DNA from: Halobacteriovoraceae bacterium
Lineage (GTDB): Bacteria > Bdellovibrionota > Bacteriovoracia > Bacteriovoracales > Bacteriovoracaceae
Direction of reading: 5' to 3'
Assembly: GCA_002706205.1 (NCBI GenBank)
Contig: PAKC01000068.1
Location: 21,259 to 85,258 of the forward strand
DNA: 64,000 nt
Shown: piece after piece, positions 1 to 64,000 of the stretch
Layout of the letters: every line of letters starts with the position of its first letter
How positions within the stretch are numbered: position 1 is the first letter of the stretch
Translations under genes and position numbers: made by a program
The notes under the pieces: model-generated
What the model saw: the letters and a program-made list of their open reading frames with translations, nothing else
What the model was told of the DNA's origin: nothing
The model's database searches: none

Positions 1-202
1 CATATCGACTACTGACTTTAAAACCAGGATTTCTGTGGGGATAAAAAAGTTTTACGGCCCTTACTTTGTTTGTATGGGACTCTACAACCTTGTAAACCTC
101 TCCCTCATAGCCAGCCCCCAAAAGTTCAACAATACTAAAACGGTTGGCCAAAATCTTTCCAGGAACGAGCTTAAACTCACTTATAGTCGTATTCTTAGAC
201 AA
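1..202 (-). CDS. Ser/Thr protein kinase, N-terminal fragment (gene continues past the left edge)
   Basis: Not in the ORF track. My minus-strand translation starts at TTG 200-202, with GAGGAG 6 nt upstream and an in-frame TAG at 224-226. It reads MSKNTTISEFKLVPGKILANRFSIVELLGAGYEGEVYKVVESHTNKVRAVKLF..., which shows a GxGxxGxV glycine loop followed by the AxK lysine of Hanks-type kinases. Confidence 0.55.
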   Translation of the reverse strand, partial: MSKNTTISEFKLVPGKILANRFSIVELLGAGYEGEVYKVVESHTNKVRAVKLFYPHRNPGFKVSSRY

Positions 203-295
203 AAATGACTCCTCTTTATTTTTCTAGATACTATCATTTTTTCCAATACATCAACAAGCTTGAAATCTCAAGAAAAACACTGTAATTAACTTGCT

Positions 296-1435
296 ATGAT
301 AACTCGTTTTCTTATTCTTATGCTGTTTCCTTGGCAAGCTCAAGCAAACGACTTATATTTAAACTTCGCTAGTTCAACTCAATTACCAAAAAGTTTAATT
401 AAATCTGACACTTACAATTTTGTTAAACAAGAAGAATTAACTTTTTTAAAACTAAGCTCGCAAAAAGAATTACAAAGTTTTCTTAAACAAGTTCGTTTTC
501 CTAAAAAATACTGCGGGGGATTTGTTGTCTCTAAGTCTGCCCTAAGCTTAAAAAAGAAAAAAAGTTCTAACATCTATGACTATACAATATCACGTCCTCA
601 ACTTACAAAAAGACTTCTTAAAAGTGTAAATGAACAAAGTCTTTATCAATTTATCAAAAAGTTTAGTAGCTACCACACAAGATATTATACAGCTCAAACA
701 GGAATAAAAGCTTTGAAAGACTTAGCACAACACTGGCAAAATATTATTAGTATAAGATCAGATGCAAATATAAAATTTTTTAAACATCCCGACTGGCCCC
801 AGCCAAGCGTTATCTTAACTTTCAAAGGAAAGTCATCTCAAAAAATAATTACGGGAGGGCATGCAGACTCCATCAATACAGATGACGAAGGCAAACATTC
901 CCTTGCTCCCGGTGCCGATGATAATGCTTCCGGAATTTCCGTTATAACTGAGATCATTCGTGTTTTGGTTAATCATAATTATAAACCCAAAAATACATTA
1001 GTTTTTATGGCCTATGCTGCAGAAGAAGTAGGGTTACAAGGCTCGATGGAAATTGCAAAAACATACTATGAAAACAAAGAAGACGTCTTAGGCGTGATTC
1101 AATTTGATGGCACTAACTTTAATGGAAGCGATATTAAATTTGCCCTCATCAATGATAATACAAATGCTGATCAAAACAAGTTTATTGGCAACCTTATTGA
1201 TGAGTATCTCAACGTTGCCTGGGGCTATGATCAGTGCCAATACGCCTGCTCGGATCATTATTCATGGGATTATTATGGATTTAAAGCATCATTTCCAGCA
1301 GAAGCTAGAATAGCACAAGAAAACCCACGAATTCACACAGAAGAAGACACCTTAAAGGTCTCTAATTATACTGCTGACCATGCAGTTCATTTTGCTAAAC
1401 TAGGTCTTGCCTATATTATTGAGCTAGATAAATAA
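296..1435 (+). CDS. secreted M28-family aminopeptidase (bacterial leucyl aminopeptidase type)
   Basis: N-terminal signal peptide MITRFLILMLFPWQAQA. M28 zinc-ligand blocks HADSINTDDEGKHSLAPGADDNASG and AAEEVGLQGS. Confidence 0.8.
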   Translation: MITRFLILMLFPWQAQANDLYLNFASSTQLPKSLIKSDTYNFVKQEELTFLKLSSQKELQSFLKQVRFPKKYCGGFVVSKSALSLKKKKSSNIYDYTISRPQLTKRLLKSVNEQSLYQFIKKFSSYHTRYYTAQTGIKALKDLAQHWQNIISIRSDANIKFFKHPDWPQPSVILTFKGKSSQKIITGGHADSINTDDEGKHSLAPGADDNASGISVITEIIRVLVNHNYKPKNTLVFMAYAAEEVGLQGSMEIAKTYYENKEDVLGVIQFDGTNFNGSDIKFALINDNTNADQNKFIGNLIDEYLNVAWGYDQCQYACSDHYSWDYYGFKASFPAEARIAQENPRIHTEEDTLKVSNYTADHAVHFAKLGLAYIIELDK

Positions 1436-1507
1436 AGTAATAAATATTACTAACTGACCAGCTAAATTGATAATAGAAAAAGGTTGAGCTCACTACATGA
1501 AAGAATG

Positions 1508-1536
1508 TTGGAACCTACCAAAAAAAATGTTATAGT
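1508..1536 (+). promoter_or_regulatory. candidate sigma70-type promoter for the 1578-3872 operon
   Basis: TTGGAA (1508-1513), a 17-nt spacer, then TATAGT (1531-1536). It lies about 40 nt upstream of the GGAGG RBS and ATG at 1578. Confidence 0.35.
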
Positions 1537-1577
1537 CTAAAGACAATATGAATTAAAATGCATGGAGGCATTTTTTT

Positions 1578-2675
1578 ATGAGCCAAAAAGAACAAGATGT
1601 TGTCATTCAGCCTAATATCAATCAAGACATAAACCCCGAATCATTTCCCGAGTTTTATAAACCACTATCCCGAATTTCTACAGATATTGACTTTGATAAA
1701 GAAGGTAAACAAGTCAGTTTTATTCGTGTTCCTCACTCTCGTAACGATTCTGCTTGGGGCTCCATCTTCATTCCTATTGTTGTTTATAAAAATGGATCAG
1801 GACCAACAATTTTACTTACTGGAGGTATTCATGGTGACGAATACGAAGGTCCTATTGCCTTAAACTTACTTACTCGAACTTTAAAACCTGAGCAAATTCA
1901 GGGTCGAGTTATTATTTTACCCGCTGTTAACTTACCAGCAATTATGAATGACTCAAGACTCTCTCCAATTGATAATTTAGATCTTAACCGTTCTTTCCCT
2001 GGAGATAGAGAAGGAAGCCCTACTTTGGCCATCGCTCATTATTTAGACAAAGTTTTACTTCCACTGACAGATATCGTTATTGATCTTCACTCTGGAGGAA
2101 AATCTTTAGACTTTGTTCCTAGTATAGCTATGCATAAACTAAGTGATAGAAAGCAACATAACGCCACTTTTGAGGCTCTTATGGCCTTTGGAGCACCCTA
2201 TGGTTTCATTCATTCCGAAGTTGATGGAGATGGGACATTTGATACAACAGCTGAAAATAAAGGTGATGTTTTTCTTTTCTCAGAACTTAGAGGAGGTGGC
2301 CGAGTTTCAATCGAAGGGGTTCAAGTGGCCAGAAATGGATTAAGAAATATACTAGAACATTTTGAAATTGCCTGCTTCCCTAAATTAAAAGCCCCACATT
2401 GGAATGCAAAAAAGACTCAGATGATACTCGATACATCTCACTCGGACTGCTATGTTAGAGCTCTAACTGAAGGTATTTATGAACCTTTTTTTGAACTTGG
2501 TCAACATGTCAAAAAAGGCAAATCAATAGGAAGAATTCACTTTATACAAAACTTAAAAAGAAAACCTGTCACTATTCAGGCTCAACACTCTGGTATTATT
2601 GTTGCCAAAAGGGCTTTAGGATGGGTCTCTCCAGGAGATTGTTTAGCAGTAATTGGAAATGAAATAAAAGGATAG
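1578..2675 (+). CDS. AstE/AspA-family zinc deacylase (succinylglutamate desuccinylase/aspartoacylase fold; DoeB/EutE-like)
   Basis: GGIHGDEYEG, DLNRSFPG and DLHSGG zinc/catalytic blocks. The N-terminal block SRNDSAWGS..IPI..YKNGSGPT is typical of the N-acetyl-diaminobutyrate deacetylase-like subgroup. GGAGG RBS 9 nt upstream. Confidence 0.75.
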   Translation: MSQKEQDVVIQPNINQDINPESFPEFYKPLSRISTDIDFDKEGKQVSFIRVPHSRNDSAWGSIFIPIVVYKNGSGPTILLTGGIHGDEYEGPIALNLLTRTLKPEQIQGRVIILPAVNLPAIMNDSRLSPIDNLDLNRSFPGDREGSPTLAIAHYLDKVLLPLTDIVIDLHSGGKSLDFVPSIAMHKLSDRKQHNATFEALMAFGAPYGFIHSEVDGDGTFDTTAENKGDVFLFSELRGGGRVSIEGVQVARNGLRNILEHFEIACFPKLKAPHWNAKKTQMILDTSHSDCYVRALTEGIYEPFFELGQHVKKGKSIGRIHFIQNLKRKPVTIQAQHSGIIVAKRALGWVSPGDCLAVIGNEIKG

Positions 2676-2678
2676 AAA

Positions 2679-3872
2679 ATGAGCAAAAAAGTAGATTGGA
2701 CAAAAGTAAGTGAAGGAACAAAAGCAATTTGGTCAGGTGAATTAGACTGTTTCCAAGATCATGCCTCTCAAATGCCTGTCGTCCTCTCGGTCGCCTATGG
2801 CTATGAAGACCTCGATGAATGGTATGATGTTGCTTTAGGAAAAAAGAAAGGACATATATACTCAAGAAATACTAATCCGACCACTGAACTTTTTGAAGAA
2901 AAAATGCGAATTATTGAAAATGCTGAAGCTTCGACAAGTTTTTCTACAGGAATGGCCGCTATAAGCAATACTCTCTTCGCTTTGCTAAAACCTGAAGATC
3001 GAGTTGTTTCAATTAAAGACTCCTACGGTGGTACAAGTAAAATATTTTTAGACTTCTTACCTAAAAATAAAGTAAATGTCGTTCTTTGTGAAACTGGAAA
3101 CCATGAAGAAATGGAAGCTGAGATCGCCAAAGGTTGTAAGTTGGTTTATTTAGAAACCCCAACAAACCCTACACTTAAGATTATCGATATACAAAGAATA
3201 GTTAAAGCTGCTAAGAAAGTTGGAGCAATAGTGGTCGTTGATAATACTTTTTCTACTCCTATTAATCAAAAGCCTCTAGATTTAGGTGCTGATATTTCTC
3301 TTCACAGTGCGACTAAATTTCTTGGAGGACACTCCGATGCTACAGCTGGTATTGTCTGTGGAAGTAAAGAATTAGTTCAAAAGATATTTCATTATCGCGA
3401 AATTACTGGGGCCACAATTCACCCTTTAACCTCTTACTTGCTTGTAAGAAGCTTAAAAACATTAGAACTTAGAATTCAACGTCATAATGAAAATGCACTT
3501 GAGCTTGCCAAATACTTGGATAACCACGAAAAAATTGAGCATGTCTTTTACCCTGGACTTGAGTCTCATCCTGGTCATGCCATTGCAAAAAAGCAAATGA
3601 AGGGTTTTGGAGGAGTTCTCAGCTTTACTCTAAAAGGTGATTATAACACAGTAAAAAAATTCTTACCTAAACTCAACTTTGCCCATATGGCCGCTAGTTT
3701 AGGCGCCGTTGGAACCTTAGCAGGCCCTCCAAAAACAACATCTCATGTTGAGCTTACAGAAGAACAAAGAGCACAGCTTGGAATCCCTGAATCTCTCATT
3801 AGATATTCAGTCGGTATTGAAAATATTAACGACCTGATAGCTGACTTTGAGCAAGCTTTATCGCAAATTTAA
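2679..3872 (+). CDS. PLP-dependent Cys/Met-metabolism (gamma-family) enzyme, cystathionine gamma-synthase/lyase-like
   Basis: PLP-lysine block SATKFLGGHSD, VVVDNTFSTP, and about 400 aa as is typical of the family. The start is 4 nt after the preceding stop, so it is an operon partner. Confidence 0.8.
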   Translation: MSKKVDWTKVSEGTKAIWSGELDCFQDHASQMPVVLSVAYGYEDLDEWYDVALGKKKGHIYSRNTNPTTELFEEKMRIIENAEASTSFSTGMAAISNTLFALLKPEDRVVSIKDSYGGTSKIFLDFLPKNKVNVVLCETGNHEEMEAEIAKGCKLVYLETPTNPTLKIIDIQRIVKAAKKVGAIVVVDNTFSTPINQKPLDLGADISLHSATKFLGGHSDATAGIVCGSKELVQKIFHYREITGATIHPLTSYLLVRSLKTLELRIQRHNENALELAKYLDNHEKIEHVFYPGLESHPGHAIAKKQMKGFGGVLSFTLKGDYNTVKKFLPKLNFAHMAASLGAVGTLAGPPKTTSHVELTEEQRAQLGIPESLIRYSVGIENINDLIADFEQALSQI

Positions 3873-5053
3873 TTTTTATAAAATACTTTTCTCGCCGGCA
3901 GGTCAAAAAAACTTTTGGCCCCTGTCGGTGTGATTTGAACTGTTTCTGAAATCCCCATAATCATCTGCTGCTTTGGCATCATAAAAAAGGGAATTAAGTG
4001 AATGGTCATATTTTCTTCAAAAACTTGTTTATTAGTAGGATTTAAACTTAACAAATGCCCCTCATCCCAAGCCGGTGCAAAAGAAATTCCAATCGAATAA
4101 CCAGATCGACCCGTTTGCCAAGCTCCACAAGAACTCTTTGAAATAATATCAATATTTTTTTGGGCCACATCTCCTACACAAACACCTGGTTTCATCTTAT
4201 CCATAGACTCACTTAAAGCTTCTAGCACAATACTTTCAGCCTCTTTAAGCTCAGATGTTTCCTTGCCCATAAAAATGGTTCTCATCATAGCTGTGTGATA
4301 ACGCTTTTGGCAGCCAGCAAGTTCCAAAAAAACACAATCATCTTTTTGAATAGTTCGCCCCTCCCAAGTTGCGTGCCCAATATTTGTTCGCTCCCCTGTA
4401 ACGATATAGGGAGGAACACAGGGATATTCTCCTCCACTTCTATACATCGCCTCATGAATAGCCGCTGCAATATCATTTTCAGTTTTTCCCACCTGCGCAG
4501 CTTCATAACCTGCCAACATTGCTTTTTCAGTAATACCAGCTACATTTTTCATTAAGGCTATTTCTTCGCTCGATTTAATTAATCTTGCTCTATCTAAAAA
4601 ACGACTTATATTACTCCATTGAGTAGATTTAAACTCTTGCCTAAAACTTTCAATCGTTTTTTGTCTTAGGAAAAAACTATCTAACTCAAACCCAATATGA
4701 GCGGTTTGGGAGTACCCAAGATTTTTAATTATTTCAATCGCCGTTTTGACTGGGTCTTCAGTATCAAGATAACTAAAAGTTTCTTCAACCCATGTTCTCG
4801 TTTTAAAATTAGACTCTTCTAAAACTCTAGAAATAGAAAAACATTTCCCTTCTAAGGGAACACCCACAAGCTGAAAAGAATCATAGCCTGAAGTTTGATG
4901 TCCGGTTAAATAAGTTAAATTCTCCTGATCAGTTATAAGGGCCAGACTAATATTGGCTTTGGCCATTTCTTCTCTTAAAATAGCTAAACGTCTTTTATAT
5001 TCATCCAATGAAAAAACTAACCCTTTATGATTGCGCATATAACTCCTTAACAA
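3869..5053 (-). CDS. M24-family hydrolase with creatinase-type N-domain (Xaa-Pro peptidase / ectoine hydrolase DoeA-like)
   Basis: N-domain FSLDEYKRRLAILREEMAKANISLALITDQENLTYLTG. Pita-bread region ELAGCQKRYHTAMMRT and GYSIGISFAPAWDEG. Confidence 0.7.
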   Translation of the reverse strand: MLRSYMRNHKGLVFSLDEYKRRLAILREEMAKANISLALITDQENLTYLTGHQTSGYDSFQLVGVPLEGKCFSISRVLEESNFKTRTWVEETFSYLDTEDPVKTAIEIIKNLGYSQTAHIGFELDSFFLRQKTIESFRQEFKSTQWSNISRFLDRARLIKSSEEIALMKNVAGITEKAMLAGYEAAQVGKTENDIAAAIHEAMYRSGGEYPCVPPYIVTGERTNIGHATWEGRTIQKDDCVFLELAGCQKRYHTAMMRTIFMGKETSELKEAESIVLEALSESMDKMKPGVCVGDVAQKNIDIISKSSCGAWQTGRSGYSIGISFAPAWDEGHLLSLNPTNKQVFEENMTIHLIPFFMMPKQQMIMGISETVQITPTGAKSFFDLPARKVFYKN

Positions 5054-5127
5054 ATAGACCTGTTCTTATTATAAAAGTGAAAAATACACTAAGTCTAGAT
5101 GGAGGAATATGCTCTCGTAATGGCCTA

Positions 5128-6153
5128 TCAAATGTTAGATTGAAACTCCTTATTTCCAGGAATATCGACAGGGTCAGGACTGTCCATATTAATCCCCAAA
5201 TGGAGTACTCGAGTCCCAGCAGAACAATTTGGACGCATATTTTTTCCAATAACAACGCCTGATTTATCAGCGACAATTTCCTCTCTCACGTTGCCAAAGA
5301 CATCATAGACTTTTGCAATGACTTCACCTTTGTTAACTTGATCCGCTAATTTAGGAAAAACATCTATTATTCCTCCTTTCTTAGAATAAATCCAATAAGA
5401 GTGATCACATAAAACAGCATCAGTAACCATGTCTTGAACTTTACCCTTTAGCATTTTATAAAAGCGCATTGTGTTAATGATCCCCTCTAAGGTTTCATCA
5501 ATAAGACCATGTTGAAAAGCATTAGGGTTTCCTATTTCAATGGTAATTGCTGGTATTCCATTTTCATTGGCCCAAGCACGCAAGGTTCCTTTTTCATCAA
5601 ACTTTTGAACTATAATTTGAGGGTTTTGTAAAAAAGCTAACGTTCTAGTCTGTTCATTTTCAATATCTGCACGTATATAAAGACTATTCACTCTACCTTG
5701 ACTTGCCGTATGAAGATCTAATAGAAAATCAAATTTTTTTATAATTTTCTCTATAAAATAATGAGCATAAATTCGACTTGCTGCTCCTGAACTCTCCCCC
5801 GGCATAATACGGTTTAAGTCAATATTATCGCTAAAGGCCCTTTGATTCATTAAGTAGCCAGGAACATTGGCTATCGGCACCAAGACAAGATTTCCGGCCA
5901 ACTCATTAGGGTCAATAATATCAACGAGCTTAAAGATAGTCGAAATTCCATTTAACTCATCTCCATGAAGGGCTGCAGTAACACCCAAAGTAGGACCTTT
6001 TTTAACCCCTCTCACAACGATCACAGGAACTCTCCAAGGAACGCCTAAAGAATTATCTGAAATATGCAAATGAACCTTATGAATTTCACCCTTTTTTAAG
6101 GACGAAAGTCTTAACTCTTCTTTTGTTTTTATAACGAGAACTTTTTTTTCCAT
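5128..6153 (-). CDS. AstE/AspA-family zinc deacylase (second paralog)
   Basis: AALHGDELNG, DLNRIMPG and DLHTAS blocks. The start is 9 nt downstream of the stop of the ATP-grasp-like gene. Confidence 0.75.
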   Translation of the reverse strand: MEKKVLVIKTKEELRLSSLKKGEIHKVHLHISDNSLGVPWRVPVIVVRGVKKGPTLGVTAALHGDELNGISTIFKLVDIIDPNELAGNLVLVPIANVPGYLMNQRAFSDNIDLNRIMPGESSGAASRIYAHYFIEKIIKKFDFLLDLHTASQGRVNSLYIRADIENEQTRTLAFLQNPQIIVQKFDEKGTLRAWANENGIPAITIEIGNPNAFQHGLIDETLEGIINTMRFYKMLKGKVQDMVTDAVLCDHSYWIYSKKGGIIDVFPKLADQVNKGEVIAKVYDVFGNVREEIVADKSGVVIGKNMRPNCSAGTRVLHLGINMDSPDPVDIPGNKEFQSNI

Positions 6154-6161
6154 TTTTTTTC

Positions 6162-7592
6162 CTAAAGTAAAATTTCTTTTAATAAAGAAGCATCATTATC
6201 TAACGACTTAAATAATTTAAATCGAAATTGCCCTTTTTGATTAGTTAAAGTTTGGGCCATCTTATCAATGGCCACAATGGATAAAACTGTTTGAATATAG
6301 GCTTCAATCAAATCATCCATTCCTATTCCTAGAGAATTGAAGTCTTTTCTATCCATCAACATAAGCCTAGATGTATCAGAACTCCATTCATTTTCGTTTA
6401 ACTTAACCGATAAATTTGTTCCTAAAACTTCCCAACTGTTTTTTGGAGCTTCAGCACTTAAAGGAGATTTTGCCCTTCTGGCATAAATCGCACAGGGATA
6501 AAATCCTTTAGGTGAAGAATAAACCATGACCCTTAAGTCCGCTATAAAAATATTATCGCGTTTGTTAGGGATGGTTCCAATATGAAAGTACCTTTTTCCA
6601 TATTGATTAGTTGAGCTCCACTCATAATGTCCTATCAAACTTTGAACAATAAATTGATCATAGGCATAATCCCCTTGCATAAACTCATCAAGTTCTTCTT
6701 GAGAAGTGATCGTATAAACACCTTGGCCTGCATTTGAATAAGGATTTTTGACTACCGCTTTGCCCCCAAATTTTTGAACCCAAAGTGGAACCTCTACCTT
6801 TGAAACATCCTTTATCGTTTCCGGAGTATGAATATTAAGTCCACTTGCTACAATTTCTGAATTAAAAAGCTGATAGGCAGTATTGGCCAATAATTTATTT
6901 CTTCCCCCAGCTAAACACACAAGAGTTGAGTTATAAATAAATGTTTTAGTCCCTGTGGGGATTCTATTCCAAGGTTTTTGAGTAACATAGCGAAAAGCAG
7001 CTCTTATAGGAACTTCAGTGCCATCCTCAAGAGTTAAAATCATAACTCCTTTCTCAAACTTTACAAATTGTTTTTCATTATGAAAATGAGGGATCAGATA
7101 AACTTTCTCACCAGTTAGTTCTGCTATTGTTGCAGCATAACCAGATGTTTCCATATAGTTTTTATCATAAATAACGGCAAGGGCACCTTTTGGTAACCTT
7201 TTCTTTTTTAGTTGAGGGAGAAAAGAGTTTTCAATTAAGTATCGGTAACCTCGATACTCATCCGAGTCAGTTCGAGGAGGCATAGACTTTTGCCCAGAGG
7301 GACAAGAGTTTGTTTCCAAGACCACCATCGATCTATTCCCATTAGCAGTCGTCACATAAAAAAGATCAGCTCCGCCCCAAAAAAAATGCTTTGATTGAGA
7401 TTTTAAGATTTTTTTTAAGACATCGGTATCGACTTTAGGATTGAGATGACTATACCTTTTAATGATTCTTTCATGATCTAAATTAAAAAAATGGCTGACC
7501 ATGGCATGAAGCTGTGAATTTAAAGCTTTTGGATAAAAATGGTCTTCTGCCTCAAATTGCTCTTTTTCAAAAATTTCAACTTTTCTTTTCAT
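6162..7592 (-). CDS. ATP-grasp-like ligase of unknown specificity (RimK/TTL-type motif pattern)
   Basis: The blocks KAVVKNPYSNAGQGVYTI, FIVQSLIG, ADLRVMVYSSPKGFYPCAIYARRA and GTNLSV occur in the order expected for ATP-grasp phosphate-binding, hinge and DLR/TN-S elements. There is no close match in my memory. Confidence 0.45.
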   Translation of the reverse strand: MKRKVEIFEKEQFEAEDHFYPKALNSQLHAMVSHFFNLDHERIIKRYSHLNPKVDTDVLKKILKSQSKHFFWGGADLFYVTTANGNRSMVVLETNSCPSGQKSMPPRTDSDEYRGYRYLIENSFLPQLKKKRLPKGALAVIYDKNYMETSGYAATIAELTGEKVYLIPHFHNEKQFVKFEKGVMILTLEDGTEVPIRAAFRYVTQKPWNRIPTGTKTFIYNSTLVCLAGGRNKLLANTAYQLFNSEIVASGLNIHTPETIKDVSKVEVPLWVQKFGGKAVVKNPYSNAGQGVYTITSQEELDEFMQGDYAYDQFIVQSLIGHYEWSSTNQYGKRYFHIGTIPNKRDNIFIADLRVMVYSSPKGFYPCAIYARRAKSPLSAEAPKNSWEVLGTNLSVKLNENEWSSDTSRLMLMDRKDFNSLGIGMDDLIEAYIQTVLSIVAIDKMAQTLTNQKGQFRFKLFKSLDNDASLLKEILL

Positions 7593-7599
7593 ATAGAAC

Positions 7600-8469
7600 T
7601 CACTTTTTATTTGAATGAAAAAGTTTTAAACCAACTCCTTCATAACTATTTTTTACAATTCCCCAAACAAAAGTTTGCAACTCTTCTAATTCTCCCAAAA
7701 CAACAACATCATTATCTTTACACAATCTATTTTTTGCAACCTCTGGTACAATACTAAAGGCCATGCCTTCTTTCGTCACCATCTCAAATAGATTTATATC
7801 ATCTCCTTCACCAATTTGCTTGGGGCTTAAACCATTTTTTGTAAAGAAGAGCTCAATTTCATACTTCAACAAAGACTCTTTAGTATAATTCAAGAAAGGA
7901 ATTTCATTAAGAATGCCAGGGAAAGCAATATTTTTTCGTTTATATTTTTTATGGGCTATGGCAAATGTTTTATTTACTCCCACTCTATAGGAACTCAAGT
8001 GTGTCGACAAACCATCATTTGTATTAGTAAAAAGTATATCGATATTATCTTCTTCTAATTCTGCTAATAAAAGATGTCTCTCGCCTTCCTGAATATTGAC
8101 TTTAACGTTTTCTTGCGAAAATAAAGGCATAATCCAATCATAAAGAAAATAATGTGACAAAGAGTAGGTAATCCCAATATCTAAAGTCTTTTTAGGTCTC
8201 TTGAGATCATTTCTTAATTGCGAGGTCAACTCCTTTGATAAATCAAAAACTTGTTGCGCATACTTTAAGGCCAAAGCTCCTTCCTTAGTAAGTACAAGAG
8301 ATCGGTTTTTCCTTTCAAACAAAGGGCAATGAAAGTACTCTTCTAAAAGCTTAATCTGATCGCTAATTGTTGGTTGGGAGACATGAAGCTTATGAGCTGC
8401 CCCTTTGATTGAACCTTCCTTAGCTACAATATAGAAATAGTATAAGTGGTTGAAATTTAGCCTATCCAA
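7600..8469 (-). CDS. LysR-family transcriptional regulator (NhaR-like N-terminus)
   Basis: wHTH block NFNHLYYFYIVAKEGSIKGAAHKLHVSQPTISDQIKLLEEYF, followed by a substrate-binding domain of the usual length. Confidence 0.85.
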   Translation of the reverse strand: MDRLNFNHLYYFYIVAKEGSIKGAAHKLHVSQPTISDQIKLLEEYFHCPLFERKNRSLVLTKEGALALKYAQQVFDLSKELTSQLRNDLKRPKKTLDIGITYSLSHYFLYDWIMPLFSQENVKVNIQEGERHLLLAELEEDNIDILFTNTNDGLSTHLSSYRVGVNKTFAIAHKKYKRKNIAFPGILNEIPFLNYTKESLLKYEIELFFTKNGLSPKQIGEGDDINLFEMVTKEGMAFSIVPEVAKNRLCKDNDVVVLGELEELQTFVWGIVKNSYEGVGLKLFHSNKK

Positions 8470-8592
8470 ACAAAACTCCTTGATTAATACTTAGTTTTAA
8501 CCTAATTATTTCAAGAAATAAAACGATTTTACCTGAAAATAAATTTACAGGATAATTAAGAAACGTTCACCAACACAAGAGGAGTGTTTGCA

Positions 8593-8826
8593 ATGAAGTT
8601 TTTAATGATCCCTTTACTAAGTCTAGCTTTAATCCAACCAGCGCTAGCAGTAAAGCAAAAAAAGAAAGCATGTAAGTCTGGAAGAACTCTAATTAGCTGT
8701 GAAGGTATTGCTGGGGCCACCAGAGATGCTTTTTGCGCTAAAGCTAAAATAACGGAAAAGAAAAAAGAAAAAATTTGTAAATTAAAAAGAAAAACTAAAA
8801 AACAAAACAAAAAAGTGAGGTCATAA
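8593..8826 (+). CDS. small secreted, highly basic 4-Cys protein
   Basis: I prefer ATG 8593 (AAGAGGAG RBS upstream) to the GTG at 8584. Signal peptide MKFLMIPLLSLALIQPALA. In the 58-aa mature part, 22 residues are Lys/Arg and 4 are Cys. Confidence 0.55.
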   Translation: MKFLMIPLLSLALIQPALAVKQKKKACKSGRTLISCEGIAGATRDAFCAKAKITEKKKEKICKLKRKTKKQNKKVRS

Positions 8827-9026
8827 TGAAATCTTTTTTAAAAGCGCCTATTTATTTTCTTATTTTAAGTCTTCTTTGGACAGGAGTGAGTTATGCTCAA
8901 TCCGTAGAAGACACTTCTTCTGATGAAGAACTTAGTATGCCAGTTGAGTCTGACTCTATGCCTATGTCTGATAATGAGCTCGGCTCTGAAACTTTAGATG
9001 AATCAAGTTTCGAATCAGACGAATAG
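8826..9026 (+). CDS. small secreted, highly acidic Ser/Asp/Glu-rich protein
   Basis: TAATG stop/start overlap with the preceding ORF and a GAGG RBS. Signal peptide MKSFLKAPIYFLILSLLWTGVSYA. The 42-aa mature part has 15 Asp/Glu, 11 Ser and no Lys/Arg. A terminator follows. Confidence 0.5.
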   Translation: MKSFLKAPIYFLILSLLWTGVSYAQSVEDTSSDEELSMPVESDSMPMSDNELGSETLDESSFESDE

Positions 9027-9036
9027 ACTCACACCC

Positions 9037-9061
9037 AAGGGCCATTCATTTGGCCCTTTTT
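9037..9061 (+). terminator. rho-independent terminator after the small-protein pair
   Basis: Stem AAGGGCCA (9037-9044), loop TTCATT, stem TGGCCCTT (9051-9058) running into a T-run. Confidence 0.7.
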
Positions 9062-9153
9062 AAAAGCACTCCAGAGGTTCGTTACTAAGTTTGAGTTTTC
9101 TCTTCTATCCCCACCGTAGTCGGACGGTTAAAAAACGATACCACTCATATCCA

Positions 9154-10026
9154 TTAAATTTTTAAAGCTTTATTAATTTTATCAGAAGCCTTTTTATAAA
9201 TATCGTACTTCCCTAAAAAGAAACGTAATAAATAATAATCTATAAATCTCACCACAGGTAAACCAAAAATAGAAATGGCCAAAGAAGTCAATAATCCTAT
9301 AAAAACAAGTTGAGTTCCATTAGGATTATTTTGTAAAAACAAATTTGGGGTATTCATTCCAAAAAATCCCACAATTAAATTTAAAGGCAAAAAAACTGCT
9401 GATAAAAGAGTTAACATAAAAATATTTTTATTCAGCCTATCATTTTTGATAGAACTATAATAATGATGAATAGCATCTAGTCGTGCTAAAAAATGTGTCG
9501 TATTCGTCAAACTTAATTGGACCTCTTCCAATAAAGAGTGAAACTCTTGCTCAGGGAAGCTTTCGACCTTAGCAAAGTGTTTATAAAACTCCTTTAAGAC
9601 GCGAATATGTCGCGTATAATGCCTTTCTATTCGGGAAAGATCTTTTTTCAAGTCAAACCAAACATCCATGAAAACACGATGAGACTTACGTTCGAAGAGA
9701 ATATCTTCAAGTTCATCAATTTCGTCTCCAAAACTATCTATAATATCAGTATTTTGTTTATAGATAGGTTCAACAACTGAAACAAAATCTGAAATTCCTT
9801 TTTCATATTGAATAAAGTCTTTCTCACCTCTATTGTAATGATAAAAGCCCCCCTCATTATTAAATAAAAAGCCACGTGACCTATATTCCAAGCCTTCCTT
9901 AGAGATTTTAAAGCCTCGAATAATCAATATTTTATAATTTTTATGAGTATAAAATACTGAATAATGATCCTTTTCATTTAAATCTTCAATATGTAGGGGG
10001 TCAACGACTTCTCTAAGGTCACTCAT
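9154..10026 (-). CDS. CorA-family divalent cation (Mg/Co) transporter
   Basis: C-terminal two TM helices with the signature LPLNLIVGFFGMN. Confidence 0.75.
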   Translation of the reverse strand: MSDLREVVDPLHIEDLNEKDHYSVFYTHKNYKILIIRGFKISKEGLEYRSRGFLFNNEGGFYHYNRGEKDFIQYEKGISDFVSVVEPIYKQNTDIIDSFGDEIDELEDILFERKSHRVFMDVWFDLKKDLSRIERHYTRHIRVLKEFYKHFAKVESFPEQEFHSLLEEVQLSLTNTTHFLARLDAIHHYYSSIKNDRLNKNIFMLTLLSAVFLPLNLIVGFFGMNTPNLFLQNNPNGTQLVFIGLLTSLAISIFGLPVVRFIDYYLLRFFLGKYDIYKKASDKINKALKI

Positions 10027-10604
10027 AAATTTTTCTCTGCTTTGTTAGCAATAAGTTGCTCTATACGAGGGTGCACATATTGAGAAACTTTCTCTCCCAA
10101 TAAGGCCAACTCCCTTACAATGGTTGAACTAATAGTTGCATAGTGAGGCTTAGTAAACATGCAAATCGTTTCAATATTTTTACTAATCCCACGATTCCCA
10201 ACTGAAAGTTCAAATTCAAGTTGGTAGTCTGAACTACTTCGTAAGCCACGAATTAAAAAACTGGCCCCAACATCTTTAGCAAACCTTGCCGTACTTCCTT
10301 CGATGACTTCAAGCTTCACATTATCTAATTTATAATGTTCTAAATAAATCTGCATCATTTCTAATTTATCATCTTCAGAAAAAAGTGACTTTTTCTTTGA
10401 ATTTTTAGCAATAATCCAATAGACCTTTTTGAATTTTTTAGCGGCTCTCATCATAATATCAGCATGTCCCCATGTCGGAGGGTCTGCACTAATGGCATAG
10501 ACTGCAATCGCCTGTGCACTCATTTTTCTATAGGCTTGTTCTAAAATTTTTTCATCTACTTCAACTTGACTAAAGTACTGCTTTTTCCAACTAGGGTAAT
10601 CCAT
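10023..10604 (-). CDS. coaD: phosphopantetheine adenylyltransferase
   Basis: Nucleotidyltransferase block PPTWGH (T/HxGH). Also LIRGLRSSSDYQLEFELS and ISSTIVRE, which are typical of CoaD. It carries an N-terminal extension of about 30 aa. Confidence 0.75.
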   Translation of the reverse strand: MDYPSWKKQYFSQVEVDEKILEQAYRKMSAQAIAVYAISADPPTWGHADIMMRAAKKFKKVYWIIAKNSKKKSLFSEDDKLEMMQIYLEHYKLDNVKLEVIEGSTARFAKDVGASFLIRGLRSSSDYQLEFELSVGNRGISKNIETICMFTKPHYATISSTIVRELALLGEKVSQYVHPRIEQLIANKAEKNL

Positions 10605-10680
10605 GTTTGCCTCTTAGTTTAAAGATATCTTCAGTTTTATTTTAAACATAAATTAACTTAAAGACCAACTTAAGACAGTT

Positions 10681-12285
10681 TTATTGAAAAGAAAGATCAT
10701 AAGGGCCAATAACTTGGTCATCAAAAACAACTTCTTTTGCTGTAAGATTAAAAATAACTCTTATTGTACTTTCTTCATAGCTACGATCAAAAATTAAAAG
10801 TTGAGGATGTTTATCGATAATTTTAAACTCCCCTTTAGGGTGAAAAGCTTTATGATTATTTTTAAAACGAATAAGTTCTATCAATCCTTTTCGACAAGCT
10901 TCGGCAAAAGGGTCTTTCATTAAAGGATATTCAAACTTTTTTCTATTTAAGCGGCGTGCAATTCCACTTTGAGCATGGCCATCCTGCCAATTTTGAGTTC
11001 CAAAAAAATTATGCACATAATGAGCACCAATGCCTGGAAAAAACATGGCCAGAGCATGTGAGTGAACTATTTTCTTTAGATAGACATCATTTTCAAGCTT
11101 ATTATCATTTAAATAACTGGCCCAAGTAATATTCAATTCATATGGTCTAATTTCACCATTTCGACTTCTTTTTAAACCAACAACTCCTCCTTTTTCAACG
11201 GTAATTTTTCCCATAGTTTTAACATCTTCTTCTGGGACAAGGCCTTCTAATCCTCTAACTCCAATACCATCATGAGTTGCTGTAAAATTAAAAAAATGAT
11301 TATTAGGATGAATATCAAAAACATTTGTCGCCCATTTATTAAAATAGGCATTTGTTTCAAAAGTCATTGCATGCAATAAAAGTGGTGCCAAAGAAAAATT
11401 ATAAATAATATGAGCTTCATCCTCACCGTTGCCCCAATAGGTAATATTCTCTTGATGAGGAACATTGCTTTCAGTAATAATTTTCAAACCAGAACCAATA
11501 GAGTCAACAATGGCCCTTAAAAGTTTTACAAAATTATGCGTATGAGGCAAATGAGAACAATTTGTTCCTAATTCTTTCCACAAAAAAGGAACTGCATCTA
11601 TACGAAAAAATGTGGCACCTTTTTCAATATAAAGAAAGAAGCATTCTAAAACATATTGCATCATTTGGGGGTTTTTCAAGTTAGTATCAACTTGATCTTC
11701 ACTAAAAGTCGTCCATGCAAACTTCTTTTCAGTTCCAAAGATAAAAGGGGTGAAAAGGGCCGAAACTCTTGGGCGAACAACTTTTGTTATCGCCTCTTGA
11801 AATTCTTTAGTTTGGAAAGTACTTTCATTATAAACATGAAACATCTCTTCACATTCAGGCTCTCCACTCAAAGCTTTTTGAAAGAAAGGATTTTGCTGTG
11901 ACAGATGATTAAATATACAGTCAAACATCAAGTTAGCATTCAAAGACTCAATATCAGACCATGCTCCATATTCACTGGCCACTTCATGATAATTAATGGC
12001 AGAAAAACCGTCATCTGAGGTCCAAGGATAAAAGGGTAAAATATGGACGTGGGAGCAACAACCTTCGAGCTCATTCTCCATAAACTCACTCAAATAGGCT
12101 AAATTACTTTTTTCTCTTCCTGAGAATTGGTCAGGATAAGTTATCAACACAGTACTTTTTTCACTAAAGTCTTCTGATTTAAGAGTTTGCCGCTTAGAAA
12201 GCTCTTCAATTCTTTGATTAATATATTGCTCAAGAAAAACAAAATCTGGATTTAATGTTATTAATAAATCTTTTATTCTACTCAC
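10681..12285 (-). CDS. GH13 sucrose-phosphorylase-family sugar phosphorylase (glucosylglycerate phosphorylase candidate)
   Basis: Nucleophile block FFRIDAVPFLWK, acid/base region IITESN, and the ATHDGIGV block typical of the sucrose phosphorylase subfamily. It overlaps the glycerate kinase gene by 8 nt. Confidence 0.75.
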   Translation of the reverse strand: MSRIKDLLITLNPDFVFLEQYINQRIEELSKRQTLKSEDFSEKSTVLITYPDQFSGREKSNLAYLSEFMENELEGCCSHVHILPFYPWTSDDGFSAINYHEVASEYGAWSDIESLNANLMFDCIFNHLSQQNPFFQKALSGEPECEEMFHVYNESTFQTKEFQEAITKVVRPRVSALFTPFIFGTEKKFAWTTFSEDQVDTNLKNPQMMQYVLECFFLYIEKGATFFRIDAVPFLWKELGTNCSHLPHTHNFVKLLRAIVDSIGSGLKIITESNVPHQENITYWGNGEDEAHIIYNFSLAPLLLHAMTFETNAYFNKWATNVFDIHPNNHFFNFTATHDGIGVRGLEGLVPEEDVKTMGKITVEKGGVVGLKRSRNGEIRPYELNITWASYLNDNKLENDVYLKKIVHSHALAMFFPGIGAHYVHNFFGTQNWQDGHAQSGIARRLNRKKFEYPLMKDPFAEACRKGLIELIRFKNNHKAFHPKGEFKIIDKHPQLLIFDRSYEESTIRVIFNLTAKEVVFDDQVIGPYDLSFQ

Positions 12286-13492
12286 GCCACATGGCCCTTA
12301 TATCCATAACATTTGTACGAGTTGGCCCTGTTTTAATCAAACTACCAATCTTTTCAAAAAAAGTATAGGAATCAAAATTTCTTAAATATTGTACACTATC
12401 TAGCTTAGAGTACAATGCATAATTAATATAGGCGCCCGCTGCGTCAGTAGGACCATCTGTTCCATCTGTTCCAAAACTTAAAATGTGAATATCCCTATTC
12501 TCTTCAAAGCGATAAAGCTCTGAGGCCATAGCTAAAACATAATGGGTATTTCTTCCACCTTTACCTGCCTGAGGAGGAACTGTTAAAGTCGCCTCACCTC
12601 CGCTCAAAAAAGTATATCCTTTACTTGGTAAGTCTTTTTTTTGTAAAGAAATTAACTCTTCTAATCCTCCATCATAAATACCTTTATTTATCATTTTTTG
12701 TGGAACACTCATAAGCTGAAGTAAAATTTCTGCACTCTGAGAAATATAAGACTTTACATTAACAACAGAGTTGTCTGTCTCATTAAGCTTAATATCAAAT
12801 TTTTCTAAATAAGAATTCACTTCTCTAAGATTGATATTCTTACTTAACAATGGCCCAGAACCTACATCAGATAAATCAGCATTAGGAATATCACAAGTTA
12901 TAAATTGAATTATATTATCTGTAGGAATATAATTTCTTAACCCCCCATTTTTAATTTGAGATATTGACTTCCTCACCTGATTCATTGCATTGATATTCAT
13001 ACCGCTAGCTAATAAGTCTTGATGAATAACCCTTAGCGTCGAAAACTTCATCTGCTTAAGAGGCAATTCAAGTAAAGAGCTTGCACCGCCAGATAATAAG
13101 AAAAATAAACAATCTTGGTTTTTAATTTTTTTAAGCTCTCTTAGAAAAAGACTTGTTTTTTCTAGATTCTCAGCACTGATAACGGGATGAGTTCCCTCAA
13201 ACTGCAATAAACCTTTTTCCTCCACAGTGTGATTTATCTTAGTATAACTCACACAATGACCAAGCTTATCTTGCAAACCATTTTTGATAAATAATTCTCT
13301 TAGCGCTTGAACTTCATAACTGGCCGCTTTACCTACCCCAAAGATATGTATTTTAGCAGGAAGGTTATATGTATCATCTTTTATTCTGACACTATTATGA
13401 TAAAATTTTATCATATGTGAATAATTATTTATGGGACTCAGATGCAATAGTGTATCTGAAATAATTTTTTTTGCTATCTTAGGTAACGTCAT
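12278..13492 (-). CDS. glycerate 2-kinase (DUF4147 + MOFRL type)
   Basis: FGVGKAAS, GGEATLTV..GKGGRNTHYVLA and GTDGTDGPTDAAGA blocks. I prefer ATG 13490-13492 to the TTG at 13496-13498 used in the track. Confidence 0.75.
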   Translation of the reverse strand: MTLPKIAKKIISDTLLHLSPINNYSHMIKFYHNSVRIKDDTYNLPAKIHIFGVGKAASYEVQALRELFIKNGLQDKLGHCVSYTKINHTVEEKGLLQFEGTHPVISAENLEKTSLFLRELKKIKNQDCLFFLLSGGASSLLELPLKQMKFSTLRVIHQDLLASGMNINAMNQVRKSISQIKNGGLRNYIPTDNIIQFITCDIPNADLSDVGSGPLLSKNINLREVNSYLEKFDIKLNETDNSVVNVKSYISQSAEILLQLMSVPQKMINKGIYDGGLEELISLQKKDLPSKGYTFLSGGEATLTVPPQAGKGGRNTHYVLAMASELYRFEENRDIHILSFGTDGTDGPTDAAGAYINYALYSKLDSVQYLRNFDSYTFFEKIGSLIKTGPTRTNVMDIRAMWRE

Positions 13493-15094
13493 ATGCAACT
13501 ACATTTTCTTGATTGGACAATTATCATCCTATACCTGATCGGTATGATTGGTCTAAGTTTTTTTCTGGCAAAAGGCCAAAAAAACAAAAAAGACTATTAT
13601 CTTGGTGGAAATAATACAGGAGCCTGGCCAATTGCCATTTCAACGATGGCCACTCAATGTTCTACAAACTCAATTCTTGGAGCTCCCGCCTTTGTTGCTT
13701 TTTCCATCGGTGGAGGGATGCTTTGGTTACAATATGAGTTGGCCGTACCTTTTGCCATGATCTTTCTTATGATCTTTTTACTTCCACTCTATAGAAAATT
13801 AGGGATTATTTCTGTCTATGCTTATTTAGAAAAGCGTTTTGATAAAAAAACAAGACTAAGCCTTTCTTTGTTATTTCAATTTATAAGGGCCTTTGCTACC
13901 GGTGTTACTGTCTATGGAATATCAATTGTGATTGCCTATTGCACTGGAATCAGCTTCACACTGGCCGTTATCATGTTAGGTGTTATCACCATTATTTATG
14001 ACTCTATTGGAGGGATGAAAGCAGTTATTTATTCAGATGTTATTCAAATGATCATTCTTTATCTTGCTATCTTTATAACTATATTTGTCGCAATTTCTCT
14101 TTGTGGAGGTTTTTCAGAAACACTTGCCAGCTTTTCCTCACAAAGAATGCGGGCGATAGATTTTAGTTCAGCTGGTTTTGATGGAAATAGTTTTACCTTT
14201 CTTCCTATGCTTATTGGAGGTTTTTTTCTCTATGTCTCATATTATGGTTGTGACCAATCACAAGTACAAAGAGAACTCTCAACGAAAAGTGTTGATGATA
14301 CGAATAAGGCCTTATTTCTTAATGGTATATTGCGTTTTCCTTTGGTTTTAACCTATTGCTTTTTAGGCATATGCATTGGGGCTTATGTTGCAAAACACCC
14401 TGAGTTTATAAAGCTTCTTCCGCTAGAAAATGGTAACCCAAACTATAATTTATCAGTTCCTGTTTTTGTCATCAAATACTTTCCAATTGGAGCCGTCGGC
14501 TTGGTCATGGTAGGACTTTTCTCAGCTGCAATGTCCTCACTCGACTCTACTATAAACTCTTTATCCGCAACAACAATGCAAGATGTTTTTAAAAGTTATC
14601 TCCAAAAAGATTTTTCTGAAAAACAAGAACTTCTTGCTTCCAAAGCCCTCACTATCTTCTGGGGTTCTGTTTGTACTTTTTTTGCTTTTTATGTTGGAAA
14701 TATTTCGGACTCCATTATTGTTTCTATGAATAAAATTGGCTCTTTGGCCAATGGGCCTATCTTAGGAGTTTTTCTACTGGGAATTTTAACTCAAAAAGTC
14801 AATGGCACAGGGGCCATTACAGGACTGGTTTTGGGCTTTATGACTAATGTTATCTTTTGGGTATTTATTCCAGATGTTAGCTGGCCATGGTGGAATGTTA
14901 TAGGCTGCCTTATTTGCTTTGGAATTGGATACCTTAGCACTATATTCAAAACCGAAACAAAAGAAGTAGAACAATACACCTTTAAACACTTCCAAAAAAA
15001 CTCTAAAGATATTTTTAAAACTGATTGGAAAAAATACTATTACATACTTGCAATCTGGGGCCTATTTATCTTTACTCTCTGTCTACTCTTTTAA
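13493..15094 (+). CDS. sodium:solute symporter (SSS) family transporter
   Basis: About 13 predicted TM segments. The N-terminus FLDWTIIILYLIGMIGLSF and the overall layout are typical of SSS permeases. Confidence 0.75.
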   Translation: MQLHFLDWTIIILYLIGMIGLSFFLAKGQKNKKDYYLGGNNTGAWPIAISTMATQCSTNSILGAPAFVAFSIGGGMLWLQYELAVPFAMIFLMIFLLPLYRKLGIISVYAYLEKRFDKKTRLSLSLLFQFIRAFATGVTVYGISIVIAYCTGISFTLAVIMLGVITIIYDSIGGMKAVIYSDVIQMIILYLAIFITIFVAISLCGGFSETLASFSSQRMRAIDFSSAGFDGNSFTFLPMLIGGFFLYVSYYGCDQSQVQRELSTKSVDDTNKALFLNGILRFPLVLTYCFLGICIGAYVAKHPEFIKLLPLENGNPNYNLSVPVFVIKYFPIGAVGLVMVGLFSAAMSSLDSTINSLSATTMQDVFKSYLQKDFSEKQELLASKALTIFWGSVCTFFAFYVGNISDSIIVSMNKIGSLANGPILGVFLLGILTQKVNGTGAITGLVLGFMTNVIFWVFIPDVSWPWWNVIGCLICFGIGYLSTIFKTETKEVEQYTFKHFQKNSKDIFKTDWKKYYYILAIWGLFIFTLCLLF

Positions 15095-16812
15095 TAGCAA
15101 TCAATTAAAGGAAGCTGCTGACAAACCTTGGGAGATTTATCTAAGTTTCCATACAAAGTAATATTTAAATAATTTTTCACATTATAAAGCGAATTAAAGT
15201 CAACGATTTGATTTTCTGAAACATCTATATAATTGAGTTTTTCTAACGTTTCAATTCCATCTAAGCTCTCTAATTTATTATTTGAAATATATAAAGACTC
15301 AAGCTTGCTCATTTGACTTAGACCAGAGAGGTCTTTTAAATTATTATAATCAAGATATAATAAAGTAAACTCATGATATTCTTTAATAAGATTTAAATTT
15401 TCTAACCCCATCCCACTCAAATTCAATGACGTCATTGACTTCAGTCCAATATGAAGTTGTAAACAATCCTCTTTGCCTTGAATAAGTCTAACTTCATCTA
15501 TAACTTCTTGCGTGCTGACTGGTTCATTTTCATAATTCATACAAGCTTGAAAAAAATGAGTTTTAAAATGATTATGCTTTTGCTTCTTTCTTCCAATTAA
15601 CTTGTTGGCCTTAATTTCACTTATCTGTGCCAAAGAAATATTATTTCCTGTAATATCCAGTTCAGCAAAAGAATGAGTTTTTGTAAGAGCAGAAATATCT
15701 TGAATTTGGTTATCGCTGAGGTCTAATTTTGTAAGAGAAGAAAAAAACTTTAAAAGTTTCACATCTACTAAAAACTCATTGCTTAAATTAAGCTGCTGAA
15801 CTTTCTTTCTGATCAAATCTAATTGCCTACAACTTGTCACATTTAAATTTCGAAACAAAGCCTCAACCGTAAGTCGAGTTTTTCCCTGCGCCATCAAACA
15901 AGCATCGAGAAACGATTGATCATCTTGAGAAGATATTTGTTGTGAACAAATAAACTCAAAATCACCTATACTCACTCCTGTCTTTGACTTAACCCAACAC
16001 AGACTATCTGGAATCAAACTATAATAAGTTAAAGATTCTTCTCCAGCACATTTTCCCTTAACACGGCTTGCCGCACCGATCAAATAAGCTTGATTATCTA
16101 TATGAACAAGAGCAGGCCCCCCACTATCACCTTGGCAAGCTCCTTTACCACTTTTATTTAAAACAATTTCATTGGCATAAACTTCTACCAAAGGCATTTG
16201 AGTTTTATACTTAACTCCCACTTTTTTTTCAATATCACCCAGTTGACCAAAAACATTCTTTCGATGTCCAAAACCAATAATTTCAACCTGCTTACCAACC
16301 TGGAGTGCTGCTTTTAAATCAGAAACTGATGTCAATAAAGCTAATGGTTTTAAAAAAAGTATTGGTTTTTTGAGTTCAATTAAGGCCAGATCATTTTTTC
16401 CACGATAATGATTTCGATAAGCAGGATGCGTAAAAATATTCGCAATTTCATACTGTCCCTTAAATAGACCCTCTTCCTCTCCTGTACCAATATAAATTTT
16501 AGTTTCTAAAATAAACTCTTCCATGCTTTTAAACTGCTGAGGTAACTCAACCGGAAGTATACAATGGGCCGCTGTAAGAATATATTGTGAATCAATAAGA
16601 CTTCCAGAACATAAAACCTTCCCCTTATAAGTTATCGCAACGACTGAATGATATTCAGGACTTACAACCTTCTGTCCACCAATGATGGAAGAAACCACTG
16701 TTTTAAAAGGTGGTAATTGTGACTTTTCTTCCATAGAGCAGCTTAAAAAAAAGAAGAAAAAAATAAGAAAACTAAATTTTTGCATAAAACCCTTACATAA
16801 TGTGAAAAGCAT
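15091..16812 (-). CDS. trypsin-like (S1) serine protease fused to a C-terminal leucine-rich-repeat domain; probable lipoprotein
   Basis: Catalytic blocks LTAAHC, NDLALIEL and GDSGGP. The C-terminal half carries repeated LxxLxLxxNxIxD units, for example LDLSDNQIQDISAL and LYISNNKLESLDGI. Lipobox FFLSC. A likely alternative start is Met10 at 16785. Confidence 0.8.
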   Translation of the reverse strand: MLFTLCKGFMQKFSFLIFFFFFLSCSMEEKSQLPPFKTVVSSIIGGQKVVSPEYHSVVAITYKGKVLCSGSLIDSQYILTAAHCILPVELPQQFKSMEEFILETKIYIGTGEEEGLFKGQYEIANIFTHPAYRNHYRGKNDLALIELKKPILFLKPLALLTSVSDLKAALQVGKQVEIIGFGHRKNVFGQLGDIEKKVGVKYKTQMPLVEVYANEIVLNKSGKGACQGDSGGPALVHIDNQAYLIGAASRVKGKCAGEESLTYYSLIPDSLCWVKSKTGVSIGDFEFICSQQISSQDDQSFLDACLMAQGKTRLTVEALFRNLNVTSCRQLDLIRKKVQQLNLSNEFLVDVKLLKFFSSLTKLDLSDNQIQDISALTKTHSFAELDITGNNISLAQISEIKANKLIGRKKQKHNHFKTHFFQACMNYENEPVSTQEVIDEVRLIQGKEDCLQLHIGLKSMTSLNLSGMGLENLNLIKEYHEFTLLYLDYNNLKDLSGLSQMSKLESLYISNNKLESLDGIETLEKLNYIDVSENQIVDFNSLYNVKNYLNITLYGNLDKSPKVCQQLPLIDCY

Positions 16813-16926
16813 AATCCAAATAAGAAAAAATCATAGAATTGATGAAAATTTTATAGGTTTCAATTAAAAGTAACGCACAGCAGCCTTTTTTTAGCTATAC
16901 TCAATGAAAATAGATGGAGATCAATT

Positions 16927-18696
16927 ATGACTGTGAAACAGGACAAAACAACCTTAGTGGATATCTTATTTAAAAACCACTCCGTGCATGATCATTTCAT
17001 CAGCTTTCTTTTAGCTAATGGGCAAAAAGTGGATTTCCAACGCGAGCTAATTAAACAAAAATCTACCCATCTTGCGACAAAAATTAAAAGTGTCGCAGCT
17101 GATGAAAATATTCTTTTGGAAGGAAGTAATTCCCTAGACTTTATTATTCATTTTTTTGCTATCATTTTAAGTGGCAATACACCTGTGCCGGTCACCACAA
17201 GTTTATGGATCAATGAAAAACGTTATCAAGAAACTATAAAAAGTATCAAAGAAACAACAAAGGCAAAAATTATTTTAGGAAGTAAACTAGATAAAGGCCT
17301 TCACAGTAAACTAGGTTTAAAAACCTATAATTATAATGACTGGGAAGAAATTCCGGCCATAAATAAGGACTTATCATTTCCTAATCCTACTGATACTGCT
17401 TTTATTCAATTCTCCTCAGGCAGTACTGGTAATCCCAAAGGAGTTGTTCTTTCCCATTACAATGTCATCGCCAATATCAAACAGATTACTGAAGCCATTG
17501 ATAATAAAGAATTAGGAAATACTGTTCTCTCTTGGCTTCCAGTACATCATGATATGGGTCTTATCGGAGGCTTGCTCGTTCCCTTATATAATCAATATAA
17601 AGTTTATATCATGACTCCTTATGACTTCGCGGTTAATCCTGCAAGATGGCTCAAGGCCATCTCCCAATATAAGGCGAACATCATTGTGGGGCCAAACTCT
17701 GCATATAATATGACAGCAAAAAAGGTAAAACAAAAAACCAAAGAAAGTCTTAATTTATCATCGGTAAGAATCGCTTTATGTGGAGCAGAGCCAATAAATG
17801 CCCAAACTCTTGATTTCTTCTATCGAGAGTTTAAGCAGTGTGGCCTTCAAAAAGAAGCTTTTGTTCCCTGTTACGGAATGGCAGAAAACACACTTGCCAT
17901 CAGCTTTCATCAAGGCGGTACCGCTTTTAAAACTGAAAAGATCTCTAAAAGATCTATGCTTTCTTTAGGAGTCGCGACAGCTTGTGAAGGAGATGATTGT
18001 TTAGAATATGTCTCTTGTGGTCAGCCCCTTAACCATGTTGATATTAAAATTGTGGATAACGATGGCCAAACTTTACCAGAAAGACATGTGGGAAATATTC
18101 TTGTCAAAAGTCCTTCTACAACCCAAGGCTATTACCAAAGAGACGATTTAAATAAAGATCTCTTTCATAATGGATATTTAAAAACAGGCGACCTTGGCTA
18201 TATAAGCAACAAAGAAATTTTTGTCACGGGTAGAAAAAAAGATCTTATTATTGTCAATGGCATTAATATCAACGCCGAGGAGATTGAGGCTTACGCAATT
18301 CGCATGAAAGAAATTAAGCCTGGTAGACTCGCTGCTTTTGCTCTTAAAGATAGTAAAACTGATAGTGAAAAAATCCACTTAGTGATAGAAACACGTCGAG
18401 AATACCAATACTTACTTCCTAGAAAAAGAAAACAGCTACAAAAAAAGGTATCAGATACAATATCAAATTTTTTTCCTATAAAAGAAGAGCAAGTTTCTAT
18501 TGTCCCCCCAGGTAGTATCAAAAAAACAACTTCAGGCAAGGTTCAACGCTCTAAAATGAAACAATTATTTCTTAATGGGAAATTAAAATCAGAAAATTTT
18601 ATTCTCAATTTTTTTCTAGGCCAGATGCGTGAGAATCAAATAAAACTCAAAGTCTTCATAACAGGATTAAAGCCACGAAATTTTAAGGGAGCTTAA
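16927..18696 (+). CDS. fatty acyl-AMP ligase (FAAL, FadD32-like ANL enzyme)
   Basis: FSSGSTGNPKGVVLSHYN, YGMAENT, TGDLGY, GRKKDLIIVNGINI and TSGKVQRS blocks. GGAG RBS 8 nt upstream. Confidence 0.8.
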   Translation: MTVKQDKTTLVDILFKNHSVHDHFISFLLANGQKVDFQRELIKQKSTHLATKIKSVAADENILLEGSNSLDFIIHFFAIILSGNTPVPVTTSLWINEKRYQETIKSIKETTKAKIILGSKLDKGLHSKLGLKTYNYNDWEEIPAINKDLSFPNPTDTAFIQFSSGSTGNPKGVVLSHYNVIANIKQITEAIDNKELGNTVLSWLPVHHDMGLIGGLLVPLYNQYKVYIMTPYDFAVNPARWLKAISQYKANIIVGPNSAYNMTAKKVKQKTKESLNLSSVRIALCGAEPINAQTLDFFYREFKQCGLQKEAFVPCYGMAENTLAISFHQGGTAFKTEKISKRSMLSLGVATACEGDDCLEYVSCGQPLNHVDIKIVDNDGQTLPERHVGNILVKSPSTTQGYYQRDDLNKDLFHNGYLKTGDLGYISNKEIFVTGRKKDLIIVNGININAEEIEAYAIRMKEIKPGRLAAFALKDSKTDSEKIHLVIETRREYQYLLPRKRKQLQKKVSDTISNFFPIKEEQVSIVPPGSIKKTTSGKVQRSKMKQLFLNGKLKSENFILNFFLGQMRENQIKLKVFITGLKPRNFKGA

Positions 18697-20274
18697 ATGT
18701 CACAAAACAATCTTGTTACAGATTTTCTTTATCACGTGAATAATTCTCCAGATAAGATTGCCTTTGTTATTCCTGAAAATATAGACAGCCTAAATGATTA
18801 TAAAGAAAAGCTAATCACTTTTTCTCACTTCTATGAGATAGTCGCCAAATATCGCAAAGGCTTAAAAAATGAGGGCTATGTCAAAGGAGATAGAATTATC
18901 ATCCTAGCTCCAATTAATGAAAAAACATATGCATTAATGCTTGCCATATTTTCACTGGGAATGGTGGTTGTCTTTCTCGACCCAGGAATTGGGTTAAAAA
19001 AAATACTTAGAGCAATCTCAGACTCAAAAGCTAAAGCGATTATAAGTGTTGATAAACTTCTTAAGTATCACTTTTTATTTCCGTCGTTATGGAAAAAAAC
19101 AAAATACACAATTGATCAAAATAGGATTGGCCTTAAACAAGAAAACACTCTTTATGCAAAAGAGTATGACAAAATCATTGCTGAAAAAATGCAACCAGAT
19201 GATTACGCTCTTATGACCTATACCTCTGGTTCTACAGGAAAAAGCAAAGGCACAAATAGAAATATTGAAAATATAACAAAACAAATCAATTTTATAAAAA
19301 AAGCCTGGCCATGCCATGAGACAACTATTGATTTTCCCTCCTTCCCTATGTTTGGTCTTATGAATCTTTTGTGTGGGATAACAACAGTTGTTCCAGCAGT
19401 TAATTTTTCAAATATAGGAAGTTTTAACCCGGAAGTTGTCATTAAACAGATGGAAAGATGGAATATTACTCGTATGTGTGGCTCCTATGCTTTTCACAAT
19501 AAACTCGTGAAAAAATTAAAAGAAAAAAATAAAAAAATAAAGAGTTTAAAAAATATTGCATTTGGAGGATGTCCGGTCACCGAGGAATTCTGCCAAGGTC
19601 TTTTCGAGATTTATCCAAATGCAAAAACGGAAATCATTTATGGTTCAACTGAAGTAGCTCCAATTTCAAGTATTGAAATTAATGAGTTTCTTGCTGCAAA
19701 AGGAGATGGTTTTTTGGTCGGTCATATTTATCCCGGTCTTCAAGTCAAAGTCGTAAAACTCCCTCAAAAGATATATGAATTTGATCATCAAGATGGCAAA
19801 CAATATGAAATGGGCACTAACTCAATTGGAGAAGTCATTATTCAAGGGCCACATGTTGTCCAAGAATATATTGATAACCCGCAGGCAACAAAAGAAAACA
19901 AAATAAAATCTCCGACAGGAAAAAAATGGCATAGAAGTGGAGATTGTGGCTATTTTGATAACGAGGGAAGACTTTGGCTTGTAGGAAGGATAAATGATAT
20001 TATTTGGTCTGCCCAAAAAGAACTTCATCCTTATTCAATTGAAGCCCAACTCGATAAGTTACAAGGAATTCAAAGAAGTGCTCTTGTTCAAAAAGGAAAA
20101 GAAATTAAACTTTTTATTGAAGGACAGCTCAATACAAAAAATCAACCGCTACTAAAACAATTGCTTCAAAAAAATAATTTAGAAAAAGTGAAGCTCCAAT
20201 CCATCACGAAGATACCCGTTGATGATAGGCATAACTCAAAAATAGACCGGGTAAAATTGAGAGGAATGATATAA
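18697..20274 (+). CDS. ANL-superfamily adenylating enzyme with OleC-like C-terminal signature
   Basis: TYTSGSTGKSKG, YGSTE, SGDCGYFD and GRINDII blocks. The C-terminus reads PVDDRHNSKIDRVKL instead of the usual SGKxxR. Confidence 0.75.
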   Translation: MSQNNLVTDFLYHVNNSPDKIAFVIPENIDSLNDYKEKLITFSHFYEIVAKYRKGLKNEGYVKGDRIIILAPINEKTYALMLAIFSLGMVVVFLDPGIGLKKILRAISDSKAKAIISVDKLLKYHFLFPSLWKKTKYTIDQNRIGLKQENTLYAKEYDKIIAEKMQPDDYALMTYTSGSTGKSKGTNRNIENITKQINFIKKAWPCHETTIDFPSFPMFGLMNLLCGITTVVPAVNFSNIGSFNPEVVIKQMERWNITRMCGSYAFHNKLVKKLKEKNKKIKSLKNIAFGGCPVTEEFCQGLFEIYPNAKTEIIYGSTEVAPISSIEINEFLAAKGDGFLVGHIYPGLQVKVVKLPQKIYEFDHQDGKQYEMGTNSIGEVIIQGPHVVQEYIDNPQATKENKIKSPTGKKWHRSGDCGYFDNEGRLWLVGRINDIIWSAQKELHPYSIEAQLDKLQGIQRSALVQKGKEIKLFIEGQLNTKNQPLLKQLLQKNNLEKVKLQSITKIPVDDRHNSKIDRVKLRGMI

Positions 20275-21296
20275 TGACCGTTAGTGGAAAGTATCATTAC
20301 TTATATCAAAAAAGCTATGGAGTTAAGATTGCTCAAATTGATGACTTTTTACCCGATGGGATAACCACTAATGAGGATATCATTACCCAAAACCAATTAC
20401 GCCTAAAAGATGAATGGGTCCAAAAAAGTATTGGGATTAGGCAAAGACATTGGTGTAAAAATGGAGAGACGGCCTCAGATTTAGGTGCGAAAGCTTTGAG
20501 AAAGGTTCTTCCCAGTAAGAGTTCACTTGAAGGTTTGATTGTTTCAACTGTATCAGAAGATGTGATGACCCCCTCAACTGCTTGTATCATTCAATCCAAA
20601 GCAACTCCCGGAGAACTTTATCCAGCCTTTGATATAAAAGCGGCCTGTGCGGGCTTTATTTTTGCTCTGGATATGGGAAGAAGAATGATACAGACTGGCG
20701 CTAAAAAAATAGCCTGTGTCGCCACAGAAACACGCAGCTATTATCTAGACAAAAAAGACAGAAGAACGGTTATGCTTTTTGGAGACGGGGCAGCGGCGGT
20801 TATTTTAGAAAAAACACAAAAGGATGAAATTGGAATTTTTTACTCCCATCTTATCAGTGATGGACGTTTTTGGGATGCTATCTTTGTTCCGGCCAGTGGT
20901 GGCCTTATTCAAGCACGCAACGAAGCTCCCAAAAATTCGATTGTTATGAATGATGCAAGTGGAATTTTTGATTCCGCCATACTAAAAATGCAAGAGCTCA
21001 TAAATAATGCTCTCACAGAGTGTAAGCTTACAAAAAATGACATTGATCACTTTATCATTCATCAGGCCAGCAAAAATATCGTTGCAAAAGTAGCAGACGA
21101 GCTAAAACTCGACCCATCCCAATTTACAATTAACTTTGATCAAGTAGGTAATATCACCTCAGCCTCAGTAGGAGTCCTTCTTTCACAATGCCTCAAAGAA
21201 AAAAGAATAAAAAAGGGAGACCTCATCTGTCTTATAGCAACAGGAGGAGGCTATAGCGCAGGAATCATCTTGCTAAGATGGGAGCAAGATTTATGA
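20274..21296 (+). CDS. KASIII/FabH-type thiolase-fold condensing enzyme
   Basis: Cys block AACAGF, His block HQASKN and Asn block GNITSAS in FabH order and spacing. Confidence 0.8.
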   Translation: MTVSGKYHYLYQKSYGVKIAQIDDFLPDGITTNEDIITQNQLRLKDEWVQKSIGIRQRHWCKNGETASDLGAKALRKVLPSKSSLEGLIVSTVSEDVMTPSTACIIQSKATPGELYPAFDIKAACAGFIFALDMGRRMIQTGAKKIACVATETRSYYLDKKDRRTVMLFGDGAAAVILEKTQKDEIGIFYSHLISDGRFWDAIFVPASGGLIQARNEAPKNSIVMNDASGIFDSAILKMQELINNALTECKLTKNDIDHFIIHQASKNIVAKVADELKLDPSQFTINFDQVGNITSASVGVLLSQCLKEKRIKKGDLICLIATGGGYSAGIILLRWEQDL

Positions 21297-21973
21297 AAAA
21301 TAATATATTAATCACAGCAGGACTCACAGGTATAGGAAAAGAAATATCAAAACTTTTGGCCGGTAATGGCTTCAATACCTACCATACAACCTCACGAATA
21401 GATCAGGTAGATGAACAAACTTTTTACTGGAATATGAAAGATTTAAATTCAAGTAAAGACCTGATCACACAACTTAAAAATAAAAATATTCATATCGATG
21501 GTCTTATCCATTGTGCACATATTTTTAGTCCGGCCCAACCCATCTTTGGTATTAATTCTAAAACTTTCAGTGAATCATTACTCACAAACATTCTTCCCTG
21601 CTTTGAACTTTCCAAAGGACTTGCAAAATTAATGGCCAGAAGAAATTATGGAAGAATTATTTTTATTGGTAGCATGGCCGCAATTAAAGGAAGTCCTGGA
21701 AAACTTAGCTATATTGTTGAAAAAAATGCTCTGAACGGACTGGCAGTAGCTTTTAATAGTGAACTTAAAGAAAAAAATGTTCTTACAAAAATTTTACACC
21801 CTGGCCTCACTGATACCGAACAGATCCGAAAGCGACTCAAACAAGAGATTTTAGATATTATAGGTGAAGATAACTTACTATCTCCACTGGATGTGGCCAA
21901 TAAAGTCCATTATTTGTTAAAAAATTCTGAACAACAAACAATATTTCATATGGGAGATGAACAATCATGGTAA
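21293..21973 (+). CDS. classical short-chain dehydrogenase/reductase
   Basis: I prefer ATG 21293 (ATGA overlap with the fabH-like stop) to 21278. Cofactor loop ITAGLTGIGKE and catalytic S...YIVEK. Confidence 0.75.
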   Translation: MKNNILITAGLTGIGKEISKLLAGNGFNTYHTTSRIDQVDEQTFYWNMKDLNSSKDLITQLKNKNIHIDGLIHCAHIFSPAQPIFGINSKTFSESLLTNILPCFELSKGLAKLMARRNYGRIIFIGSMAAIKGSPGKLSYIVEKNALNGLAVAFNSELKEKNVLTKILHPGLTDTEQIRKRLKQEILDIIGEDNLLSPLDVANKVHYLLKNSEQQTIFHMGDEQSW

Positions 21974-22740
21974 ATACTTTTTTCATTCCCCCTATGGGCC
22001 ATTTATCTAGTTTTTATCAAGACTATATTCAACAATATAATTCTCATTATTACTTTCTTGACTATCCTTTATCAAAACAAGAACAATTGACCGGTGCAAG
22101 TTGTTTGATTAAAAATGCAGACTACTTTGCCCAGAAGATCCAACAAATTAATCAAAAAACAAATCAAAATGAGTTTATGATCATAGGCGTTTCACTTGGC
22201 GCGACACTAAGTCTTAAAATAAATGAAAAGTTGAATAATACAGCAAATAAACTCATCTTAATTGCTCCAGGAGGAATTAAAGTTACAAGAGCGAGAAAAG
22301 AGCTGATCAAACAAACTCTTAACGAGCTAAACTGTATGGATTTTATTACCAAAGTCTTGGGTTTAACCTCCTCTGACTTTTTAAAATCAAATTTTTGTCA
22401 ACATTTCTCAGTCACCACTCCCACCTCCCAAGAGTACTATCAAAAACTATACTCATTTTGGAAAAATAATAATCATCTTAAAACTCAAGAAAATTTTAAA
22501 AGTCTTGTGATTGATGCCCTTGATGTTAACTATGAAGAATTACTTGAAAGATATCAAGACAAAATTCATATTATCTGGAGTGAAAAAGATAAGGTTTTTT
22601 CTTCAAGACATCTTAAAAGATTTCAACATCTTTGCCAAAAGTCAATTTTTTCAATTTATCCTAATTATGGGCATTATCTCCCCTTAGAAGCTCCAGAAGA
22701 GTTAAATAAAATTGTGAGGTCTTATGTTTGCCATCTTTGA
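21967..22740 (+). CDS. alpha/beta-fold serine hydrolase
   Basis: Nucleophile elbow GVSLG and C-terminal His block YPNYGHYLPLEAPE. Confidence 0.65.
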   Translation: MVNTFFIPPMGHLSSFYQDYIQQYNSHYYFLDYPLSKQEQLTGASCLIKNADYFAQKIQQINQKTNQNEFMIIGVSLGATLSLKINEKLNNTANKLILIAPGGIKVTRARKELIKQTLNELNCMDFITKVLGLTSSDFLKSNFCQHFSVTTPTSQEYYQKLYSFWKNNNHLKTQENFKSLVIDALDVNYEELLERYQDKIHIIWSEKDKVFSSRHLKRFQHLCQKSIFSIYPNYGHYLPLEAPEELNKIVRSYVCHL

Positions 22741-23539
22741 CCTCCTATTTATCATAACAACCCTTATACTACATACAACAAGCTTATATTTAAGTTATAT
22801 AGTAGTTATTCCTTTATGGTCACAAAGTCTTTTTTTTAATGTCTTCACAATTATCCTTGGTTATTTTTTATTTTTACATTTTTTCACTCTACAAACAGGT
22901 CTTCTCAGACTGCTTTTCCAACCAAAATTAAAAGAAGGAAGTTTTTCTATCGGATTGAATAAAGGTTATGTGGGTTGGGTGCTTAATTCACTCATTCAAG
23001 GTGTATTTATTTCCTCACCCTTTGCTCAGCAATGTTTATTCATTTTTTATCTCAAATGGGCATATTATCGACTTATGGGGATGAAGGTTTCGTTTAAAAG
23101 TTTAATTGGAATGCATACAATAATACGCCAAGCAGAACTTATTGAAATCGGAAAAAAAACTGTCATAGGTCTAGGAGCAGCTCTGAGCTGCCATTATTCT
23201 CCTAGCTCTAAAATTCATATTCAAAGATCTGTAAAAATTGGTGACAATTGTGTTATTGGGGGATTTGCGATTGTAGGAGCTGGCTCCAGCATCGGAAATA
23301 ATACTGTCATCGGGGCAAAGACAAATCTTCTACCTAATGTTTCACTTGGAAACAACGTCAAAATTGGTGGAAATTGTAATATCAACTTTGGAGTGGCCAT
23401 CCCCGACAATGTAAAAATAAAAAGTCATACAGTCATTACCAAAAATGATCAAATCAACTCTGGAGAAATATGGGCAGGTCATCCTGCAAAAAAAGTAGGT
23501 CTCATTGAAGACATAAAAGGAGTAAAAAATGATATTTGA
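22724..23539 (+). CDS. membrane-anchored hexapeptide-repeat (left-handed beta-helix) acyltransferase
   Basis: Hydrophobic N-terminal half with several TM helices. The C-terminal half carries tandem hexapeptide repeats IGDNCVIGGFAIVGAGSSIGNNTVIGAKTNLLPNVSLGNNVKIGGN. Confidence 0.7.
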   Translation: MFAIFDLLFIITTLILHTTSLYLSYIVVIPLWSQSLFFNVFTIILGYFLFLHFFTLQTGLLRLLFQPKLKEGSFSIGLNKGYVGWVLNSLIQGVFISSPFAQQCLFIFYLKWAYYRLMGMKVSFKSLIGMHTIIRQAELIEIGKKTVIGLGAALSCHYSPSSKIHIQRSVKIGDNCVIGGFAIVGAGSSIGNNTVIGAKTNLLPNVSLGNNVKIGGNCNINFGVAIPDNVKIKSHTVITKNDQINSGEIWAGHPAKKVGLIEDIKGVKNDI

Positions 23540-24194
23540 AGATCAAATGAAAGCGGCACTAAAAGAATCAATTACCGTTATTGAAAAGACACAATTTTAT
23601 CAAGATATAATCAATGGGAAAAATGGCAAAAAGTATTATATTAAATATTTAGAGTACGCTTATCATTACGTAACTTTAACATCTTCATTTACTCCTTTAG
23701 CTGCAAGAAGAATGGATCCAAAATATTTAAGGATTAGAAAATGGATTTTAGAACATTCAAGTGAAGAGATGGGACATGAGTTAATGGCCTTAAACGACTT
23801 AAAAAAATTAGGTAAAGCAGAAAATGAAATTACATCTCAGTCTCCTCCTCTAGGTGTCACATGTTGGGTGAGCTATTTTCATTATCAAGTGGCCATTGCA
23901 AACCCCTTTAACGCATTTGGAGTGCTCTACTTTTTAGAAGGAATGGCCACAGACCTAGCACCAAAACTTGTACCTAAAATTATAGATTCACTTGATGACA
24001 AAGAAAAAAAAGCTATTACTTTTTTTCGTGAACATGGTGATCTAGATGAAGATCATCTGGCCGAGCAAGAAGCAATTCTTTTTAAAGCAGACTTAGATAA
24101 AATACAACAAGATTCAATTATTAAAACTGTTCAAGAAGCAGCACAAATAAAAAAGTTTATGCTAGACCAACTTGTTTTGGAATTTAATCAATAA
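23529..24194 (+). CDS. heme-oxygenase-like fold, putative diiron 'iron-containing redox enzyme' family protein
   Basis: All-helical and about 220 aa. Carboxylate/His ligand-like blocks HSSEEMGHE, YFLEGMA and REHGDLDEDH lie on separate helices. Confidence 0.55.
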   Translation: MIFEDQMKAALKESITVIEKTQFYQDIINGKNGKKYYIKYLEYAYHYVTLTSSFTPLAARRMDPKYLRIRKWILEHSSEEMGHELMALNDLKKLGKAENEITSQSPPLGVTCWVSYFHYQVAIANPFNAFGVLYFLEGMATDLAPKLVPKIIDSLDDKEKKAITFFREHGDLDEDHLAEQEAILFKADLDKIQQDSIIKTVQEAAQIKKFMLDQLVLEFNQ

Positions 24195-24204
24195 GGAGAA
24201 TCAG

Positions 24205-24432
24205 ATGGCAACTCAACAAGAAATTATCGGCCTTATTTCAGAAATCACAGGAGTTTCTCAAGAAGAAATAAAAATGACTGATGAATTCAAATCAGACTTA
24301 AAAATGGATTCCATTGCGATTGTGGATCTCATTTCTTCGTTAGAAGAGGACTTCGACGTTATTATTGAAATGGAAAAAGCCATGACCATTAAAAATGTTC
24401 AGCAACTCATAGATGAAATAAACTCTAATTAA
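24205..24432 (+). CDS. acyl carrier protein
   Basis: ATG 24205 with an AAGGAG RBS; the track start at 24172 lies inside the upstream gene. Phosphopantetheine site LKMDSIAIVDL. 75 aa and acidic. Confidence 0.8.
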   Translation: MATQQEIIGLISEITGVSQEEIKMTDEFKSDLKMDSIAIVDLISSLEEDFDVIIEMEKAMTIKNVQQLIDEINSN

Positions 24433-26137
24433 GTATAAGAAGCTCTGCCCCAGTCTTAACGAGATCATTTTCTTGAAATAAAACAGAAAGAACTTTCGCT
24501 GACTTCTTTGCTTTGATTTCAACGGTTGTTTTCATCGCTTCAAGAACAAAAAGGAGGTCACCTTGCTCCACTTGCTCTCCCTCAGCAACAAGAATCTTAA
24601 TCACTTTCCCGGTAATGGGAGAAGTATAATCATTATTTTTTTCTAAAAAAGACTCTCGCCAAAACTGACGTGCCACACAGAAGTTTAGAATGGCACCATC
24701 CACAATTTTCTCCACATAAAAATTTTGTGATCTAGCAAGAACTTTATATTGATGGCGATGAATCTCAACCAGACTCATATCAAAAAAGTCCTCTCCCCTT
24801 TCCTTTTTACCCCACAAATAACTCTTAATTTCTTCATCATCAATAATCGGCTTTATAAGTTCATATTTTTGTCCTTCAAGCCAACTTACATTATGTTCTT
24901 GAGCTATAAAGACATCATGTTTTGCTAATTCCAACAAGAAACCTTTATTCGTATGGATACCAAAGATTGTTAATTCTTTAAGCCCTCTACAAAGATTATC
25001 AAGTGCATCCTGACGAGTCTTTCCAACAACAACTAACTTCCCAATCAAGGGATCATATTGATGAGCAACAATACCGTTTTCGTTTAAAAAGGTGTCAAAA
25101 CGGTAATCATCATTATTTTTCATATAACAAATTTCTCCAGGACATGGAGAAAAATCCATAAACGGATTCACGGCATAAATTCTTGCACTAAAACTATGAC
25201 CACGGCTTTTGACGTCTTTCAACTGAAATTGATTTAACGCTAATTCAAACTGCCACTGAACCAAGTTTATATCATACAACATTTCTGTAACAGTATGCTC
25301 GACTTGAATTCTTGTATTTACTTCTAAAAAATACAATTCTTCTTTCTCTTCATCCCATAGGAATTCAATAGTTCCAGCTCCAAGATACCCGTAATTCATC
25401 AACGTTGTTTTAATTTTCGGGTAAAGCTCTCCCATTTTTTTGTTTGCATTTTCCTGAGCAGGGCCTTCTTCTAAAACTTTTTGGTAATTTAGTTGGAGTG
25501 AACAATCACGTGTCCCCAAAAAGATAACATCGTCCTGAGTCGCAAAAAATTGTAATTCAACATGCTTAGCAAAAGGAAGATAACGCTCATAAATAATCTC
25601 TGAATTATCAAAAAGCTGTTGGGACTTTTTTTTAAGTTCACTCTCAGCATTTATTAATTTTGAAATATCTTCAACGACTTTGTTTCCTCGCCCACCTCCT
25701 CCAAAACTTGCCTTTAACATAAGCGGGAAATCTTTTGCTTGAGGCCTTTGTACCTCTAAAACACCTAAAGAACATTTCTTAGCAAAGATTTGTGATTCCT
25801 TTTTACTTGCAAGTTTTTCTAGACTAAGCGTAGAGGGTCCCACAAAAATGACGCCGTTTTCTTCGCAAAGCTTTGCAAGTCTAGGATCTTCAGACAAAAA
25901 GCCATATCCAGGATAGAGTACCTCAATCTCATATTTTTTGAGCACATGGTTAATAAAGTCTAAATTAACATAAGGATTGTCTTGTTCAGAAACAGAAATA
26001 AAATGATCAGCTTGTTGAGTAATCTTTGTCTCTAATTCGTTCTCGTTTACAAAACAATAACTTGTCAGCTCAAGGTTTTGACAAACTTTGATCGCCCGAA
26101 AAGCAATTTCTCCACGATTAAGAACTAAAACATTCAT
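24425..26137 (-). CDS. biotin carboxylase fused to a biotin carboxyl carrier domain (BC-BCCP)
   Basis: ATP-grasp glycine loop KASFGGGGRGNKVV with BC-length N and C domains. C-terminal biotinyl motif LEAMKTTVEI. Confidence 0.85.
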   Translation of the reverse strand: MNVLVLNRGEIAFRAIKVCQNLELTSYCFVNENELETKITQQADHFISVSEQDNPYVNLDFINHVLKKYEIEVLYPGYGFLSEDPRLAKLCEENGVIFVGPSTLSLEKLASKKESQIFAKKCSLGVLEVQRPQAKDFPLMLKASFGGGGRGNKVVEDISKLINAESELKKKSQQLFDNSEIIYERYLPFAKHVELQFFATQDDVIFLGTRDCSLQLNYQKVLEEGPAQENANKKMGELYPKIKTTLMNYGYLGAGTIEFLWDEEKEELYFLEVNTRIQVEHTVTEMLYDINLVQWQFELALNQFQLKDVKSRGHSFSARIYAVNPFMDFSPCPGEICYMKNNDDYRFDTFLNENGIVAHQYDPLIGKLVVVGKTRQDALDNLCRGLKELTIFGIHTNKGFLLELAKHDVFIAQEHNVSWLEGQKYELIKPIIDDEEIKSYLWGKKERGEDFFDMSLVEIHRHQYKVLARSQNFYVEKIVDGAILNFCVARQFWRESFLEKNNDYTSPITGKVIKILVAEGEQVEQGDLLFVLEAMKTTVEIKAKKSAKVLSVLFQENDLVKTGAELLILN

Positions 26138-27714
26138 TCATTTACCTCTATATCAAAGTGGGAGATCATTTTATGAGATAAAAAATTCTTAAAAAAAGAA
26201 GCCGAGTAATGATAAGAATTTTTTTCTTCAAAAATTATTGATAGAATATATTCTAAGCTAGATTCCTGACTAAGCTGACCATAAACCTTATTATTTTTCA
26301 AAAAAAGATAATAAGAAACTGCAGACACAAGTCTACAATAGTCTAAAGCCAATTTCCGATTTTGATAGTCATCTTTATGATCAAGGCCATCTAAACTTTC
26401 TAGAAACTTTAAACGATATTTTTCAATCTTTTGCACTCCCTTATTTTGTTTATTAGAAGTTCTTAAAAAACTTGAAAAAAGAAAATCTTTATTCCGAGCA
26501 GAAAGCTTTAATCGCTTAAAATCAAACTCAGGGAGTTTTTCATTCACATTCAAAATACTTTGGTCATAAATTTCTTCACTGGTAATATGATGTTTTATAT
26601 TATTAAACTTACTTGCAATAATTGATAAATTAACCCCTACACTTCCATCAAAAAGAGAGACAACAGCATGATCTCTTAAAAATTTTTGAAAGAGCGGATA
26701 ATCATTTTCTCTTAAATAGTATCGGGCCCCCATAATTTCAGAGCAAATTTTAATCTGTTGATCAATAAGAGGCGGAATATAGGCTTTAATAACCGCACTG
26801 TAGAGACTTAAAAACTCAGGTTGTACTGTCCCCACACGAGAAACCACACAGCTTAAGGCTTCACAGGCCATGATTCTAGCAAATGACTCAGACAGCAAAC
26901 ATAAAATCCTTTTATCATCAATCAAGTTTTTACCGTACAAAACTCTCCTATTTACAAAATCTAAAGTATTTCTAAATGTCGTATCTGCAGCCCCCAAAGA
27001 AAAGCTTGCGCATAATGTTCTTGAAACATGCATGGTTTTAGCCACAATTTCTAATCCTCTTGCCTGCCTTCCCACAAAAGCTTCTTCTTTAAGTGGAAGA
27101 TCAGAAAAAATAATACCACTAATATCAGCTCCCCTGATTCCATGAGTCTTAATCTTATTGATATAAGAAAAAAACTTATCAGAAATATCATCCTTTTTAA
27201 CAAAAAAAAGAGTCGGTCCTTGTTTTGTCATTGCTAAAACAGTTAATGCTTTTCCTTTCGTCGCATTATTAATACACCATTTTGTGCCAGATAAGACTTC
27301 TTTCTCTTGATCATAAAAAACTTCTGTGGCACTTAAATCACTACCATGTTTTTCCTCTGTCAAAGCCAAGCAGTTTGCACCAGAATTGCTAAGAATTTTG
27401 GCCAGAGCTTCTTTTTGCTCTTGAGTTCCGGCCAACCAAACAGGGATTGATCCTAAAAAAGATTGGCCAATTGCAATAGCTGAAGTTAAATTTCTTCTTG
27501 CTAAAACACGACCTAAACAAAAAGTTTGATAAGGATGCTCAAACCTCCCCTTAAATTCACTCGGGATAAAATAAGATAAAATATTTTGCTGAAAATAATA
27601 CGACATCTCACTTGGAAATTGGCTTTGTTCATCATCTTCATAGATAACGTCTATAAATTCTGACCTTCTTTTTAAAAGTTTTTCAAACTTAGCAATCTCT
27701 ATTTTCATAACCAC
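26134..27714 (-). CDS. acyl-CoA/acyl-ACP dehydrogenase-like flavoprotein (atypical)
   Basis: ACAD blocks TEEKHGSDL, GTKWCINN and GRQARGLEIV. The C-terminal motif RDHAVVSLFDGSVGVNLSIIA aligns to the RD....YEGT....IIA block of MCAD. Confidence 0.7.
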   Translation of the reverse strand: MVMKIEIAKFEKLLKRRSEFIDVIYEDDEQSQFPSEMSYYFQQNILSYFIPSEFKGRFEHPYQTFCLGRVLARRNLTSAIAIGQSFLGSIPVWLAGTQEQKEALAKILSNSGANCLALTEEKHGSDLSATEVFYDQEKEVLSGTKWCINNATKGKALTVLAMTKQGPTLFFVKKDDISDKFFSYINKIKTHGIRGADISGIIFSDLPLKEEAFVGRQARGLEIVAKTMHVSRTLCASFSLGAADTTFRNTLDFVNRRVLYGKNLIDDKRILCLLSESFARIMACEALSCVVSRVGTVQPEFLSLYSAVIKAYIPPLIDQQIKICSEIMGARYYLRENDYPLFQKFLRDHAVVSLFDGSVGVNLSIIASKFNNIKHHITSEEIYDQSILNVNEKLPEFDFKRLKLSARNKDFLFSSFLRTSNKQNKGVQKIEKYRLKFLESLDGLDHKDDYQNRKLALDYCRLVSAVSYYLFLKNNKVYGQLSQESSLEYILSIIFEEKNSYHYSASFFKNFLSHKMISHFDIEVNE

Positions 27715-28601
27715 TTCTTTGTTATTTTAAATGTTTGTTTTAACAAAAGTTCCCACATATCTTTGCGCCTTCCGCCCAGATGCGGAGTTATGAAGACATT
27801 TTCAAGTTCATTTAACTTTCCTTCTTTGGGATAAGGTTCAGGATAAGTCACATCTGTTAGATAAACTGCGGTCTCATTTTTTTCAAAAAAGTTTTCAAGT
27901 TCTTGAGTATCAAATAACTCTCCACGAGCAATATTAACCACACAGATATCTTTCTTTATTTTTTTAAAAAATTTGTCTTGGGTAAAAAGATCTCTTGTTT
28001 CTTGACTCAAAGGGACTGCAATAAATAAGTAATCAACTTTTTCCAAAAAATTCTGATAATGATCTAAGTCATAATAAGTTGTAAAGTCAATTTTAGAGCG
28101 TGAACAACAAATAATCTCACCAAATAAGTTTTGCGTTAGTTTAAAAATTTCGGTCCCAATATGACCTCCTCCCAAAATACCAGCAATTTTTTGCTGTGGA
28201 TTATCTGCTATAAAATAACCCTCTTCACAAAACTCTGACGGAGCAATCTCTCCTCTAATGGCCTTCATCACAAGATAAAGAGCATGTTCGGCCACTGAAC
28301 GAGAATTTACACCACTTGATGAAGTCACTTGAAATTTTTGTACTTCTTGCCATGAAACAGGAATTTGTGCCGTCCAAAAATGCACGGCCTTAAGCTTATC
28401 ATTTTTTTGCACCATTCTTAAAGAAAAAGGCATTCCAACAATATAGTCGGCATCAAGTAATTTTTTTCTTGCTCCTTTTGTCTCTAAAACATAATCAACT
28501 TCAAAAAAGTTATGAAATTGCTGAGTTAGCTCTTGTCTACATGTAGCTGAAAGTTTCCAAAATCCTTCATCAATTGGATTATAAATAACAAGTCTCTTCA
28601 T
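27705..28601 (-). CDS. D-isomer-specific 2-hydroxyacid dehydrogenase family, NAD-binding
   Basis: Rossmann loop GILGGGHIGTEI, NIARGELFD and ITPHLGG blocks. Confidence 0.75.
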   Translation of the reverse strand: MKRLVIYNPIDEGFWKLSATCRQELTQQFHNFFEVDYVLETKGARKKLLDADYIVGMPFSLRMVQKNDKLKAVHFWTAQIPVSWQEVQKFQVTSSSGVNSRSVAEHALYLVMKAIRGEIAPSEFCEEGYFIADNPQQKIAGILGGGHIGTEIFKLTQNLFGEIICCSRSKIDFTTYYDLDHYQNFLEKVDYLFIAVPLSQETRDLFTQDKFFKKIKKDICVVNIARGELFDTQELENFFEKNETAVYLTDVTYPEPYPKEGKLNELENVFITPHLGGRRKDMWELLLKQTFKITKKWL

Positions 28602-28843
28602 TTCATATTCTCATTAATATACTTTAAGACATCTGAAACCTTATTCCACTGCTCTAAAATGTCTTCATCATCATCAGTCTCTAACTCATCAGTTATTTCA
28701 TAAAAGAGAGTCACTTTTGCCAGTGAATCCAATCCCAAGTTTTCTCTTAGTAAATCACCTTGGTTAATATCCGATATATTCTTCTTTAAAAATATATCTT
28801 CAGTTTGAGTCAAAATTCTTTTTAACAAATCTAATTCTTTCAT
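28598..28843 (-). CDS. acyl carrier protein (second copy)
   Basis: 81 aa and acidic, with phosphopantetheine site LGLDSLAKV. Confidence 0.75.
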   Translation of the reverse strand: MKELDLLKRILTQTEDIFLKKNISDINQGDLLRENLGLDSLAKVTLFYEITDELETDDDEDILEQWNKVSDVLKYINENMK

Positions 28844-28850
28844 TTATTCC

Positions 28851-30227
28851 TCACGGTATTATTAAATGCTCTCTGGAGTTATTTAAGTTTTCTCGAGAAT
28901 AATTATGAGTACTTATCAAGGAGATAAGCTTTTCTCTTATTTCATTTTTTTTAACAATCTCATCCACAATTTTTGCTTGCAAAGCAATTTGAGGGTCTTC
29001 ATATTTTTTAAAATACTCAGCTTCACTAAAAACTTGGAATTTATCACTAAACATATTTTTTGCTGCTTCATAGCCCATGATTGCTATTCGCGCCGTTTCA
29101 AGCGCCAAAACACCATTTCCTCCTTGCGCTTTTGTTTGCATCATTAAATAAGCAGCTGCACCATAACATTTTCTAATGACCACTGAAAAACGAGGTACTC
29201 TCGTTTGGATAGACTGACACAAAGAAGCTCCCGCCTGTAAAAGACCATTATGCTCTTGTTCTTCCCCTGGCATAAATCCAGGCACATCAATTAAAGTAAT
29301 TAACGGTATTTCATAGGCATCACAAATTTTAACAAAACGAGAAAACTTTTTTGCAGCAAGATAATCAATTGCCCCACCATTACAAAAAGAATTATTGGCC
29401 ACTATACCAACAGGATGCCCTTGGATATAAGCAAAAAGGCAAAAAATAGCTTTCCCATAATCATGTCGGTAAGACATATATTCTGAAGCATCAACTAGAG
29501 CGTCAACAAGCTTTAACATATCAAAAACAATCTTTGGGTCCGCTGGGATCTCTGGTAATCTTGCCACAGGAGTAACTGAAGGTCTTTTCAGCTTTGGTTG
29601 CTTAAAGTTTAAAAAATAAATTAATCGTCTCAGACGTAGTATTTGGGTTTCAATATTTTGATCTACGAAGTCAGCAATACCAGTTTTCTCTCTATGAATA
29701 GCACTTCCCCCCAAGTCCTTCAAGCTTGTTTGTTGTCCCAATAGACTTTGAATGACATTTGGGCCTGTAACCATTAAGGTTGATCTCGTTTTATTAAATA
29801 GAACAAAATCAGTTAAAGTGGCCGTATACGCTGGAGCTCCCATTGTTGTATTCACAATGACTGATATTTGTGGAATCACTCCCGAATACTGGATATTTTT
29901 TGTAATCACTTTTGTATAAGCATGACCACTTTCTATTCCTTCAGAAACCGACACCCCTGGAGAGGCCAAGAATCCTATCACGGGACATTTCAGCTCGAAA
30001 GCTTTATCCATGATGCGACAAATTTCCTCTGCCCCTTTTGAGCAAATAAAGCCTTGTTGGACTTGGGGCTTTATAGCATAAAAAACAACCTGACGAGACA
30101 TGATCCTAGAAGTTCCAGTACAAACACTGACCTCATCAGTGTCATAAAGAATTTCCAATTCCTCTCGGCTATCACTCATGGCTTCTAACCAATTTAATGT
30201 CTTTAGTCCTAAACGTTTTTTAGTCAT
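28851..30227 (-). CDS. acyl-CoA carboxylase carboxyltransferase subunit (AccD/PccB-like)
   Basis: Two crotonase-like halves. Blocks include VIGFLASPGVSVSEG and IPLITLIDVPGFMPGEEQEHNGLLQAGA, the latter typical of the carboxyl transferase domain. Confidence 0.8.
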   Translation of the reverse strand: MTKKRLGLKTLNWLEAMSDSREELEILYDTDEVSVCTGTSRIMSRQVVFYAIKPQVQQGFICSKGAEEICRIMDKAFELKCPVIGFLASPGVSVSEGIESGHAYTKVITKNIQYSGVIPQISVIVNTTMGAPAYTATLTDFVLFNKTRSTLMVTGPNVIQSLLGQQTSLKDLGGSAIHREKTGIADFVDQNIETQILRLRRLIYFLNFKQPKLKRPSVTPVARLPEIPADPKIVFDMLKLVDALVDASEYMSYRHDYGKAIFCLFAYIQGHPVGIVANNSFCNGGAIDYLAAKKFSRFVKICDAYEIPLITLIDVPGFMPGEEQEHNGLLQAGASLCQSIQTRVPRFSVVIRKCYGAAAYLMMQTKAQGGNGVLALETARIAIMGYEAAKNMFSDKFQVFSEAEYFKKYEDPQIALQAKIVDEIVKKNEIREKLISLISTHNYSRENLNNSREHLIIP

Positions 30228-31773
30228 TTAAATAATACTCACTCCATTGCATATTATTTTCTTTTAAAAAATTAAATAATTGTTTAATCTCAGAGTCATC
30301 ATTATGAATATTTAAAAACTTTGCTTGCCCAAAATTTTTATATTTTAAAAGATACTCATTTAGAGAGCCCTCAGGTATTAAACTCATTTTTGGCGCAATT
30401 AATCTCGTATTAGCATCCCTGGCGAGTTTATAGCCACTATTAAACTCCATTAAGTCTTTATCTAGAGAGTCTAAGAGTTTATGTCCAGTTTCTGAACTAA
30501 GATCTATCGTTTTTTGTTCAAAAATCCAATGATAGCCTTTTTTATTGTCTTTTATGTAAAAGCTAACTGCAAATTTCTTTAAGTCCATATGATAACGTGA
30601 TTCTAGCTTACATAAAAATCTTTTTAAATGATCAACTGATAATTGCTCAATTCCAGCCAAGTTAAGTTCTTCTTTTTCTCTTCCTATCACTTTTATCAAT
30701 GGTGGACATAAAGAAGTAAATTCTATAATATCGCCCAAATAATAACAAAAAAGTCCACCTTTTGTTGTTATGAGTATTCTATACTTTTGACCAACTTCCA
30801 CCTGACCAAGTGTTATTTTTTTAGACTTTAAATCTTTCTCAGCTTTCTGAAATTGATAAAAGCAACTCTCGACATCAAGATATAACTCCCCTGCTTTTTT
30901 TTTATACTGAAATGCTATTGGTGATTCAGTTGCAGAATAGATTTCCATAAAAGGAATATCTCCTCCTAAAAAATGACGTAATCTAGATTCATAAGGAGCA
31001 ATAGAAGTTCCAGACCAAGTATACAAACTTAAATTTGGCCAAATGTCTTTAATCGTTTGAACTTCTTTGCCTCTCTGATGAGCCTTTTCAAAAAGCTTTT
31101 CTAAAATAACAGTAGCAAAAGCAGGAACAGAAGAAAAGACACGTATATCGAGATCAATGGCCTCTTCTATCATGGCATCAATTTTCTTAGAATTATTATC
31201 AATAGCAAGAATATGCTTACTGGGCTTAACCACTTTTTGTGAAAACTTAGGTGCTAACAAAGTCATAATCGCAGTAGCATACCCTATGTGAATCCCCATT
31301 TGGTTTTCCTCAGTTTTCAAATGAGAAGGGCTTACTAAAATATTTTGGTCTAACAAGTCATATCTTTTCAATACATGACTAAAATGAAAAAACGTTCTCG
31401 ACGAAAACGATTTAAAATTTTTGATGAGGTTTTTTGTATAAGGAATATATTTGCTTTTTTGAGTCGATCCCGACGTTTTGGCCATATAATCAAGTCTCGT
31501 TGTTTGGATAAATCCCTTAGGATTATGCTCGAGAAGCTCAGTAATTAAAGGCCAATAATCAATATCTGTAGTTGCTGCAATCTTTAAACCAAACTCGTCA
31601 ATTCCATTAATTTGATCTAAATGAAAATGTCTGCCCCAGGGCTTATGTTTAAACTCATTAAGAATATTTAATAATACTTTTCGTTGCATTAAAGTGATTG
31701 TTTGAGGAGTAGACATTATCTTTCGTTCTAGGTAATAACTTACAAATTTTATAAATAAGTGTTGTCCTCTCAT
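30220..31773 (-). CDS. GH3-family (auxin-responsive-promoter type) acyl-acid amido synthetase-like adenylating enzyme
   Basis: GH3-type P-loop-like block KTSGSTQKSKYIPYT, YATAIM and YSATES blocks, and about 500 aa. A possible alternative start is Met20. Confidence 0.65.
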   Translation of the reverse strand: MRGQHLFIKFVSYYLERKIMSTPQTITLMQRKVLLNILNEFKHKPWGRHFHLDQINGIDEFGLKIAATTDIDYWPLITELLEHNPKGFIQTTRLDYMAKTSGSTQKSKYIPYTKNLIKNFKSFSSRTFFHFSHVLKRYDLLDQNILVSPSHLKTEENQMGIHIGYATAIMTLLAPKFSQKVVKPSKHILAIDNNSKKIDAMIEEAIDLDIRVFSSVPAFATVILEKLFEKAHQRGKEVQTIKDIWPNLSLYTWSGTSIAPYESRLRHFLGGDIPFMEIYSATESPIAFQYKKKAGELYLDVESCFYQFQKAEKDLKSKKITLGQVEVGQKYRILITTKGGLFCYYLGDIIEFTSLCPPLIKVIGREKEELNLAGIEQLSVDHLKRFLCKLESRYHMDLKKFAVSFYIKDNKKGYHWIFEQKTIDLSSETGHKLLDSLDKDLMEFNSGYKLARDANTRLIAPKMSLIPEGSLNEYLLKYKNFGQAKFLNIHNDDSEIKQLFNFLKENNMQWSEYYLND

Positions 31774-31780
31774 CTGTTCC

Positions 31781-33037
31781 TCAAAAAAACCTTTTTAACT
31801 CAAAGTGTAAGCTATCATTATCCTCTAAAAGAGCTAAACCTTTTGAGTCTTGTTGATCATAAATAACCCAACGATAGGCCACAGAAGCCCTCCAAAAATT
31901 TGAAAGTCTTTGCTCATATTTCAAACTTCCGATTCCTTCTTGTTTTCTTTCTAAGTCTAAAAAATGGCCGAAATAAATTTCCCTGGCCCATTGGTCATTA
32001 AAGCGTAGTCTTTTGCCAAAAAATAAATCATTTTGAAAAATATTAATCTCCCAAGCTTCTTGCTGAGAAACTCCACTCACACGATGATATTCCACAAAAA
32101 AATCAGAGCTAAGCCCATTATCGTATTGATAGGTATATTCATAACCTATTGACACATGTCCATAATCATTTTTTGTGACAAGCCTTTCACCATTAAAAAT
32201 AGGACTCTCCTCATCAAGAAAGTCCGTATAAAGTAGCTCAAATTTAAAAACTTTATTTTCGCCACTAATGGCCCCAGAAAAGCCAATATCAATCACTTCA
32301 AAATAGTAGGCTGAAAAGTCACCATTGGGTATGAGATTTGTTCCGACTTCACTAAATTTATGAAAACCAAACAAAGGCTGGCGCCTATTAATATGTTTAA
32401 GACCAAAAAGAAAATACTCACCCTGCCCATACAAAAAATCGTAAGATAACCCAAATTGAATTTTTTCTTTTTGATTTTGAGGCTCCTTATCTTTTGCAAC
32501 CCAAAATGACTCTTGAGCGACCTTTGCTAAGCTAAGCCTTGAATTATCACTTGGATAAAAATTATTTTCAAAAAAAGGAAATAAATAAAAAGATAAAGTT
32601 GAATCTGAAAACTCTTTACTAAACGAAAAAGAAAGTTCCCCTTTTTTTTCTAAGTTCTCAACTTCAGCGCTAAAGATCCTAGCATTGATCACATCTGTTG
32701 GATTATATGACTCTAGCTTAGACCAATTAAAGATTTGATAGCCGAGTTTTATATTAACAAAACTTGAATTAAATGTTTTAGCAATATATCCATCATTAAT
32801 AAATAAATAGCTATTTTCCTTATAAGTCCTATTTAACCCAGCATTTAGACTTAGTTTTGCCCACCAAGTTGTTGATTCATAATCTTGTTCGAGATAGATC
32901 TGAAGAATTTCTTCATAATCTTTCTTATCATTATCGATAGGGTAATAAAGAGATTGGAAACTTAAATCTCCCTTATTTGCGGCCATAAGCAATAAAGGAA
33001 ACGTAAAAAAAAATAAAATTATAGATTGTTTTATCAT
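31781..33037 (-). CDS. outer-membrane beta-barrel protein, unknown family
   Basis: Signal peptide MIKQSIILFFFTFPLLLMA. Alternating amphipathic Tyr/Phe-rich strands throughout and a C-terminal aromatic signature ...HFELKRFF. Confidence 0.55.
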   Translation of the reverse strand: MIKQSIILFFFTFPLLLMAANKGDLSFQSLYYPIDNDKKDYEEILQIYLEQDYESTTWWAKLSLNAGLNRTYKENSYLFINDGYIAKTFNSSFVNIKLGYQIFNWSKLESYNPTDVINARIFSAEVENLEKKGELSFSFSKEFSDSTLSFYLFPFFENNFYPSDNSRLSLAKVAQESFWVAKDKEPQNQKEKIQFGLSYDFLYGQGEYFLFGLKHINRRQPLFGFHKFSEVGTNLIPNGDFSAYYFEVIDIGFSGAISGENKVFKFELLYTDFLDEESPIFNGERLVTKNDYGHVSIGYEYTYQYDNGLSSDFFVEYHRVSGVSQQEAWEINIFQNDLFFGKRLRFNDQWAREIYFGHFLDLERKQEGIGSLKYEQRLSNFWRASVAYRWVIYDQQDSKGLALLEDNDSLHFELKRFF

Positions 33038-33038
33038 C

Positions 33039-33803
33039 TCATCTCTTTAGGGCATTTTTATGAAATTTTCTTTCAGAAATATTGACACCAAGTTTACGTT
33101 TAGACCAAATAAAAAGAGAACTTTTTTTATTCTTAATATTCTCCATTTTTAATCTTCCTACCCGATACATCACTTTTCCAGCGACACGATATTCTTTTAT
33201 ATCAGAAGCATAAGATATCTTATAAAGCTCATTTCTTTTATTATAATATTCTGTTTTTAAAACAATATAATTTTTTTGGTCCACATAAAGATGAGTTTTA
33301 CTATAAGAACTTTTTGTTTTAGGAACTCTTTCTAAGACCCAAACCTTTTTACCATCTAATTGATCTTCTTTAACTAATTGATATGTATATTTTTCAATAG
33401 CTTGGCTTCCGAGATCCTCATAACTAAATTCACTTCCCATAAAAGAGCTCCCTTTTGTCTTTGAGCTAATTTTTTTTACTCTTTTTATGGCAGGAAGAAA
33501 AAGCCATTGATCATCTTCTTTACTTCTATGTCCCCATGTTAACATCTTAATTCCATTTACATCTGGAGGAAAAGTAAAAGTTAATAAAGATTTGTCAGTT
33601 TTATCACCTTCAATAGAAAGGCCTTTCATTTTTCGGGATAGCTTTGTTCCATCCTGACTAATTAAAACAAGCTCCATTTCTGATTCAGAACCTTGAAAGC
33701 CACGATGGGCCTTATCCATTGCTTGAGCAATTTCTTCACCTTTATTTGAAGCTCCATAAATATTGAGACTCAACAATATAAAAATGCAATAATAAAACTT
33801 CAT
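33039..33803 (-). CDS. LolA-like 'outer membrane lipoprotein-sorting' family periplasmic protein
   Basis: Signal peptide. Blocks DDQWLFLPAIKRVKKISS and GSSFMGSEFSYEDL are characteristic of the LolA-like family that accompanies MMPL/RND exporters. Confidence 0.7.
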   Translation of the reverse strand: MKFYYCIFILLSLNIYGASNKGEEIAQAMDKAHRGFQGSESEMELVLISQDGTKLSRKMKGLSIEGDKTDKSLLTFTFPPDVNGIKMLTWGHRSKEDDQWLFLPAIKRVKKISSKTKGSSFMGSEFSYEDLGSQAIEKYTYQLVKEDQLDGKKVWVLERVPKTKSSYSKTHLYVDQKNYIVLKTEYYNKRNELYKISYASDIKEYRVAGKVMYRVGRLKMENIKNKKSSLFIWSKRKLGVNISERKFHKNALKR

Positions 33804-33859
33804 AAGATCTCCCTTAATGATATTTTAACCTATCTCCTCTAAATCTAAAGTATAAATTT

Positions 33860-36124
33860 TTATTCTCGTATAAATTTTGCTAACAATAATGGTAGAAGTA
33901 AAAAGTCAGTTATTAGCGCAATAACTAATCCACATGCCATAAGCAAACCTAAGTTTTGATTAGGAACAAAACTGGCCAATAAGAAACAGCTAAAACTTAT
34001 AGAAAGAATCAAGGTTGTAACAATTAAGGCAGGAGCGCTCTTTTGAAAAAGTTTGACGATAGCTTCTTGAGTAGAATCACCATTTCTAATAAGTTTTAAG
34101 TAATTCGTAAAAATATGAATCGTATCATCAACTGCAATTCCCAAAACGACTGAGGCTATCACAACAGCACCTATATCTAGCGGTCTTCCTACAAGCTGCA
34201 AAATAATGCCAACGGAAAGAACTGGTACAAGATTCGGGATAAGACTTATTAAGCCTGCTTTAAAAGACCTCAAAAAGAAAAGAAGAATGAGTGAAATAAA
34301 AAACAAAGCTACGCCTAAAGAAGTGACAAATGAAGTGACAACTTTACCATTAATACTCTGCCATAGGTAGCGTTTCCCAGTAATCGTTAGATTTAGATTA
34401 TATTTTTGTGCAATAGACTGAATTTCTTTGGCCATCATAACTGCACCTTTAGAATCTTGGTTCTTAACTAATGCAGTAACTCGCATATGCCGCTGGTCTA
34501 ATGTGACTCTATCATTTAAACTGCTTCCTTCTGGAACGCTTAAATTATAGGTAAAAAGATATTGAGCAACTTCTTGTTGAGTCTGAGGTATTCTCTTGTA
34601 TTTACGATCCGAATTATGAAAGACTTCATTCATTCTTTTCACAATATCAACCAGAGAGACGACCTGTGTAATAACAGAAAATTTTTCTGCGATTTCCTGG
34701 GAAAAAGATTCAACTTTTTTTAAAAAAATAGGATTTTTGGTTCCAGACTGCTTTCCTGAGTCAACAGACATTTCCAAAGAAAAAACTCCGCCAACATTTT
34801 TTTCTATATAGTTTAAATCTTTAGCGATAGGAAAGTCTTCATTAAAATACTTTAAAGGATCAGAGTTCACCTCTAATTTTGAAATTAAATAAGCTGAAAC
34901 TAAAAGTAAACTTATAAAAACAATATATATTGGTTTTTCAAACTTAAAAATAAAATCAACCCATTTCCTATAATTTAAGTGACTCATGACTTTCGATTGA
35001 ATAGGCTTATTTTTTAAAAAAAGATTTAAACAAGGGGCCAGAAGAAAATAAGTATAAAACCACGCCATAAAAGTCCCGATCGCGGCGACAACACCCATCT
35101 GACCTATATTTTGAATAGATGAAGTCGAAAAACTTAAAAAACCTATACTTGTCGTCAGTGTTGTTAGAATTGTTGGCAAAAAGTTTTTGTCTAATGACCT
35201 TCTTAAAGCTTCAGTATGGGAACAATCATCTGAATGGCGAAAAAGATAAAATGTAGCAATAATATGGATGGCATCAGCAAGTCCAATCGCCAATAAAAAC
35301 TCAGGTGTAATTGCTGTCAGGTTATGTATGGGGATGTTTATAAATCCCATAAAGGCAAACATAGAAATAACACTGACAATAATCGTAGTAAAACTCAAAA
35401 AAATGACTTTAAAACTTTTAAAATTCAAATACAAAAAAAAGCAAATCAATACAAAGAGCAAAGGAAAAAGAATCTTGAAGTCTTTTATTGACGAGTCTTT
35501 AAAAGCACTGCTGACAACAGCATTACCGGCTAGACGAATATCAATCCCCTCTGGTGGTGAAAAACGACTCAACATCTCTTCAACTTGGTTTAAAATATCT
35601 TTATAAAGAAGTTTTTTCCCAACATCAGCTTTAAGTTTTAAAAAAATCAAACTCACTTTTTTATTTTTCCCAACGAAATGAGAAACGATCTCTTTAGAAC
35701 TCATCGCTTGAGATTCAATTTCTGCTATTGTTTTCTCGGGAGTATATAAAGAGTCAATGATAATTTCATCGTCTTTTGCTTCTATCCAACTATAATTTGT
35801 CAATGACTCAACTTTTGCAGTCGCCTCTATATAAATCGATTCCTGGGTAAGAAGCTCAATATAATCCAAAGTTTTTTTGTTAAAAATCCCCTTTGGATTT
35901 GAAACGACTAAGACCAAAGATTCGCTACTTCCATAGTTTTGATCAAATTTATCTAAGGTTTTAATAAGCGGATCAGAGTCTTTAAACCAGACACGATAGC
36001 TAAAATTACTTTCAATTAGACTTAACCCAGGAAGGCTTAGTAAAAAGAAAGCAAAAGCCGCTAACAATGTAGCGAAAGGTTTTTCAATAATACAATTAAT
36101 GAGAGAGGACTTAAGCTTTTTCAT
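33860..36124 (-). CDS. MMPL / RND-superfamily lipid exporter
   Basis: 754 aa. Two repeats, each with one TM helix, a periplasmic loop and a 5-TM bundle, as in MmpL/HpnN-type exporters. Confidence 0.8.
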   Translation of the reverse strand: MKKLKSSLINCIIEKPFATLLAAFAFFLLSLPGLSLIESNFSYRVWFKDSDPLIKTLDKFDQNYGSSESLVLVVSNPKGIFNKKTLDYIELLTQESIYIEATAKVESLTNYSWIEAKDDEIIIDSLYTPEKTIAEIESQAMSSKEIVSHFVGKNKKVSLIFLKLKADVGKKLLYKDILNQVEEMLSRFSPPEGIDIRLAGNAVVSSAFKDSSIKDFKILFPLLFVLICFFLYLNFKSFKVIFLSFTTIIVSVISMFAFMGFINIPIHNLTAITPEFLLAIGLADAIHIIATFYLFRHSDDCSHTEALRRSLDKNFLPTILTTLTTSIGFLSFSTSSIQNIGQMGVVAAIGTFMAWFYTYFLLAPCLNLFLKNKPIQSKVMSHLNYRKWVDFIFKFEKPIYIVFISLLLVSAYLISKLEVNSDPLKYFNEDFPIAKDLNYIEKNVGGVFSLEMSVDSGKQSGTKNPIFLKKVESFSQEIAEKFSVITQVVSLVDIVKRMNEVFHNSDRKYKRIPQTQQEVAQYLFTYNLSVPEGSSLNDRVTLDQRHMRVTALVKNQDSKGAVMMAKEIQSIAQKYNLNLTITGKRYLWQSINGKVVTSFVTSLGVALFFISLILLFFLRSFKAGLISLIPNLVPVLSVGIILQLVGRPLDIGAVVIASVVLGIAVDDTIHIFTNYLKLIRNGDSTQEAIVKLFQKSAPALIVTTLILSISFSCFLLASFVPNQNLGLLMACGLVIALITDFLLLPLLLAKFIRE

Positions 36125-37319
36125 ATTTCTCCCGTTTCAAGTGATGAGAACTAAGTGAATTTATTCGTAAAAAATTGATTATCATATAAAACAAAGCACA
36201 AGCTAAAAGAAAGTTTTTAGTCTCTACCCTATTTCCAACCAACGAGATCAGACATGAAGCCGATATATTTGTTAAAGTAAAGATAAAGTCTAAAACAGCA
36301 TTTGTTCTACTAATCATCGCTTTATCTACGTGTTGTGATAAATAACTAAATTGGCTTGGGGCCCTTATAAAAAACAACATTCCCCACAAGTAAAAAAGTC
36401 CACAACTCACAAAATAGTTTATCCCCCAAGCCCAGATAAACATAAGAAAAGGTTCAAGCAGGCTAGAATAAAATAAAACTTTCCCAATACTAAACTTACG
36501 AGTCACTTTTTTGTATAAAAGTCCTCCCGTCACACCTCCCAGACCAAAAAGAACCATCATATGTCCATATTCAATCTCTGATTTACCAAAAACCTCTACT
36601 AAAAAAGGGAGGATTAAAGGAATCGTAAATCCACTAAAAATGCCAATAAGTGCATGTCTTTCATACAATCCACGCAAATCTAATCTTCTTTTAATATAAT
36701 AAAGTCCATCTTTGAGCTCTTGAATAAAATAAGACTTTACCTGTCTAGTTTTTAAAGCTGTTATTCTAGGAATCAAAAGAAAAAAGATGATAGAAATAAT
36801 ATAGGTCAAGAGATCAAAGTAAAGTACCACATCTAAAGCTTGGTATTTCGCATAGCACCATGTCCCAATTAACGGCCCTAGAATATGGACAATCGCAAAA
36901 CTAGCACTAAAAAGATTATTACCACTTGGAACTAAATTTGAGGGCAAAATATCAAGAATAAAGGCCCTTTTACAAGGAGTTGATACCCCTGCGAAAATTG
37001 TTTTCATTCCATGTAGACACATTAATCCCCAAATATTTTCTAAGAAGAAAAAACTTAAAGTAAAAGGAATCCTAATAATCTCACAAAAAATTAAAACAGA
37101 GCGTCGGTTAAGCCGATCTCCAATGGGCCCAGCATAAATATTTCCAATTAACATACCAACGATAAAAAAGACTTGTGTAAGTCCCATGTAGGTTTTATCG
37201 TGATCGGATATTCGATATATATGCGCCATAAAAGCAAAATTAAATGCATAAGAACCTAAAGCAGAAACAATAGTTGCCAATAAGGTCAGTGTATATTTTT
37301 TTTGCTTAAGTATAATCAT
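36111..37319 (-). CDS. MFS transporter
   Basis: About 12 TM segments with the loop 2-3 motif GPIGDRLNRR. Confidence 0.75.
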   Translation of the reverse strand: MIILKQKKYTLTLLATIVSALGSYAFNFAFMAHIYRISDHDKTYMGLTQVFFIVGMLIGNIYAGPIGDRLNRRSVLIFCEIIRIPFTLSFFFLENIWGLMCLHGMKTIFAGVSTPCKRAFILDILPSNLVPSGNNLFSASFAIVHILGPLIGTWCYAKYQALDVVLYFDLLTYIISIIFFLLIPRITALKTRQVKSYFIQELKDGLYYIKRRLDLRGLYERHALIGIFSGFTIPLILPFLVEVFGKSEIEYGHMMVLFGLGGVTGGLLYKKVTRKFSIGKVLFYSSLLEPFLMFIWAWGINYFVSCGLFYLWGMLFFIRAPSQFSYLSQHVDKAMISRTNAVLDFIFTLTNISASCLISLVGNRVETKNFLLACALFYMIINFLRINSLSSHHLKREKYEKA

Positions 37320-37445
37320 CTAGCTCAATTATACGGTATTTGAAACGCATGTATACCGAGGATGCAAACAATACCTAAAGGCTGTAAAGTCAGAGTTTTT
37401 TTCATAGACATAGACAAAGTCGAAGAAGGGACCTACACTCAAGCG

Positions 37446-38771
37446 ATGTTGAATCTCCCACTTTATTTACATAAAAAAGGCTTTTATTACGGATATTTTA
37501 TCCTTTTTGCGGGAACCTTGGGTGTCGCCATGAGTGTTCCTGGCCAAACAATGGGAATTAGTGTCTACACGAATTTTCTCATCGATGAGCTGGGTGTCAC
37601 AAGAGTCCAATTAAGCCTAATGTATATGTTAGGAACATTAAGCTCAGCTTTTATTCTTCCTTTTGCGGGAAGAATTTTAGACAAAAAAGGCTCACGCTTT
37701 CTTTCTGTTATCGCAACGAGTGGTTTGGCCCTTTTTTTATATCTTATTTCTTTATCCCCATCTCTTTCAACAAGTTTATCTTCATCTTTAAATATCGATA
37801 AAATTTCAATTGTTCTTCCACTTATTTTTGTCTGTTTTTTAGGCGTAAGGCATTTTGGACAAGGTCAATTAACGATGGCCTCTCGAACAATGATGGCCAA
37901 ATGGTTTGAAAAGAAAAGAGGTCTTCTTTTAGGTATTAGTGGAACTTTTAGCGCTTTTGCCTTTGGAGCTGCTCCTTTAGCCCTTCACGCATTAATTGAA
38001 AGTTATACCTGGAAAGGTTCTTTACAGGTTTTATCATTTATACTTCTTATGATGAGTGTTTTTTGTTTTCTTTTTTTTAGAAGATCGCCTGAGCACTGTG
38101 GTTTGCAAATAGATGGAGGCTTAGTTGGTGAAGACCCTGACAATAAGGATTTTAAGCAATTAAAAAATTCATTTTCTGCAGCTGAAGTCAAAAAAACATT
38201 TATTTTTTGGGCCTTTAACCTTGCAGTAACTTGCCAGGCCTTTATCATCACGGCCATTACATTTCATATGTCAGATATTGCAGAATATTTTAAAGTCTCA
38301 AGTTCCCATGCCTATAGTGTTTTTTTACCGGTTAGTGTCATCGCAACTTGTTCAGAATTATTTTCAGGTTATCTAAGTGATAAAGTCCCTTTGAAGTACC
38401 TTCAGTGTACTATGCAAGCCGCCCTTATTTTTGCCCTTTTTGGTCTCACTCAATTTCATACTCATATTGGCTATACAATTGTGGCCATTGGTCTTGGTGT
38501 TTCAGGAGGAATTTTCTCTCTCATTACAGCTGCTGCATGGCCTAAACTTTTTGGTAGGTTACACTTAGGGGCAATATCGGGAGTTGTAACTGCTTGGATG
38601 GTTGCAGGAAGTGCTCTTGGTCCGTATTTATTTAGTCTTTTAAAAGATATTACTGGAACTTACCAGTCCATATTTTACATAAGTATGCTCATCCCTTTAA
38701 GCATACTTATTATCGGCTCACTTACGAGCAAAGAGAACCCGGTTGATCTAAGAGTGAATTCACCTGACTAA
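37446..38771 (+). CDS. MFS transporter (oxalate/formate antiporter-like)
   Basis: About 12 TM segments with the motif GRILDKKGSR. The track start at 37362 adds 28 non-hydrophobic residues, so ATG 37446 (MLNLPLYL...) may be the real start. Confidence 0.7.
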   Translation: MLNLPLYLHKKGFYYGYFILFAGTLGVAMSVPGQTMGISVYTNFLIDELGVTRVQLSLMYMLGTLSSAFILPFAGRILDKKGSRFLSVIATSGLALFLYLISLSPSLSTSLSSSLNIDKISIVLPLIFVCFLGVRHFGQGQLTMASRTMMAKWFEKKRGLLLGISGTFSAFAFGAAPLALHALIESYTWKGSLQVLSFILLMMSVFCFLFFRRSPEHCGLQIDGGLVGEDPDNKDFKQLKNSFSAAEVKKTFIFWAFNLAVTCQAFIITAITFHMSDIAEYFKVSSSHAYSVFLPVSVIATCSELFSGYLSDKVPLKYLQCTMQAALIFALFGLTQFHTHIGYTIVAIGLGVSGGIFSLITAAAWPKLFGRLHLGAISGVVTAWMVAGSALGPYLFSLLKDITGTYQSIFYISMLIPLSILIIGSLTSKENPVDLRVNSPD

Positions 38772-39213
38772 TAAGTCCTTCTTTATCTAGTCCTAATTTC
38801 TTTCCTACTTCTAGTGCTCGCTGCTTTGGATGTCCCAAGACATAAGTAAAGATTAAGGTCAACAATGCACCAACTCTATTAGACGACATACAATAAATAA
38901 GTTTAGGCTCAGAATCAGATATCAAAGCCTCAGCAAGTTCTCTAAGATCTGAAAAACTTAATTCAGCCAGAGAAGAAATGGGAAAATGAATATAATCAAT
39001 TCCAGCTCTTTCAAACTCTTCACGATCTGAAAAGTCTGTTTCATGACTTTGCTTTAAGTCTACAACTAATTTTATTTGTAAGCTCTTTAACCATTCAATT
39101 TGTTCTCTAGAAGTAATCTTAGATGAACAATACAGATAATCCACTCGATATAATCGTTCAATCAGATCGTTTTTAACTAAACTTTCAATATCTGTTAAAT
39201 CGATTTGATTCAT
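38722..39213 (-). CDS. DUF442 / protein-tyrosine-phosphatase-fold sulfur-related protein
   Basis: Active-site-like loop IYCMSSNRVGA (Cys-x4-Arg, as in the DUF442 domains fused to Blh-type persulfide dioxygenases). It is the last gene of the PDO-YeeE operon. Confidence 0.5.
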   Translation of the reverse strand: MNQIDLTDIESLVKNDLIERLYRVDYLYCSSKITSREQIEWLKSLQIKLVVDLKQSHETDFSDREEFERAGIDYIHFPISSLAELSFSDLRELAEALISDSEPKLIYCMSSNRVGALLTLIFTYVLGHPKQRALEVGKKLGLDKEGLISQVNSLLDQPGSLCS

Positions 39214-39218
39214 AGTTT

Positions 39219-39629
39219 TTACTCCTTAACTACAAATTTATACACCAACATTCCCACAATCATCGAACCAACAAAAAGAAATGCTGTCATATCAAAAGTA
39301 ATTAAATTCACAATTCCAGGGCCAGGACATATGCCTAAAAGTCCCCAACCTATACCAAACAATGCTGAACCTAATAGTAGTTTGCTATCAATTTCCGTCT
39401 TCGTTGGTAAATAATGTTGAGTTCCACAAACAGGATTACGCTTCGTAAGATATTTAAACAAAAAGAAATTCACCCCAATCGCTCCGAGCATAACAAAAGC
39501 TAAGCTATAATCCCACGCACCTGTTATATCTAAAAACCCAATAACCTTTTGAGGATTAACCATGCCCGAAATCACTAAACCAATAGCAAAAACAATACCT
39601 GAAATCAGACTAAATAATACGGTTATCAT
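39219..39629 (-). CDS. YeeE/YedE-family sulfur-compound transport membrane protein (half-size, second half)
   Basis: Four TM helices with the conserved Cys loop GLLGICPGPG. Confidence 0.7.
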   Translation of the reverse strand: MITVLFSLISGIVFAIGLVISGMVNPQKVIGFLDITGAWDYSLAFVMLGAIGVNFFLFKYLTKRNPVCGTQHYLPTKTEIDSKLLLGSALFGIGWGLLGICPGPGIVNLITFDMTAFLFVGSMIVGMLVYKFVVKE

Positions 39630-40039
39630 GACAAAACTCCTTTAAAGAAAACAGTAATCATTCCAAATAAAATGAAGGTTATTGTGGCCAGAAATGACCT
39701 TTTGGCCATTCTTGCCATTCCACAAACACCATGCCCTGATGTACAACCACTTCCAAGTCTTGTTCCAAAGCCGACCAGAACGCCAGCAATAATAACAACA
39801 GGAGAACTCGCCTCTAATGTATAATCAAAAAATTGTGGAGCAAAAATTTTCATCAACAATCCCCCAAGAAGAAGGCCGATTAAAAATGTATATCTCCAAA
39901 GATTTTCTCGGCTAATCTTTGCTAATGAGCTTCCTAATATTCCTGAGATTCCAGTAATTCGACCAATCCCCCCTAGCATTGTTGAGCTGGAAAGACCAAT
40001 CAAAATACCTCCGATCAAAGGATAGATAATTGTTTCCAT
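39626..40039 (-). CDS. YeeE/YedE-family sulfur-compound transport membrane protein (half-size, first half)
   Basis: Four TM helices with the conserved loop GSGCTSGHGVCG. Confidence 0.7.
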   Translation of the reverse strand: METIIYPLIGGILIGLSSSTMLGGIGRITGISGILGSSLAKISRENLWRYTFLIGLLLGGLLMKIFAPQFFDYTLEASSPVVIIAGVLVGFGTRLGSGCTSGHGVCGMARMAKRSFLATITFILFGMITVFFKGVLS

Positions 40040-40040
40040 G

Positions 40041-40907
40041 TTAAGACTCCTTCGTTAAAGGTAATTTAAGATACCTTTTCCCATTATCTTCACTCTCTGG
40101 TAATTCTCCTGCGGCTATATTAACTTGAATACTTGGTAATAAAAGCTTGGGTGCGTCCAAAGTCGCATCACGTTTATTTCTAAACTCAATAAATTCTTCT
40201 TTAGTTGTTTCTTGCTTTAGCTGAATATTGCTTTGCTTACTTTCACCAATAGTAGTTTGATACTCTAATTCTCTTCCTCCTGGTTGATAATCATGTCCAA
40301 CATAAACTTTGGTATCATCTGGAAGCTTATAAAGTTTCTCATGAACTGATTGATACAAATCTTCAGAGCTACCAGCTGGAAAATCACATCTGCCTGTTCC
40401 AAAGTCAGGCATAAAAAGAGCATCTCCTGTAAAAACATTGCCATCAATCAAATAAGAACTACAAGCAGGAGTATGCCCAGGAGTATGGATAACTTTAAAC
40501 TCAAGACTTCCCGCTTTGATAATTTCATCACTTTTAAAGAGAACATCAAATTGCGATCCATCCGTTTTTAGATCTTTACGATTAAAAACTTGTTTGAAAA
40601 CATCTTGAACTTTTTGAATTGTTTCATGAATTCCTATTTTTGCTTGAGGTAAGTCATTCTTTAATTCATGAGCACCTGAAAGATGATCCGCATGAGCATG
40701 AGTTTCTAGGATATAATGAATATTAAGTTTTTCATTGTTTACATATGTTAAAACGTTTTTATTGGATGTTGTAAAAATCTTTCCAGAAGCTGCATCAAAA
40801 TCCAAAACGGGGTCTATAATGACTGCATCTTTTGTTTTTTCATCGCTTACAACATAAGTTAAGGTAAATGTTGTTTCATCGTAAAATGTCTTAATTTTAG
40901 TTGTCAT
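40041..40907 (-). CDS. metallo-beta-lactamase-fold persulfide dioxygenase (ETHE1/Blh type)
   Basis: ETHAHADH metal motif and HTPGHTP. The 288-aa length and the C-terminal extension are typical of bacterial PDOs. Confidence 0.75.
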   Translation of the reverse strand: MTTKIKTFYDETTFTLTYVVSDEKTKDAVIIDPVLDFDAASGKIFTTSNKNVLTYVNNEKLNIHYILETHAHADHLSGAHELKNDLPQAKIGIHETIQKVQDVFKQVFNRKDLKTDGSQFDVLFKSDEIIKAGSLEFKVIHTPGHTPACSSYLIDGNVFTGDALFMPDFGTGRCDFPAGSSEDLYQSVHEKLYKLPDDTKVYVGHDYQPGGRELEYQTTIGESKQSNIQLKQETTKEEFIEFRNKRDATLDAPKLLLPSIQVNIAAGELPESEDNGKRYLKLPLTKES

Positions 40908-40966
40908 ATGATTCTCCTTTCATATTTTCTTTGATATCATCTTGCCATAACTCAATTCTAGAAACA

Positions 40967-40981
40967 TTGATGGGGCTCATA
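40967..40981. promoter_or_regulatory. Crp/FNR-type box TTGATGGGGCTCATA in the divergent pdo / crp-like promoter region
   Basis: TTGA-N6-TCAT core, a 7/8 match to the FNR core TTGA-N6-TCAA. It is 13/15 identical to the inverted copy at 41590-41604. Confidence 0.5.
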
Positions 40982-40983
40982 TA

Positions 40984-41589
40984 ATGGAACTTTCACATTT
41001 AAAAGAAATCATCCCAAATTATAAAAATATAACCCTTAAAAAGGGAGAAATCCTTTATCATGAGGGAGATAAGCCCGAATACGTTTATTTTCTTGAAAGT
41101 GGTCTTGTAGGCCTGTTTCATATTTCTGAAAATGGATCAGAAACATTCTTAAGAGTCTTTAGTCCAAACAATATTTTGGGTCATCGCTCATTTTTTGCCG
41201 AAGAAAACTACCATGCTACTTCAATGGCCTTATGCCCAACTAAAATTGTTGCGATTTCAAAAGAACAATGTCAAAACACTTGTTCTCAAGACCCTAGTTT
41301 TTTAAAAAATATCACACGAATTCTTGCCAAAGATTTACGTGAAGCAGAACTGCGCCTGGCGGGTCTACAAGACAAAACCGCTGGCCAAAGAATTGCGGAA
41401 TCTCTTGTTTATTTAAAGCTGAAATATCCTCAAAAAACCTGGACGCGTAAAGAAATTGCAGAGTATTCCTGCTCTACTTATGAGACAGTTACCCGTTTAA
41501 TGACTAAAGCAGAAAAAGAAGATATTATCAAAAAAATTGGCCGTGACTTTGAAATTCTCGATATTCAAAAGCTTTTAAAACTCAAATAG
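40984..41589 (+). CDS. Crp/FNR-family transcriptional regulator
   Basis: cNMP-binding-like beta-roll (KKGEILYHEGDKPEYVYFLESGLVGLF) and a C-terminal HTH (TRKEIAEYSCSTYETVTRLM). There is no N-terminal FNR Cys cluster, but it has an internal CQNTC. Confidence 0.8.
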   Translation: MELSHLKEIIPNYKNITLKKGEILYHEGDKPEYVYFLESGLVGLFHISENGSETFLRVFSPNNILGHRSFFAEENYHATSMALCPTKIVAISKEQCQNTCSQDPSFLKNITRILAKDLREAELRLAGLQDKTAGQRIAESLVYLKLKYPQKTWTRKEIAEYSCSTYETVTRLMTKAEKEDIIKKIGRDFEILDIQKLLKLK

Positions 41590-41604
41590 TATGAGCCCAG
41601 TCAA
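41590..41604. promoter_or_regulatory. second Crp/FNR-type box (TATGAGCCCAGTCAA; reverse complement TTGACTGGGCTCATA) upstream of the tauE-like gene
   Basis: It starts directly after the crp-like stop codon. Its centre is about 54 nt upstream of the ATG at 41651. Confidence 0.5.
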
Positions 41605-41650
41605 AGTTTTCTAATTAAATTAAGCTTATCCTTAACAAAAGGAGTTATAT

Positions 41651-42469
41651 ATGATTGGTTTTTTACTAGCAACTTTAATTGGGCTAAGCTTAGGCCTTCT
41701 AGGTGGCGGAGGTTCTATTCTTACAGTACCCATATTAGTCTATGCGATGGGCATGGATCCCAAACTCTCCATTGCCCTTAGTTTAGCTATCGTTGGGGCC
41801 ACCAGTCTGTTAGGAGTCTTTGGACATTTTAAAGCAAAAAATATAGATATTAAAATTGCCTTGATTTTTGGACCTGTGGCCATGGCCGGAACATTTCTAG
41901 GGGCAAAATTAAGCCAATTTCTTTCTGGTCAAGCCCAACTCATCTTTTTTGCTATTATTATGCTCTTAGCCTCAGTTTTTATGCTTAAAAACAAAAAACA
42001 AGAACAAGAAGAAGAAAATGAAAATAAACCCTTAAATATTCCTCTTATTATTGGAGAAGGGATTTTTGTAGGAATTATAACTGGGCTTGTAGGTGTTGGT
42101 GGAGGTTTTCTTATCGTCCCGGCGTTAGTTCTTTTAGCAGGTTTGAATATGAAAAAAGCAGTAGGAACATCCTTGCTTATTATTTCAATGAAGTCCTTTG
42201 CTGGTTTCATCGGTTATTTAGGCCTCGTTGAAATTCCTTGGAGCTTTTTGGCCCAATTTATTCTTTTTTCTGGGGTGGGAATCCTTTTAGGGACTTATCT
42301 CGTTCGTTTTATATCACAGAACAAACTTAAAAAAGCTTTCGCTATTTTTCTTATTTTTATGGGAATCTTTATTCTTTATAAAAATAGACAAAGCTTGGGT
42401 TTTAATCAAACAGTAAATATTGACTCAGTTGAGTTGATTAAAAAAGACCTCCAACTCTTCGCCAGTTAA
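41651..42469 (+). CDS. TauE/SafE-family sulfite/organosulfonate exporter
   Basis: Two 4-TM repeats, each opening with a GGGGS/GVGGGF loop (LLGGGGSILTVPILVY and VGVGGGFLIVPALV). AAGGAG RBS. Confidence 0.75.
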   Translation: MIGFLLATLIGLSLGLLGGGGSILTVPILVYAMGMDPKLSIALSLAIVGATSLLGVFGHFKAKNIDIKIALIFGPVAMAGTFLGAKLSQFLSGQAQLIFFAIIMLLASVFMLKNKKQEQEEENENKPLNIPLIIGEGIFVGIITGLVGVGGGFLIVPALVLLAGLNMKKAVGTSLLIISMKSFAGFIGYLGLVEIPWSFLAQFILFSGVGILLGTYLVRFISQNKLKKAFAIFLIFMGIFILYKNRQSLGFNQTVNIDSVELIKKDLQLFAS

Positions 42470-44254
42470 GGTTTCTTTTTTGATCAATTCTAAAGCTGAC
42501 TTTTCAACAATATCTCGATTGAGTTCAAGCACATGATAGGCTTTTTCAAATGCTTTATCCACGATCTCTTTCACTCTTTCATCAATAAGTTGTGCTGTTT
42601 TTTCACTATAATTTTTTGTTTTGGGAGAAAACTGATCAATACCTAAGTAGCTCTGCTGTTGCTGTTCATAAACAATATGTCCAAGCTCTTTTATCATTCC
42701 ATATTTTGTGACCATGGCCCTGGCCATTTCTGTAACCTTTGCAATATCGTCAGAAGAGCCTGTTGTCATTTCATTAAAAAAAAGTTTTTCGCTGGCCCTG
42801 CCTCCTAAAAGTACGGCCATTTTATTTTCAAGTTCTAAAGGTGACATTAAATAACGGTCTTCTGTTGGTCTTTGAATAGTATACCCCAACGCACCAACGC
42901 CTCTAGGAATAATAGAAACCTTATGTACCTTATTCACTTTTGAGCAACTCGCAGCTACGATAGCATGTCCCATCTCATGATAGGCCACGATTTTTTGTTC
43001 CATTTTATTTAAAACTCGACTTTTCTTTTCTAATCCGGTGATAATCCTTTCAATCGCTAAGTTAAAATCTTCTAAAGTAACAGACTCTCTATTATTTCTG
43101 GTTGCAAATAAAGCTGCTTCATTAACAAGATTGGCCAAATCAGCACCTGTAAAACCAGTTGTTAAGGCAGCCACTTGTTCTAACTCTACATTCCGGTCAA
43201 GCTTTATTTTTTTGACATGAACATTTAAAATTTGCAAGCGCCCAATCCTATCAGGTCTATCGACAAGAACTTGCCGATCAAATCTTCCAGCTCTTAATAA
43301 AGCTGGATCAAGAATCTCTGGTCGATTAGTTGCCGCCAATAATACGACTCCTTCTCCTCCATCAAACCCATCTAACTCTACAAGAAGTTGATTTAGCGTT
43401 TGCTCCTTTTCATCCTGCCCCCCCATAGGATTAGCACCTCGGGCTTTTCCTAGCGCATCTAATTCATCAATAAAAACAATACAGGGAGCATGCTTTCTGG
43501 CCTGCTCAAATAAGTCCCTAACTCTGGCGGCACCAACACCAACAAACATTTCAACAAATTCAGAGCCGCTTATGGAAAAAAAAGGAACGGCTGCTTCACC
43601 GGCAACTGCTTTGGCCAATAAAGTTTTACCTGTTCCTGGAGGCCCAACGAGCAGAATCCCTCGAGGCATTTTCGCTCCAAGTCTTTCATAATGTTTAGCA
43701 TCTTTTAAAAAATTGATGACTTCTTCTAACTCAGACTTTGCCTCATCTACACCTGCAACATCAGAAAAGCTTACCTTAATTTTCTTTTCAACATAGATTT
43801 TAGCCTTACTCTTTCCCACACTCATAAATGAACCTTGTCCACCTGAGAAAATCTTTCTTGAAAGAAAAATCCATATACCAATGAAAAAAAGCATCGGAAT
43901 AAGCCAGGAAAAAATATCACTTAAAAAAGATGACTCATTAGCACGCCAAAACTTAACACCATATTTTTCAAGTTCACTCCTCAGTTCAGGAGGAACCCTT
44001 CTGGCCACAATAACAGTTTTGTTATCTTTTTTACGAGCTTCTTTTAAATACCCTTTAACTTCTTCATTATAAACAACAACTTCTTTAATCTCGTTTGACT
44101 CAAGTGCCGCTTGAAACTCATTATAGGGCACCACCGTCGTTTTTACTCCTTTTAAATAGTCTTGCAACAATAAGACTGTTAAAAGAGCAAGGACAAAATA
44201 AGTAAGATTAAAGCGATAATTTTTCATATAAAACTTAAGGTTGTTGCCGAACAA
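42425..44254 (-). CDS. ftsH: ATP-dependent zinc metalloprotease FtsH
   Basis: Two N-terminal TM helices, Walker A GPPGTGKT, the SRH region and the HEMGHA zinc site. Confidence 0.9.
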
Positions 44255-44684
44255 TAGTTAAAGCGCAATGAGCATGACTTACCATGTACTCAGCAAAAGA
44301 ACTGGCAAAAAAGCCTTCAATTCCATTCTTCTCTTTAGTTCCAATCAACATCATATCAATTTCATTTTTCTTAGCATAATCTTTAATTTCTTCTTTAGGC
44401 GCTAAAGTCATCAAACATTTATAAACTCGCTTTAAATTGTGATCTTTTGGAATGATCTGAGAGGCGGAGTTTGCTAAAACATCCTCTACAGATTTCATAA
44501 TATCCATTTCTTCTTCTTTATGAGGAAAAGTTGTAAAATAAAAATTGTCTGCAAAAACTTTTTTACGAAAAGCATGAACAAAGTGGACTTCACTATATGC
44601 TCCCCAATCCCAATCTTTTAAAGCTTTTCTAAATACATCTAAAGAATAATCCGTTAAATCGATACAAATCATTAATTTTTTCAT
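44235..44684 (-). CDS. universal stress protein (UspA family)
   Basis: About 150 aa. It opens MKKLMICIDLTDYS and has the C-terminal block [35 protein letters not shown]. Confidence 0.7.
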   Translation of the reverse strand: MKKLMICIDLTDYSLDVFRKALKDWDWGAYSEVHFVHAFRKKVFADNFYFTTFPHKEEEMDIMKSVEDVLANSASQIIPKDHNLKRVYKCLMTLAPKEEIKDYAKKNEIDMMLIGTKEKNGIEGFFASSFAEYMVSHAHCALTIVRQQP

Positions 44685-44780
44685 ATACGTCCTTTTTAAT
44701 TGAAGACACCATACAATATATCATGACATATAAAATATGATCTTTGTCAGTTTACTGATGTTTCTCTTCTTTGAAAATAT

Positions 44781-45548
44781 TTAAAGTTGTTTTAAATGAT
44801 CCAAAAAGATTTTCCATGAATTTTTATCCGCATAGGCATTGTATTCTAAAGGAAGATCAAATTTTTCACCGAGCTTGTCTGCTCCTGGGTTCGTAAATGA
44901 ATGCTTAACATCAGAGTAGTTTTTAAAGAGATAATTAGCATTTGCTTGTTCCATCTCTTTTTTAAAGTTTTTAATGGATTTTTCTGAAACAAAAGGATCT
45001 GCCGCTCCATTAAAAACAAGAATTTTTGGCTCAATATTTTTTGTTTTCACTAGAGAGTCTAATCCACCGTGAAATGATGCTACCATCTCTAAATCGACTC
45101 CAGCTCTGGCCATATTTAAAACGACTGCCCCACCAAAACAATAACCAATCGCTACAATTTTATCTGGATTGACATCATCTCTTTGTTTAAGAATCTCCAG
45201 TGCTTTTTGAAATTTCTGCTTTGCCAAAGGAAAGTTACTCATGGTCTTTTTTGAAAAAGCACCTGCATCACTAGGATGCTTGGCCAACTTACCTTGTCCA
45301 TACATATCAATAGACATGGCCACATATCCCTCTTGAGCTAACATTAAGGCCCTTTTTCTTGCATAATCATTATGTCCCCACCATTCGTGCACAACAATAA
45401 TTCCCGGCTTTTTCTCTCCCTTTTTAGCTCCAGAAGCAATAAAGCCAATATGCTCTACCGAATCAACCTTATACTTAACTGTTTCTTTCTCTAAACCTGC
45501 ACAAGAAAATAGGCAAAAAGATAATAAACATAAAAAAATAAACTTCAT
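44781..45548 (-). CDS. dienelactone hydrolase family lipoprotein
   Basis: Lipobox LFSCAG. Blocks VVHEWWG and GYCFGG (nucleophile Cys), plus a C-terminal His block. Confidence 0.7.
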   Translation of the reverse strand: MKFIFLCLLSFCLFSCAGLEKETVKYKVDSVEHIGFIASGAKKGEKKPGIIVVHEWWGHNDYARKRALMLAQEGYVAMSIDMYGQGKLAKHPSDAGAFSKKTMSNFPLAKQKFQKALEILKQRDDVNPDKIVAIGYCFGGAVVLNMARAGVDLEMVASFHGGLDSLVKTKNIEPKILVFNGAADPFVSEKSIKNFKKEMEQANANYLFKNYSDVKHSFTNPGADKLGEKFDLPLEYNAYADKNSWKIFLDHLKQL

Positions 45549-45558
45549 TTGATCCTCC

Positions 45559-48372
45559 TTAAATATTAATACCTAAAAGAAATTCTCCTACCGAAGTTTC
45601 GTTATCAACTAAGCTCATCACTCTTAGACGATAATTTATAGGTAATTTTCTAAATGTTAATGATTCAAAGCCGAACTCTAAGCCATAAGAACGCATTATC
45701 TTATTTTGTTTTTCTAATTCAGCATATGAATAGTCATAAAAAACTTTAGAAGTAATTCGATTAAAATGAATATAGTCTTTAAAACCAAAATGCTGATAAC
45801 TTAGTGGAAAGTCATATTCCAAGCTCGACTTTCGTATATGGGCAGCATATTCTGACTCATATCCCCTTGCAAAAGTATAAGAGGAAACTTGCGCATCCTT
45901 ATTTTCAAAACGGTAAGCACTAAAATCATCACTCTTTAAATGATCGACTAGCTTTAAGGCCAGGCTATGGTTTACCTTTAGACCTGAAAAATATAAATGA
46001 AGCTTATTAAATAAATAAGTATTTGAAAAATCCTCTACCTCTTGTGCTTGAGCATCTGCATAATGGCCTTCGTAGGAAAATCCACGACTAGGAGAGATTT
46101 CTCTATCTGTTAATTCTCTTTGAAATTGGTAAACCAAATTAAAAGATGATAAGAAAAGTTGTTCTTGGCTAATATCATAAGCCTCAGGATAGCTCATTTT
46201 AGAATTTTCTTTAACTCCCGTGGCCAATGAAAAAATAGCTTGATGACGATAAAAGTTTTTACTAAAGTTTAGTGGCAATGAAACACTAAATAACCCTGTA
46301 GCTTCAGAATATTCATCATTGGGTTTATCTTCAAACTTTTCATTTCTTTGAGCATAGTTAATATCAAGAGAAAAAATCGGATAAAAGCGAGAATATGTTA
46401 AATTAACTCCTGTAAAGGCCCTATCTTCAATCGAGTTTTCGCCTACACTTGCTGTCATAGAAAAATCATTAAGATAATTAGTTGAAGTTCCCTGTAGTTG
46501 AAATCCTAGCCCACCAAGAAAGCTCCATGAGTGAAGATTAATCATATCTGAAAAATAATCATAATCTTGAGATTTATAATTAGTTTTGTACTGATCTTTA
46601 TGATTATCAAAAGAAACAGGCTCTTGTGTCACATATTGATCAGATGGGGAATCTTTTGAAAGATAGTTAAAATTCTTTAAAATATTCTTCGAAATTTCCT
46701 TACAATCAAGTTCTTCAATTGTTAACTCATGCCCATTTACAGTTTCATTTACAGTATAAAGTCTATTCTCACTAACACTAGGCCAATAACGAGCAATTGA
46801 GCTCTCTGTACACTTAAGTAACTGACTCGACTTAATATCCAAGCTCAAAGTTTCAACTTTTCCTTTATAATCACTTTCAAAGTAGACCTTATTTTCATGG
46901 GCCTGCATGGCAAAAAGGTTTGCTTGAGTAAAAGGGAGCATTTGTTCTAGTGAATCTTCTTCCAAATCATATAAGGCCAAAGCCTTTTTACCCATTTTAT
47001 CTTGAATAAAGAAGGCTAATTTCACTTCACTTACAAAAATAGCTTCCGTAATAAAATAATCCTTTAACTTGATTTCTTTTATAACAGCTCCTGTTAAGCT
47101 TAGAATATCGACTTGCCAGGTATCATCTTGATTAAATTTAACTGCAACAATTTTTTCTCCAGCCGAGGAAAAATTAGGATGAAAATAGCGTTTATCAGAG
47201 GTTATGGCCTGATGTTCATCTAATTTCATATTGTATAAATAAATATCGGAGAAACCTTTATGGCCATATCTCAAATCTGGAACAAACTGAGTATAGACCA
47301 ATTGATCACTTTTAATATCCACTTTACTTAAACTGGGGATAGTGTTTATTTGAGTTAAAACAATCTCTTTTCCCTCTTTAATCTGGATAAACTCCCAAAA
47401 TGTATCGAGAGTTTTTTTCAAAGCAAAAAGATTATTGGCCTCTTTTTTGGGAGAGGCGTAAAGATGATACTCTTTATTTTCTGTTTCTACTTTAGCTCCT
47501 TCTTTGAGCCATTTTTTTCTTAATTCAATTAAAGTTTCATCAAAGAAATCCTCAAACTTTTGACCTGTAACCGTCTTAAATGAATTATAAAAACGCCAAG
47601 GATTGTAAAAGGAATGGGTTGCATCCCACAAAATTTTCTCCCACACCATCTCTCCATAAATTCTACGTGCACGGGTAACAACAAAGTACCCATAAACATA
47701 CCAACTTGGTAATGGCCTACGATAATCTCCTGTTAAAAAATGGTCATAGCTTAGCTCATGGTTAATTAAATCAGATAAAACTAAACTTTTTAGTCGAGCA
47801 GAAAAACGTGGAGATCTTCCTCTTCCCCCATCAGAATAAGCAGTTTCTGACCAGACCGCATCTCCCTCCATAAACCAATTATCAACACTAAGAAAACGAC
47901 CTATTGCCCTCCCATTGTCCCCAAACAAGTACCATAAAAATTTATCATAACCTTGTTTTAAAAAGTCCATTTGAACCACATGACGATATTCATGAATGGC
48001 CAACGTCTGAAACCATTCCAATGAACCAACAAAAGGTGAGATGTTCTGGGCGGTATACCATTCACTACGTCTTGGGGCCAAAGTCACAAAACCATTGCTC
48101 ATATTACTTTCGGCCCTTAAAATCAGTTCAAATTGTTTAGGGTCATTTACATAATATGACTTTCCAACAAAGGCATGGTAATGCTCTACTAAATTTGCAA
48201 TGTACTGAGCTTTTTTTTCCATAAAGTCCGGATAAATAACTCGTACAAAATCATTCTCTAACTCTTTCCAATTGAGACGATCTGAACTTTGCAACGTATT
48301 GAGTTGAGCAACTGCTGAAACAGAAACAAAAGATAACACAGCAAACAAATAAATTCTTATTCTTAATAGCAT
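45559..48372 (-). CDS. large secreted/outer-membrane protein with an N-terminal HExxH (zincin-like) module
   Basis: Signal peptide. LAIHEYRHVVQ at about residue 125. The middle region has repetitive beta-strand character (propeller-like), and the C-terminal third is Tyr/Phe-rich and barrel-like. Confidence 0.4.
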   Translation of the reverse strand: MLLRIRIYLFAVLSFVSVSAVAQLNTLQSSDRLNWKELENDFVRVIYPDFMEKKAQYIANLVEHYHAFVGKSYYVNDPKQFELILRAESNMSNGFVTLAPRRSEWYTAQNISPFVGSLEWFQTLAIHEYRHVVQMDFLKQGYDKFLWYLFGDNGRAIGRFLSVDNWFMEGDAVWSETAYSDGGRGRSPRFSARLKSLVLSDLINHELSYDHFLTGDYRRPLPSWYVYGYFVVTRARRIYGEMVWEKILWDATHSFYNPWRFYNSFKTVTGQKFEDFFDETLIELRKKWLKEGAKVETENKEYHLYASPKKEANNLFALKKTLDTFWEFIQIKEGKEIVLTQINTIPSLSKVDIKSDQLVYTQFVPDLRYGHKGFSDIYLYNMKLDEHQAITSDKRYFHPNFSSAGEKIVAVKFNQDDTWQVDILSLTGAVIKEIKLKDYFITEAIFVSEVKLAFFIQDKMGKKALALYDLEEDSLEQMLPFTQANLFAMQAHENKVYFESDYKGKVETLSLDIKSSQLLKCTESSIARYWPSVSENRLYTVNETVNGHELTIEELDCKEISKNILKNFNYLSKDSPSDQYVTQEPVSFDNHKDQYKTNYKSQDYDYFSDMINLHSWSFLGGLGFQLQGTSTNYLNDFSMTASVGENSIEDRAFTGVNLTYSRFYPIFSLDINYAQRNEKFEDKPNDEYSEATGLFSVSLPLNFSKNFYRHQAIFSLATGVKENSKMSYPEAYDISQEQLFLSSFNLVYQFQRELTDREISPSRGFSYEGHYADAQAQEVEDFSNTYLFNKLHLYFSGLKVNHSLALKLVDHLKSDDFSAYRFENKDAQVSSYTFARGYESEYAAHIRKSSLEYDFPLSYQHFGFKDYIHFNRITSKVFYDYSYAELEKQNKIMRSYGLEFGFESLTFRKLPINYRLRVMSLVDNETSVGEFLLGINI

Positions 48373-48434
48373 TTTAGGGCCTTAGGGAAATACTTTTTGT
48401 TATTCTCCCTAAGCTCTAAACATTCTGTCAAAAT

Positions 48435-48962
48435 TTAATTAAGAAAAGCCTGAAAACTTTGGGCATGTTTTTCGAGAAACTTAACTGTCGCCTCATCTTG
48501 TATTTTTCCATCCTTAATCTTCTCAAAAGACTCACTTATCATAACCTCTGGGCGATTCATAAAGTTCAAATTTAAAAAGACCCCTACTTGACGTAAATGA
48601 TATTGCATTCTTGCTGTTCCTACTTTTCCAGGACTAGCACCTATTATACTTGCAGCGAGGCTATCTAGAGGCTTATTTTCTAAACGTGAGAGCCAATCAA
48701 GAGCATTTTTAAGACCCCCAGGAATTGAATAATTATATTCTGGAGTAAAAAAAATAACGCCACTTGCTTGCTCTAATTGACTTCCTAGCAAATTTACAGA
48801 ACTTGGAAACTCCGTATAGTCCTGACTATATAAAGGAAAATCTTTAATCTCCCCTTCGATTAACTCAAATTGCTCTTTGGCCAAATTTTTATAATGATCA
48901 AAAATTTGTCTATGGATAGAATCTTTTCTTAAACTTCCAATAATGGCGACAACCTTTTTCAT
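48435..48962 (-). CDS. NADPH-dependent FMN reductase family oxidoreductase
   Basis: MKKVVAIIGSLRKDSIHR and FTPEYNYSIPGGLKNALDW blocks. Confidence 0.75.
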   Translation of the reverse strand: MKKVVAIIGSLRKDSIHRQIFDHYKNLAKEQFELIEGEIKDFPLYSQDYTEFPSSVNLLGSQLEQASGVIFFTPEYNYSIPGGLKNALDWLSRLENKPLDSLAASIIGASPGKVGTARMQYHLRQVGVFLNLNFMNRPEVMISESFEKIKDGKIQDEATVKFLEKHAQSFQAFLN

Positions 48963-49069
48963 TATCCCTCCTTTCTAAAAAATAAATACCTCTAGGCTCA
49001 GTTTATCTTCATATTGGATAAAATAAAACTATATAATACTTATCAAAACAATCAATTTTTATTATACTT

Positions 49070-50320
49070 TTAAAAGAACTGCTGAATACCAAATGAAATA
49101 TTTTGGTCGACAAAGCGAGTATGGGTTTGAGCATAGTCTAAACGCCCCACAAAACGAAAGATTTTTGGAGAAATAAATCTTAAACCGATTCCAGAACTTA
49201 AGAGAATTTCATCTTTGCTTTCAGTAATCTTGGCCAGGGTTTGAGCCTCTTTGGCCTGATCGGTAAAAACAACTGCCTGAATGACTCCCCAAGAATGGTG
49301 ATAGAGATCAAAACGATGTTCAATATTACTTTGATAAAATGTTTGGTCATAAAACTGGCCATCACGATAACCTCTTACCTCAGATAGTCCACCTATATAA
49401 TTTAAATACTGAGAATTTTTTAAGTTATTTCCTGAAACTAAAAACTGAAAAGCAAAGTTATGATTATTTTTAAAAAGCTTATAAAAAACAAAACGAAAAG
49501 AATGATCACCAAAGAAGTTTTCTTCTTTTTGCCGTAGACTTACTAAACTAGACTTCAATTGCAATTGAACCCCAGAAACCAAATAATTTTAATAATTAAG
49601 CCTTCCCCAATGAAAATAAACTGAATGCCATAAACTAATACTGTCACTATCAGGAGAGAATCCATTTAATTGGTTAAGCTCTATTTGTTCATCTGTTAAT
49701 CCAAAATCAGAGACACGATCATCATGATATTCAAGCTGAACTCCAAAAAGATATTGATCATTCTTCCATTTTTTTTCAGTAAATAAGTTTATTTTTTTCC
49801 GTTGCAAAGTGTAGGCACCATCATCCTCCCCATTACGCTTAAATAAATAACGAATGCGGTTGATATCCCACACATCCACACCAAACTTAAGATTACGATC
49901 ATAGAGAAACTGAGGTTTTCTTAGCCATAAAACTCCAGCAGGTCGATTATTTAATGATTCATACTGAGCTCCAATTTCAGTATTTGACCCAAAAGTATTA
50001 ATATCATAGGCGCCTAAAGTAAAATATGTACTTCCTCCTCCTCCTTGAAATTTAGCAATAGGGATTGTGGTCCATCTTTCTTCAACTTGAATTAAAATTT
50101 GATTCTCTGAAATTTTTTCAACTTTGACAGAAGAAAAAACTCTTAAATTCCATAATCTTCTTTTTAACTCATTTAAAACCTGATCATCTAAGTCTTGCTC
50201 AAGAAGATCTTTAATTTCTATTCGAACGACATCTTCACTGGTCTTAGAGTTACCTTTAACCTTAAAGTCAAAAGCATGAGTCAAAGAGGAAAATAAAAAT
50301 AATAGAACAAAAACTCTCAT
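49070..50320 (-). pseudogene. Omp85/BamA-TamA-family outer-membrane protein interrupted by a single in-frame TAA
   Basis: The 49589-50320 ORF encodes a signal peptide, a POTRA-like domain and the start of a barrel. The 49070-49582 ORF encodes the barrel end (GGLSEVRGY, GIGLRF, terminal QQFF). Both are in the same frame: ...WGRLNY-TAA-NY-LVSGVQ..., with the stop at 49589-49591. Confidence 0.65.
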
Positions 50321-50375
50321 ATCTTTATGTGAGTCAAATCGAAATTATATTACAGAAAATATTTTTTAATTGAAG

Positions 50376-51638
50376 CTACTTACGATAAAGCTCAAACCAA
50401 GCCTGCTCCAAAGCATCTCTATCTTCGGGATGAGCGATAGAAATTAAAGCTTTGGCCCGCTCTCCTAATGTTTTCCCATAGAGATGAGCAACACCATATT
50501 CAGTGACAATATAATGAACGTGTTGTCTTGTTGTCACAACACCAGCTCCACTCTGTAAAGCAGCTACAATTCGAGACTTTCGCCCCTTAACACGACTTGG
50601 CATAGCTATAATTGGTTTTCCCCCCTCACTCAAAGCCGCGCCACGCATAAAGTCCATCTGACCTCCAACACCACTAATAATATGATGCCCAATAGAGTCA
50701 GCACAAATTTGCCCTGTTAAATCTACTTCAACAGCACTGTTAATCGCAACAACCTTAGGGTTACGTTTAATGACGTTAGGGTGATTAACATAAGCAATAT
50801 CTAAAAAAATAACACTCGGATTATCATCAACAAAATCATAAAGTTTTTGGTCTCCAATCGCAAAACCTGCAACAGTTTTACCAGGATGAATTTTTTTTCT
50901 TTTATTATTCACGACACCAGACTCAATTAAAGGAATTAATGAATTCGTAAACATTTCAGTATGAATACCTAAATCTTTGTGCCCATGTAAAGCACGTAAA
51001 ACTGCATCAGGAATAGAGCCAATTCCCATCTGTAGCGTTGAGCCATTATCGATTAAAGCGGCGACATGTTCTCCAATCTTTTCTTCTTCTGGAGTCATCA
51101 TCGTATTTTCAACAATTGGCAATTGCGTATCTATGGCAAAAGCATAATCAATTTTAGACAAATGAATCGTTCCATCACCATGGGTTCTGGGCATTTTTTC
51201 ATTAACTTGAGCAACAACAACTTTTGCATGTTTAATAGCTGCTTGAACAATATCCACACTAACACCTAAGCTACAATATCCATGCTTGTCTGGTGGTGAA
51301 ACATGAATCAAGGCCACATCATAATTTCTTAAGCCTGACTCTAAAAGCTGAGGAATTTCGGACAAAAAACAAGGTAAATAATCTATGCGATCATAATCTA
51401 AAGCTTTTCTAAGATTTTTTCCTACAAAAAAATTAGTAATTTTGAAATGAGGTATTTTTTTGTGAGGGGCCTCACCATGAGTGTGTAAATGAAAAAACTC
51501 TAACTTTCCTATATCATCTGCATATTCTGCGATAGAGTTTAAAAGCTCAACAGGAGTAGCAGCTCCCCCTTGAACGAAGACACCTTCATGATTTTTAAAA
51601 ATATGAATAAGTTCATCTCGCTTATCGCACCACTTCAT
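50376..51638 (-). CDS. acetyl-CoA hydrolase/transferase family CoA-transferase (4-hydroxybutyrate/succinyl-CoA:acetate type)
   Basis: LQMGIGSIPDAV, AVEVDLTGQICADSIG and SGVGGQMDF blocks. Confidence 0.8.
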   Translation of the reverse strand: MKWCDKRDELIHIFKNHEGVFVQGGAATPVELLNSIAEYADDIGKLEFFHLHTHGEAPHKKIPHFKITNFFVGKNLRKALDYDRIDYLPCFLSEIPQLLESGLRNYDVALIHVSPPDKHGYCSLGVSVDIVQAAIKHAKVVVAQVNEKMPRTHGDGTIHLSKIDYAFAIDTQLPIVENTMMTPEEEKIGEHVAALIDNGSTLQMGIGSIPDAVLRALHGHKDLGIHTEMFTNSLIPLIESGVVNNKRKKIHPGKTVAGFAIGDQKLYDFVDDNPSVIFLDIAYVNHPNVIKRNPKVVAINSAVEVDLTGQICADSIGHHIISGVGGQMDFMRGAALSEGGKPIIAMPSRVKGRKSRIVAALQSGAGVVTTRQHVHYIVTEYGVAHLYGKTLGERAKALISIAHPEDRDALEQAWFELYRK

Positions 51639-51651
51639 CTTAACCTCTTTT

Positions 51652-51703
51652 CAAAAACAAAAAAAACCGATGACATATTCTAACTAAAAAATATCTCACC
51701 GGT
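51652..51703 (-). terminator. rho-independent terminator after the 51718-52170 gene
   Basis: On the minus strand, ACCGGTGAGATATT, a 10-nt loop, then AATATGTCATCGGT (14-nt arms with 2 mismatches), followed by TTTTTTTTGTTTTTG. Confidence 0.7.
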
Positions 51704-51717
51704 ATATTTATTCATTA

Positions 51718-52170
51718 TTATAAAACGTCTGCATGTCCATGATAAAAGGGATAACTTGGATAAAGTTCTTTAAAGTTCACGCCAAGAATTTCTTTTGCCT
51801 GTTTTAAAGAGTCGATCATGATTTGAAATTTTTTATCGTTCAATTTTTTTAATTGGTTTTTGATAACTTTTACTTTTGCTGGCTTATATGAGTCTTGCTC
51901 AAGCAAGTGCTTAAAAAGGACCATTTTTAATTTTCGTGTCTCTTGATTAATTTTTCCAACTTCAATCATAACACTGGTATGAAGTTGCATAAAATCTTTC
52001 TTTTGCTTTTGAGTAAGTTTATCTGATGATTCAATTAAATCCCTTGTTTTATTGATCATTTCATCCCGTGACTCCATAGACGGAACATTCGCTTTTTCTT
52101 TGGCCACTTCTTTTTTTGCGCTGGAACAGGCCACAAGAGTAAAAATACAGAGTAATGTTAAAATTTTCAT
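51718..52170 (-). CDS. periplasmic lipoprotein, possibly Spy/CpxP-like (LTxxQ)
   Basis: Lipobox LVACSS. All-helical and Lys/Gln-rich, with a single LTQKQ motif. Confidence 0.35.
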   Translation of the reverse strand: MKILTLLCIFTLVACSSAKKEVAKEKANVPSMESRDEMINKTRDLIESSDKLTQKQKKDFMQLHTSVMIEVGKINQETRKLKMVLFKHLLEQDSYKPAKVKVIKNQLKKLNDKKFQIMIDSLKQAKEILGVNFKELYPSYPFYHGHADVL

Positions 52171-52262
52171 AATAAGCCTCCTAATTTATTTATCTTTACA
52201 CTTTATATTAAAATTGAAACTAAGGGTAATTACTCAAAAACATGACTTATATCACAAAATCA

Positions 52263-53138
52263 TTAAGTGATTTTCTTTTTAAGATCTAAAATAATTTGAG
52301 GTGTCTTTATTGGAGTCAACAGTTTTAAAGCTTTTTTGACGTAATAAAAAAGACTCAAACGACGATACCAAAACAGCCTTGAAATTTGCTTAGTTGCCAC
52401 CTCATAACCTACATCAAATAACATATCTTTTTGATGAGAATTATCCAAACGACTATAATCTCCTAAATCAAGAGAAATTTTAATATCTGCCAATTGCAAC
52501 TGCTCTTTGGTTCTAAGGTCAATTGCGATATCAATAGCATTACCAATAATATCAATAAAGTTATGTACCTCGGGATAGCGATTTACCCCATTTAAATCTA
52601 CGGCAATGGTTATCCCAGCTCCCATTTGCTCAAGGACTTTTACCGGTAGATTATTTGAAATCCCTCCATCAACTAAAAGCCTCCCTTGTACTTCAACAGG
52701 TAAAAAAATACCAGGAACTGCGACTGAGGCACAAACAGCATCTAATAACGAACCTTGCTTAAAAATAACTGACTCTCCAGTCCTAATATCTGTAGTACAT
52801 ATGGCCAGAGGAATTCTGGCCTGCTCGATTTTGACATCACCTATATCATTGTGCAACATTTTACGAACTGAATCTGTACTTAAAAATCCCTTCTTATTTA
52901 GAGTTAATTTAAAAACATCTTTAGCACGTAGTTTTTCAGAAAAGACTTCAATATCTTTAAGTTCTTTACCAAAAGCATAATAACTAGCAATAATCGCCCC
53001 AACACTAGTTCCAGAGATACAAGAGACTTTTATTTTATTTTCTTCTACTGCTTTTAAAACGCCAACATGGGCCAAGCCTTTAGCGGCTCCCCCACCCAAA
53101 GCAATACCAATTTTTTTATTGAAGGGATTTAATTTCAC
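52263..53138 (-). CDS. patatin-like phospholipase
   Basis: Oxyanion loop GGGAAKG, nucleophile GTSVG and catalytic Asp block VDGG. Confidence 0.85.
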   Translation of the reverse strand: MKLNPFNKKIGIALGGGAAKGLAHVGVLKAVEENKIKVSCISGTSVGAIIASYYAFGKELKDIEVFSEKLRAKDVFKLTLNKKGFLSTDSVRKMLHNDIGDVKIEQARIPLAICTTDIRTGESVIFKQGSLLDAVCASVAVPGIFLPVEVQGRLLVDGGISNNLPVKVLEQMGAGITIAVDLNGVNRYPEVHNFIDIIGNAIDIAIDLRTKEQLQLADIKISLDLGDYSRLDNSHQKDMLFDVGYEVATKQISRLFWYRRLSLFYYVKKALKLLTPIKTPQIILDLKKKIT

Positions 53139-53143
53139 TTAAC

Positions 53144-53920
53144 CTAAACCTTTATTCTAATTGTTGTTTTTATAAAATAAAATAAAGTATCTGTTTTTTG
53201 AATTTCTTCAACATACAATTTTACAAACTTATTATAATCAAGTTCACTTTCAAAACTTGCGGCCATTACTTTTTTAGAATTCATAAGTCTTTGCCTCCAT
53301 TGTTCAGCTTCAACTGCACGCTCTTGAGGTGTACAAAAATTAACAAATTCCGCAAAAGCTTCCATTTCCCTTATATTTTCTTTAGATAAAATCTTAGGTA
53401 TTTTTCTTCCCATTTCAAAATCTCCACTATAACCTTCCTCATAGCAGCTTAAGTATTTTTTAAGAAGTCTATTTTCAGTACCTATATTTTTCATCAGTCC
53501 ATCAACATCAATAATAATTAGCTCTCCTCCAGGCTTCAATGATTTTAAGATATTCTTAATACTCTTTTCAAAATCTCTAACTCCTAAGTGATGAGCAACA
53601 TAACGCATAATAATATAGTCATATTTTTTTTCATCAATCTCGGTATTACGTATATCATGTTGAAAGAAATTAATTTGAGAGGAACAATTCTCTTTACAGT
53701 ATTGTACATGCTCCTCTAATAAGTCACAGCCTGAGGCTTTAATTTTATAAGCTCCATTAAGATATGAAATAACATTTCCTGCTCCACATCCAATCTCTAG
53801 AACACTAGAATTGTTCTTTGGAGAAAAAAAATTTAATTCCTTAGAAATATCAAACTTTGCACTTTGTGATTGTGCATCTAAACGATTAACTTCATTTTTA
53901 TCTCTTAAAGCATAACTCAT
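53144..53920 (-). CDS. class I SAM-dependent methyltransferase
   Basis: Motif I VLEIGCGAGN and motif post-II/III LKPGGELIIID. Confidence 0.75.
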   Translation of the reverse strand: MSYALRDKNEVNRLDAQSQSAKFDISKELNFFSPKNNSSVLEIGCGAGNVISYLNGAYKIKASGCDLLEEHVQYCKENCSSQINFFQHDIRNTEIDEKKYDYIIMRYVAHHLGVRDFEKSIKNILKSLKPGGELIIIDVDGLMKNIGTENRLLKKYLSCYEEGYSGDFEMGRKIPKILSKENIREMEAFAEFVNFCTPQERAVEAEQWRQRLMNSKKVMAASFESELDYNKFVKLYVEEIQKTDTLFYFIKTTIRIKV

Positions 53921-54169
53921 AAACTCTCCTGTTATATATACTCTATCGATAAAGCCTAAAAGAAGTAAGACGGAAAATTATAAATAAATAACTCACCCAG
54001 TCATAACTAAGCGTAGAATATTTTGTTAAAAATTCTTACTAGAGATAATATTAGTGACTACTTAAGATAATTTTGTTAGATTTCAAACGACTAGTGGATA
54101 CTGATAGAAGCTATACCAAATATAGATGACAAAACACATTAACATACTTTTAACATTCAACTATAGCCT

Positions 54170-55042
54170 GTGACGCCAAACTTAAACAGATTTATTCGGG
54201 AAATAAAACACTCTTTCTTTTGTGATGATGAGTATATTAGAAATATTTTAGCTGTAACAAAAAATGAATACGACAAAAAGTTACAACAAAATAATTTTTC
54301 GCTGAAAGATCTAATTAATCTTTCTGATTATTTTCAAATAAATATCAATGATATTGCGAATGGTTCTGTTGATTATAAACAAATAAAGACAAAATTTTAT
54401 AATCCATCAAGCGCCATACCTACCAAATATGTTCAAAATGCTGGCACTTATATGTCTAATATTCGTGCAATAATTAATCATATCAGAGACTTTACAAATG
54501 ATAAGACCGCTCAATATTTAATTAACAAATATGGAATTTCAAAAGAAGCTTTAATCAATGATTCACTCATGGTAAATATAAAGCTAGCAAATAGCTTACT
54601 AGCAGATATAAGCGATAACTACAATATCAGTGACTCAAATTATTTATCTATGGCAATGCTTAGTTATAAGTCTCAGTCCCGTAATAAATTAATATCAGAA
54701 ACATTAAGAAATCAATCAGGACTAAACATTGCTAAACATGTAGCAAAAAATGCACTAAGCTATGATAAAAACTTCATCTACACTGTCACGCCACTAAATT
54801 ATGGCCAGTTCATTTTCTCAGGTACCATTCGTCCTGAAGTAAAGGATATCTTTCATACTAATGAAATCACAAATATACAGGCAATAAAGTTTAGGGCCGC
54901 ATCTATCCAAGCATTATCAATTTTATCGAATAATGGATATATAGAAGTTCAGAATATAGAAACTCCGACCAGTCAATCATCAGAAACTTTCCATATTTAT
55001 ATGAAAAATACAGCTAAGCAGCAAACTTCTCTTTTACAATAA
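54170..55042 (+). CDS. hypothetical protein with a degenerate XRE-type HTH-like N-terminus
   Basis: GTG start with no clear RBS. Residues 8-65 (FIREIKHS..ILAVTKNEYDKKLQQNNFSLKDLINLSDYFQININDI) follow the XRE HTH periodicity. I do not recognise the C-terminal 220 aa. Confidence 0.35.
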   Translation: MTPNLNRFIREIKHSFFCDDEYIRNILAVTKNEYDKKLQQNNFSLKDLINLSDYFQININDIANGSVDYKQIKTKFYNPSSAIPTKYVQNAGTYMSNIRAIINHIRDFTNDKTAQYLINKYGISKEALINDSLMVNIKLANSLLADISDNYNISDSNYLSMAMLSYKSQSRNKLISETLRNQSGLNIAKHVAKNALSYDKNFIYTVTPLNYGQFIFSGTIRPEVKDIFHTNEITNIQAIKFRAASIQALSILSNNGYIEVQNIETPTSQSSETFHIYMKNTAKQQTSLLQ

Positions 55043-55712
55043 ATTCCTGTCTTGCTGCCCAAAGTTCATGATACTTTTCGGCCAGCTCAAGTTTTTTCTC
55101 TGCGGATTTTGCCAAATCAAGATGTATGAATTTACACTTTAAATAGGGACAAGACGGCAAACTATAAGCTGTACCCGTAAAAGCAGTCATTCCCCAAATT
55201 TTATCGAAGAATTCGTCAGTTTTAAAATTCACAACGCCAATCGCAATTAAGCAATTCAAATTGTATGAATGGTGAACATGATAATGAATCGCCGTATAAA
55301 TTTCTTTAAACTCATTTGATAATCCAAAGCCTTTAAACTTTGGATTGATAGTCCAACCTCCAGAATATGTTATTTCAGAGTTATGGAACTTAGAGGTAAA
55401 ATTAGATACCATTTTTTTATCTATATCACTTGCAATTTCTAAATATTCATCCATAGGAAATTTTATCCTATATCTTTGGCATATAGACTTTGTCGTTGTC
55501 TTAAATGCCATAATAATATCACCATGAACTTCATCAACCAGAAGAACATGAATACCAACAAAGTCATCTTGAGATAAAGGTAAATAACTCTCGTTATGCT
55601 TAGACCAATAACCATCTCTTTTCATGGCCATTAACTTAGTAAAATTCATTGAGACATCAGGATCTTCTATTTGGGAAAAAAAATCATTAATAACAATTAT
55701 TTTATATTTCAT
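55014..55712 (-). CDS. hypothetical protein, possibly a GNAT-superfamily N-acyl amino acid / autoinducer-synthase-like acyltransferase
   Basis: I prefer ATG 55712 (GGAG 8 nt upstream) to the TTG at 55751. The block LSQDDFVGIHVLLVDEVHGDIIMAFK resembles the D-x-F-D...H-L-L-V core of OlsB/FeeM/LuxI-like enzymes. The similarity is weak. Confidence 0.3.
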   Translation of the reverse strand: MKYKIIVINDFFSQIEDPDVSMNFTKLMAMKRDGYWSKHNESYLPLSQDDFVGIHVLLVDEVHGDIIMAFKTTTKSICQRYRIKFPMDEYLEIASDIDKKMVSNFTSKFHNSEITYSGGWTINPKFKGFGLSNEFKEIYTAIHYHVHHSYNLNCLIAIGVVNFKTDEFFDKIWGMTAFTGTAYSLPSCPYLKCKFIHLDLAKSAEKKLELAEKYHELWAARQEFIVKEKFAA

Positions 55713-55830
55713 CTTACACTCCATGAGTGCTTTGTTCGACAGGACTAACAAGATCTTTACCTAATAGAATCATAAAATATAATTAGGGAAAATTTTTCTA
55801 ATAAACTTTCTCGATCCTCAATTTGTGAGG

Positions 55831-56271
55831 TCAGTTAGAAACTTTATAAATATTAAATGTAGCCGAAGCCATAGCAACTTCCACTTCAGGTTTTATTTTT
55901 TTAAAAACATGGGCCACAACTGAACTTAAGGTTTTTCCATGGTGGACGACTTTAGCTTTAGCAATAATTTCATCACCTTCTTTTAGAGGTTTGAAATATT
56001 TTACATTTAAATCAACAGTGGAACATAATTCATCTTTTTTTAACAAATTAATGACAGCACAGCCACAAGAAAAGTCCAAAAAGCCAGAAACAACCCCTCC
56101 ATGAACTGCTGCACTTGGAGAAAGATGTTCTTGTCTTATCTTTAACTTCGTAACTAAAGTTTTTTTTGAAACATCAAAATGCTCAATTTCATAACCTAGC
56201 CATTCTCCATACTTATCCGAAAGTGGCGGTACAAATCCCCTTTGTTGTTTTAAAAATTCGACTAAATTCAT
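55831..56271 (-). CDS. PaaI-type hotdog-fold thioesterase
   Basis: The block HGGVVSGFLDFSCG and the 146-aa length. Confidence 0.75.
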   Translation of the reverse strand: MNLVEFLKQQRGFVPPLSDKYGEWLGYEIEHFDVSKKTLVTKLKIRQEHLSPSAAVHGGVVSGFLDFSCGCAVINLLKKDELCSTVDLNVKYFKPLKEGDEIIAKAKVVHHGKTLSSVVAHVFKKIKPEVEVAMASATFNIYKVSN

Positions 56272-56289
56272 TTTAAACCCTTTTCTATC

Positions 56290-56955
56290 TTATAAAACGA
56301 TCTTTTGCCCTGGTGGAATTTTCTTTTGCCCTTCAAAGTCAATTACCCACAAATCATCAGGCCCAAGAACCTCCACTTCATCCTTATTAATAAAGACTGA
56401 TGCCTCTTCACTTAAGGCTAAAATAGGCCATCCTTTATCGTATAAAAGGTCTTGCAATTGTTCATAATCATCTTCTGTTGAGTGAGCATGTAAGCACCAA
56501 TCCCCAAGAACGCCAAGACCTCTATAGTCTTGTAAACGTAATTGATCATCATCTCCATCATCTCCTAAAAAAGCAGTATGAACATCTCGCCCCAAAATGA
56601 TGGCCCCAGCACTATCTGCATAAATAGGTTTACCTAAGTCTATAAACTTTTTAATGAGATTAAAAAATGAGCTTTCACGCATTTGTTGAATAAGCTCAAA
56701 TGTATTGCCTCCTTCGATCATAAGGGCATCATAATTTAATATTTCCTCTGAAGGTTTTTTGATAAGGTCAATTTGAGATATGGGAGGGCGTTCAAAATAA
56801 TAAACGATTCTTTCCAAAGCCTCTTGCTGATCTTCGCAAGCATGGGCCAACAAAGCGACTTGACTATCGGGTTTAAGATTTTTCAAAAATACTTGATCTA
56901 TTTTTTTAAAAGATTCTTGATCTCCCCCTCCCGTTAAAAATAATTTCAAAGCCAC
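56290..56955 (-). CDS. S51-family peptidase (peptidase E / cyanophycinase fold)
   Basis: IEGGNTFELIQ and the nucleophile block YADSAGAII. Confidence 0.65.
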   Translation of the reverse strand: MALKLFLTGGGDQESFKKIDQVFLKNLKPDSQVALLAHACEDQQEALERIVYYFERPPISQIDLIKKPSEEILNYDALMIEGGNTFELIQQMRESSFFNLIKKFIDLGKPIYADSAGAIILGRDVHTAFLGDDGDDDQLRLQDYRGLGVLGDWCLHAHSTEDDYEQLQDLLYDKGWPILALSEEASVFINKDEVEVLGPDDLWVIDFEGQKKIPPGQKIVL

Positions 56956-56994
56956 TCCTTTTTATTTCATCTCGGTTTCATTTCAATAATTATA

Positions 56995-57543
56995 TCACAA
57001 TCTTGGATCTGTTTCTTGAACATATTTCTCATTTTGTGATTGTTGATAAAAATGATTTAAGTGAATAAAATCATTTCTAAAGTCATAAATATCACGATAT
57101 AAAAACCAATCAAGAGTACAAAAAACCCACCTCCCGAGAAGATTCCACTCCAGAGACATTTGATCAAAGTATGACAAAATATTTTTTATTCGTGTCAGAT
57201 TATTTTGGGAAAAGACCGAAGTATCACTTTCATCTAAGTGAAATTTTCTAAGCTGATACAGCTGAATACCCGCATCAGTCATTTCATTGATCAAGAATAA
57301 GTTTTTTTTAGTTTCTAAATCAAAAGTTTTATCCTCAAGATATTGAGCAATAAGATATGAGTCCCATATCGTCGTCTTTTCATCAACAAGAACTGGAATA
57401 CGCAAACAAGGAGAATACTTTTGAACAATCTGTTTTCCCTCATCGCTAAAAATATCTACAGCAAGGAATTTATAAACTTCTTGCCCAAGTTGAAGCCTAA
57501 TTTTTCTAACATAAGGCGAAGCTTTTGAGCCAATAAGTAACAT
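56995..57543 (-). CDS. glutathione S-transferase-like protein
   Basis: Thioredoxin-like N-domain (SKASPYVRKIRLQL and RIPVLVDE..IWDSYLIAQYL). Confidence 0.6.
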   Translation of the reverse strand: MLLIGSKASPYVRKIRLQLGQEVYKFLAVDIFSDEGKQIVQKYSPCLRIPVLVDEKTTIWDSYLIAQYLEDKTFDLETKKNLFLINEMTDAGIQLYQLRKFHLDESDTSVFSQNNLTRIKNILSYFDQMSLEWNLLGRWVFCTLDWFLYRDIYDFRNDFIHLNHFYQQSQNEKYVQETDPRL

Positions 57544-57554
57544 TATTCAAATCC

Positions 57555-59336
57555 TTATTTTTTACATTTTTTAAAATCTTCGTAGAACAATTTCATCTTC
57601 GCTGGAGGTAAGAGACCGAAAGAAACAAATGTGTCATTAAAGCATTTCAAATTAAGTTTTCCATACTTCTGTTGTAAATCATCCTTAAGCTTGCTAATCA
57701 TTAATAATCCTTCATAATATGCTGTTGCTTGCCCTGGAGATCGATAGGCATATCGTTGATATTCTAATTCAGCCATTTTTTTAGAGACACCCAAATTTTC
57801 ATGAAAAACTCTTATAACATCTTCTGAACTTGCTTGAGCTATCTGCACCATTGGATCCAGATAATAACGTGCAACTCTCCACAATCGAGTTTGCAAAGCA
57901 ATAAACTTTTCTTCTAAATCTAAATAAGGAAAAACCAAGTCTTCTGCATACAAAGCCCAACCTTCAACATTTGTAGAGTTCATAGCATATCGTGCTCGAA
58001 TAAAAGACACCTCATTCTCCACGATTCGGCTAAACTGTAAATCATGTCCAGGTCGTCCCTCATGTGCCGTCAAAATAACAGCTGCGCTTTCATAAGAAAA
58101 ATCATCAAAAGGTAGCTCTCCTGATGTAGATGTAGGCACAACAAATTCGGGCAAGATTCCATCATTATTAACCAACGGAGGAGGATTTAAATGAGGGACA
58201 GGCTTCGCCTTACTTTCAACATCACCCGCAAGTCTTATCTGAAGCTCACTTTTAGGTAAAGTTATTAAAGAATGTTTTTTAATAATTCTCTCAAGTTTTC
58301 TATTAGCATTTTGATAAAGTTTTTCAACATCTTGTAAGCTAGTGACTTGCTTTTCTTTTAAATAACGAATAACAGAAACTGGGTCATCACTTTTTAAAGA
58401 ATGCTTTTTTGCAATTTTTTTGGCAAGTTTTATAAACTGCCTATAAATTCGCTTATAGTCTTTCTTCCCTCTTTTAATAAGATCGACTGGTTCTTTTGTA
58501 ACTCCACTATCTCTTAAGTTCATTTTATAAAGCTCAAATGGTAGGTTCGCTTTGTCTCTTGTTTTTTTTAAAAAATTAGTTTTAATATAGTTGTCGTAAT
58601 AAGTTATTTTAGCTTTTAAAATTTGATATGCATCTTTCCAATCATCTCTTCCTGATTTTTCCAACAGATCTTTTATCCCAGCGACATAAGATTTCGAATT
58701 TTCTAAGTATTTTTTTACTTCTCCCTTATAAGGATAAAGTTTATTCAAATCCTTATATTGTTTTTCAAAACGATTTGTTTCATTTAAAAAAGCATCAACA
58801 AGATTATTTTTATTCTTGTCATTCATATAAAACTTAAAACGTGCCACTGCATCTTTTTTTCTTTTTAAAGGTGATTGATCATTAATCAAAGTTGCAAGAT
58901 GGTGATAAATAAGTTCACTAGCAGCATAAAAAGGTATAAAGGCTAATTTTTCTTCGGCATAAATCCAATCTAAATCCCGTTGGACATAATCCTTTAAGAT
59001 CATCATATCTGCTTTCAAATGCTTTGAATGAGTTTTTGTCACCAAATTAGAAAGCTTTTTTAGCCATTTTCTTAATAATTTTTTTTTCTTAGCAAGAGTC
59101 TTTGAATTTAAATTCATTCCTTTTTTATCAAATTCACCATATCCAAAACTCGACCCTATCTCAGGATAAATTTCTGAAATATCCCTAGTAAACTCCATTG
59201 CTATCTTGTTTGACTCAACATACCATGGACGATTTTTTGTTTCTATAACCTCATTTACTTGCTGAATTGAACAGGAAACAAACAAAAACAGACAAAAAAT
59301 ATACCGCATTATGACCTCCAAATAAATCATTGGCAA
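57555..59336 (-). CDS. DUF885-family lipoprotein (putative metallopeptidase-like)
   Basis: Lipobox FVSCS. The HEGRPGHDLQF motif is characteristic of DUF885. A likely alternative start is Met10 at 59309. Confidence 0.7.
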   Translation of the reverse strand: MPMIYLEVIMRYIFCLFLFVSCSIQQVNEVIETKNRPWYVESNKIAMEFTRDISEIYPEIGSSFGYGEFDKKGMNLNSKTLAKKKKLLRKWLKKLSNLVTKTHSKHLKADMMILKDYVQRDLDWIYAEEKLAFIPFYAASELIYHHLATLINDQSPLKRKKDAVARFKFYMNDKNKNNLVDAFLNETNRFEKQYKDLNKLYPYKGEVKKYLENSKSYVAGIKDLLEKSGRDDWKDAYQILKAKITYYDNYIKTNFLKKTRDKANLPFELYKMNLRDSGVTKEPVDLIKRGKKDYKRIYRQFIKLAKKIAKKHSLKSDDPVSVIRYLKEKQVTSLQDVEKLYQNANRKLERIIKKHSLITLPKSELQIRLAGDVESKAKPVPHLNPPPLVNNDGILPEFVVPTSTSGELPFDDFSYESAAVILTAHEGRPGHDLQFSRIVENEVSFIRARYAMNSTNVEGWALYAEDLVFPYLDLEEKFIALQTRLWRVARYYLDPMVQIAQASSEDVIRVFHENLGVSKKMAELEYQRYAYRSPGQATAYYEGLLMISKLKDDLQQKYGKLNLKCFNDTFVSFGLLPPAKMKLFYEDFKKCKK

Positions 59337-59405
59337 TCATAGCTCTTCTTATAAAGAAAAAGCAAATATGCTAAAGATATTAAGCTAACTTAATGACATT
59401 GGCCC

Positions 59406-60410
59406 CTAAGTTTCAAAGTCAAAATAATCAAAGAATTCTTCATCTTCATCTTTTGGGCTTTCTTTAAGGAAACCTAAATTATACAAGGCATCACCGGCCA
59501 TGATCATTGCTGATTGGCTGATACCTAAGATCACTCCATCGTGCTCCATTTTTATTCTGGTAATTAATTTTCCGTTTATATCTCTTAACTCTCCCACAAC
59601 TTCCTCTTTTTTGACAACTTTTCCTCGGTGAGCTTTATTAATTAAAATTCCAGCTTCATGGGCCCGAACCCATTTTGTTTTCTTTATAATCACTTTATCT
59701 TTGATATATTTTGACTTGGCCGGAATCATTTCCAATTTGGCCATAATACTTTGAACTAAGTTGACGCCATATTTTGTTATTGTTTCATCAACCCTAAGAC
59801 CTTCGCCTCCTTCAAAAACAATACAAGGCTTATTTAAATCTGAAATGGCTTGACGTAACGAACCATCTCGCAAAGAACTGTTGACAACTAAAGGTATACT
59901 AATTGCTTCTATCAGTTCTTTTATCCCCTGTGTTTTTAAATCACAACGAATTTGGGGAACATTGAAACGTCCAGGACCTCCAGAATGTAAATCAATAAAA
60001 ACATCCCCATAGCGAGTAATATTTTGAAAAATAAAGTCAGCAAAACGTGAACCAAAACTTCCTTTAGGATGTCCTGGAAAACAACGATTCAAATCCTTTC
60101 TATCTGGCAAATATCTTAGTTTATTCATAAAACCATAAATATTTACCACTGGAAGAATAATTAAAGTGCCCTGACTTAACTTGAGTTTTTTAAGCATCAA
60201 AGATTGAGCTATTCGTATTCCATTCGTTTCATCTCCATGTATACAAGCCGTAACGACAACACAAGGAGAAATCTTTTGACCAGCTCGATAAACATAAACT
60301 GGCGCTTGAACTTTTTGCAATCCATAAAAAGAAGGGAACTCCACTAATTTTGTCTGTGACTTTCCAACTTCAAAATCATCAATATTCAACTGATATACAT
60401 TTTCTTTCAA
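59406..60410 (-). CDS. AstE/AspA-family zinc deacylase (third paralog, rimK-linked)
   Basis: TTG start. Blocks ACIHGDETNG, DLNRCFPG and DLHSGG. Confidence 0.75.
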   Translation of the reverse strand: MKENVYQLNIDDFEVGKSQTKLVEFPSFYGLQKVQAPVYVYRAGQKISPCVVVTACIHGDETNGIRIAQSLMLKKLKLSQGTLIILPVVNIYGFMNKLRYLPDRKDLNRCFPGHPKGSFGSRFADFIFQNITRYGDVFIDLHSGGPGRFNVPQIRCDLKTQGIKELIEAISIPLVVNSSLRDGSLRQAISDLNKPCIVFEGGEGLRVDETITKYGVNLVQSIMAKLEMIPAKSKYIKDKVIIKKTKWVRAHEAGILINKAHRGKVVKKEEVVGELRDINGKLITRIKMEHDGVILGISQSAMIMAGDALYNLGFLKESPKDEDEEFFDYFDFET

Positions 60411-60455
60411 CTTAATTATCCTGTTTCACAATCGAGTAATTATTTTCCACATATT

Positions 60456-61307
60456 TCATAATATTTTGAGCAATATTTTTTGCGTGCAGTTTTCAATTCC
60501 TTCTAAGCCTGGCGAAGAATTCACCTCTAAAATTTTTGGGCCACTTCCCGAACGTATTATATCAATACCGGCCATATTTAAACGCATGGCCTTAGCTGCA
60601 GCTACCGCAATTTTTCTCTCTTCGGGGGTAATTTTAACCTGTAAGCCAACTCCACCTCTATGGATATTTGAGCGAAACTCTCCTTCTTTGGCCTGTCTCA
60701 TCATTGCTGCGACAACTTTATCACCAATAACGAAACATCTAATATCTGCTCCTTTTGCATCTTTAATAAATTCTTGAACTAAGAAATTGGCCTTAAGCTC
60801 TCTAAAAGCATCAATAAGACTTTCAGAAGCCTGATGAGTTTCGGCCAAGATAACTCCTCGTCCTTGTGAGCCCTCTAGCAATTTCACCACAGTGGGGGCC
60901 CCTCCAACTAATTTAATCAAAGTCTCAGTTTGCTGAGTGCTGTTTGCAAAACTCGTCTTCGGTAAAGGAAGTCCTTTTTGGGACAAGATTTGTAAAGAAC
61001 GCAATTTATCCCGCGATCTTCCAATAGAATTAGATGAGTTAAGACAATACACTCCCATCATTTCAAATTGACGTACAATGGCCATCCCATAACTGCTAAT
61101 AGAAGCTCCTATCCTTGGTATAACAGCATCAACTTTATTTAATTTTCTTTTTTTGTAATAAACCATTGGAGCTCCACTAGAAACATCCATGAAACACTCA
61201 GTCGGTCGAATAACTTCAACCGTATGTCCAAGTTCCTTTGCTTCCTCAACCATTCTTTTTGTTGAGTAAAGATGCTTATTTACTGACAAAATTACAATAT
61301 GCATCAT
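60456..61307 (-). CDS. rimK: RimK-type ATP-grasp alpha-L-glutamate ligase (3' end apparently frameshifted)
   Basis: [40 protein letters not shown] and [14 protein letters not shown] blocks. See the finding on the T6 run at 60476-60481. Confidence 0.85.
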
Positions 61308-61513
61308 ATTCTCCTTTCAAAACTAACATTTCTTCCCATAATATAGCAGCTGTTGAGATTTAAATAAACTTATAAAACATTGAGTTGATCCTTACTTGAT
61401 CTCTGTATAAGAATAAGCTATCTTGCCTTTGTATTAGTTTTTCTATAGTTCATTTTATTATTAAGCTCTATTTTAATTCTAACTAACATCGATCAGATAA
61501 TATAAGAGCTTTT

Positions 61514-62242
61514 ATGACCTTAACTTCCCCTGAAATGATTAAATCAACTAAACTCTATCAAAGAAATTCCGATCTCCATCCTCAAGTTCATGCGAAACAA
61601 TTAGATAAAAAACTTGGCTTTAGAATTCCCAAGATTGAGGTAAAGCTACTGCAAAAATATCGTGCTTATTACCAACCCAATGATATCAGTAATAAAAAAC
61701 AGCATTTTAAAGGGACTCAAACATGGATAGGTTTACACCCTCAAGCGCTACAAACTCCTTATAATGATTTATATGAAGCCTTGCTTTATTTAAAAGAATA
61801 TAACATTGAAACAGTAGTCGACATTGGTGCAGGATATGGCAGAGTCGGCCTCGTGATGAACTCAATTTTTCCCACCTCAAAGTTTATTGGTTATGAAATC
61901 ATAAGAAAAAGAATGGAAGAAGCTAACCGTATTTTTAACGTATTTAATCTACAAAATTGTTCTGTCCTCCAAAAAAATGTTTTAGCTGAAGACTTTATAA
62001 TTCCTAATGCCCAGATATATTTTATTTATGACTTTAGTGAGATGGATGATATATGTAAAATCCTAGACCAGTTGTCACAACGTCTTATGCAAGAAAACTT
62101 TTTCTTAATAACAAAAGGGACTCGAGTTGATTATTTACTTGCCCATAAATATAAAGAATTTTGGTTGGCCAATAGTTTTATTCAACTTGATGAACTCAAA
62201 ATATATAGCTCTCAAGTCGATTTAAAGAAGCATGTCAAATAG
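61514..62242 (+). CDS. class I SAM-dependent methyltransferase-like protein
   Basis: Motif I-like VVDIGAGYGRVG followed by the acidic GYEI. I do not recognise the rest. Confidence 0.45.
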   Translation: MTLTSPEMIKSTKLYQRNSDLHPQVHAKQLDKKLGFRIPKIEVKLLQKYRAYYQPNDISNKKQHFKGTQTWIGLHPQALQTPYNDLYEALLYLKEYNIETVVDIGAGYGRVGLVMNSIFPTSKFIGYEIIRKRMEEANRIFNVFNLQNCSVLQKNVLAEDFIIPNAQIYFIYDFSEMDDICKILDQLSQRLMQENFFLITKGTRVDYLLAHKYKEFWLANSFIQLDELKIYSSQVDLKKHVK

Positions 62243-63005
62243 GATAATAATTAATCGCTAACATCAAAATAACCCCAGTAATGACTCCTAAAGTTGCATT
62301 CTTCTCATGCCCTTGTCGAAACAACTCTGGCAACATCTCCTGACAAATAACAAAAAGCATTGTCCCCCCTGCAAAACCCAATGCCACAGGAAGTGAGTAA
62401 CGTGAAATATCAGTCGTAAAATAACCAAGTGCTGCTGCAACAGGCTCTACAAGACCAGATAAAAAGGCCATCATAAAAGCACGATTCTTAGTGGCACCTT
62501 CCCCTAATAAACCAATCGCCACCACAAGTCCTTCAGGCATATTTTGTAAGGCGATGGCCAGGGCCAATACAAGTCCCTCAGAAGAACTCCCTGCCCCAAA
62601 ACCTACACCGACAGCTAAACCTTCAGGAAAGTTATGTAAAGAAATCGCCAATACAATTAAAGTCATACGACTCAAGTTTTTATCATGTCGCATGTCTTTA
62701 TTCTTATAAACATGTTCATGGGGTAAGTAATCATGTATAAAAATAATAAATAGATACCCCACCAATAACGACAATAAGACCACAAATAAGGCCAGATGGG
62801 GACTTAAAATGTTTTGCGCTTTATCGATACCTGGTATAATTAATGAAACAAAGGAAGCGACAAGCATTATTCCTGCACTAAAGCCAAGTCCAACATCCAA
62901 ACTTTTTTTGGAAAATTCTTTTTTAAAATAGATGGGAATCGCTCCCAGTCCCGTCGCTACGCCAGCTAATAATGTCCCATAAAGAGCAATCATTTCAGGA
63001 GACAT
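62235..63005 (-). CDS. ZIP-family zinc/iron permease (ZupT-like)
   Basis: Eight TM segments. Metal-site motifs LHNFPEGLAVG and LQNMPEGL. Confidence 0.8.
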   Translation of the reverse strand: MSPEMIALYGTLLAGVATGLGAIPIYFKKEFSKKSLDVGLGFSAGIMLVASFVSLIIPGIDKAQNILSPHLALFVVLLSLLVGYLFIIFIHDYLPHEHVYKNKDMRHDKNLSRMTLIVLAISLHNFPEGLAVGVGFGAGSSSEGLVLALAIALQNMPEGLVVAIGLLGEGATKNRAFMMAFLSGLVEPVAAALGYFTTDISRYSLPVALGFAGGTMLFVICQEMLPELFRQGHEKNATLGVITGVILMLAINYYPI

Positions 63006-64000
63006 TTAATGGCTTCCTTTCTTGGCATACTTTTGAATCATATAAGAAATTTCATGTAACTTAAAAGGTTTAGAGACAATATCTTGCATTCCCACACTAA
63101 GAAATTTCTTTTTATCGTCTTCAAATGCATTCGCAGTTAAAGCAATAATAGGCAAAGCTTTCGCATCAAAGGTCTCTCGAATTTTTTTGGTGGCTTGAAC
63201 CCCATCCATAACAGGCATTTGTATATCCATAAAAACTAAAGAGTACATCTGAGAGTGAATTAAACTCAAAGCTTCTTCTCCATGAGAAGCGATATCAAAA
63301 TCAATCTTCATTTTTTCTAATGTTTTTGACAAAATCTTTTGATTCATTAGGTTATCTTCAACGATGAGAACTTTTGCAATAGAAATGCCCTCATAACTTC
63401 CTTCTTTTCTGCTTTCACGTTCTAGTCGGTCAACTCTCTTTAAAGGAACTTTAAGGCCAAAGAGTGAACCTTTTTTATATGTGCTCTCAAATAAAATCTC
63501 TCCCTGCATAAGATCAACTATTTTTTTACAAATCGAAAGACCTAATCCCGTACCTCCATATTTTCTCACAACACTTTCATCTTGTTGGGTAAACGGATTA
63601 AAAATATACTCTTTAAACTTTTCTTCAATTCCAATTCCACTATCTTTAACTTTAAAAATGATCCAATCGATATCTTCGTCTTTCTTCTGTGTTTCTAAGC
63701 TTACCTCAATCTGTCCCTGCTCTGTAAATTTCAAGGCATTCGAAAGAAAATTACTCATGACTTGCTTAAGCCGTGTACTATCTCCTAAATAATAAAGATG
63801 ATTTAAGTTTGTTTTAAAACTCAGCTGAACATTATCTGATTTGATATTGGTTTCAAAAAGCTTAACTAAACCTTCAGTCATACTTAAAATATCTAAAGAC
63901 GATTGTTCTAACTGAATCTCTGAAGATTCAATTTTTGTAAAATCCAAAATATCATTTAAGATGATAAGTAAATTATCTCCTGATTCTTGACAAAGTAATA
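63006..64000 (-). CDS. hybrid sensor histidine kinase / response regulator, C-terminal part (gene continues past the right edge)
   Basis: HATPase blocks (N-box SNALKFT, G1 DSGIGI, G2 GGTGLGLSI) and a receiver domain (VLIVEDN..DIQMP..ALTA..K). The frame stays open upstream of the track start (..LLIILNDILDFTKIES is the end of HisKA). The stop abuts the ZIP start (TAAATG). Confidence 0.85.
   Translation of the reverse strand, partial: LLCQESGDNLLIILNDILDFTKIESSEIQLEQSSLDILSMTEGLVKLFETNIKSDNVQLSFKTNLNHLYYLGDSTRLKQVMSNFLSNALKFTEQGQIEVSLETQKKDEDIDWIIFKVKDSGIGIEEKFKEYIFNPFTQQDESVVRKYGGTGLGLSICKKIVDLMQGEILFESTYKKGSLFGLKVPLKRVDRLERESRKEGSYEGISIAKVLIVEDNLMNQKILSKTLEKMKIDFDIASHGEEALSLIHSQMYSLVFMDIQMPVMDGVQATKKIRETFDAKALPIIALTANAFEDDKKKFLSVGMQDIVSKPFKLHEISYMIQKYAKKGSH

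Follow-up and report, generated by a model that had tools for sequence, protein, structure and literature searches.

The window analysed here, a 64,000-nucleotide stretch from a Halobacteriovoraceae MAG whose host is a marine predatory bacterium, contains a gene cluster that probably makes and exports a specialised lipid in which a fatty acid is joined to an amino acid. The full reading, to which we give a probability of about 0.4, is that of an accessory cluster independent of PKS and NRPS enzymes that would use two free-standing carrier proteins to assemble such a lipid, which is then sent to the envelope. Its most conserved and most informative components, the GH3-family ligase, the membrane-anchored LbH (hexapeptide) acyltransferase, the heme-oxygenase-like diiron protein (HDO) and the ACAD-like flavoprotein, point to an amide-linked product.

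Layout and distribution of the cluster

According to the ORF list, positions 16927-37319 (20 kb) hold 18 tightly packed genes in two convergent operons, within each of which the genes are co-oriented and most of them overlap. Junctions range from -17 to +10 nt in the plus operon (16927-24432), given an SDR start at 21293 and an ACP1 start at ATG 24205, and from -14 to +56 nt in the minus operon, where the widest gap separates the LolA-like and MMPL genes. The 3' ends of the operons overlap by 8 nt (ACP1 ends at 24432 and BC-BCCP at 24425), and a consensus scan revealed no convincing terminator at this overlap. The ORF coordinates and junctions agree with the first-pass annotation. The cluster has the same GC content as its flanks. 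Ahead of the plus operon, a divergent intergenic region (16813..16926, 114 nt) carries a GGAG Shine-Dalgarno sequence 8 nt 5' of the FAAL ATG, and the scan found no promoter-like site of at least 9/12 within it. On the minus strand, a promoter-like TATACA-16-TATAAT site (37328..37355; 10/12, a consensus match only) sits 8 nt 5' of the MFS start.

Pfam and NCBIfam searches reproduced 17 of the 18 domain assignments made earlier, the remaining one being an outer-membrane barrel discussed below. None of the 18 proteins yielded a PKS or NRPS domain, and catalytic motifs are intact in every recognisable enzyme; the earlier description of a lipid assembly-and-export locus devoid of PKS and NRPS is thereby supported.

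For comparison, 18 related loci (L001 to L018) were collected via the HDO gene; counts out of 19 include the window cluster. Co-occurrence in other genomes, which the first-pass annotation had left to be established, is evident from these loci, in which the gene set is co-conserved. It recurs in relatives from three phyla, with hosts among the Bacteriovoracaceae (L001-L003, L005-L009 and L014), a Pseudomonadota MAG (L004), Ketobacter (L010), and Sandaracinaceae and Polyangiales (L011-L013); L015-L018 are four high-GC metagenome contigs. The conserved core consists of the KASIII-SDR-hydrolase-membrane LbH acyltransferase-HDO-ACP series together with the ACAD-like protein, the carboxyltransferase, GH3 and FAAL. 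HDO, the ACAD-like protein, the carboxyltransferase and the second ANL ligase (ANL2) rank among its best conserved or most distinctive members.

Recurrence across such diverse hosts, with locus GC spanning 0.35 to 0.75, indicates a real accessory biosynthetic cluster rather than primary fatty-acid synthesis. The view that these are housekeeping FAS/ACC genes is further contradicted by the lack of FabD, FabF, FabZ and FabI in the cluster, by protein scores under the accC, acpP and TIGR00747 fabH cut-offs, by complete relatives that do without BC-BCCP and ACP2, and by a rare and patchy distribution.

Biosynthetic enzymes

The plus operon opens with a fatty acyl-AMP ligase (FAAL; 16927..18696, 589 aa; PF00501, 2.6e-58), whose best NCBIfam match is the fatty acyl-AMP ligase model NF006624 (388 bits). 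Its translation contains stretches that we take to be the ANL core motifs A3, A5, A7/A8 and A10, and orthologues are present in 12/19 loci. ANL2 (18697..20274, 525 aa), assigned by NCBIfam, is a PRK09274-type adenylating enzyme, distantly OleC-like: it scores 423.5 bits against NF006754 (PRK09274; cut-off 478) and 209.7 and 188.6 bits against the OleC models (cut-offs 900 and 850), and occurs in 9/19 loci, only those of the Bacteriovoracaceae type and L004. The FabH-type condensing enzyme (KASIII; 20274..21296, 340 aa; ACP_syn_III and ACP_syn_III_C) exceeds the NF006829 cut-off (264.9 versus 249), retains the Cys-His-Asn triad (C125 in AACAGF, H262 in HQAS and N292 in GNITSAS) and is found in 14 of the 19 loci. 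It is followed by a classical FabG-like ketoreductase (SDR; 21278..21973, 231 aa; adh_short, 5e-26) that likely starts at ATG 21293; its TGxxxGIG-type motif, S132 and Y145xxxK149 are in place, and every match to the FabG-type NCBIfam models falls under the cut-off.

The alpha/beta hydrolase (21967..22740, 257 aa; Abhydrolase_1) has a Ser nucleophile in a GVSLG elbow, with H236 and D208, and would act as a thioesterase, esterase or acyltransferase. Its orthologues match the PcaD, BioH and MenH models, and the one in L018 matches PF00975 (Thioesterase); against OlsI it scores 27 bits, and the best orthologue reaches only 2e-8. The LbH acyltransferase (22724..23539, 271 aa; Hexapep, 2.9e-17) shows NCBIfam matches to LpxD (63.8 bits) and to the Pls/PosA NRPS terminal domain TIGR02353 (8e-15). 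Its AF2 model (pLDDT 78) places helices at residues 2-31 and 36-65 before a left-handed beta-helix, and we read these two long N-terminal helices as a membrane-spanning anchor. H157 is invariant. The protein belongs to a small family of its own, comprising 33 close relatives and an identical MAG protein, beyond which it is closest to LpxD and LpxA, both acyl-ACP-dependent, and to the membrane LbH modules of Pls/PosA synthetases. HDO, a heme-oxygenase-like diiron oxidase/oxygenase (23529..24194, 221 aa; PF14518, 1.2e-13), has E80, H83, E137, H169, D173 and H176 invariant across 18 homologues; its PDB matches are 3dde (6e-30) and, at about 1e-5, MboA, UndA and CADD. It is present in 19/19 loci, which were picked via its gene. 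The last plus-strand gene encodes ACP1 (24205..24432; PP-binding, 1.2e-12), of 75 aa from ATG 24205, where an AAGGAG Shine-Dalgarno sequence lies 7 nt upstream; in the ORF list its start is TTG 24172. ACP1 carries a DSI serine and occurs in 17/19 loci.

On the minus strand, the BC-BCCP fusion (24425..26137, 570 aa; Biotin_carb_N, CPSase_L_D2, Biotin_carb_C and Biotin_lipoyl) has the biotinyl-lysine motif EAMKT and scores 290 bits against accC (cut-off 626.5); BC is present in just 7/19 loci. The ACAD-like flavoprotein (26134..27714, 526 aa; Acyl-CoA_dh_M and Acyl-CoA_dh_1), found in 17/19 loci, has short-chain ACADs as its best PDB matches (2.5e-23) and a C-terminal extension of ~150 aa with no Pfam match. 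Its LFDGS motif, invariant in 12 orthologues, presumably puts an Asp at the position of the MCAD catalytic Glu, judging from a motif alignment. The D-isomer-specific 2-hydroxyacid dehydrogenase (27705..28601, 298 aa; 2-Hacid_dh_C, 1.7e-30) stays under the cut-off in every NCBIfam match, displays GxGxxG, R226, E255 and H273, and occurs in 10/19 loci. ACP2 (28598..28843, 81 aa) is a divergent carrier protein with no Pfam match and weak NCBIfam ones (ACP, 28 bits; cispentacin ACP AmcB, 26.6 bits); it carries a DSL serine and is shared by 13 of the 19 loci. So is the carboxyltransferase (28851..30227, 458 aa; Carboxyl_trans, 1.2e-82), which is of the alpha-carboxylating PccB/AccD5 type, with PDB matches to PCC beta (2.6e-72), AccD5 (1e-59), AccD4 (4e-50) and MCC beta (8e-38), but lacks ~60 N-terminal residues that PccB has.

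GH3 ligase and export genes

The first-pass annotation gave little weight to the LbH acyltransferase, HDO, the ACAD-like protein and the GH3-family acyl-acid amido synthetase (30220..31773, minus strand, 517 aa; GH3, GH3_M and GH3_C). The sole NCBIfam match of the last is OlsH (149 bits, 1.3e-43, full length; cut-off 620). It matches JAR1 at 4.6e-10, its nucleotide-binding motifs are present, and it falls in a distinct clade of representatives scoring below 1e-50. OlsH is the only characterised bacterial GH3 and converts free fatty acid, ATP and ornithine to N-acyl ornithine (PMC12493201). The GH3 of L015 carries a fused PLP domain resembling threonine synthase/cysteate synthase, suggesting production of an amino acid for the ligase; in a more distant GH3 relative the fusion partner is a VTT/DedA membrane domain.

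The remaining minus-strand genes are export and envelope candidates. The protein previously called an outer-membrane barrel (31781..33037, 418 aa) is secreted and beta-rich, with a hydrophobic signal-peptide-like N-terminus and a Phe as its last residue; it has no match in Pfam or PDB, and its single-sequence AF2 model is mostly strands but unreliable (pLDDT 32), so that the barrel stays putative. In L005, L006 and L014 a homologue adjoins the LolA-like gene, and in L013 a DUF1302 protein occupies this position. Next come a LolA_like/DUF1329-related periplasmic lipid carrier (33039..33803, 254 aa; PF17131, 4.2e-56; DUF1329, 1.7e-12) and a HAE3-family RND/MMPL-domain transporter (33860..36124, 754 aa; MMPL, 1.1e-29) that scores 221 bits with TIGR00921 (HAE3), 138 with HpnN and 106 with actII/MMPL, all under the cut-offs. 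The first gene of the operon encodes an MFS_3/EntS-like MFS transporter (36111..37319, 402 aa; MFS_1, 3.5e-28; MFS_3, 1.5e-18) with weak EntS and LplT matches. In high-GC relatives, a MacB-type ABC pump and a membrane-fusion protein replace the LolA_like/DUF1329 and HAE3/HpnN-like RND set, a substitution that fits an exported product.

Proposed route and comparison with known systems

The route that we infer from these gene identities would begin with adenylation of a fatty acid by FAAL and its loading on ACP1. One decarboxylative Claisen condensation by the FabH-type KASIII would lengthen the chain, with a malonyl-type unit supplied by the PccB-like carboxyltransferase; biotin carboxylation would rely on the BC-BCCP fusion here and on housekeeping BC/BCCP in relatives without it. 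Reduction of the 3-keto group by the SDR would give a 3-hydroxyacyl thioester, and the Ser-hydrolase would release or transfer the chain. Like OlsH, GH3 could then use ATP to form an amide between a carboxylate and an amino-acid amine; the LbH acyltransferase may pass an ACP-bound acyl group to an amine or hydroxyl at the membrane. ACP2, the 2-hydroxyacid dehydrogenase and the Asp-type ACAD-like protein, with an extra ANL ligase in relatives, might prepare another acyl or head-group unit of smaller size, and HDO would perform oxidative tailoring. Finally, the MFS transporter, HpnN-like HAE3 pump, LolA-like carrier and adjacent secreted beta-rich protein would take the product through the periplasm and deliver it to the outer membrane or release it from the cell. 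Our best guess for its class is an aminolipid of the N-acyl amino acid or acyloxyacyl type, bearing a 3-hydroxy acyl chain. As the first-pass annotation had supposed, neither this gene combination nor a route matching it was found described in the full text of the literature searched.

Several points speak against the proposed reading. GH3 scores far below the OlsH cut-off, the hydrolase is no nearer OlsI than PcaD, BioH or MenH, and a PEMT/ICMT gene is lacking in the window itself. A simple aminolipid route leaves HDO, the ACAD-like protein, the carboxyltransferase and ANL2 unexplained, a carboxylase devoted to malonyl supply alone would be unusual, and no obvious ACP2 loader remains in the window, barring ANL2 or GH3. 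Export is weakened by the putative status of the barrel and by the disputed function of the Pseudomonas DUF1302/DUF1329/RND sets.

The parallels to mycolate condensation and OleABCD drawn earlier fail at the family level and hold as loose logic only. KASIII matches FabH at 2.8e-47 versus 1.8e-20 for OleA in PDB; the hydrolase nucleophile is Ser, whereas that of OleB is Asp; the SDR is of the classical short type; FAAL scores 221 bits against FadD32, far under the cut-off of 975; and the exporter is HAE3/HpnN-like, not MmpL-type. Many cluster versions lack the OleC-like ANL2 and BC-BCCP, and the family as a whole therefore does not conserve a 2-alkyl-3-hydroxy acid or beta-lactone intermediate.

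A PEMT/ICMT-type membrane methyltransferase gene directly follows GH3 in L004, L011 and L018, an arrangement resembling the planctomycete ornithine-lipid operon, in which OlsH (GH3), OlsG (methyltransferase) and OlsI (hydrolase) are encoded together. Together, the GH3 fusions, these neighbours and the OlsH precedent point to an amide-linked, aminolipid-like product.

Layout and distribution of the gene cluster

The 18 genes between window positions 16927 and 37319 form two convergent operons, and all the ORF coordinates that the first-pass annotation had assigned to them were reproduced in our ORF list. With the SDR gene read from the ATG at 21293 and the first ACP gene (ACP1) from the ATG at 24205, which is preceded by AAGGAG, the successive junctions of the plus operon (16927-24432) are 0, -1, -4, -7, -17, -11, and +10 nt, in agreement with the tight spacing claimed earlier. 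The junctions of the minus operon (37319-24425) range from -14 to +56 nt, also as described, and its sole sizeable gap lies between the genes for the LolA-like protein and the MMPL/RND pump. The two operons indeed overlap by 8 nt (ACP1 ends at 24432 and the BC-BCCP gene at 24425), and a consensus scan revealed no convincing terminator at the point of convergence. Such a scan also detected a promoter-like site (10/12) 8 nt upstream of the MFS start.

Searches of Pfam and NCBIfam recovered almost the entire domain list that had been proposed from the sequence alone: in the plus operon, FAAL, a second ANL ligase (ANL2), KASIII, SDR, an alpha/beta-hydrolase, a hexapeptide transferase of the left-handed beta-helix (LbH) type, a PF14518 protein (the heme-oxygenase-like diiron enzyme, HDO), and an ACP; in the minus operon, the BC-BCCP fusion, an ACAD-like protein, a 2-hydroxyacid dehydrogenase, a carboxyltransferase (CT), GH3, LolA_like, MMPL, and MFS. 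The exception was the outer membrane (OM) barrel, which these searches did not recover. The second ACP (ACP2) has no match in Pfam but could be retained owing to weak matches to NCBIfam ACP models and a DSL serine. No PKS or NRPS domain was detected in any of the 18 proteins, as reported, and inspection of the translations found the catalytic motifs intact across the cluster enzymes. A plasmid origin of the cluster was rejected: a megablast search of PLSDB with the plus operon returned no match, and the GC content of the cluster (0.337) equals that of its flanks. Rfam searches of the window at gathering thresholds detected no riboswitch or other RNA, and there are no tRNAs in the window.

The cluster is flanked by ordinary chromosomal genes, which code for peptidases, FtsH, a LysR regulator, CorA, and a Crp-like regulator. 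Divergent from the plus operon is a gene (15091-16812, minus strand) for a 573-aa trypsin-like serine protease with leucine-rich repeats, which may be a secreted predation factor and is not kept beside the cluster in other loci. At the other end, a second MFS gene (37362-38771, plus strand; 469 aa) diverges from the minus operon, 42 nt from the start of the first MFS gene; it is not conserved in related loci and was therefore left out of the cluster. Three AstE/AspA (succinylglutamate desuccinylase/aspartoacylase) paralogues are found in the 64 kb, at 1578-2675 (plus strand), 5128-6153 (minus strand), and 59406-60410 (minus strand), alongside genes for a Cys/Met PLP enzyme and for peptidases of the M28 and M24 families. 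Two large minus-strand ORFs, at 45559-48372 (937 aa) and 6162-7592 (476 aa), have no Pfam match at E values up to 1e-5. A DUF4147/MOFRL protein, an architecture that we take to be that of glycerate 2-kinase/hydroxypyruvate reductase enzymes, is encoded 3.4 kb upstream of the cluster (12278-13498, minus strand). It could be relevant if ACP2 carries a glycerate-derived unit, although nothing connects the two.

A synteny check bore out the co-conservation of the gene set, which recurs in related loci of other genomes. Thirteen of the 18 such loci (L001 to L018) were obtained with an HDO profile on the contigs of one genome per species and five by exact-protein look-ups in assemblies. They come from Bacteriovoracaceae and Bdellovibrionota (L001 to L003, L005 to L009, and L014), a metagenome-assembled genome (MAG) of Pseudomonadota (L004), Ketobacter (L010), Sandaracinaceae and Polyangiales (L011 to L013), and high-GC metagenome contigs (L015 to L018). 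With the window counted as the nineteenth locus and many of the loci truncated, tblastn and all-against-all clustering found HDO in 18 or 19 of the 19 loci, ACP1 and the ACAD-like protein in 17 each, KASIII and the LbH acyltransferase in 14 each, and the hydrolase, ACP2, and CT in 13 each. FAAL is found in 12 loci, SDR in 11, the 2-hydroxyacid dehydrogenase in 10, ANL2 in 9, GH3 in 7 to 9, and BC and MMPL in 7 each; an extra ANL gene upstream of KASIII, which is not present in the window, is found in 10. The invariant block is KASIII-SDR-hydrolase-(LbH acyltransferase)-HDO-ACP1, accompanied by the ACAD-like protein, CT, GH3, and FAAL. The GC content of the hosts spans 0.35 to 0.75, so the gene set has evidently been carried for a long time by genomes of very different kinds.

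The HDO profile scan, which was pattern-limited and covered 185,579 species genomes, yielded only the 13 loci mentioned, none of them titled Halobacteriovorax marinus. The cluster is rare yet strikingly conserved. Its named hosts belong mostly to two unrelated predatory lineages, marine Bacteriovoracaceae and Sandaracinaceae/Polyangiales, along with Ketobacter and the Pseudomonadota MAG. This recurrence is suggestive, yet it is no evidence of a role in predation.

A candidate route to an amide-linked lipid

We read the locus as an accessory cluster for an amide-linked aminolipid-type product and give the mechanism as a whole, from FAAL through export, a probability of about 0.4. FAAL would transfer a fatty acid to ACP1, and KASIII would add one malonyl-type unit supplied by CT, with biotin carboxylation carried out by BC-BCCP in this genome and by housekeeping subunits in the relatives that have no BC-BCCP. 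SDR would then convert the product to a 3-hydroxyacyl thioester, the chain would be released or transferred by the hydrolase, and GH3 would form an amide bond with an amino acid. The membrane LbH enzyme would pass an ACP-bound acyl group to an amine or a hydroxyl, while ACP2, the 2-hydroxyacid dehydrogenase, and the ACAD-like protein would provide a second small unit. HDO might carry out oxidative tailoring of the product, which would be exported by the MFS protein, the HAE3 pump, the LolA-like carrier, and the adjacent secreted protein.

The amide bond is suggested primarily by the GH3 protein, which has the complete Pfam set (GH3, GH3_M, and GH3_C) and the nucleotide-binding motifs TSGSTQKSK, YSATE, and YYLGD. 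It aligns over its full length with the OlsH model (1.3e-43; 149.3 bits, far below the cut-off of 620). OlsH, the only characterised bacterial GH3 protein, converts a free fatty acid, ATP, and ornithine to N-acyl ornithine (PMC12493201), and it shares an operon with OlsG, which methylates lipids, and OlsI, an O-acyltransferase of the alpha/beta-hydrolase type (PMC12493201; PMC12971839). In three taxonomically distant loci, a PEMT/ICMT-type membrane methyltransferase is encoded immediately after GH3 (L004:1115-1753, L011:18469-19929, and L018:19506-20174), a pairing comparable to the OlsH-OlsG-OlsI operon; in the window, there is no methyltransferase next to GH3. A 928-aa fusion of a threonine-synthase/cysteate-synthase-like PLP domain with the cluster GH3 (L015:980-3766) suggests the synthesis of a non-standard amino acid for use by the ligase. 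Another GH3 relative (P0233; 702 aa), 31% identical to the window protein, carries a fused N-terminal VTT/DedA membrane domain. Together, the OlsH match, the PLP fusion, the methyltransferase neighbours, and the VTT/DedA fusion suggest that this ligase is connected with amino acids and with membrane lipids.

The LbH protein provides a candidate for the second acyl transfer. Its AF2 model (pLDDT 78) consists of two long N-terminal helices, which we read as membrane-spanning, followed by a left-handed beta-helix. Sequence profile searches matched generic LbH proteins (gamma-carbonic-anhydrase-like, LpxD, QdtC, and LpxA), the match to the membrane LbH model of Pls/PosA (TIGR02353; 8e-15) covers only 87 residues, and a Foldseek search of the PDB with the AF2 model gave no match at E < 1. 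The LbH protein is 100% identical to a protein of a Halobacteriovoraceae MAG, and its family contains 33 other close relatives; residue H157 is invariant, and the nearest neighbours outside the family are LpxD proteins. LpxD and the Pls modules acylate amines from carrier-protein thioesters. In L015, a gene for a YceI lipid-binding protein is inserted between those for the LbH acyltransferase and HDO.

HDO matches PF14518 with 51.7 bits (gathering cut-off, 28.9), and its six predicted metal ligands, three His and three carboxylates (E80, H83, E137, H169, D173, and H176), are all invariant. The nearest solved relative is 3dde, an uncharacterised structural-genomics protein (6e-30), with MboA, UndA, and CADD only distantly related (~1e-5). 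The protein is 70% identical to its counterpart in Bacteriovorax sp. DB6_IX, which, along with the LbH protein shared with the Halobacteriovoraceae MAG, assigns the window to a marine predator of the Bdellovibrio-like kind. A search of 5.8 billion protein clusters returned 88 homologues, metagenomic for the most part. Entries named "iron-containing redox enzyme" in papers on Acinetobacter and Pseudomonas proved unrelated. An HDO fused to a TrmO/TsaA-type SAM-binding domain (110.6 bits; cut-off, 93.25) is found at L016:10001-11086, and L018 carries a separate TrmO_N gene at its edge.

Among the predicted export proteins, the pump, which scores 221 bits with the HAE3 model TIGR00921, 138 bits with HpnN, and 106 bits with actII/MMPL (cut-off, 875), is probably of the HAE3/HpnN-like rather than the MmpL (HAE2) type. 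The beta-rich protein encoded at 31781-33037 remains a putative OM barrel: it has a signal-peptide-like N terminus and a C-terminal Phe, and its gene adjoins the LolA-like gene in L005, L006, and L014 as well. Nothing was found for it in Pfam (E values up to 5), in a phmmer search of the PDB (E values up to 10), or by BLASTP against the DUF1302 protein of L013; a search of the large databases returned only an identical MAG protein, and its single-sequence AF2 model is unreliable (pLDDT 32). In two high-GC loci (L015:16865-19290 and L017:5487-8634), the MMPL, LolA-like, and beta-rich proteins are replaced by a MacB-type ABC transporter and a membrane-fusion protein. The replacement of the RND/LolA set by a MacB-type pump fits an exported product.

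A broader reading, which we offer only as a speculation more doubtful than the route itself, is that these genes make an undescribed class of envelope or secreted lipid, free of PKS and NRPS, with two ACP-bound units, a GH3-made amide to an amino acid, and HDO tailoring of a lipid or carrier-bound substrate, a reaction type that would be new to the superfamily. Such a lipid could serve in prey attack or self-protection.

Alternative readings of the condensing, carboxylating, and ACAD-like enzymes

The first-pass annotation had read the cluster as a mycolate-like or Ole-like lipid assembly-and-export locus. On that route, CT and BC-BCCP would turn a long acyl chain into a 2-carboxyacyl thioester, KASIII would join it to the FAAL-activated chain to give a 2-alkyl-3-ketoacid for reduction by SDR, and the OleC-like ANL2 would close a beta-lactone, which might either lose CO2 to become an olefin or remain as a lipstatin-like warhead, the end product being a branched mycolate-like envelope lipid or a beta-lactone. 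The window does contain a dedicated CT of the acyl-CoA-carboxylase type and a BC-BCCP fusion with the EAMKT biotinylation motif, the actinobacterial arrangement according to the domain search, and FAAL, KASIII, SDR, the hydrolase, and an RND/MMPL pump are all in the cluster. Lipstatin biosynthesis offers a parallel: it relies on acyl-CoA carboxylation and a condensation of the KASIII type, employs both an SDR and an ANL enzyme, and adds an amino-acid side chain. Nevertheless, we consider this route unlikely: most of its defining parts fail the family tests, and the claimed mirroring of the mycolate and OleABCD systems is reduced to a likeness at the level of parts lists.

The adenylating enzymes illustrate this point. 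FAAL scores 220.8 bits with the FAAL_FadD32 model (cut-off, 975) and best matches the general FAAL subfamily (388 bits), which argues against a FadD32 orthologue. For ANL2, the best model is PRK09274 (423.5 bits), and the best named models after it are two olefin beta-lactone synthetase models, matched over the full length (6.5e-62 and 1.5e-55). However, the scores with these two OleC equivalog models (209.7 and 188.6 bits) are far below the cut-offs of 900 and 850, ANL2 is not found in the myxobacterial or high-GC versions of the cluster, and it is probably only distantly related to OleC. A PDB search with ANL2 at E ≤ 1e-20, too strict a threshold, gave no match.

The hydrolase has the nucleophile elbow GVSLG, with Ser, along with D208 and H236, whereas OleB is a haloalkane-dehalogenase-like hydrolase with an Asp nucleophile; only 2 of 11 hydrolase orthologues touch the haloalkane dehalogenase model, the better match being 6.8e-5. 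In general, these orthologues resemble unspecialised esterases or thioesterases of the PcaD, BioH, or MenH kind; one of them matches the type II thioesterase family. An OlsI-like role was considered and rejected, as the similarity does not go beyond the superfamily level (26.9 bits with the OlsI model, cut-off 385) and the PcaD, BioH, and MenH models score better in the orthologues. Likewise, OleD is an extended SDR of the 3-beta-HSD type with ~330 aa, whereas the cluster SDR (231 aa; S132, Y145, and K149 present) matches adh_short, adh_short_C2, and KR in Pfam, with no match to 3-beta-HSD or Epimerase, and is predicted to be of the classical type.

KASIII, with its triad of C125, H262, and N292, is far closer in the PDB to FabH (2.8e-47) than to Xanthomonas OleA (3row and 3s21; 1.8e-20) and passes the cut-off of the FabH subfamily NF006829 (264.9 versus 249), which points to a FabH-type rather than an OleA-type enzyme. 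An active OleA, 38% identical to the Xanthomonas enzyme, has been reported from Halobacteriovorax marinus (PMC7064751). KASIII was rejected as a candidate for that protein: since it matches OleA weakly and in part, the reported OleA must be the product of another gene.

As in the mycolate system, a BC-BCCP fusion is combined with a separate CT. The PDB matches of CT rank as PCC beta (2.6e-72), AccD5 (1e-59), and AccD4 (4e-50), so that its nearest relative is the short-chain PCC beta subunit and not AccD4, and CT is predicted to carboxylate at the alpha position as PCC does, unlike enzymes of the MCC/GCC type. BC-BCCP is missing from the otherwise complete clusters L005, L006, and L014. Moreover, the mycolate/Ole route assigns no role to GH3, the LbH acyltransferase, HDO, the ACAD-like protein, the 2-hydroxyacid dehydrogenase, or ACP2. 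Such chemistry may still apply in the window, which has both ANL2 and BC-BCCP, but the family as a whole does not conserve that logic.

A second, somewhat less likely alternative is that the cluster makes a substituted malonyl extender. A small acid with a hydroxy or keto group, loaded on ACP2 by an ANL or GH3 enzyme, would be oxidised by the 2-hydroxyacid dehydrogenase (R226, E255, and H273 present) and the ACAD-like protein and perhaps carboxylated by CT, giving a hydroxy-, amino-, or alkyl-malonyl-ACP2. KASIII would condense this unit with acyl-ACP1, and the resulting 2-substituted 3-hydroxy acid would be modified by HDO and acyltransferases. The logic is modelled on the FkbH-K and ZmaG-J cassettes, which make hydroxymalonyl-ACP and aminomalonyl-ACP, and two ACPs with one condensing enzyme fit one chain per carrier.

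Evidence for the extender route comes from the ACAD-like protein (26134-27714) and its gene neighbours. The motif LFDGS is invariant in this protein and 11 orthologues, and its Asp presumably occupies the position of the catalytic Glu of MCAD, judging from our own alignment of the motif. With this Asp replacing the Glu that normally serves as the base, the protein differs from standard enzymes of beta-oxidation. Its C-terminal extension of ~150 aa (100 to 300 aa across the family) contains no recognisable domain. A unit of ANL, 2-hydroxyacid dehydrogenase, and ACAD-like genes with an ACP nearby recurs, being repeated in L015 and L017, where the ANL is PaaK-like. The L001-type loci have a MenE/AmcH-like ANL. 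A short extra ANL ligase is encoded directly upstream of KASIII in ten loci (L001 [5449-6726], L003, L004, L008, L009, L011 to L013, L016, and L018), and that of L001 weakly matches MenE and AmcH. ACP2 and the L001 ligase show weak matches to the cispentacin pair AmcB/AmcH, in which a keto acid is loaded on an ACP.

On the other hand, the extra ANL is missing in the window, as it is in L005, L006, and L014, and an FkbH-type loader is absent. FkbI is not among the PDB matches of the ACAD-like protein listed at E < 1e-8, and the dehydrogenase belongs to the 2-hydroxyacid family, whereas the known cassettes use the 3-hydroxyacyl family. In addition, L005, L006, and L014 have neither the dehydrogenase nor ACP2, yet the ACAD-like protein and CT are kept. 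The amide-linked aminolipid reading, the branched-lipid/beta-lactone route, and the extender route overlap and could be parts of one pathway. The probability left over by all the readings considered belongs to chemistry of some other kind.

It is very improbable that the locus is catabolic, with ligases, ACAD, carboxylase, and DUF1329/RND proteins importing and degrading a hydrophobic substrate, for instance branched acids or lipids of the prey, much as the pathways for leucine or geraniol do. The ACAD, biotin carboxylase, and carboxyltransferase do resemble the IVD/MCC pair, DUF1302/DUF1329/RND genes have fitness effects on fatty esters in Pseudomonas putida, and the host lineage is predatory. 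However, the two ACPs, FAAL, the FabH-type enzyme, the membrane LbH acyltransferase, the GH3 amide ligase, and HDO are biosynthetic hallmarks, there is no set of hydratase, 3-hydroxyacyl-CoA dehydrogenase, and thiolase, and CT is predicted to belong to the PCC rather than the MCC/GCC type.

Finally, primary fatty acid synthesis, with the cluster supplying the housekeeping acetyl-CoA carboxylase, FabH, and ACP, can practically be dismissed: KASIII does exceed the one FabH subfamily cut-off, but neither the cluster nor the whole window encodes FabD, FabF/B, FabZ/A, or FabI, the equivalog cut-offs are missed for accC (290 versus 626.5), acpP (50.4 versus 70.45), and fabH (TIGR00747; 245.9 versus 292.1), complete relatives have no BC-BCCP or ACP2, and the scan of species genomes turned up no more than its 13 loci.

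Comparison with described systems

The first-pass annotation did not recognise this gene combination as a described pathway, and our full-text literature search likewise found no account of the cluster. All of its component families are already known, as are ACP-dependent lipid clusters with LolA-like and RND export. If the amide-linked aminolipid reading is true, the cluster would represent a new route to a bacterial envelope lipid in which a GH3 ligase of the plant-hormone type is joined by a dedicated carboxylase, an LbH acyltransferase in the membrane, and HDO as a diiron enzyme. Several orphan subfamilies would also receive a first function, namely, the 3dde-related HDO clade, the ACAD-like clade with the Asp base, the free-standing Pls-like LbH protein, and the cluster-specific GH3 clade. 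HDOs are yielding new oxidative reactions at a growing pace. The cluster is present in the cultured Bacteriovorax isolates DB6_IX and Seq25_V, which makes lipidomics and heterologous expression feasible.

Among the known systems, the mycolate system (FadD32, Pks13, AccD4/AccA3, CmrA, and MmpL3) shares with the cluster a FAAL, a BC-BCCP with a separate CT, a Claisen condensation, a ketoreductase, and an MMPL-domain exporter. The cluster, however, has no Pks13 or other PKS, its FAAL is apparently not orthologous to FadD32, PCC beta and AccD5 rank ahead of AccD4 among the matches of its CT, its pump is HAE3/HpnN-like, and its host is a diderm with a LolA-like periplasmic carrier. The OleABCD, nocardiolactone (NltABCD), and lipstatin (LstA-F) pathways resemble it in having a thiolase-superfamily condensing enzyme, an SDR, an OleC-like ANL (a distant likeness), and an alpha/beta-hydrolase; lipstatin adds acyl-CoA carboxylation and an amino-acid appendage. 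Unlike OleABCD and the beta-lactone pathways, the cluster has a FabH-like, decarboxylative KASIII, a Ser hydrolase, and a classical SDR, and the OleC-like enzyme is missing in half of the family.

Two comparisons concern the export half. The aryl-polyene and flexirubin clusters of Gram-negative bacteria depend on ACPs but not on PKS or NRPS, and their LolA-like protein and MMPL/RND exporter serve to localise the product to the outer membrane. They are similar to this cluster in their export proteins and in lipid assembly on carrier proteins, but it has none of their KS/CLF pairs, dehydratases, or iterative elongation, encoding instead a single KASIII along with HDO, GH3, and the carboxylase. 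The hopanoid transporter HpnN is a further relative of the pump, and the DUF1302/DUF1329/HAE3 sets known from Pseudomonas and from Castellaniella (AmeABCD) likewise comprise an HAE3-type RND pump, a LolA_like/DUF1329 protein, and an adjacent secreted protein. Such sets presumably carry hydrophobic molecules to the outer membrane, although their function in Pseudomonas is unsettled. The scores of the cluster proteins are all below the family cut-offs, and the adjacent protein has no detectable similarity to DUF1302.

Single modules of other systems can also be compared. Pls/PosA, the epsilon-poly-lysine-type synthetases of TIGR02353, have transmembrane helices followed by a hexapeptide-repeat domain, as does the LbH protein, and their C-terminal LbH modules act on a carrier-protein thioester to form an amide. 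The cluster protein is, by contrast, free-standing, with 271 aa and no A or T domain, and the match extends over 87 residues. The FkbH-K/ZmaG-J cassettes comprise a loader, a dedicated ACP, a dehydrogenase, and an ACAD-like oxidase; in the cluster, the genes for ACP2, a dehydrogenase, and the ACAD-like protein are adjacent, with no FkbH domain and a dehydrogenase of a different family.

The counterpart of the amide-linked aminolipid reading is the OlsH-OlsG-OlsI system of Singulisphaera acidiphila (PMC12493201). Both loci encode a bacterial GH3 adenylating amide ligase and an alpha/beta-hydrolase, the expected product is in both cases a membrane lipid with a fatty acid amide-linked to an amino acid, and in L004, L011, and L018, though not in the window, a PEMT/ICMT-type methyltransferase follows GH3. 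The cluster GH3, however, scores 149 bits against a cut-off of 620, and the hydrolase is not an OlsI orthologue. Whereas OlsHGI is a three-gene operon that acts on pre-made fatty acids, the cluster adds to such a core FAAL, two ACPs, KASIII, SDR, a carboxylase, an ACAD-like protein, HDO, an LbH acyltransferase, and dedicated export.

Follow-up and report, generated by a model that had tools for sequence, protein, structure and literature searches.

The four consecutive genes at positions 18,697 to 22,740 of the window (the whole 64,000-nucleotide stretch analysed) encode an adenylating enzyme with an OleC-like C-terminus, a condensing enzyme, a reductase and an alpha/beta hydrolase. This raises the question whether the locus holds a replica of the OleABCD enzyme set built from different folds, as was proposed in the initial annotation.

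Organization of the gene cluster

The gene models and coordinates of that annotation hold. The four genes are real and translationally coupled, and Pfam and NCBIfam agree on AMP-binding, ACP_syn_III, adh_short and Abhydrolase_1 for them. On the plus strand they encode a 525-aa OleC-superfamily adenylating enzyme (ANL, 18697..20274), a 340-aa FabH-type KASIII with a Cys-His-Asn triad (20274..21296), a FabG-like classical SDR ketoreductase (KR, 21293..21973) and a 257-aa lidded alpha/beta hydrolase (ABH, 21967..22740). ANL and KASIII overlap by 1 nt (TAATG) and SDR and ABH by 7 nt (ATGGTAA). The longest SDR reading frame begins at 21278; the true start is likely the ATG at 21293, which overlaps the stop codon of KASIII as ATGA and gives the 226 aa first annotated.

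These genes form the centre of a translationally coupled plus-strand operon in the order FAAL-ANL-KASIII-KR-ABH-LbH-HDO-ACP1. The first gene, a 589-aa FAAL (16927..18696), abuts ANL (TAAATG) and matches the fatty acyl-AMP ligase model NF006624 of NCBIfam (387.7 bits) as well as FadD32-like models. ABH is followed by a 271-aa membrane-anchored left-handed beta-helix (LbH, hexapeptide) acyltransferase (22724..23539) with hydrophobic segments in its N-terminal residues 1-60, a Pfam Hexapep match and NCBIfam matches to LpxD-like proteins and the Pls/PosA NRPS terminal domain (54 bits). Next is a 221-aa heme-oxygenase-like diiron oxidase (HDO, 23529..24194; Pfam PF14518), in which E80, H83, E137, H169, D173 and H176 are invariant. 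Its AF2 model (pLDDT 96) lies nearest to 3dde, followed by CADD (TM 0.82-0.85) and UndA (TM 0.78-0.81). HDO shares the CADD/UndA fold and has a complete six-ligand diiron site, whereas its identity to these proteins is only 13-22% and the closest structure, 3dde, is of no known function; the substrates of UndA are medium-chain and 3-hydroxy fatty acids. The operon ends with acyl carrier protein 1 (ACP1, 24205..24432, 75 aa; Pfam PP-binding 48.3 bits), with AAGGAG as ribosome-binding site upstream of its ATG at 24205.

A convergent operon on the minus strand is described here in the order of its coordinates. Nearest to ACP1 lies a 570-aa biotin carboxylase fused to BCCP (24425..26137), which overlaps ACP1 by 8 nt and carries Pfam Biotin_carb_N, CPSase_L_D2, Biotin_carb_C and Biotin_lipoyl, with NCBIfam in agreement. 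Next come a 526-aa acyl-CoA dehydrogenase-like flavoprotein with a C-terminal extension (ACAD, 26134..27714; Pfam Acyl-CoA_dh_M and Acyl-CoA_dh_1, PDB ACAD matches up to 86 bits) and a 298-aa D-isomer-specific 2-hydroxyacid dehydrogenase (27705..28601; Pfam 2-Hacid_dh_C 106 bits, plus NCBIfam matches). The 81-aa second carrier protein (ACP2, 28598..28843) has weak NCBIfam ACP matches (28 bits) and weak PP-binding matches in its orthologs. The 458-aa acyl-CoA carboxylase carboxyltransferase (28851..30227; Pfam Carboxyl_trans 278.6 bits) aligns in PDB with propionyl-CoA carboxylase beta at 247, AccD5 at 208 and AccD4 at 174 bits; being closer to PccB/AccD5 than to AccD4, it favours a short (methyl)malonyl extender. 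Beyond it lies a 517-aa OlsH-like ATP-dependent ligase of the GH3 family (30220..31773; Pfam GH3 N, M and C domains).

At higher coordinates, also on the minus strand, lie a 418-aa protein (31781..33037) with no Pfam or NCBIfam match and the exporter genes, namely a 254-aa LolA-like/DUF1329 lipid-carrier lipoprotein (33039..33803; Pfam LolA_like 190 bits), a 754-aa MMPL/HAE3 RND lipid exporter (33860..36124; Pfam MMPL, NCBIfam HAE3 221 bits and HpnN-like 138 bits) and a 402-aa MFS transporter (36111..37319; Pfam MFS_1). The four genes, initially taken as a self-contained Ole-like set, are therefore part of a lipid-biosynthesis cluster of about 20 kb and 18 genes in a marine predatory bacterium, together with a FAAL, two ACPs, a carboxylase, an HDO and exporters.

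Family placement of the adenylating enzyme

The OleC-like C-terminus of ANL was confirmed. The protein ends in ...KIPVDDRHNSKIDRVKLRGMI and its motif reads PVDDRHNSKIDR, whereas the adjoining FAAL has the canonical A10 TTSGKVQR. Across all six reading frames of the window, the P-x-D-x-RHN-[SA]-K motif is found a single time. When 185,579 public species genomes were scanned with this C-terminal motif and YGSTE (A5), also typical of the family, as seeds, at least 599 stretches matched, and 579 of the 599 matches listed encode ANL relatives. Among 120 matches, every full-length ANL homolog has the motif, including those named olefin beta-lactone synthetase. Hence the motif truly marks the ANL family that contains OleC and is not a chance resemblance. 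It had been regarded as the hallmark of OleC-type beta-lactone synthetases; as a family mark this view stands, but the motif is not specific for the synthetases, as it spans two clades, canonical OleC beside OleA/B/D and a large sister clade located in unrelated lipid clusters.

In the NJ tree, ANL was separated from 19 context-defined OleC sequences in 100/100 bootstraps and grouped with gamma-proteobacterial and myxococcal type-B proteins in 80/100. By phylogeny and alignment, ANL is placed as a sister-clade paralog of OleC and not as an ortholog, so that its annotation as OleC-type could not be kept. Its highest NCBIfam score is with NF006754 (423.5 bits). The OleC models come next (209.7 and 188.6 bits) and align across residues 10-521, whereas canonical-context OleC proteins score 489-758 bits on them; past residue 467, no solved ANL structure aligns. 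In comparison with OleABCD of Xanthomonas and Shewanella (NCBIfam NF045786, NF045785), ANL belongs to the same family, has the P-x-D-x-RHN-[SA]-K-I-x-R form of A10 and can be aligned over its full length with the OleC models; it would likewise act after a thiolase-fold condensation and a reduction. It differs in clade, in being only 26-30% identical to OleC, in its hinge/A8 region and in being embedded among FAAL, ACP, HDO and carboxylase genes.

The closest relatives of ANL, the type-B proteins (31-37% identity, with the motif in common), occur in Photorhabdus, Kosakonia, Oleispira, Bdellovibrio and many phyla, in the order UbiA, HMG-CoA reductase/kinase, PPDK-like, DUF3419, an unknown gene, ANL and CDP-alcohol transferase/CarS-like; UbiA, HMG-CoA reductase, PPDK-like, DUF3419 and CDP-alcohol transferase are the usual neighbours throughout the sister clade. 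These clusters often adjoin an MMPL lipid exporter, as in the window, but the partner genes are wholly different, with no KASIII, SDR, HDO or ACP.

As ANL is a cousin rather than an ortholog of OleC, a beta-lactone product is plausible but unproven. The biochemically characterised members of the family, OleC and NltC (the latter in bioRxiv 10.1101/856955), are beta-lactone synthetases only. By analogy with OleC, our leading though tentative guess is that the acyl-AMP formed by ANL may be captured intramolecularly by the 3-hydroxyl to give a beta-lactone. Next in order of likelihood is a thioester with CoA or a carrier protein, a possible outcome to be held with similar reserve, and an ester or amide with another acceptor comes last and is rather unlikely. 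OleC and the window clade fully conserve the R-H-N triplet that precedes the A10 lysine, and 63% of the sister-clade sequences have its N; thioester-forming ANLs, the adjoining FAAL among them, lack the triplet, which speaks against the thioester. On the other hand, the hinge/A8 region of ANL (GRINDII...HPYSIE) keeps the canonical-looking hinge Asp and P..IE of ordinary domain-alternating ANLs, unlike OleC (CGRKSHRV...CE). Moreover, ANL is set apart from OleC in 100/100 bootstraps, the sister clade in which it lies has no characterised member, and the usual proximity of that clade to an HMG-CoA-reductase-type thioester reductase equally fits a CoA ligase feeding that reductase.

ANL may thus be an ordinary thioester-forming enzyme despite its C-terminus, with no lactone formed, a doubtful alternative with two variants. 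ANL could supply a specific acyl-CoA to be processed by the PccB-like and BC-BCCP proteins and ACAD into an extender or starter unit; the cluster does contain CoA-type enzymes and no other dedicated CoA ligase. Otherwise, ANL could charge ACP2 in place of an AmcH-like ligase (ANL3) encoded in most relatives between the OleC-like ANL and KASIII. ANL3 is missing from the window and from related locus L003/L088, yet the window retains ACP2 and the 2-hydroxyacid dehydrogenase, so that the OleC-like ANL or GH3 might have taken over carrier loading. However, FAAL, ANL3 and the OleC-like ANL occur together in most relatives, which argues against a simple ACP2 loader. The NCBI family name, 'fatty acid CoA ligase family protein', also points to a thioester, but the same NCBIfam model captures canonical-context OleC (622-727 bits) and its name is therefore without functional weight.

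Comparison of the downstream enzymes with OleA, OleD and OleB

None of the three downstream enzymes is orthologous to its Ole counterpart, as the initial annotation had already stated for OleD and OleB in terms of fold. KASIII was found to be FabH-type and not OleA by sequence comparison, and the role of OleA assigned to it does not fit: it scores 264.9 bits on NF006829 (cut-off 249) and aligns in PDB with E. coli FabH at 161.7 bits, against about 76 bits for X. campestris OleA. Thr occupies the position of Phe87 in E. coli FabH and Glu117 in OleA; this Glu is invariant in the 12 of 12 context-defined OleA sequences aligned with KASIII and is required in OleA, LstB and NltB (bioRxiv 10.1101/856955). 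The reductase is the classical SDR annotated (Pfam adh_short 91.8 bits, FabG-type NCBIfam matches, motifs AGLTGIG and S...YIVEK). It is not of the 3beta-HSD type, scores 0.6 bits on the OleD profile and is unrelated to OleD.

ABH has the GxSxG serine expected from the annotation (nucleophile elbow G-V-S-L-G), and Ser76, Asp208 and His236 are invariant among its orthologs. Its AF2 model (pLDDT 87.7) matches generic lidded hydrolases. The OleB profile gives 21.7 bits across the C-terminal 65 residues only, and HDWGG is present in 9 of 11 context-defined OleB. ABH is thus a Ser-Asp-His hydrolase unrelated to OleB, and is a candidate thioesterase, esterase or acyltransferase; as it lacks OleB features, the decarboxylase role once given to it leaves no candidate enzyme for decarboxylation to an olefin. 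A complete functional OleABCD replica leading through ABH to a long-chain olefin, or to a ring-opened product, is consequently very improbable. An OleC-family ANL, a condensing enzyme, a reductase and an ABH do share one operon with overlapping junctions, but KASIII is without the Glu needed for non-decarboxylative head-to-head condensation and ABH uses Ser instead of Asp. Moreover, most relatives interpose the extra ANL gene, two lack the OleC-like ANL (see below), and the canonical OleABCD of Bacteriovorax sp. LF-bin-166 includes an OleC with no more than 28% identity to ANL.

Proposed pathway and its conservation in relatives

The gene content inclines us, with some reserve, to an uncharacterised route to a 3-hydroxy-fatty-acid lipid that is exported. 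FAAL would charge ACP1 with a fatty acid, and KASIII, in which Thr replaces the Phe87 that closes the pocket in E. coli FabH, would lengthen the acyl chain by a single decarboxylative Claisen condensation, for which the cluster's own carboxylase would provide malonyl or methylmalonyl as extender. The ketoreductase would then give 3-hydroxyacyl-ACP. Pfam detected neither a dehydratase (DH) nor an enoyl reductase (ER) in the 18 genes, so that the 3-hydroxyl would be retained. The Ser hydrolase and/or the LbH transferase may release the chain from its carrier, ANL would adenylate the free carboxylate of the 3-hydroxyacyl intermediate, and HDO may oxidise the product at an unspecified step before export to the envelope. 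KASIII, KR and hydrolase could plausibly deliver the beta-hydroxy acid, and we infer that the annotated condense-reduce-lactonise sequence may run in the window. Loading is covered by FAAL (plus ANL3 in relatives, and GH3), so that ANL is not obviously needed for priming.

The mycolic-acid condensation system consists of the FAAL FadD32, Pks13, the carboxyltransferase AccD4 and the reductase CmrA. The pathway proposed for the window resembles it in a FAAL-primed acyl carrier, a cluster-encoded acyl-CoA carboxylase for the extender, a single decarboxylative Claisen condensation, ketoreduction and a retained 3-hydroxy acid, but in place of Pks13 it uses separate type-II proteins, namely a FabH-type KASIII and free ACPs. 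If the beta-lactone reading is true, the outcome would be a beta-lactone lipid rather than an olefin, as in the lipstatin and nocardiolactone systems (LstABCD, NltABCD), where OleC-type enzymes leave the beta-lactone in the lipid product. In those systems, unlike in the window, the condensing enzymes are still of the OleA type, with the essential Glu, and the reductase is of the OleD type (bioRxiv 10.1101/856955).

An improbable alternative product is an acyloxyacyl amino lipid resembling ornithine lipid. Here KASIII and KR would make a 3-hydroxy fatty acid, the OlsH-like GH3 would N-acylate an amino acid, an OlsI-like ABH or LbH would add the piggy-back acyl chain, and ANL would only activate one fatty acid. 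The OlsH/OlsI pathway likewise places a GH3 ligase and an alpha/beta-fold enzyme around a free 3-hydroxy fatty acid, consumed with ATP (PMC12493201), and the exporters suit a membrane lipid. The sole NCBIfam match of GH3 is indeed lyso-ornithine-lipid synthetase OlsH, but its 149.3 bits are far under the cut-off of 620, and the weak match of ABH to the O-acyltransferase OlsI (26.9 bits, E 3e-6) is equalled by unrelated hydrolases. GH3 is also accessory, being present in the window, L088 and L085 (8 kb away in the latter) and missing from L091 and L092, whose clusters are complete. Moreover, HDO, ACAD, the carboxylase, ACP2 and the 2-hydroxyacid dehydrogenase would be left unexplained.

The cluster is conserved in Halobacteriovoraceae/Bacteriovoracaceae, where its carriers include the cultured Bacteriovorax sp. 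DB6_IX and Seq25_V, and six further, distinct loci show the order ANL-[extra ANL]-KASIII-SDR-ABH-LbH-HDO-ACP. HDO is the most conserved protein (53-70% identity), followed by KASIII (50-66%); LbH shows 49-57% and ANL 43-60%. FAAL lies upstream of ANL in 5 of the 6 related loci compared. The high-GC relatives L089 and L090 have the KASIII-SDR-ABH-HDO-ACP module without the OleC-like ANL, which counts against the 3-hydroxy lipid pathway as drawn and shows these enzymes to be independent of ANL. In our reading, ANL itself is specific to its lineage and joined an older KASIII-KR-hydrolase-HDO-ACP module. MMPL adjoins the cluster in all related Bacteriovoracaceae/Halobacteriovoraceae loci whose sequence reaches far enough, and MFS is paired with it in L002, L003/L088 and L085. 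An ortholog of the 418-aa protein (29% identity) adjoins a LolA-like gene in L003/L088, as in the window.

C-terminal motif and family placement of the adenylating enzyme

The 525-aa OleC-like adenylating enzyme (ANL), encoded at 18697-20274 on the plus strand of the window, was found to carry the A10 variant P-x-D-x-R-H-N-[SA]-K-I-x-R as PVDDRHNSKIDR, and its C-terminal end reads ...IPVDDRHNSKIDRVKL; the adjacent fatty acyl-AMP ligase (FAAL) carries the ordinary A10 motif (...TTSGKVQR). The R, H, N and K of the motif are 100% conserved in 19 OleC proteins defined by genomic context and in the clade of the window protein, P-[VML]-D-x-R-H-[NH]-[SA]-K is present in every full-length protein among 120 homologs, and the motif-bearing homologs include proteins named olefin beta-lactone synthetase by JGI. 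A scan of 185,579 species, each represented by a single genome, used the C-terminal motif and the YGSTE motif of the family as seeds; it gave at least 599 matches, and 579 of the matches listed encode relatives of the window ANL. Both NCBIfam OleC models align through residue 521 of the window ANL, and none of the solved ANL structures aligns past residue 467. The PDB was also searched for a solved OleC-family structure and yielded none, the top matches being generic ANLs with at most 75 bits. The initial annotation had taken this C-terminus as the hallmark of OleC-type beta-lactone synthetases; its presence in the full-length homologs, the matches of the genome scan and the alignments to the OleC models bear this out at the family level. 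However, the motif is a marker of the family and not of OleC exclusively, as a sister clade carries it too.

The best 80 genome loci were sorted into types by their neighbouring genes. Type A (19 of the 80) is the canonical OleA-OleB-OleC-OleD locus, frequently preceded by a Pfa synthase. Type B (about 30 of the 80) combines UbiA, an HMG-CoA reductase (often kinase-fused), a PPDK/Rph-like phosphotransferase, DUF3419, a 350-384-aa protein and the ANL; often, CDP-alcohol phosphatidyltransferase/CarS-like proteins come next or are fused to the ANL, or an MMPL exporter comes next. Type C is the arrangement of the window and, among these best 80, was found in Bacteriovoracaceae loci only. With NF045786 and NF045785, the two OleC models, the window ANL scores 209.7 and 188.6 bits, below the cut-offs of 900 and 850, and a type-C ortholog scores 208 and 184 bits; type-B proteins reach 178-227 bits and OleC of canonical loci 489-758 bits, so that these strict models miss canonical-locus OleC as well. 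The best NCBIfam match of the window ANL is NF006754 (PRK09274), with 423.5 bits over residues 3-522, below the curated cut-off of 478. This is an umbrella model, as canonical-context OleC (the ANLs of loci L048, L053 and L062 were tested) score 622-727 bits, above that cut-off. Because of these scores, its name 'fatty acid CoA ligase family protein' is uninformative on chemistry, and many real OleC are probably annotated as CoA ligases.

In a distance-based neighbour-joining tree of 75 sequences, types A and B form separate clades and type C is nested within B. Bootstrapping was performed with capped distances and unrooted splits. All 19 context-defined OleC were split from the window clade in 100 of 100 bootstraps, type C was monophyletic in 100 of 100, and type C grouped with gamma-proteobacterial type-B and myxococcal sequences in 80 of 100. 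The OleC set of this tree consists of sequences recognised as OleC from their genomic context and model scores, with the characterised OleC, LstC and NltC outside it. The bootstrap split and the low OleC-model scores speak against placing the 525-aa protein within the OleC clade; judged by sequence, it is an OleC paralog in an uncharacterised sister clade.

Two further leads on this clade were not sustained. IocS of the ioc/leu cluster is a putative lactonising enzyme (PMC9177418), and the Photorhabdus homologs were considered as IocS; P0065, the Photorhabdus ANL homolog, sits in a UbiA/HMGR/PPDK-like/CDP-alcohol-transferase cluster and not beside leu genes. Loss of the A8 glycine/lysine, considered as a sign that thioester chemistry had been lost, gave no clean rule, since the hairpin Gly is present in most sequences. 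The hinge-Asp difference between the window ANL and OleC, seen in a column-based alignment view, is weak evidence.

The sister-clade cluster was seen at L001, L005, L008, L009, L015, L028, L030, L032, L034, L051, L075 and other loci, with the ANL at about 10001-11600 in each. Its HMG-CoA reductase is often fused to an APH/EcKL kinase, its DUF3419 protein is BtaA-like and some loci show ANL-CarS fusions. It ranges over Photorhabdus, Kosakonia, Oleispira, Bdellovibrio, Acidobacteriota, Planctomycetota and Bacteroidia. Bdellovibrionota hold all three OleC-family contexts, namely canonical OleABCD in Bacteriovorax sp. LF-bin-166 (L062), the UbiA/PPDK-like type in Bdellovibrio sp. HCB117 (L030) and a Halobacteriovoraceae genome (L058), and the third type in the window, so that the paralogs are of old origin and exist side by side in the phylum.

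Condensing enzyme, reductase and hydrolase compared with OleA, OleD and OleB

The four open reading frames of the initial annotation are real, and their predicted folds were confirmed by Pfam and NCBIfam. The ANL is followed by the condensing enzyme (KASIII, 20274-21296), the ketoreductase (SDR, 226 aa, probable true start 21293, end 21973) and the alpha/beta hydrolase (ABH, 21967-22740). The junctions are TAATG (ANL/KASIII), ATGA (KASIII/SDR) and ATGGTAA (SDR/ABH), and FAAL, the gene upstream, directly adjoins the ANL at TAAATG. The G+C content of the window is about 34%, and the exact ANL sequence is present in MAX67268.1 and MDP7319446.1 from Bacteriovoracaceae/Halobacteriovoraceae MAGs, which places the window in a marine member of these families.

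KASIII was found to be nearer to FabH than to OleA, with 161.7 bits to E. coli FabH and about 76 bits to X. campestris OleA in the PDB, and with 264.9 bits on the FabH-type model NF006829 (cut-off 249) against 135 bits on an OleA profile; on the stricter TIGR00747 it scores 245.9 bits, below the cut-off of 292.1. Its motifs AACAGF, HQAS and GNITSAS align with C112, H244 and N274 of EcFabH, the Cys-His-Asn triad. The EcFabH sequence used in the KASIII/OleA alignment served only as a numbering ruler. In the column of FabH Phe87, Glu is present in 12 of 12 canonical-locus OleA (EP[SA]T/V motif), and Thr in the KASIII of the window and of its cluster relatives L002 and L003. In M. tuberculosis FabH, which accepts long chains, the acyl pocket is opened by a Thr at the Phe87 position. 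In OleA-type enzymes, the partner-subunit Glu (X. campestris OleA E117, LstB E60, NltB E57) is the base which deprotonates the second acyl chain in head-to-head condensation (bioRxiv 10.1101/856955). The OleA role earlier assigned to KASIII finds no support in these comparisons. Replacement of this Glu by Thr, together with the FabH-like scores, argues for a decarboxylating FabH-type enzyme, probably for long primers.

The other two proteins agree with the earlier description. The SDR is a classical, FabG-like enzyme (adh_short 91.8 bits) and not an OleD-type 3beta-HSD, with only 0.6 bits on a profile of the 19 context-defined OleD. In the hydrolase, Ser76, Asp208 and His236 are invariant and the elbow reads IIGVSLGAT, so that a Ser nucleophile stands in place of the dehalogenase-type Asp, whereas 9 of 11 context-defined OleB carry the elbow (V/I)VHDWGG; the OleB profile matches the window protein with 21.7 bits over the C-terminal 65 residues only. 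Its AF2 model (pLDDT 87.7) retrieved about 1000 similar lidded hydrolases at TM 0.63-0.75, among them dehalogenase III, KAI2/D14/RsbQ, BioH and esterases, and this fold search did not separate thioesterase, esterase and acyltransferase. OleA, OleB and OleD homologs are absent from the window cluster and from its six orthologous loci; a full Ole-like olefin pathway is very unlikely here.

The full cluster and its relatives

Comparative data contradict the reading of the four genes as a stand-alone replica of the Ole set, as they belong to a larger cluster. The operon runs FAAL-ANL-KASIII-SDR-ABH, then a membrane left-handed beta-helix (LbH) acyltransferase, a diiron oxidase (HDO) and a carrier protein (ACP1). 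A convergent operon encodes BC-BCCP, an acyl-CoA dehydrogenase-like protein (ACAD), a D-2-hydroxyacid dehydrogenase, a second carrier protein (ACP2), a PccB-like carboxyltransferase, a GH3-family ligase and an unknown protein; its remaining products are a LolA-like/DUF1329 protein, an MMPL/HAE3 exporter and an MFS transporter. ACP1 (plus strand, stop 24432) and BC-BCCP (minus strand, stop 24425) overlap by 8 nt at 24425-24432, so that a terminator cannot fit between the operons. Promoter and terminator scans stayed at background level, and an Rfam scan of the whole window returned no matches.

This organisation is kept in six other distinct loci, with ANL identities of 43-60%. In most relatives ANL3, an AmcH-like short ANL, lies between ANL and KASIII; the window and L003/L088 lack it. 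L003/L088 also lack the 2-hydroxyacid dehydrogenase and ACP2, and FAAL is missing from L086/L091. The best-conserved protein is HDO (53-70% identity across relatives), which has a seven-helix HO-like fold (PF14518, 51.7 bits) and a complete set of invariant diiron ligands, E80, H83, E137, H169, D173 and H176 (E-x-x-H, E, H-x3-D-x2-H). Its model (pLDDT 96) is nearest to 3dde (function unknown), CADD (TM 0.82-0.85) and UndA (TM 0.78-0.81). Through HDO, two high-GC loci (70-73% G+C) were found, L089 (HDO 10001-10687) and L090 (HDO 10001-10717), with ANL3-KASIII-SDR-ABH-HDO-ACP and the carboxylase, ACAD, 2-hydroxyacid dehydrogenase, LbH and FAAL. The OleC-like ANL is absent from both. Going by gene content and homology, these loci define an older, wider HDO-centred module to which the OleC-like gene appears as a lineage-specific addition, because they hold the module without it.

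The GH3 protein (30220-31773, minus strand) contains all three Pfam GH3 domains, and its sole NCBIfam match is the recently described lyso-ornithine-lipid synthetase OlsH (NF052613), with 149.3 bits, below the cut-off of 620. An OlsH-type GH3 ligase acts in the ornithine-lipid pathway (PMC12493201). The window, L088 and L085 carry GH3, and L091 and L092 lack it; it proved accessory to the cluster, leaving an ornithine-lipid-like pathway with an OlsH-like GH3 as an improbable, if possible, accessory branch. Inside the cluster GH3 was seen only where ANL3 is absent (window, L088), which suggests that the two may be interchangeable adenylating enzymes.

Possible reactions of the adenylating enzyme and likeness to known systems

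From the gene content, protein families, synteny and catalytic residues, a pathway may be proposed. ACP1 would be primed by FAAL, and one decarboxylative condensation would add a (methyl)malonyl unit supplied by the carboxylase of the cluster itself. Ketoreduction would then give a 3-hydroxyacyl chain; since the cluster encodes neither a dehydratase nor an enoyl reductase, the hydroxyl would be retained. The chain may be released or transferred by the Ser hydrolase, the LbH enzyme or both, a free carboxylate re-activated by the OleC-family ANL, the product oxidised by HDO at an unspecified position, and export effected by the LolA-like/MMPL machinery.

The re-activation step may end in a beta-lactone, which we regard as a tentative reading of the ANL. 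The only characterised members of the OleC family are beta-lactone synthetases, the RHN triplet is conserved beside the adenylation lysine, the operon would make exactly a 3-hydroxy acid, and loading enzymes are already in the cluster. However, the ANL belongs to the sister clade, the hinge/A8 region has the canonical form and not that of OleC, and ANL3 is absent from the window. Moreover, the usual context of the sister clade suits a CoA ligase equally, and a thioester ligase is likewise a possible but tentative reading. Use of another ester or amide acceptor is doubtful.

The lactone reading can be carried further, to a sister-clade ANL acting as a genuine beta-lactone synthetase on 3-hydroxy (possibly 2-methyl-branched) acids from a FAAL-primed FabH/FabG/thioesterase line which replaces OleA/OleD. 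The product would be exported by LolA-like/MMPL proteins as a serine-hydrolase-inhibiting weapon or an envelope lipid, and lactone formation would extend to the large, uncharacterised sister clade across many phyla. This extended proposal is speculative and somewhat less probable than the lactone reading itself; if true, it would represent a second, convergent route to lipid beta-lactones, in marine predatory bacteria.

By homology, OleC is the nearest known system, at the family level only. By logic, two systems come nearest, the lipstatin/nocardiolactone clusters in their outcome and the FadD32-Pks13-AccD4-CmrA mycolate condensation in its combination of FAAL, carboxylase, one condensation and ketoreduction. 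The carboxyltransferase is not AccD4-like and a long alpha-alkyl (mycolate-like) branch is therefore disfavoured. Literature searches on PRK09274, DUF3419, Halobacteriovorax BGCs, HDO+KASIII clusters and OleC mutagenesis gave no account of this cluster or the sister clade. The window cluster is an orphan type-II lipid cluster with a recruited OleC paralog.

Regardless of lactone formation, the OleC motif spans two clades, one of which (about 30 of the 80 best loci, many phyla) is without known function, the 'fatty acid CoA ligase' name of PRK09274 covers canonical-locus OleC too, and diiron HDO, KASIII and two ACPs form a conserved module whose product is yet to be found. Should the ANL be only a CoA or ACP ligase, this is an ordinary orphan lipid cluster. 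If it lactonises, it would become the first beta-lactone synthetase of the OleC family to work outside the OleA/OleD framework, and would point to new lipstatin-like beta-lactone lipids from predatory bacteria, which to our knowledge have barely been explored for natural products.

Directly upstream of the cluster, at 15091-16812 on the minus strand, lies a gene for a 573-aa protein with a signal-peptide-like N-terminus, a trypsin-family protease domain and C-terminal leucine-rich repeats, which could be a secreted predation factor.
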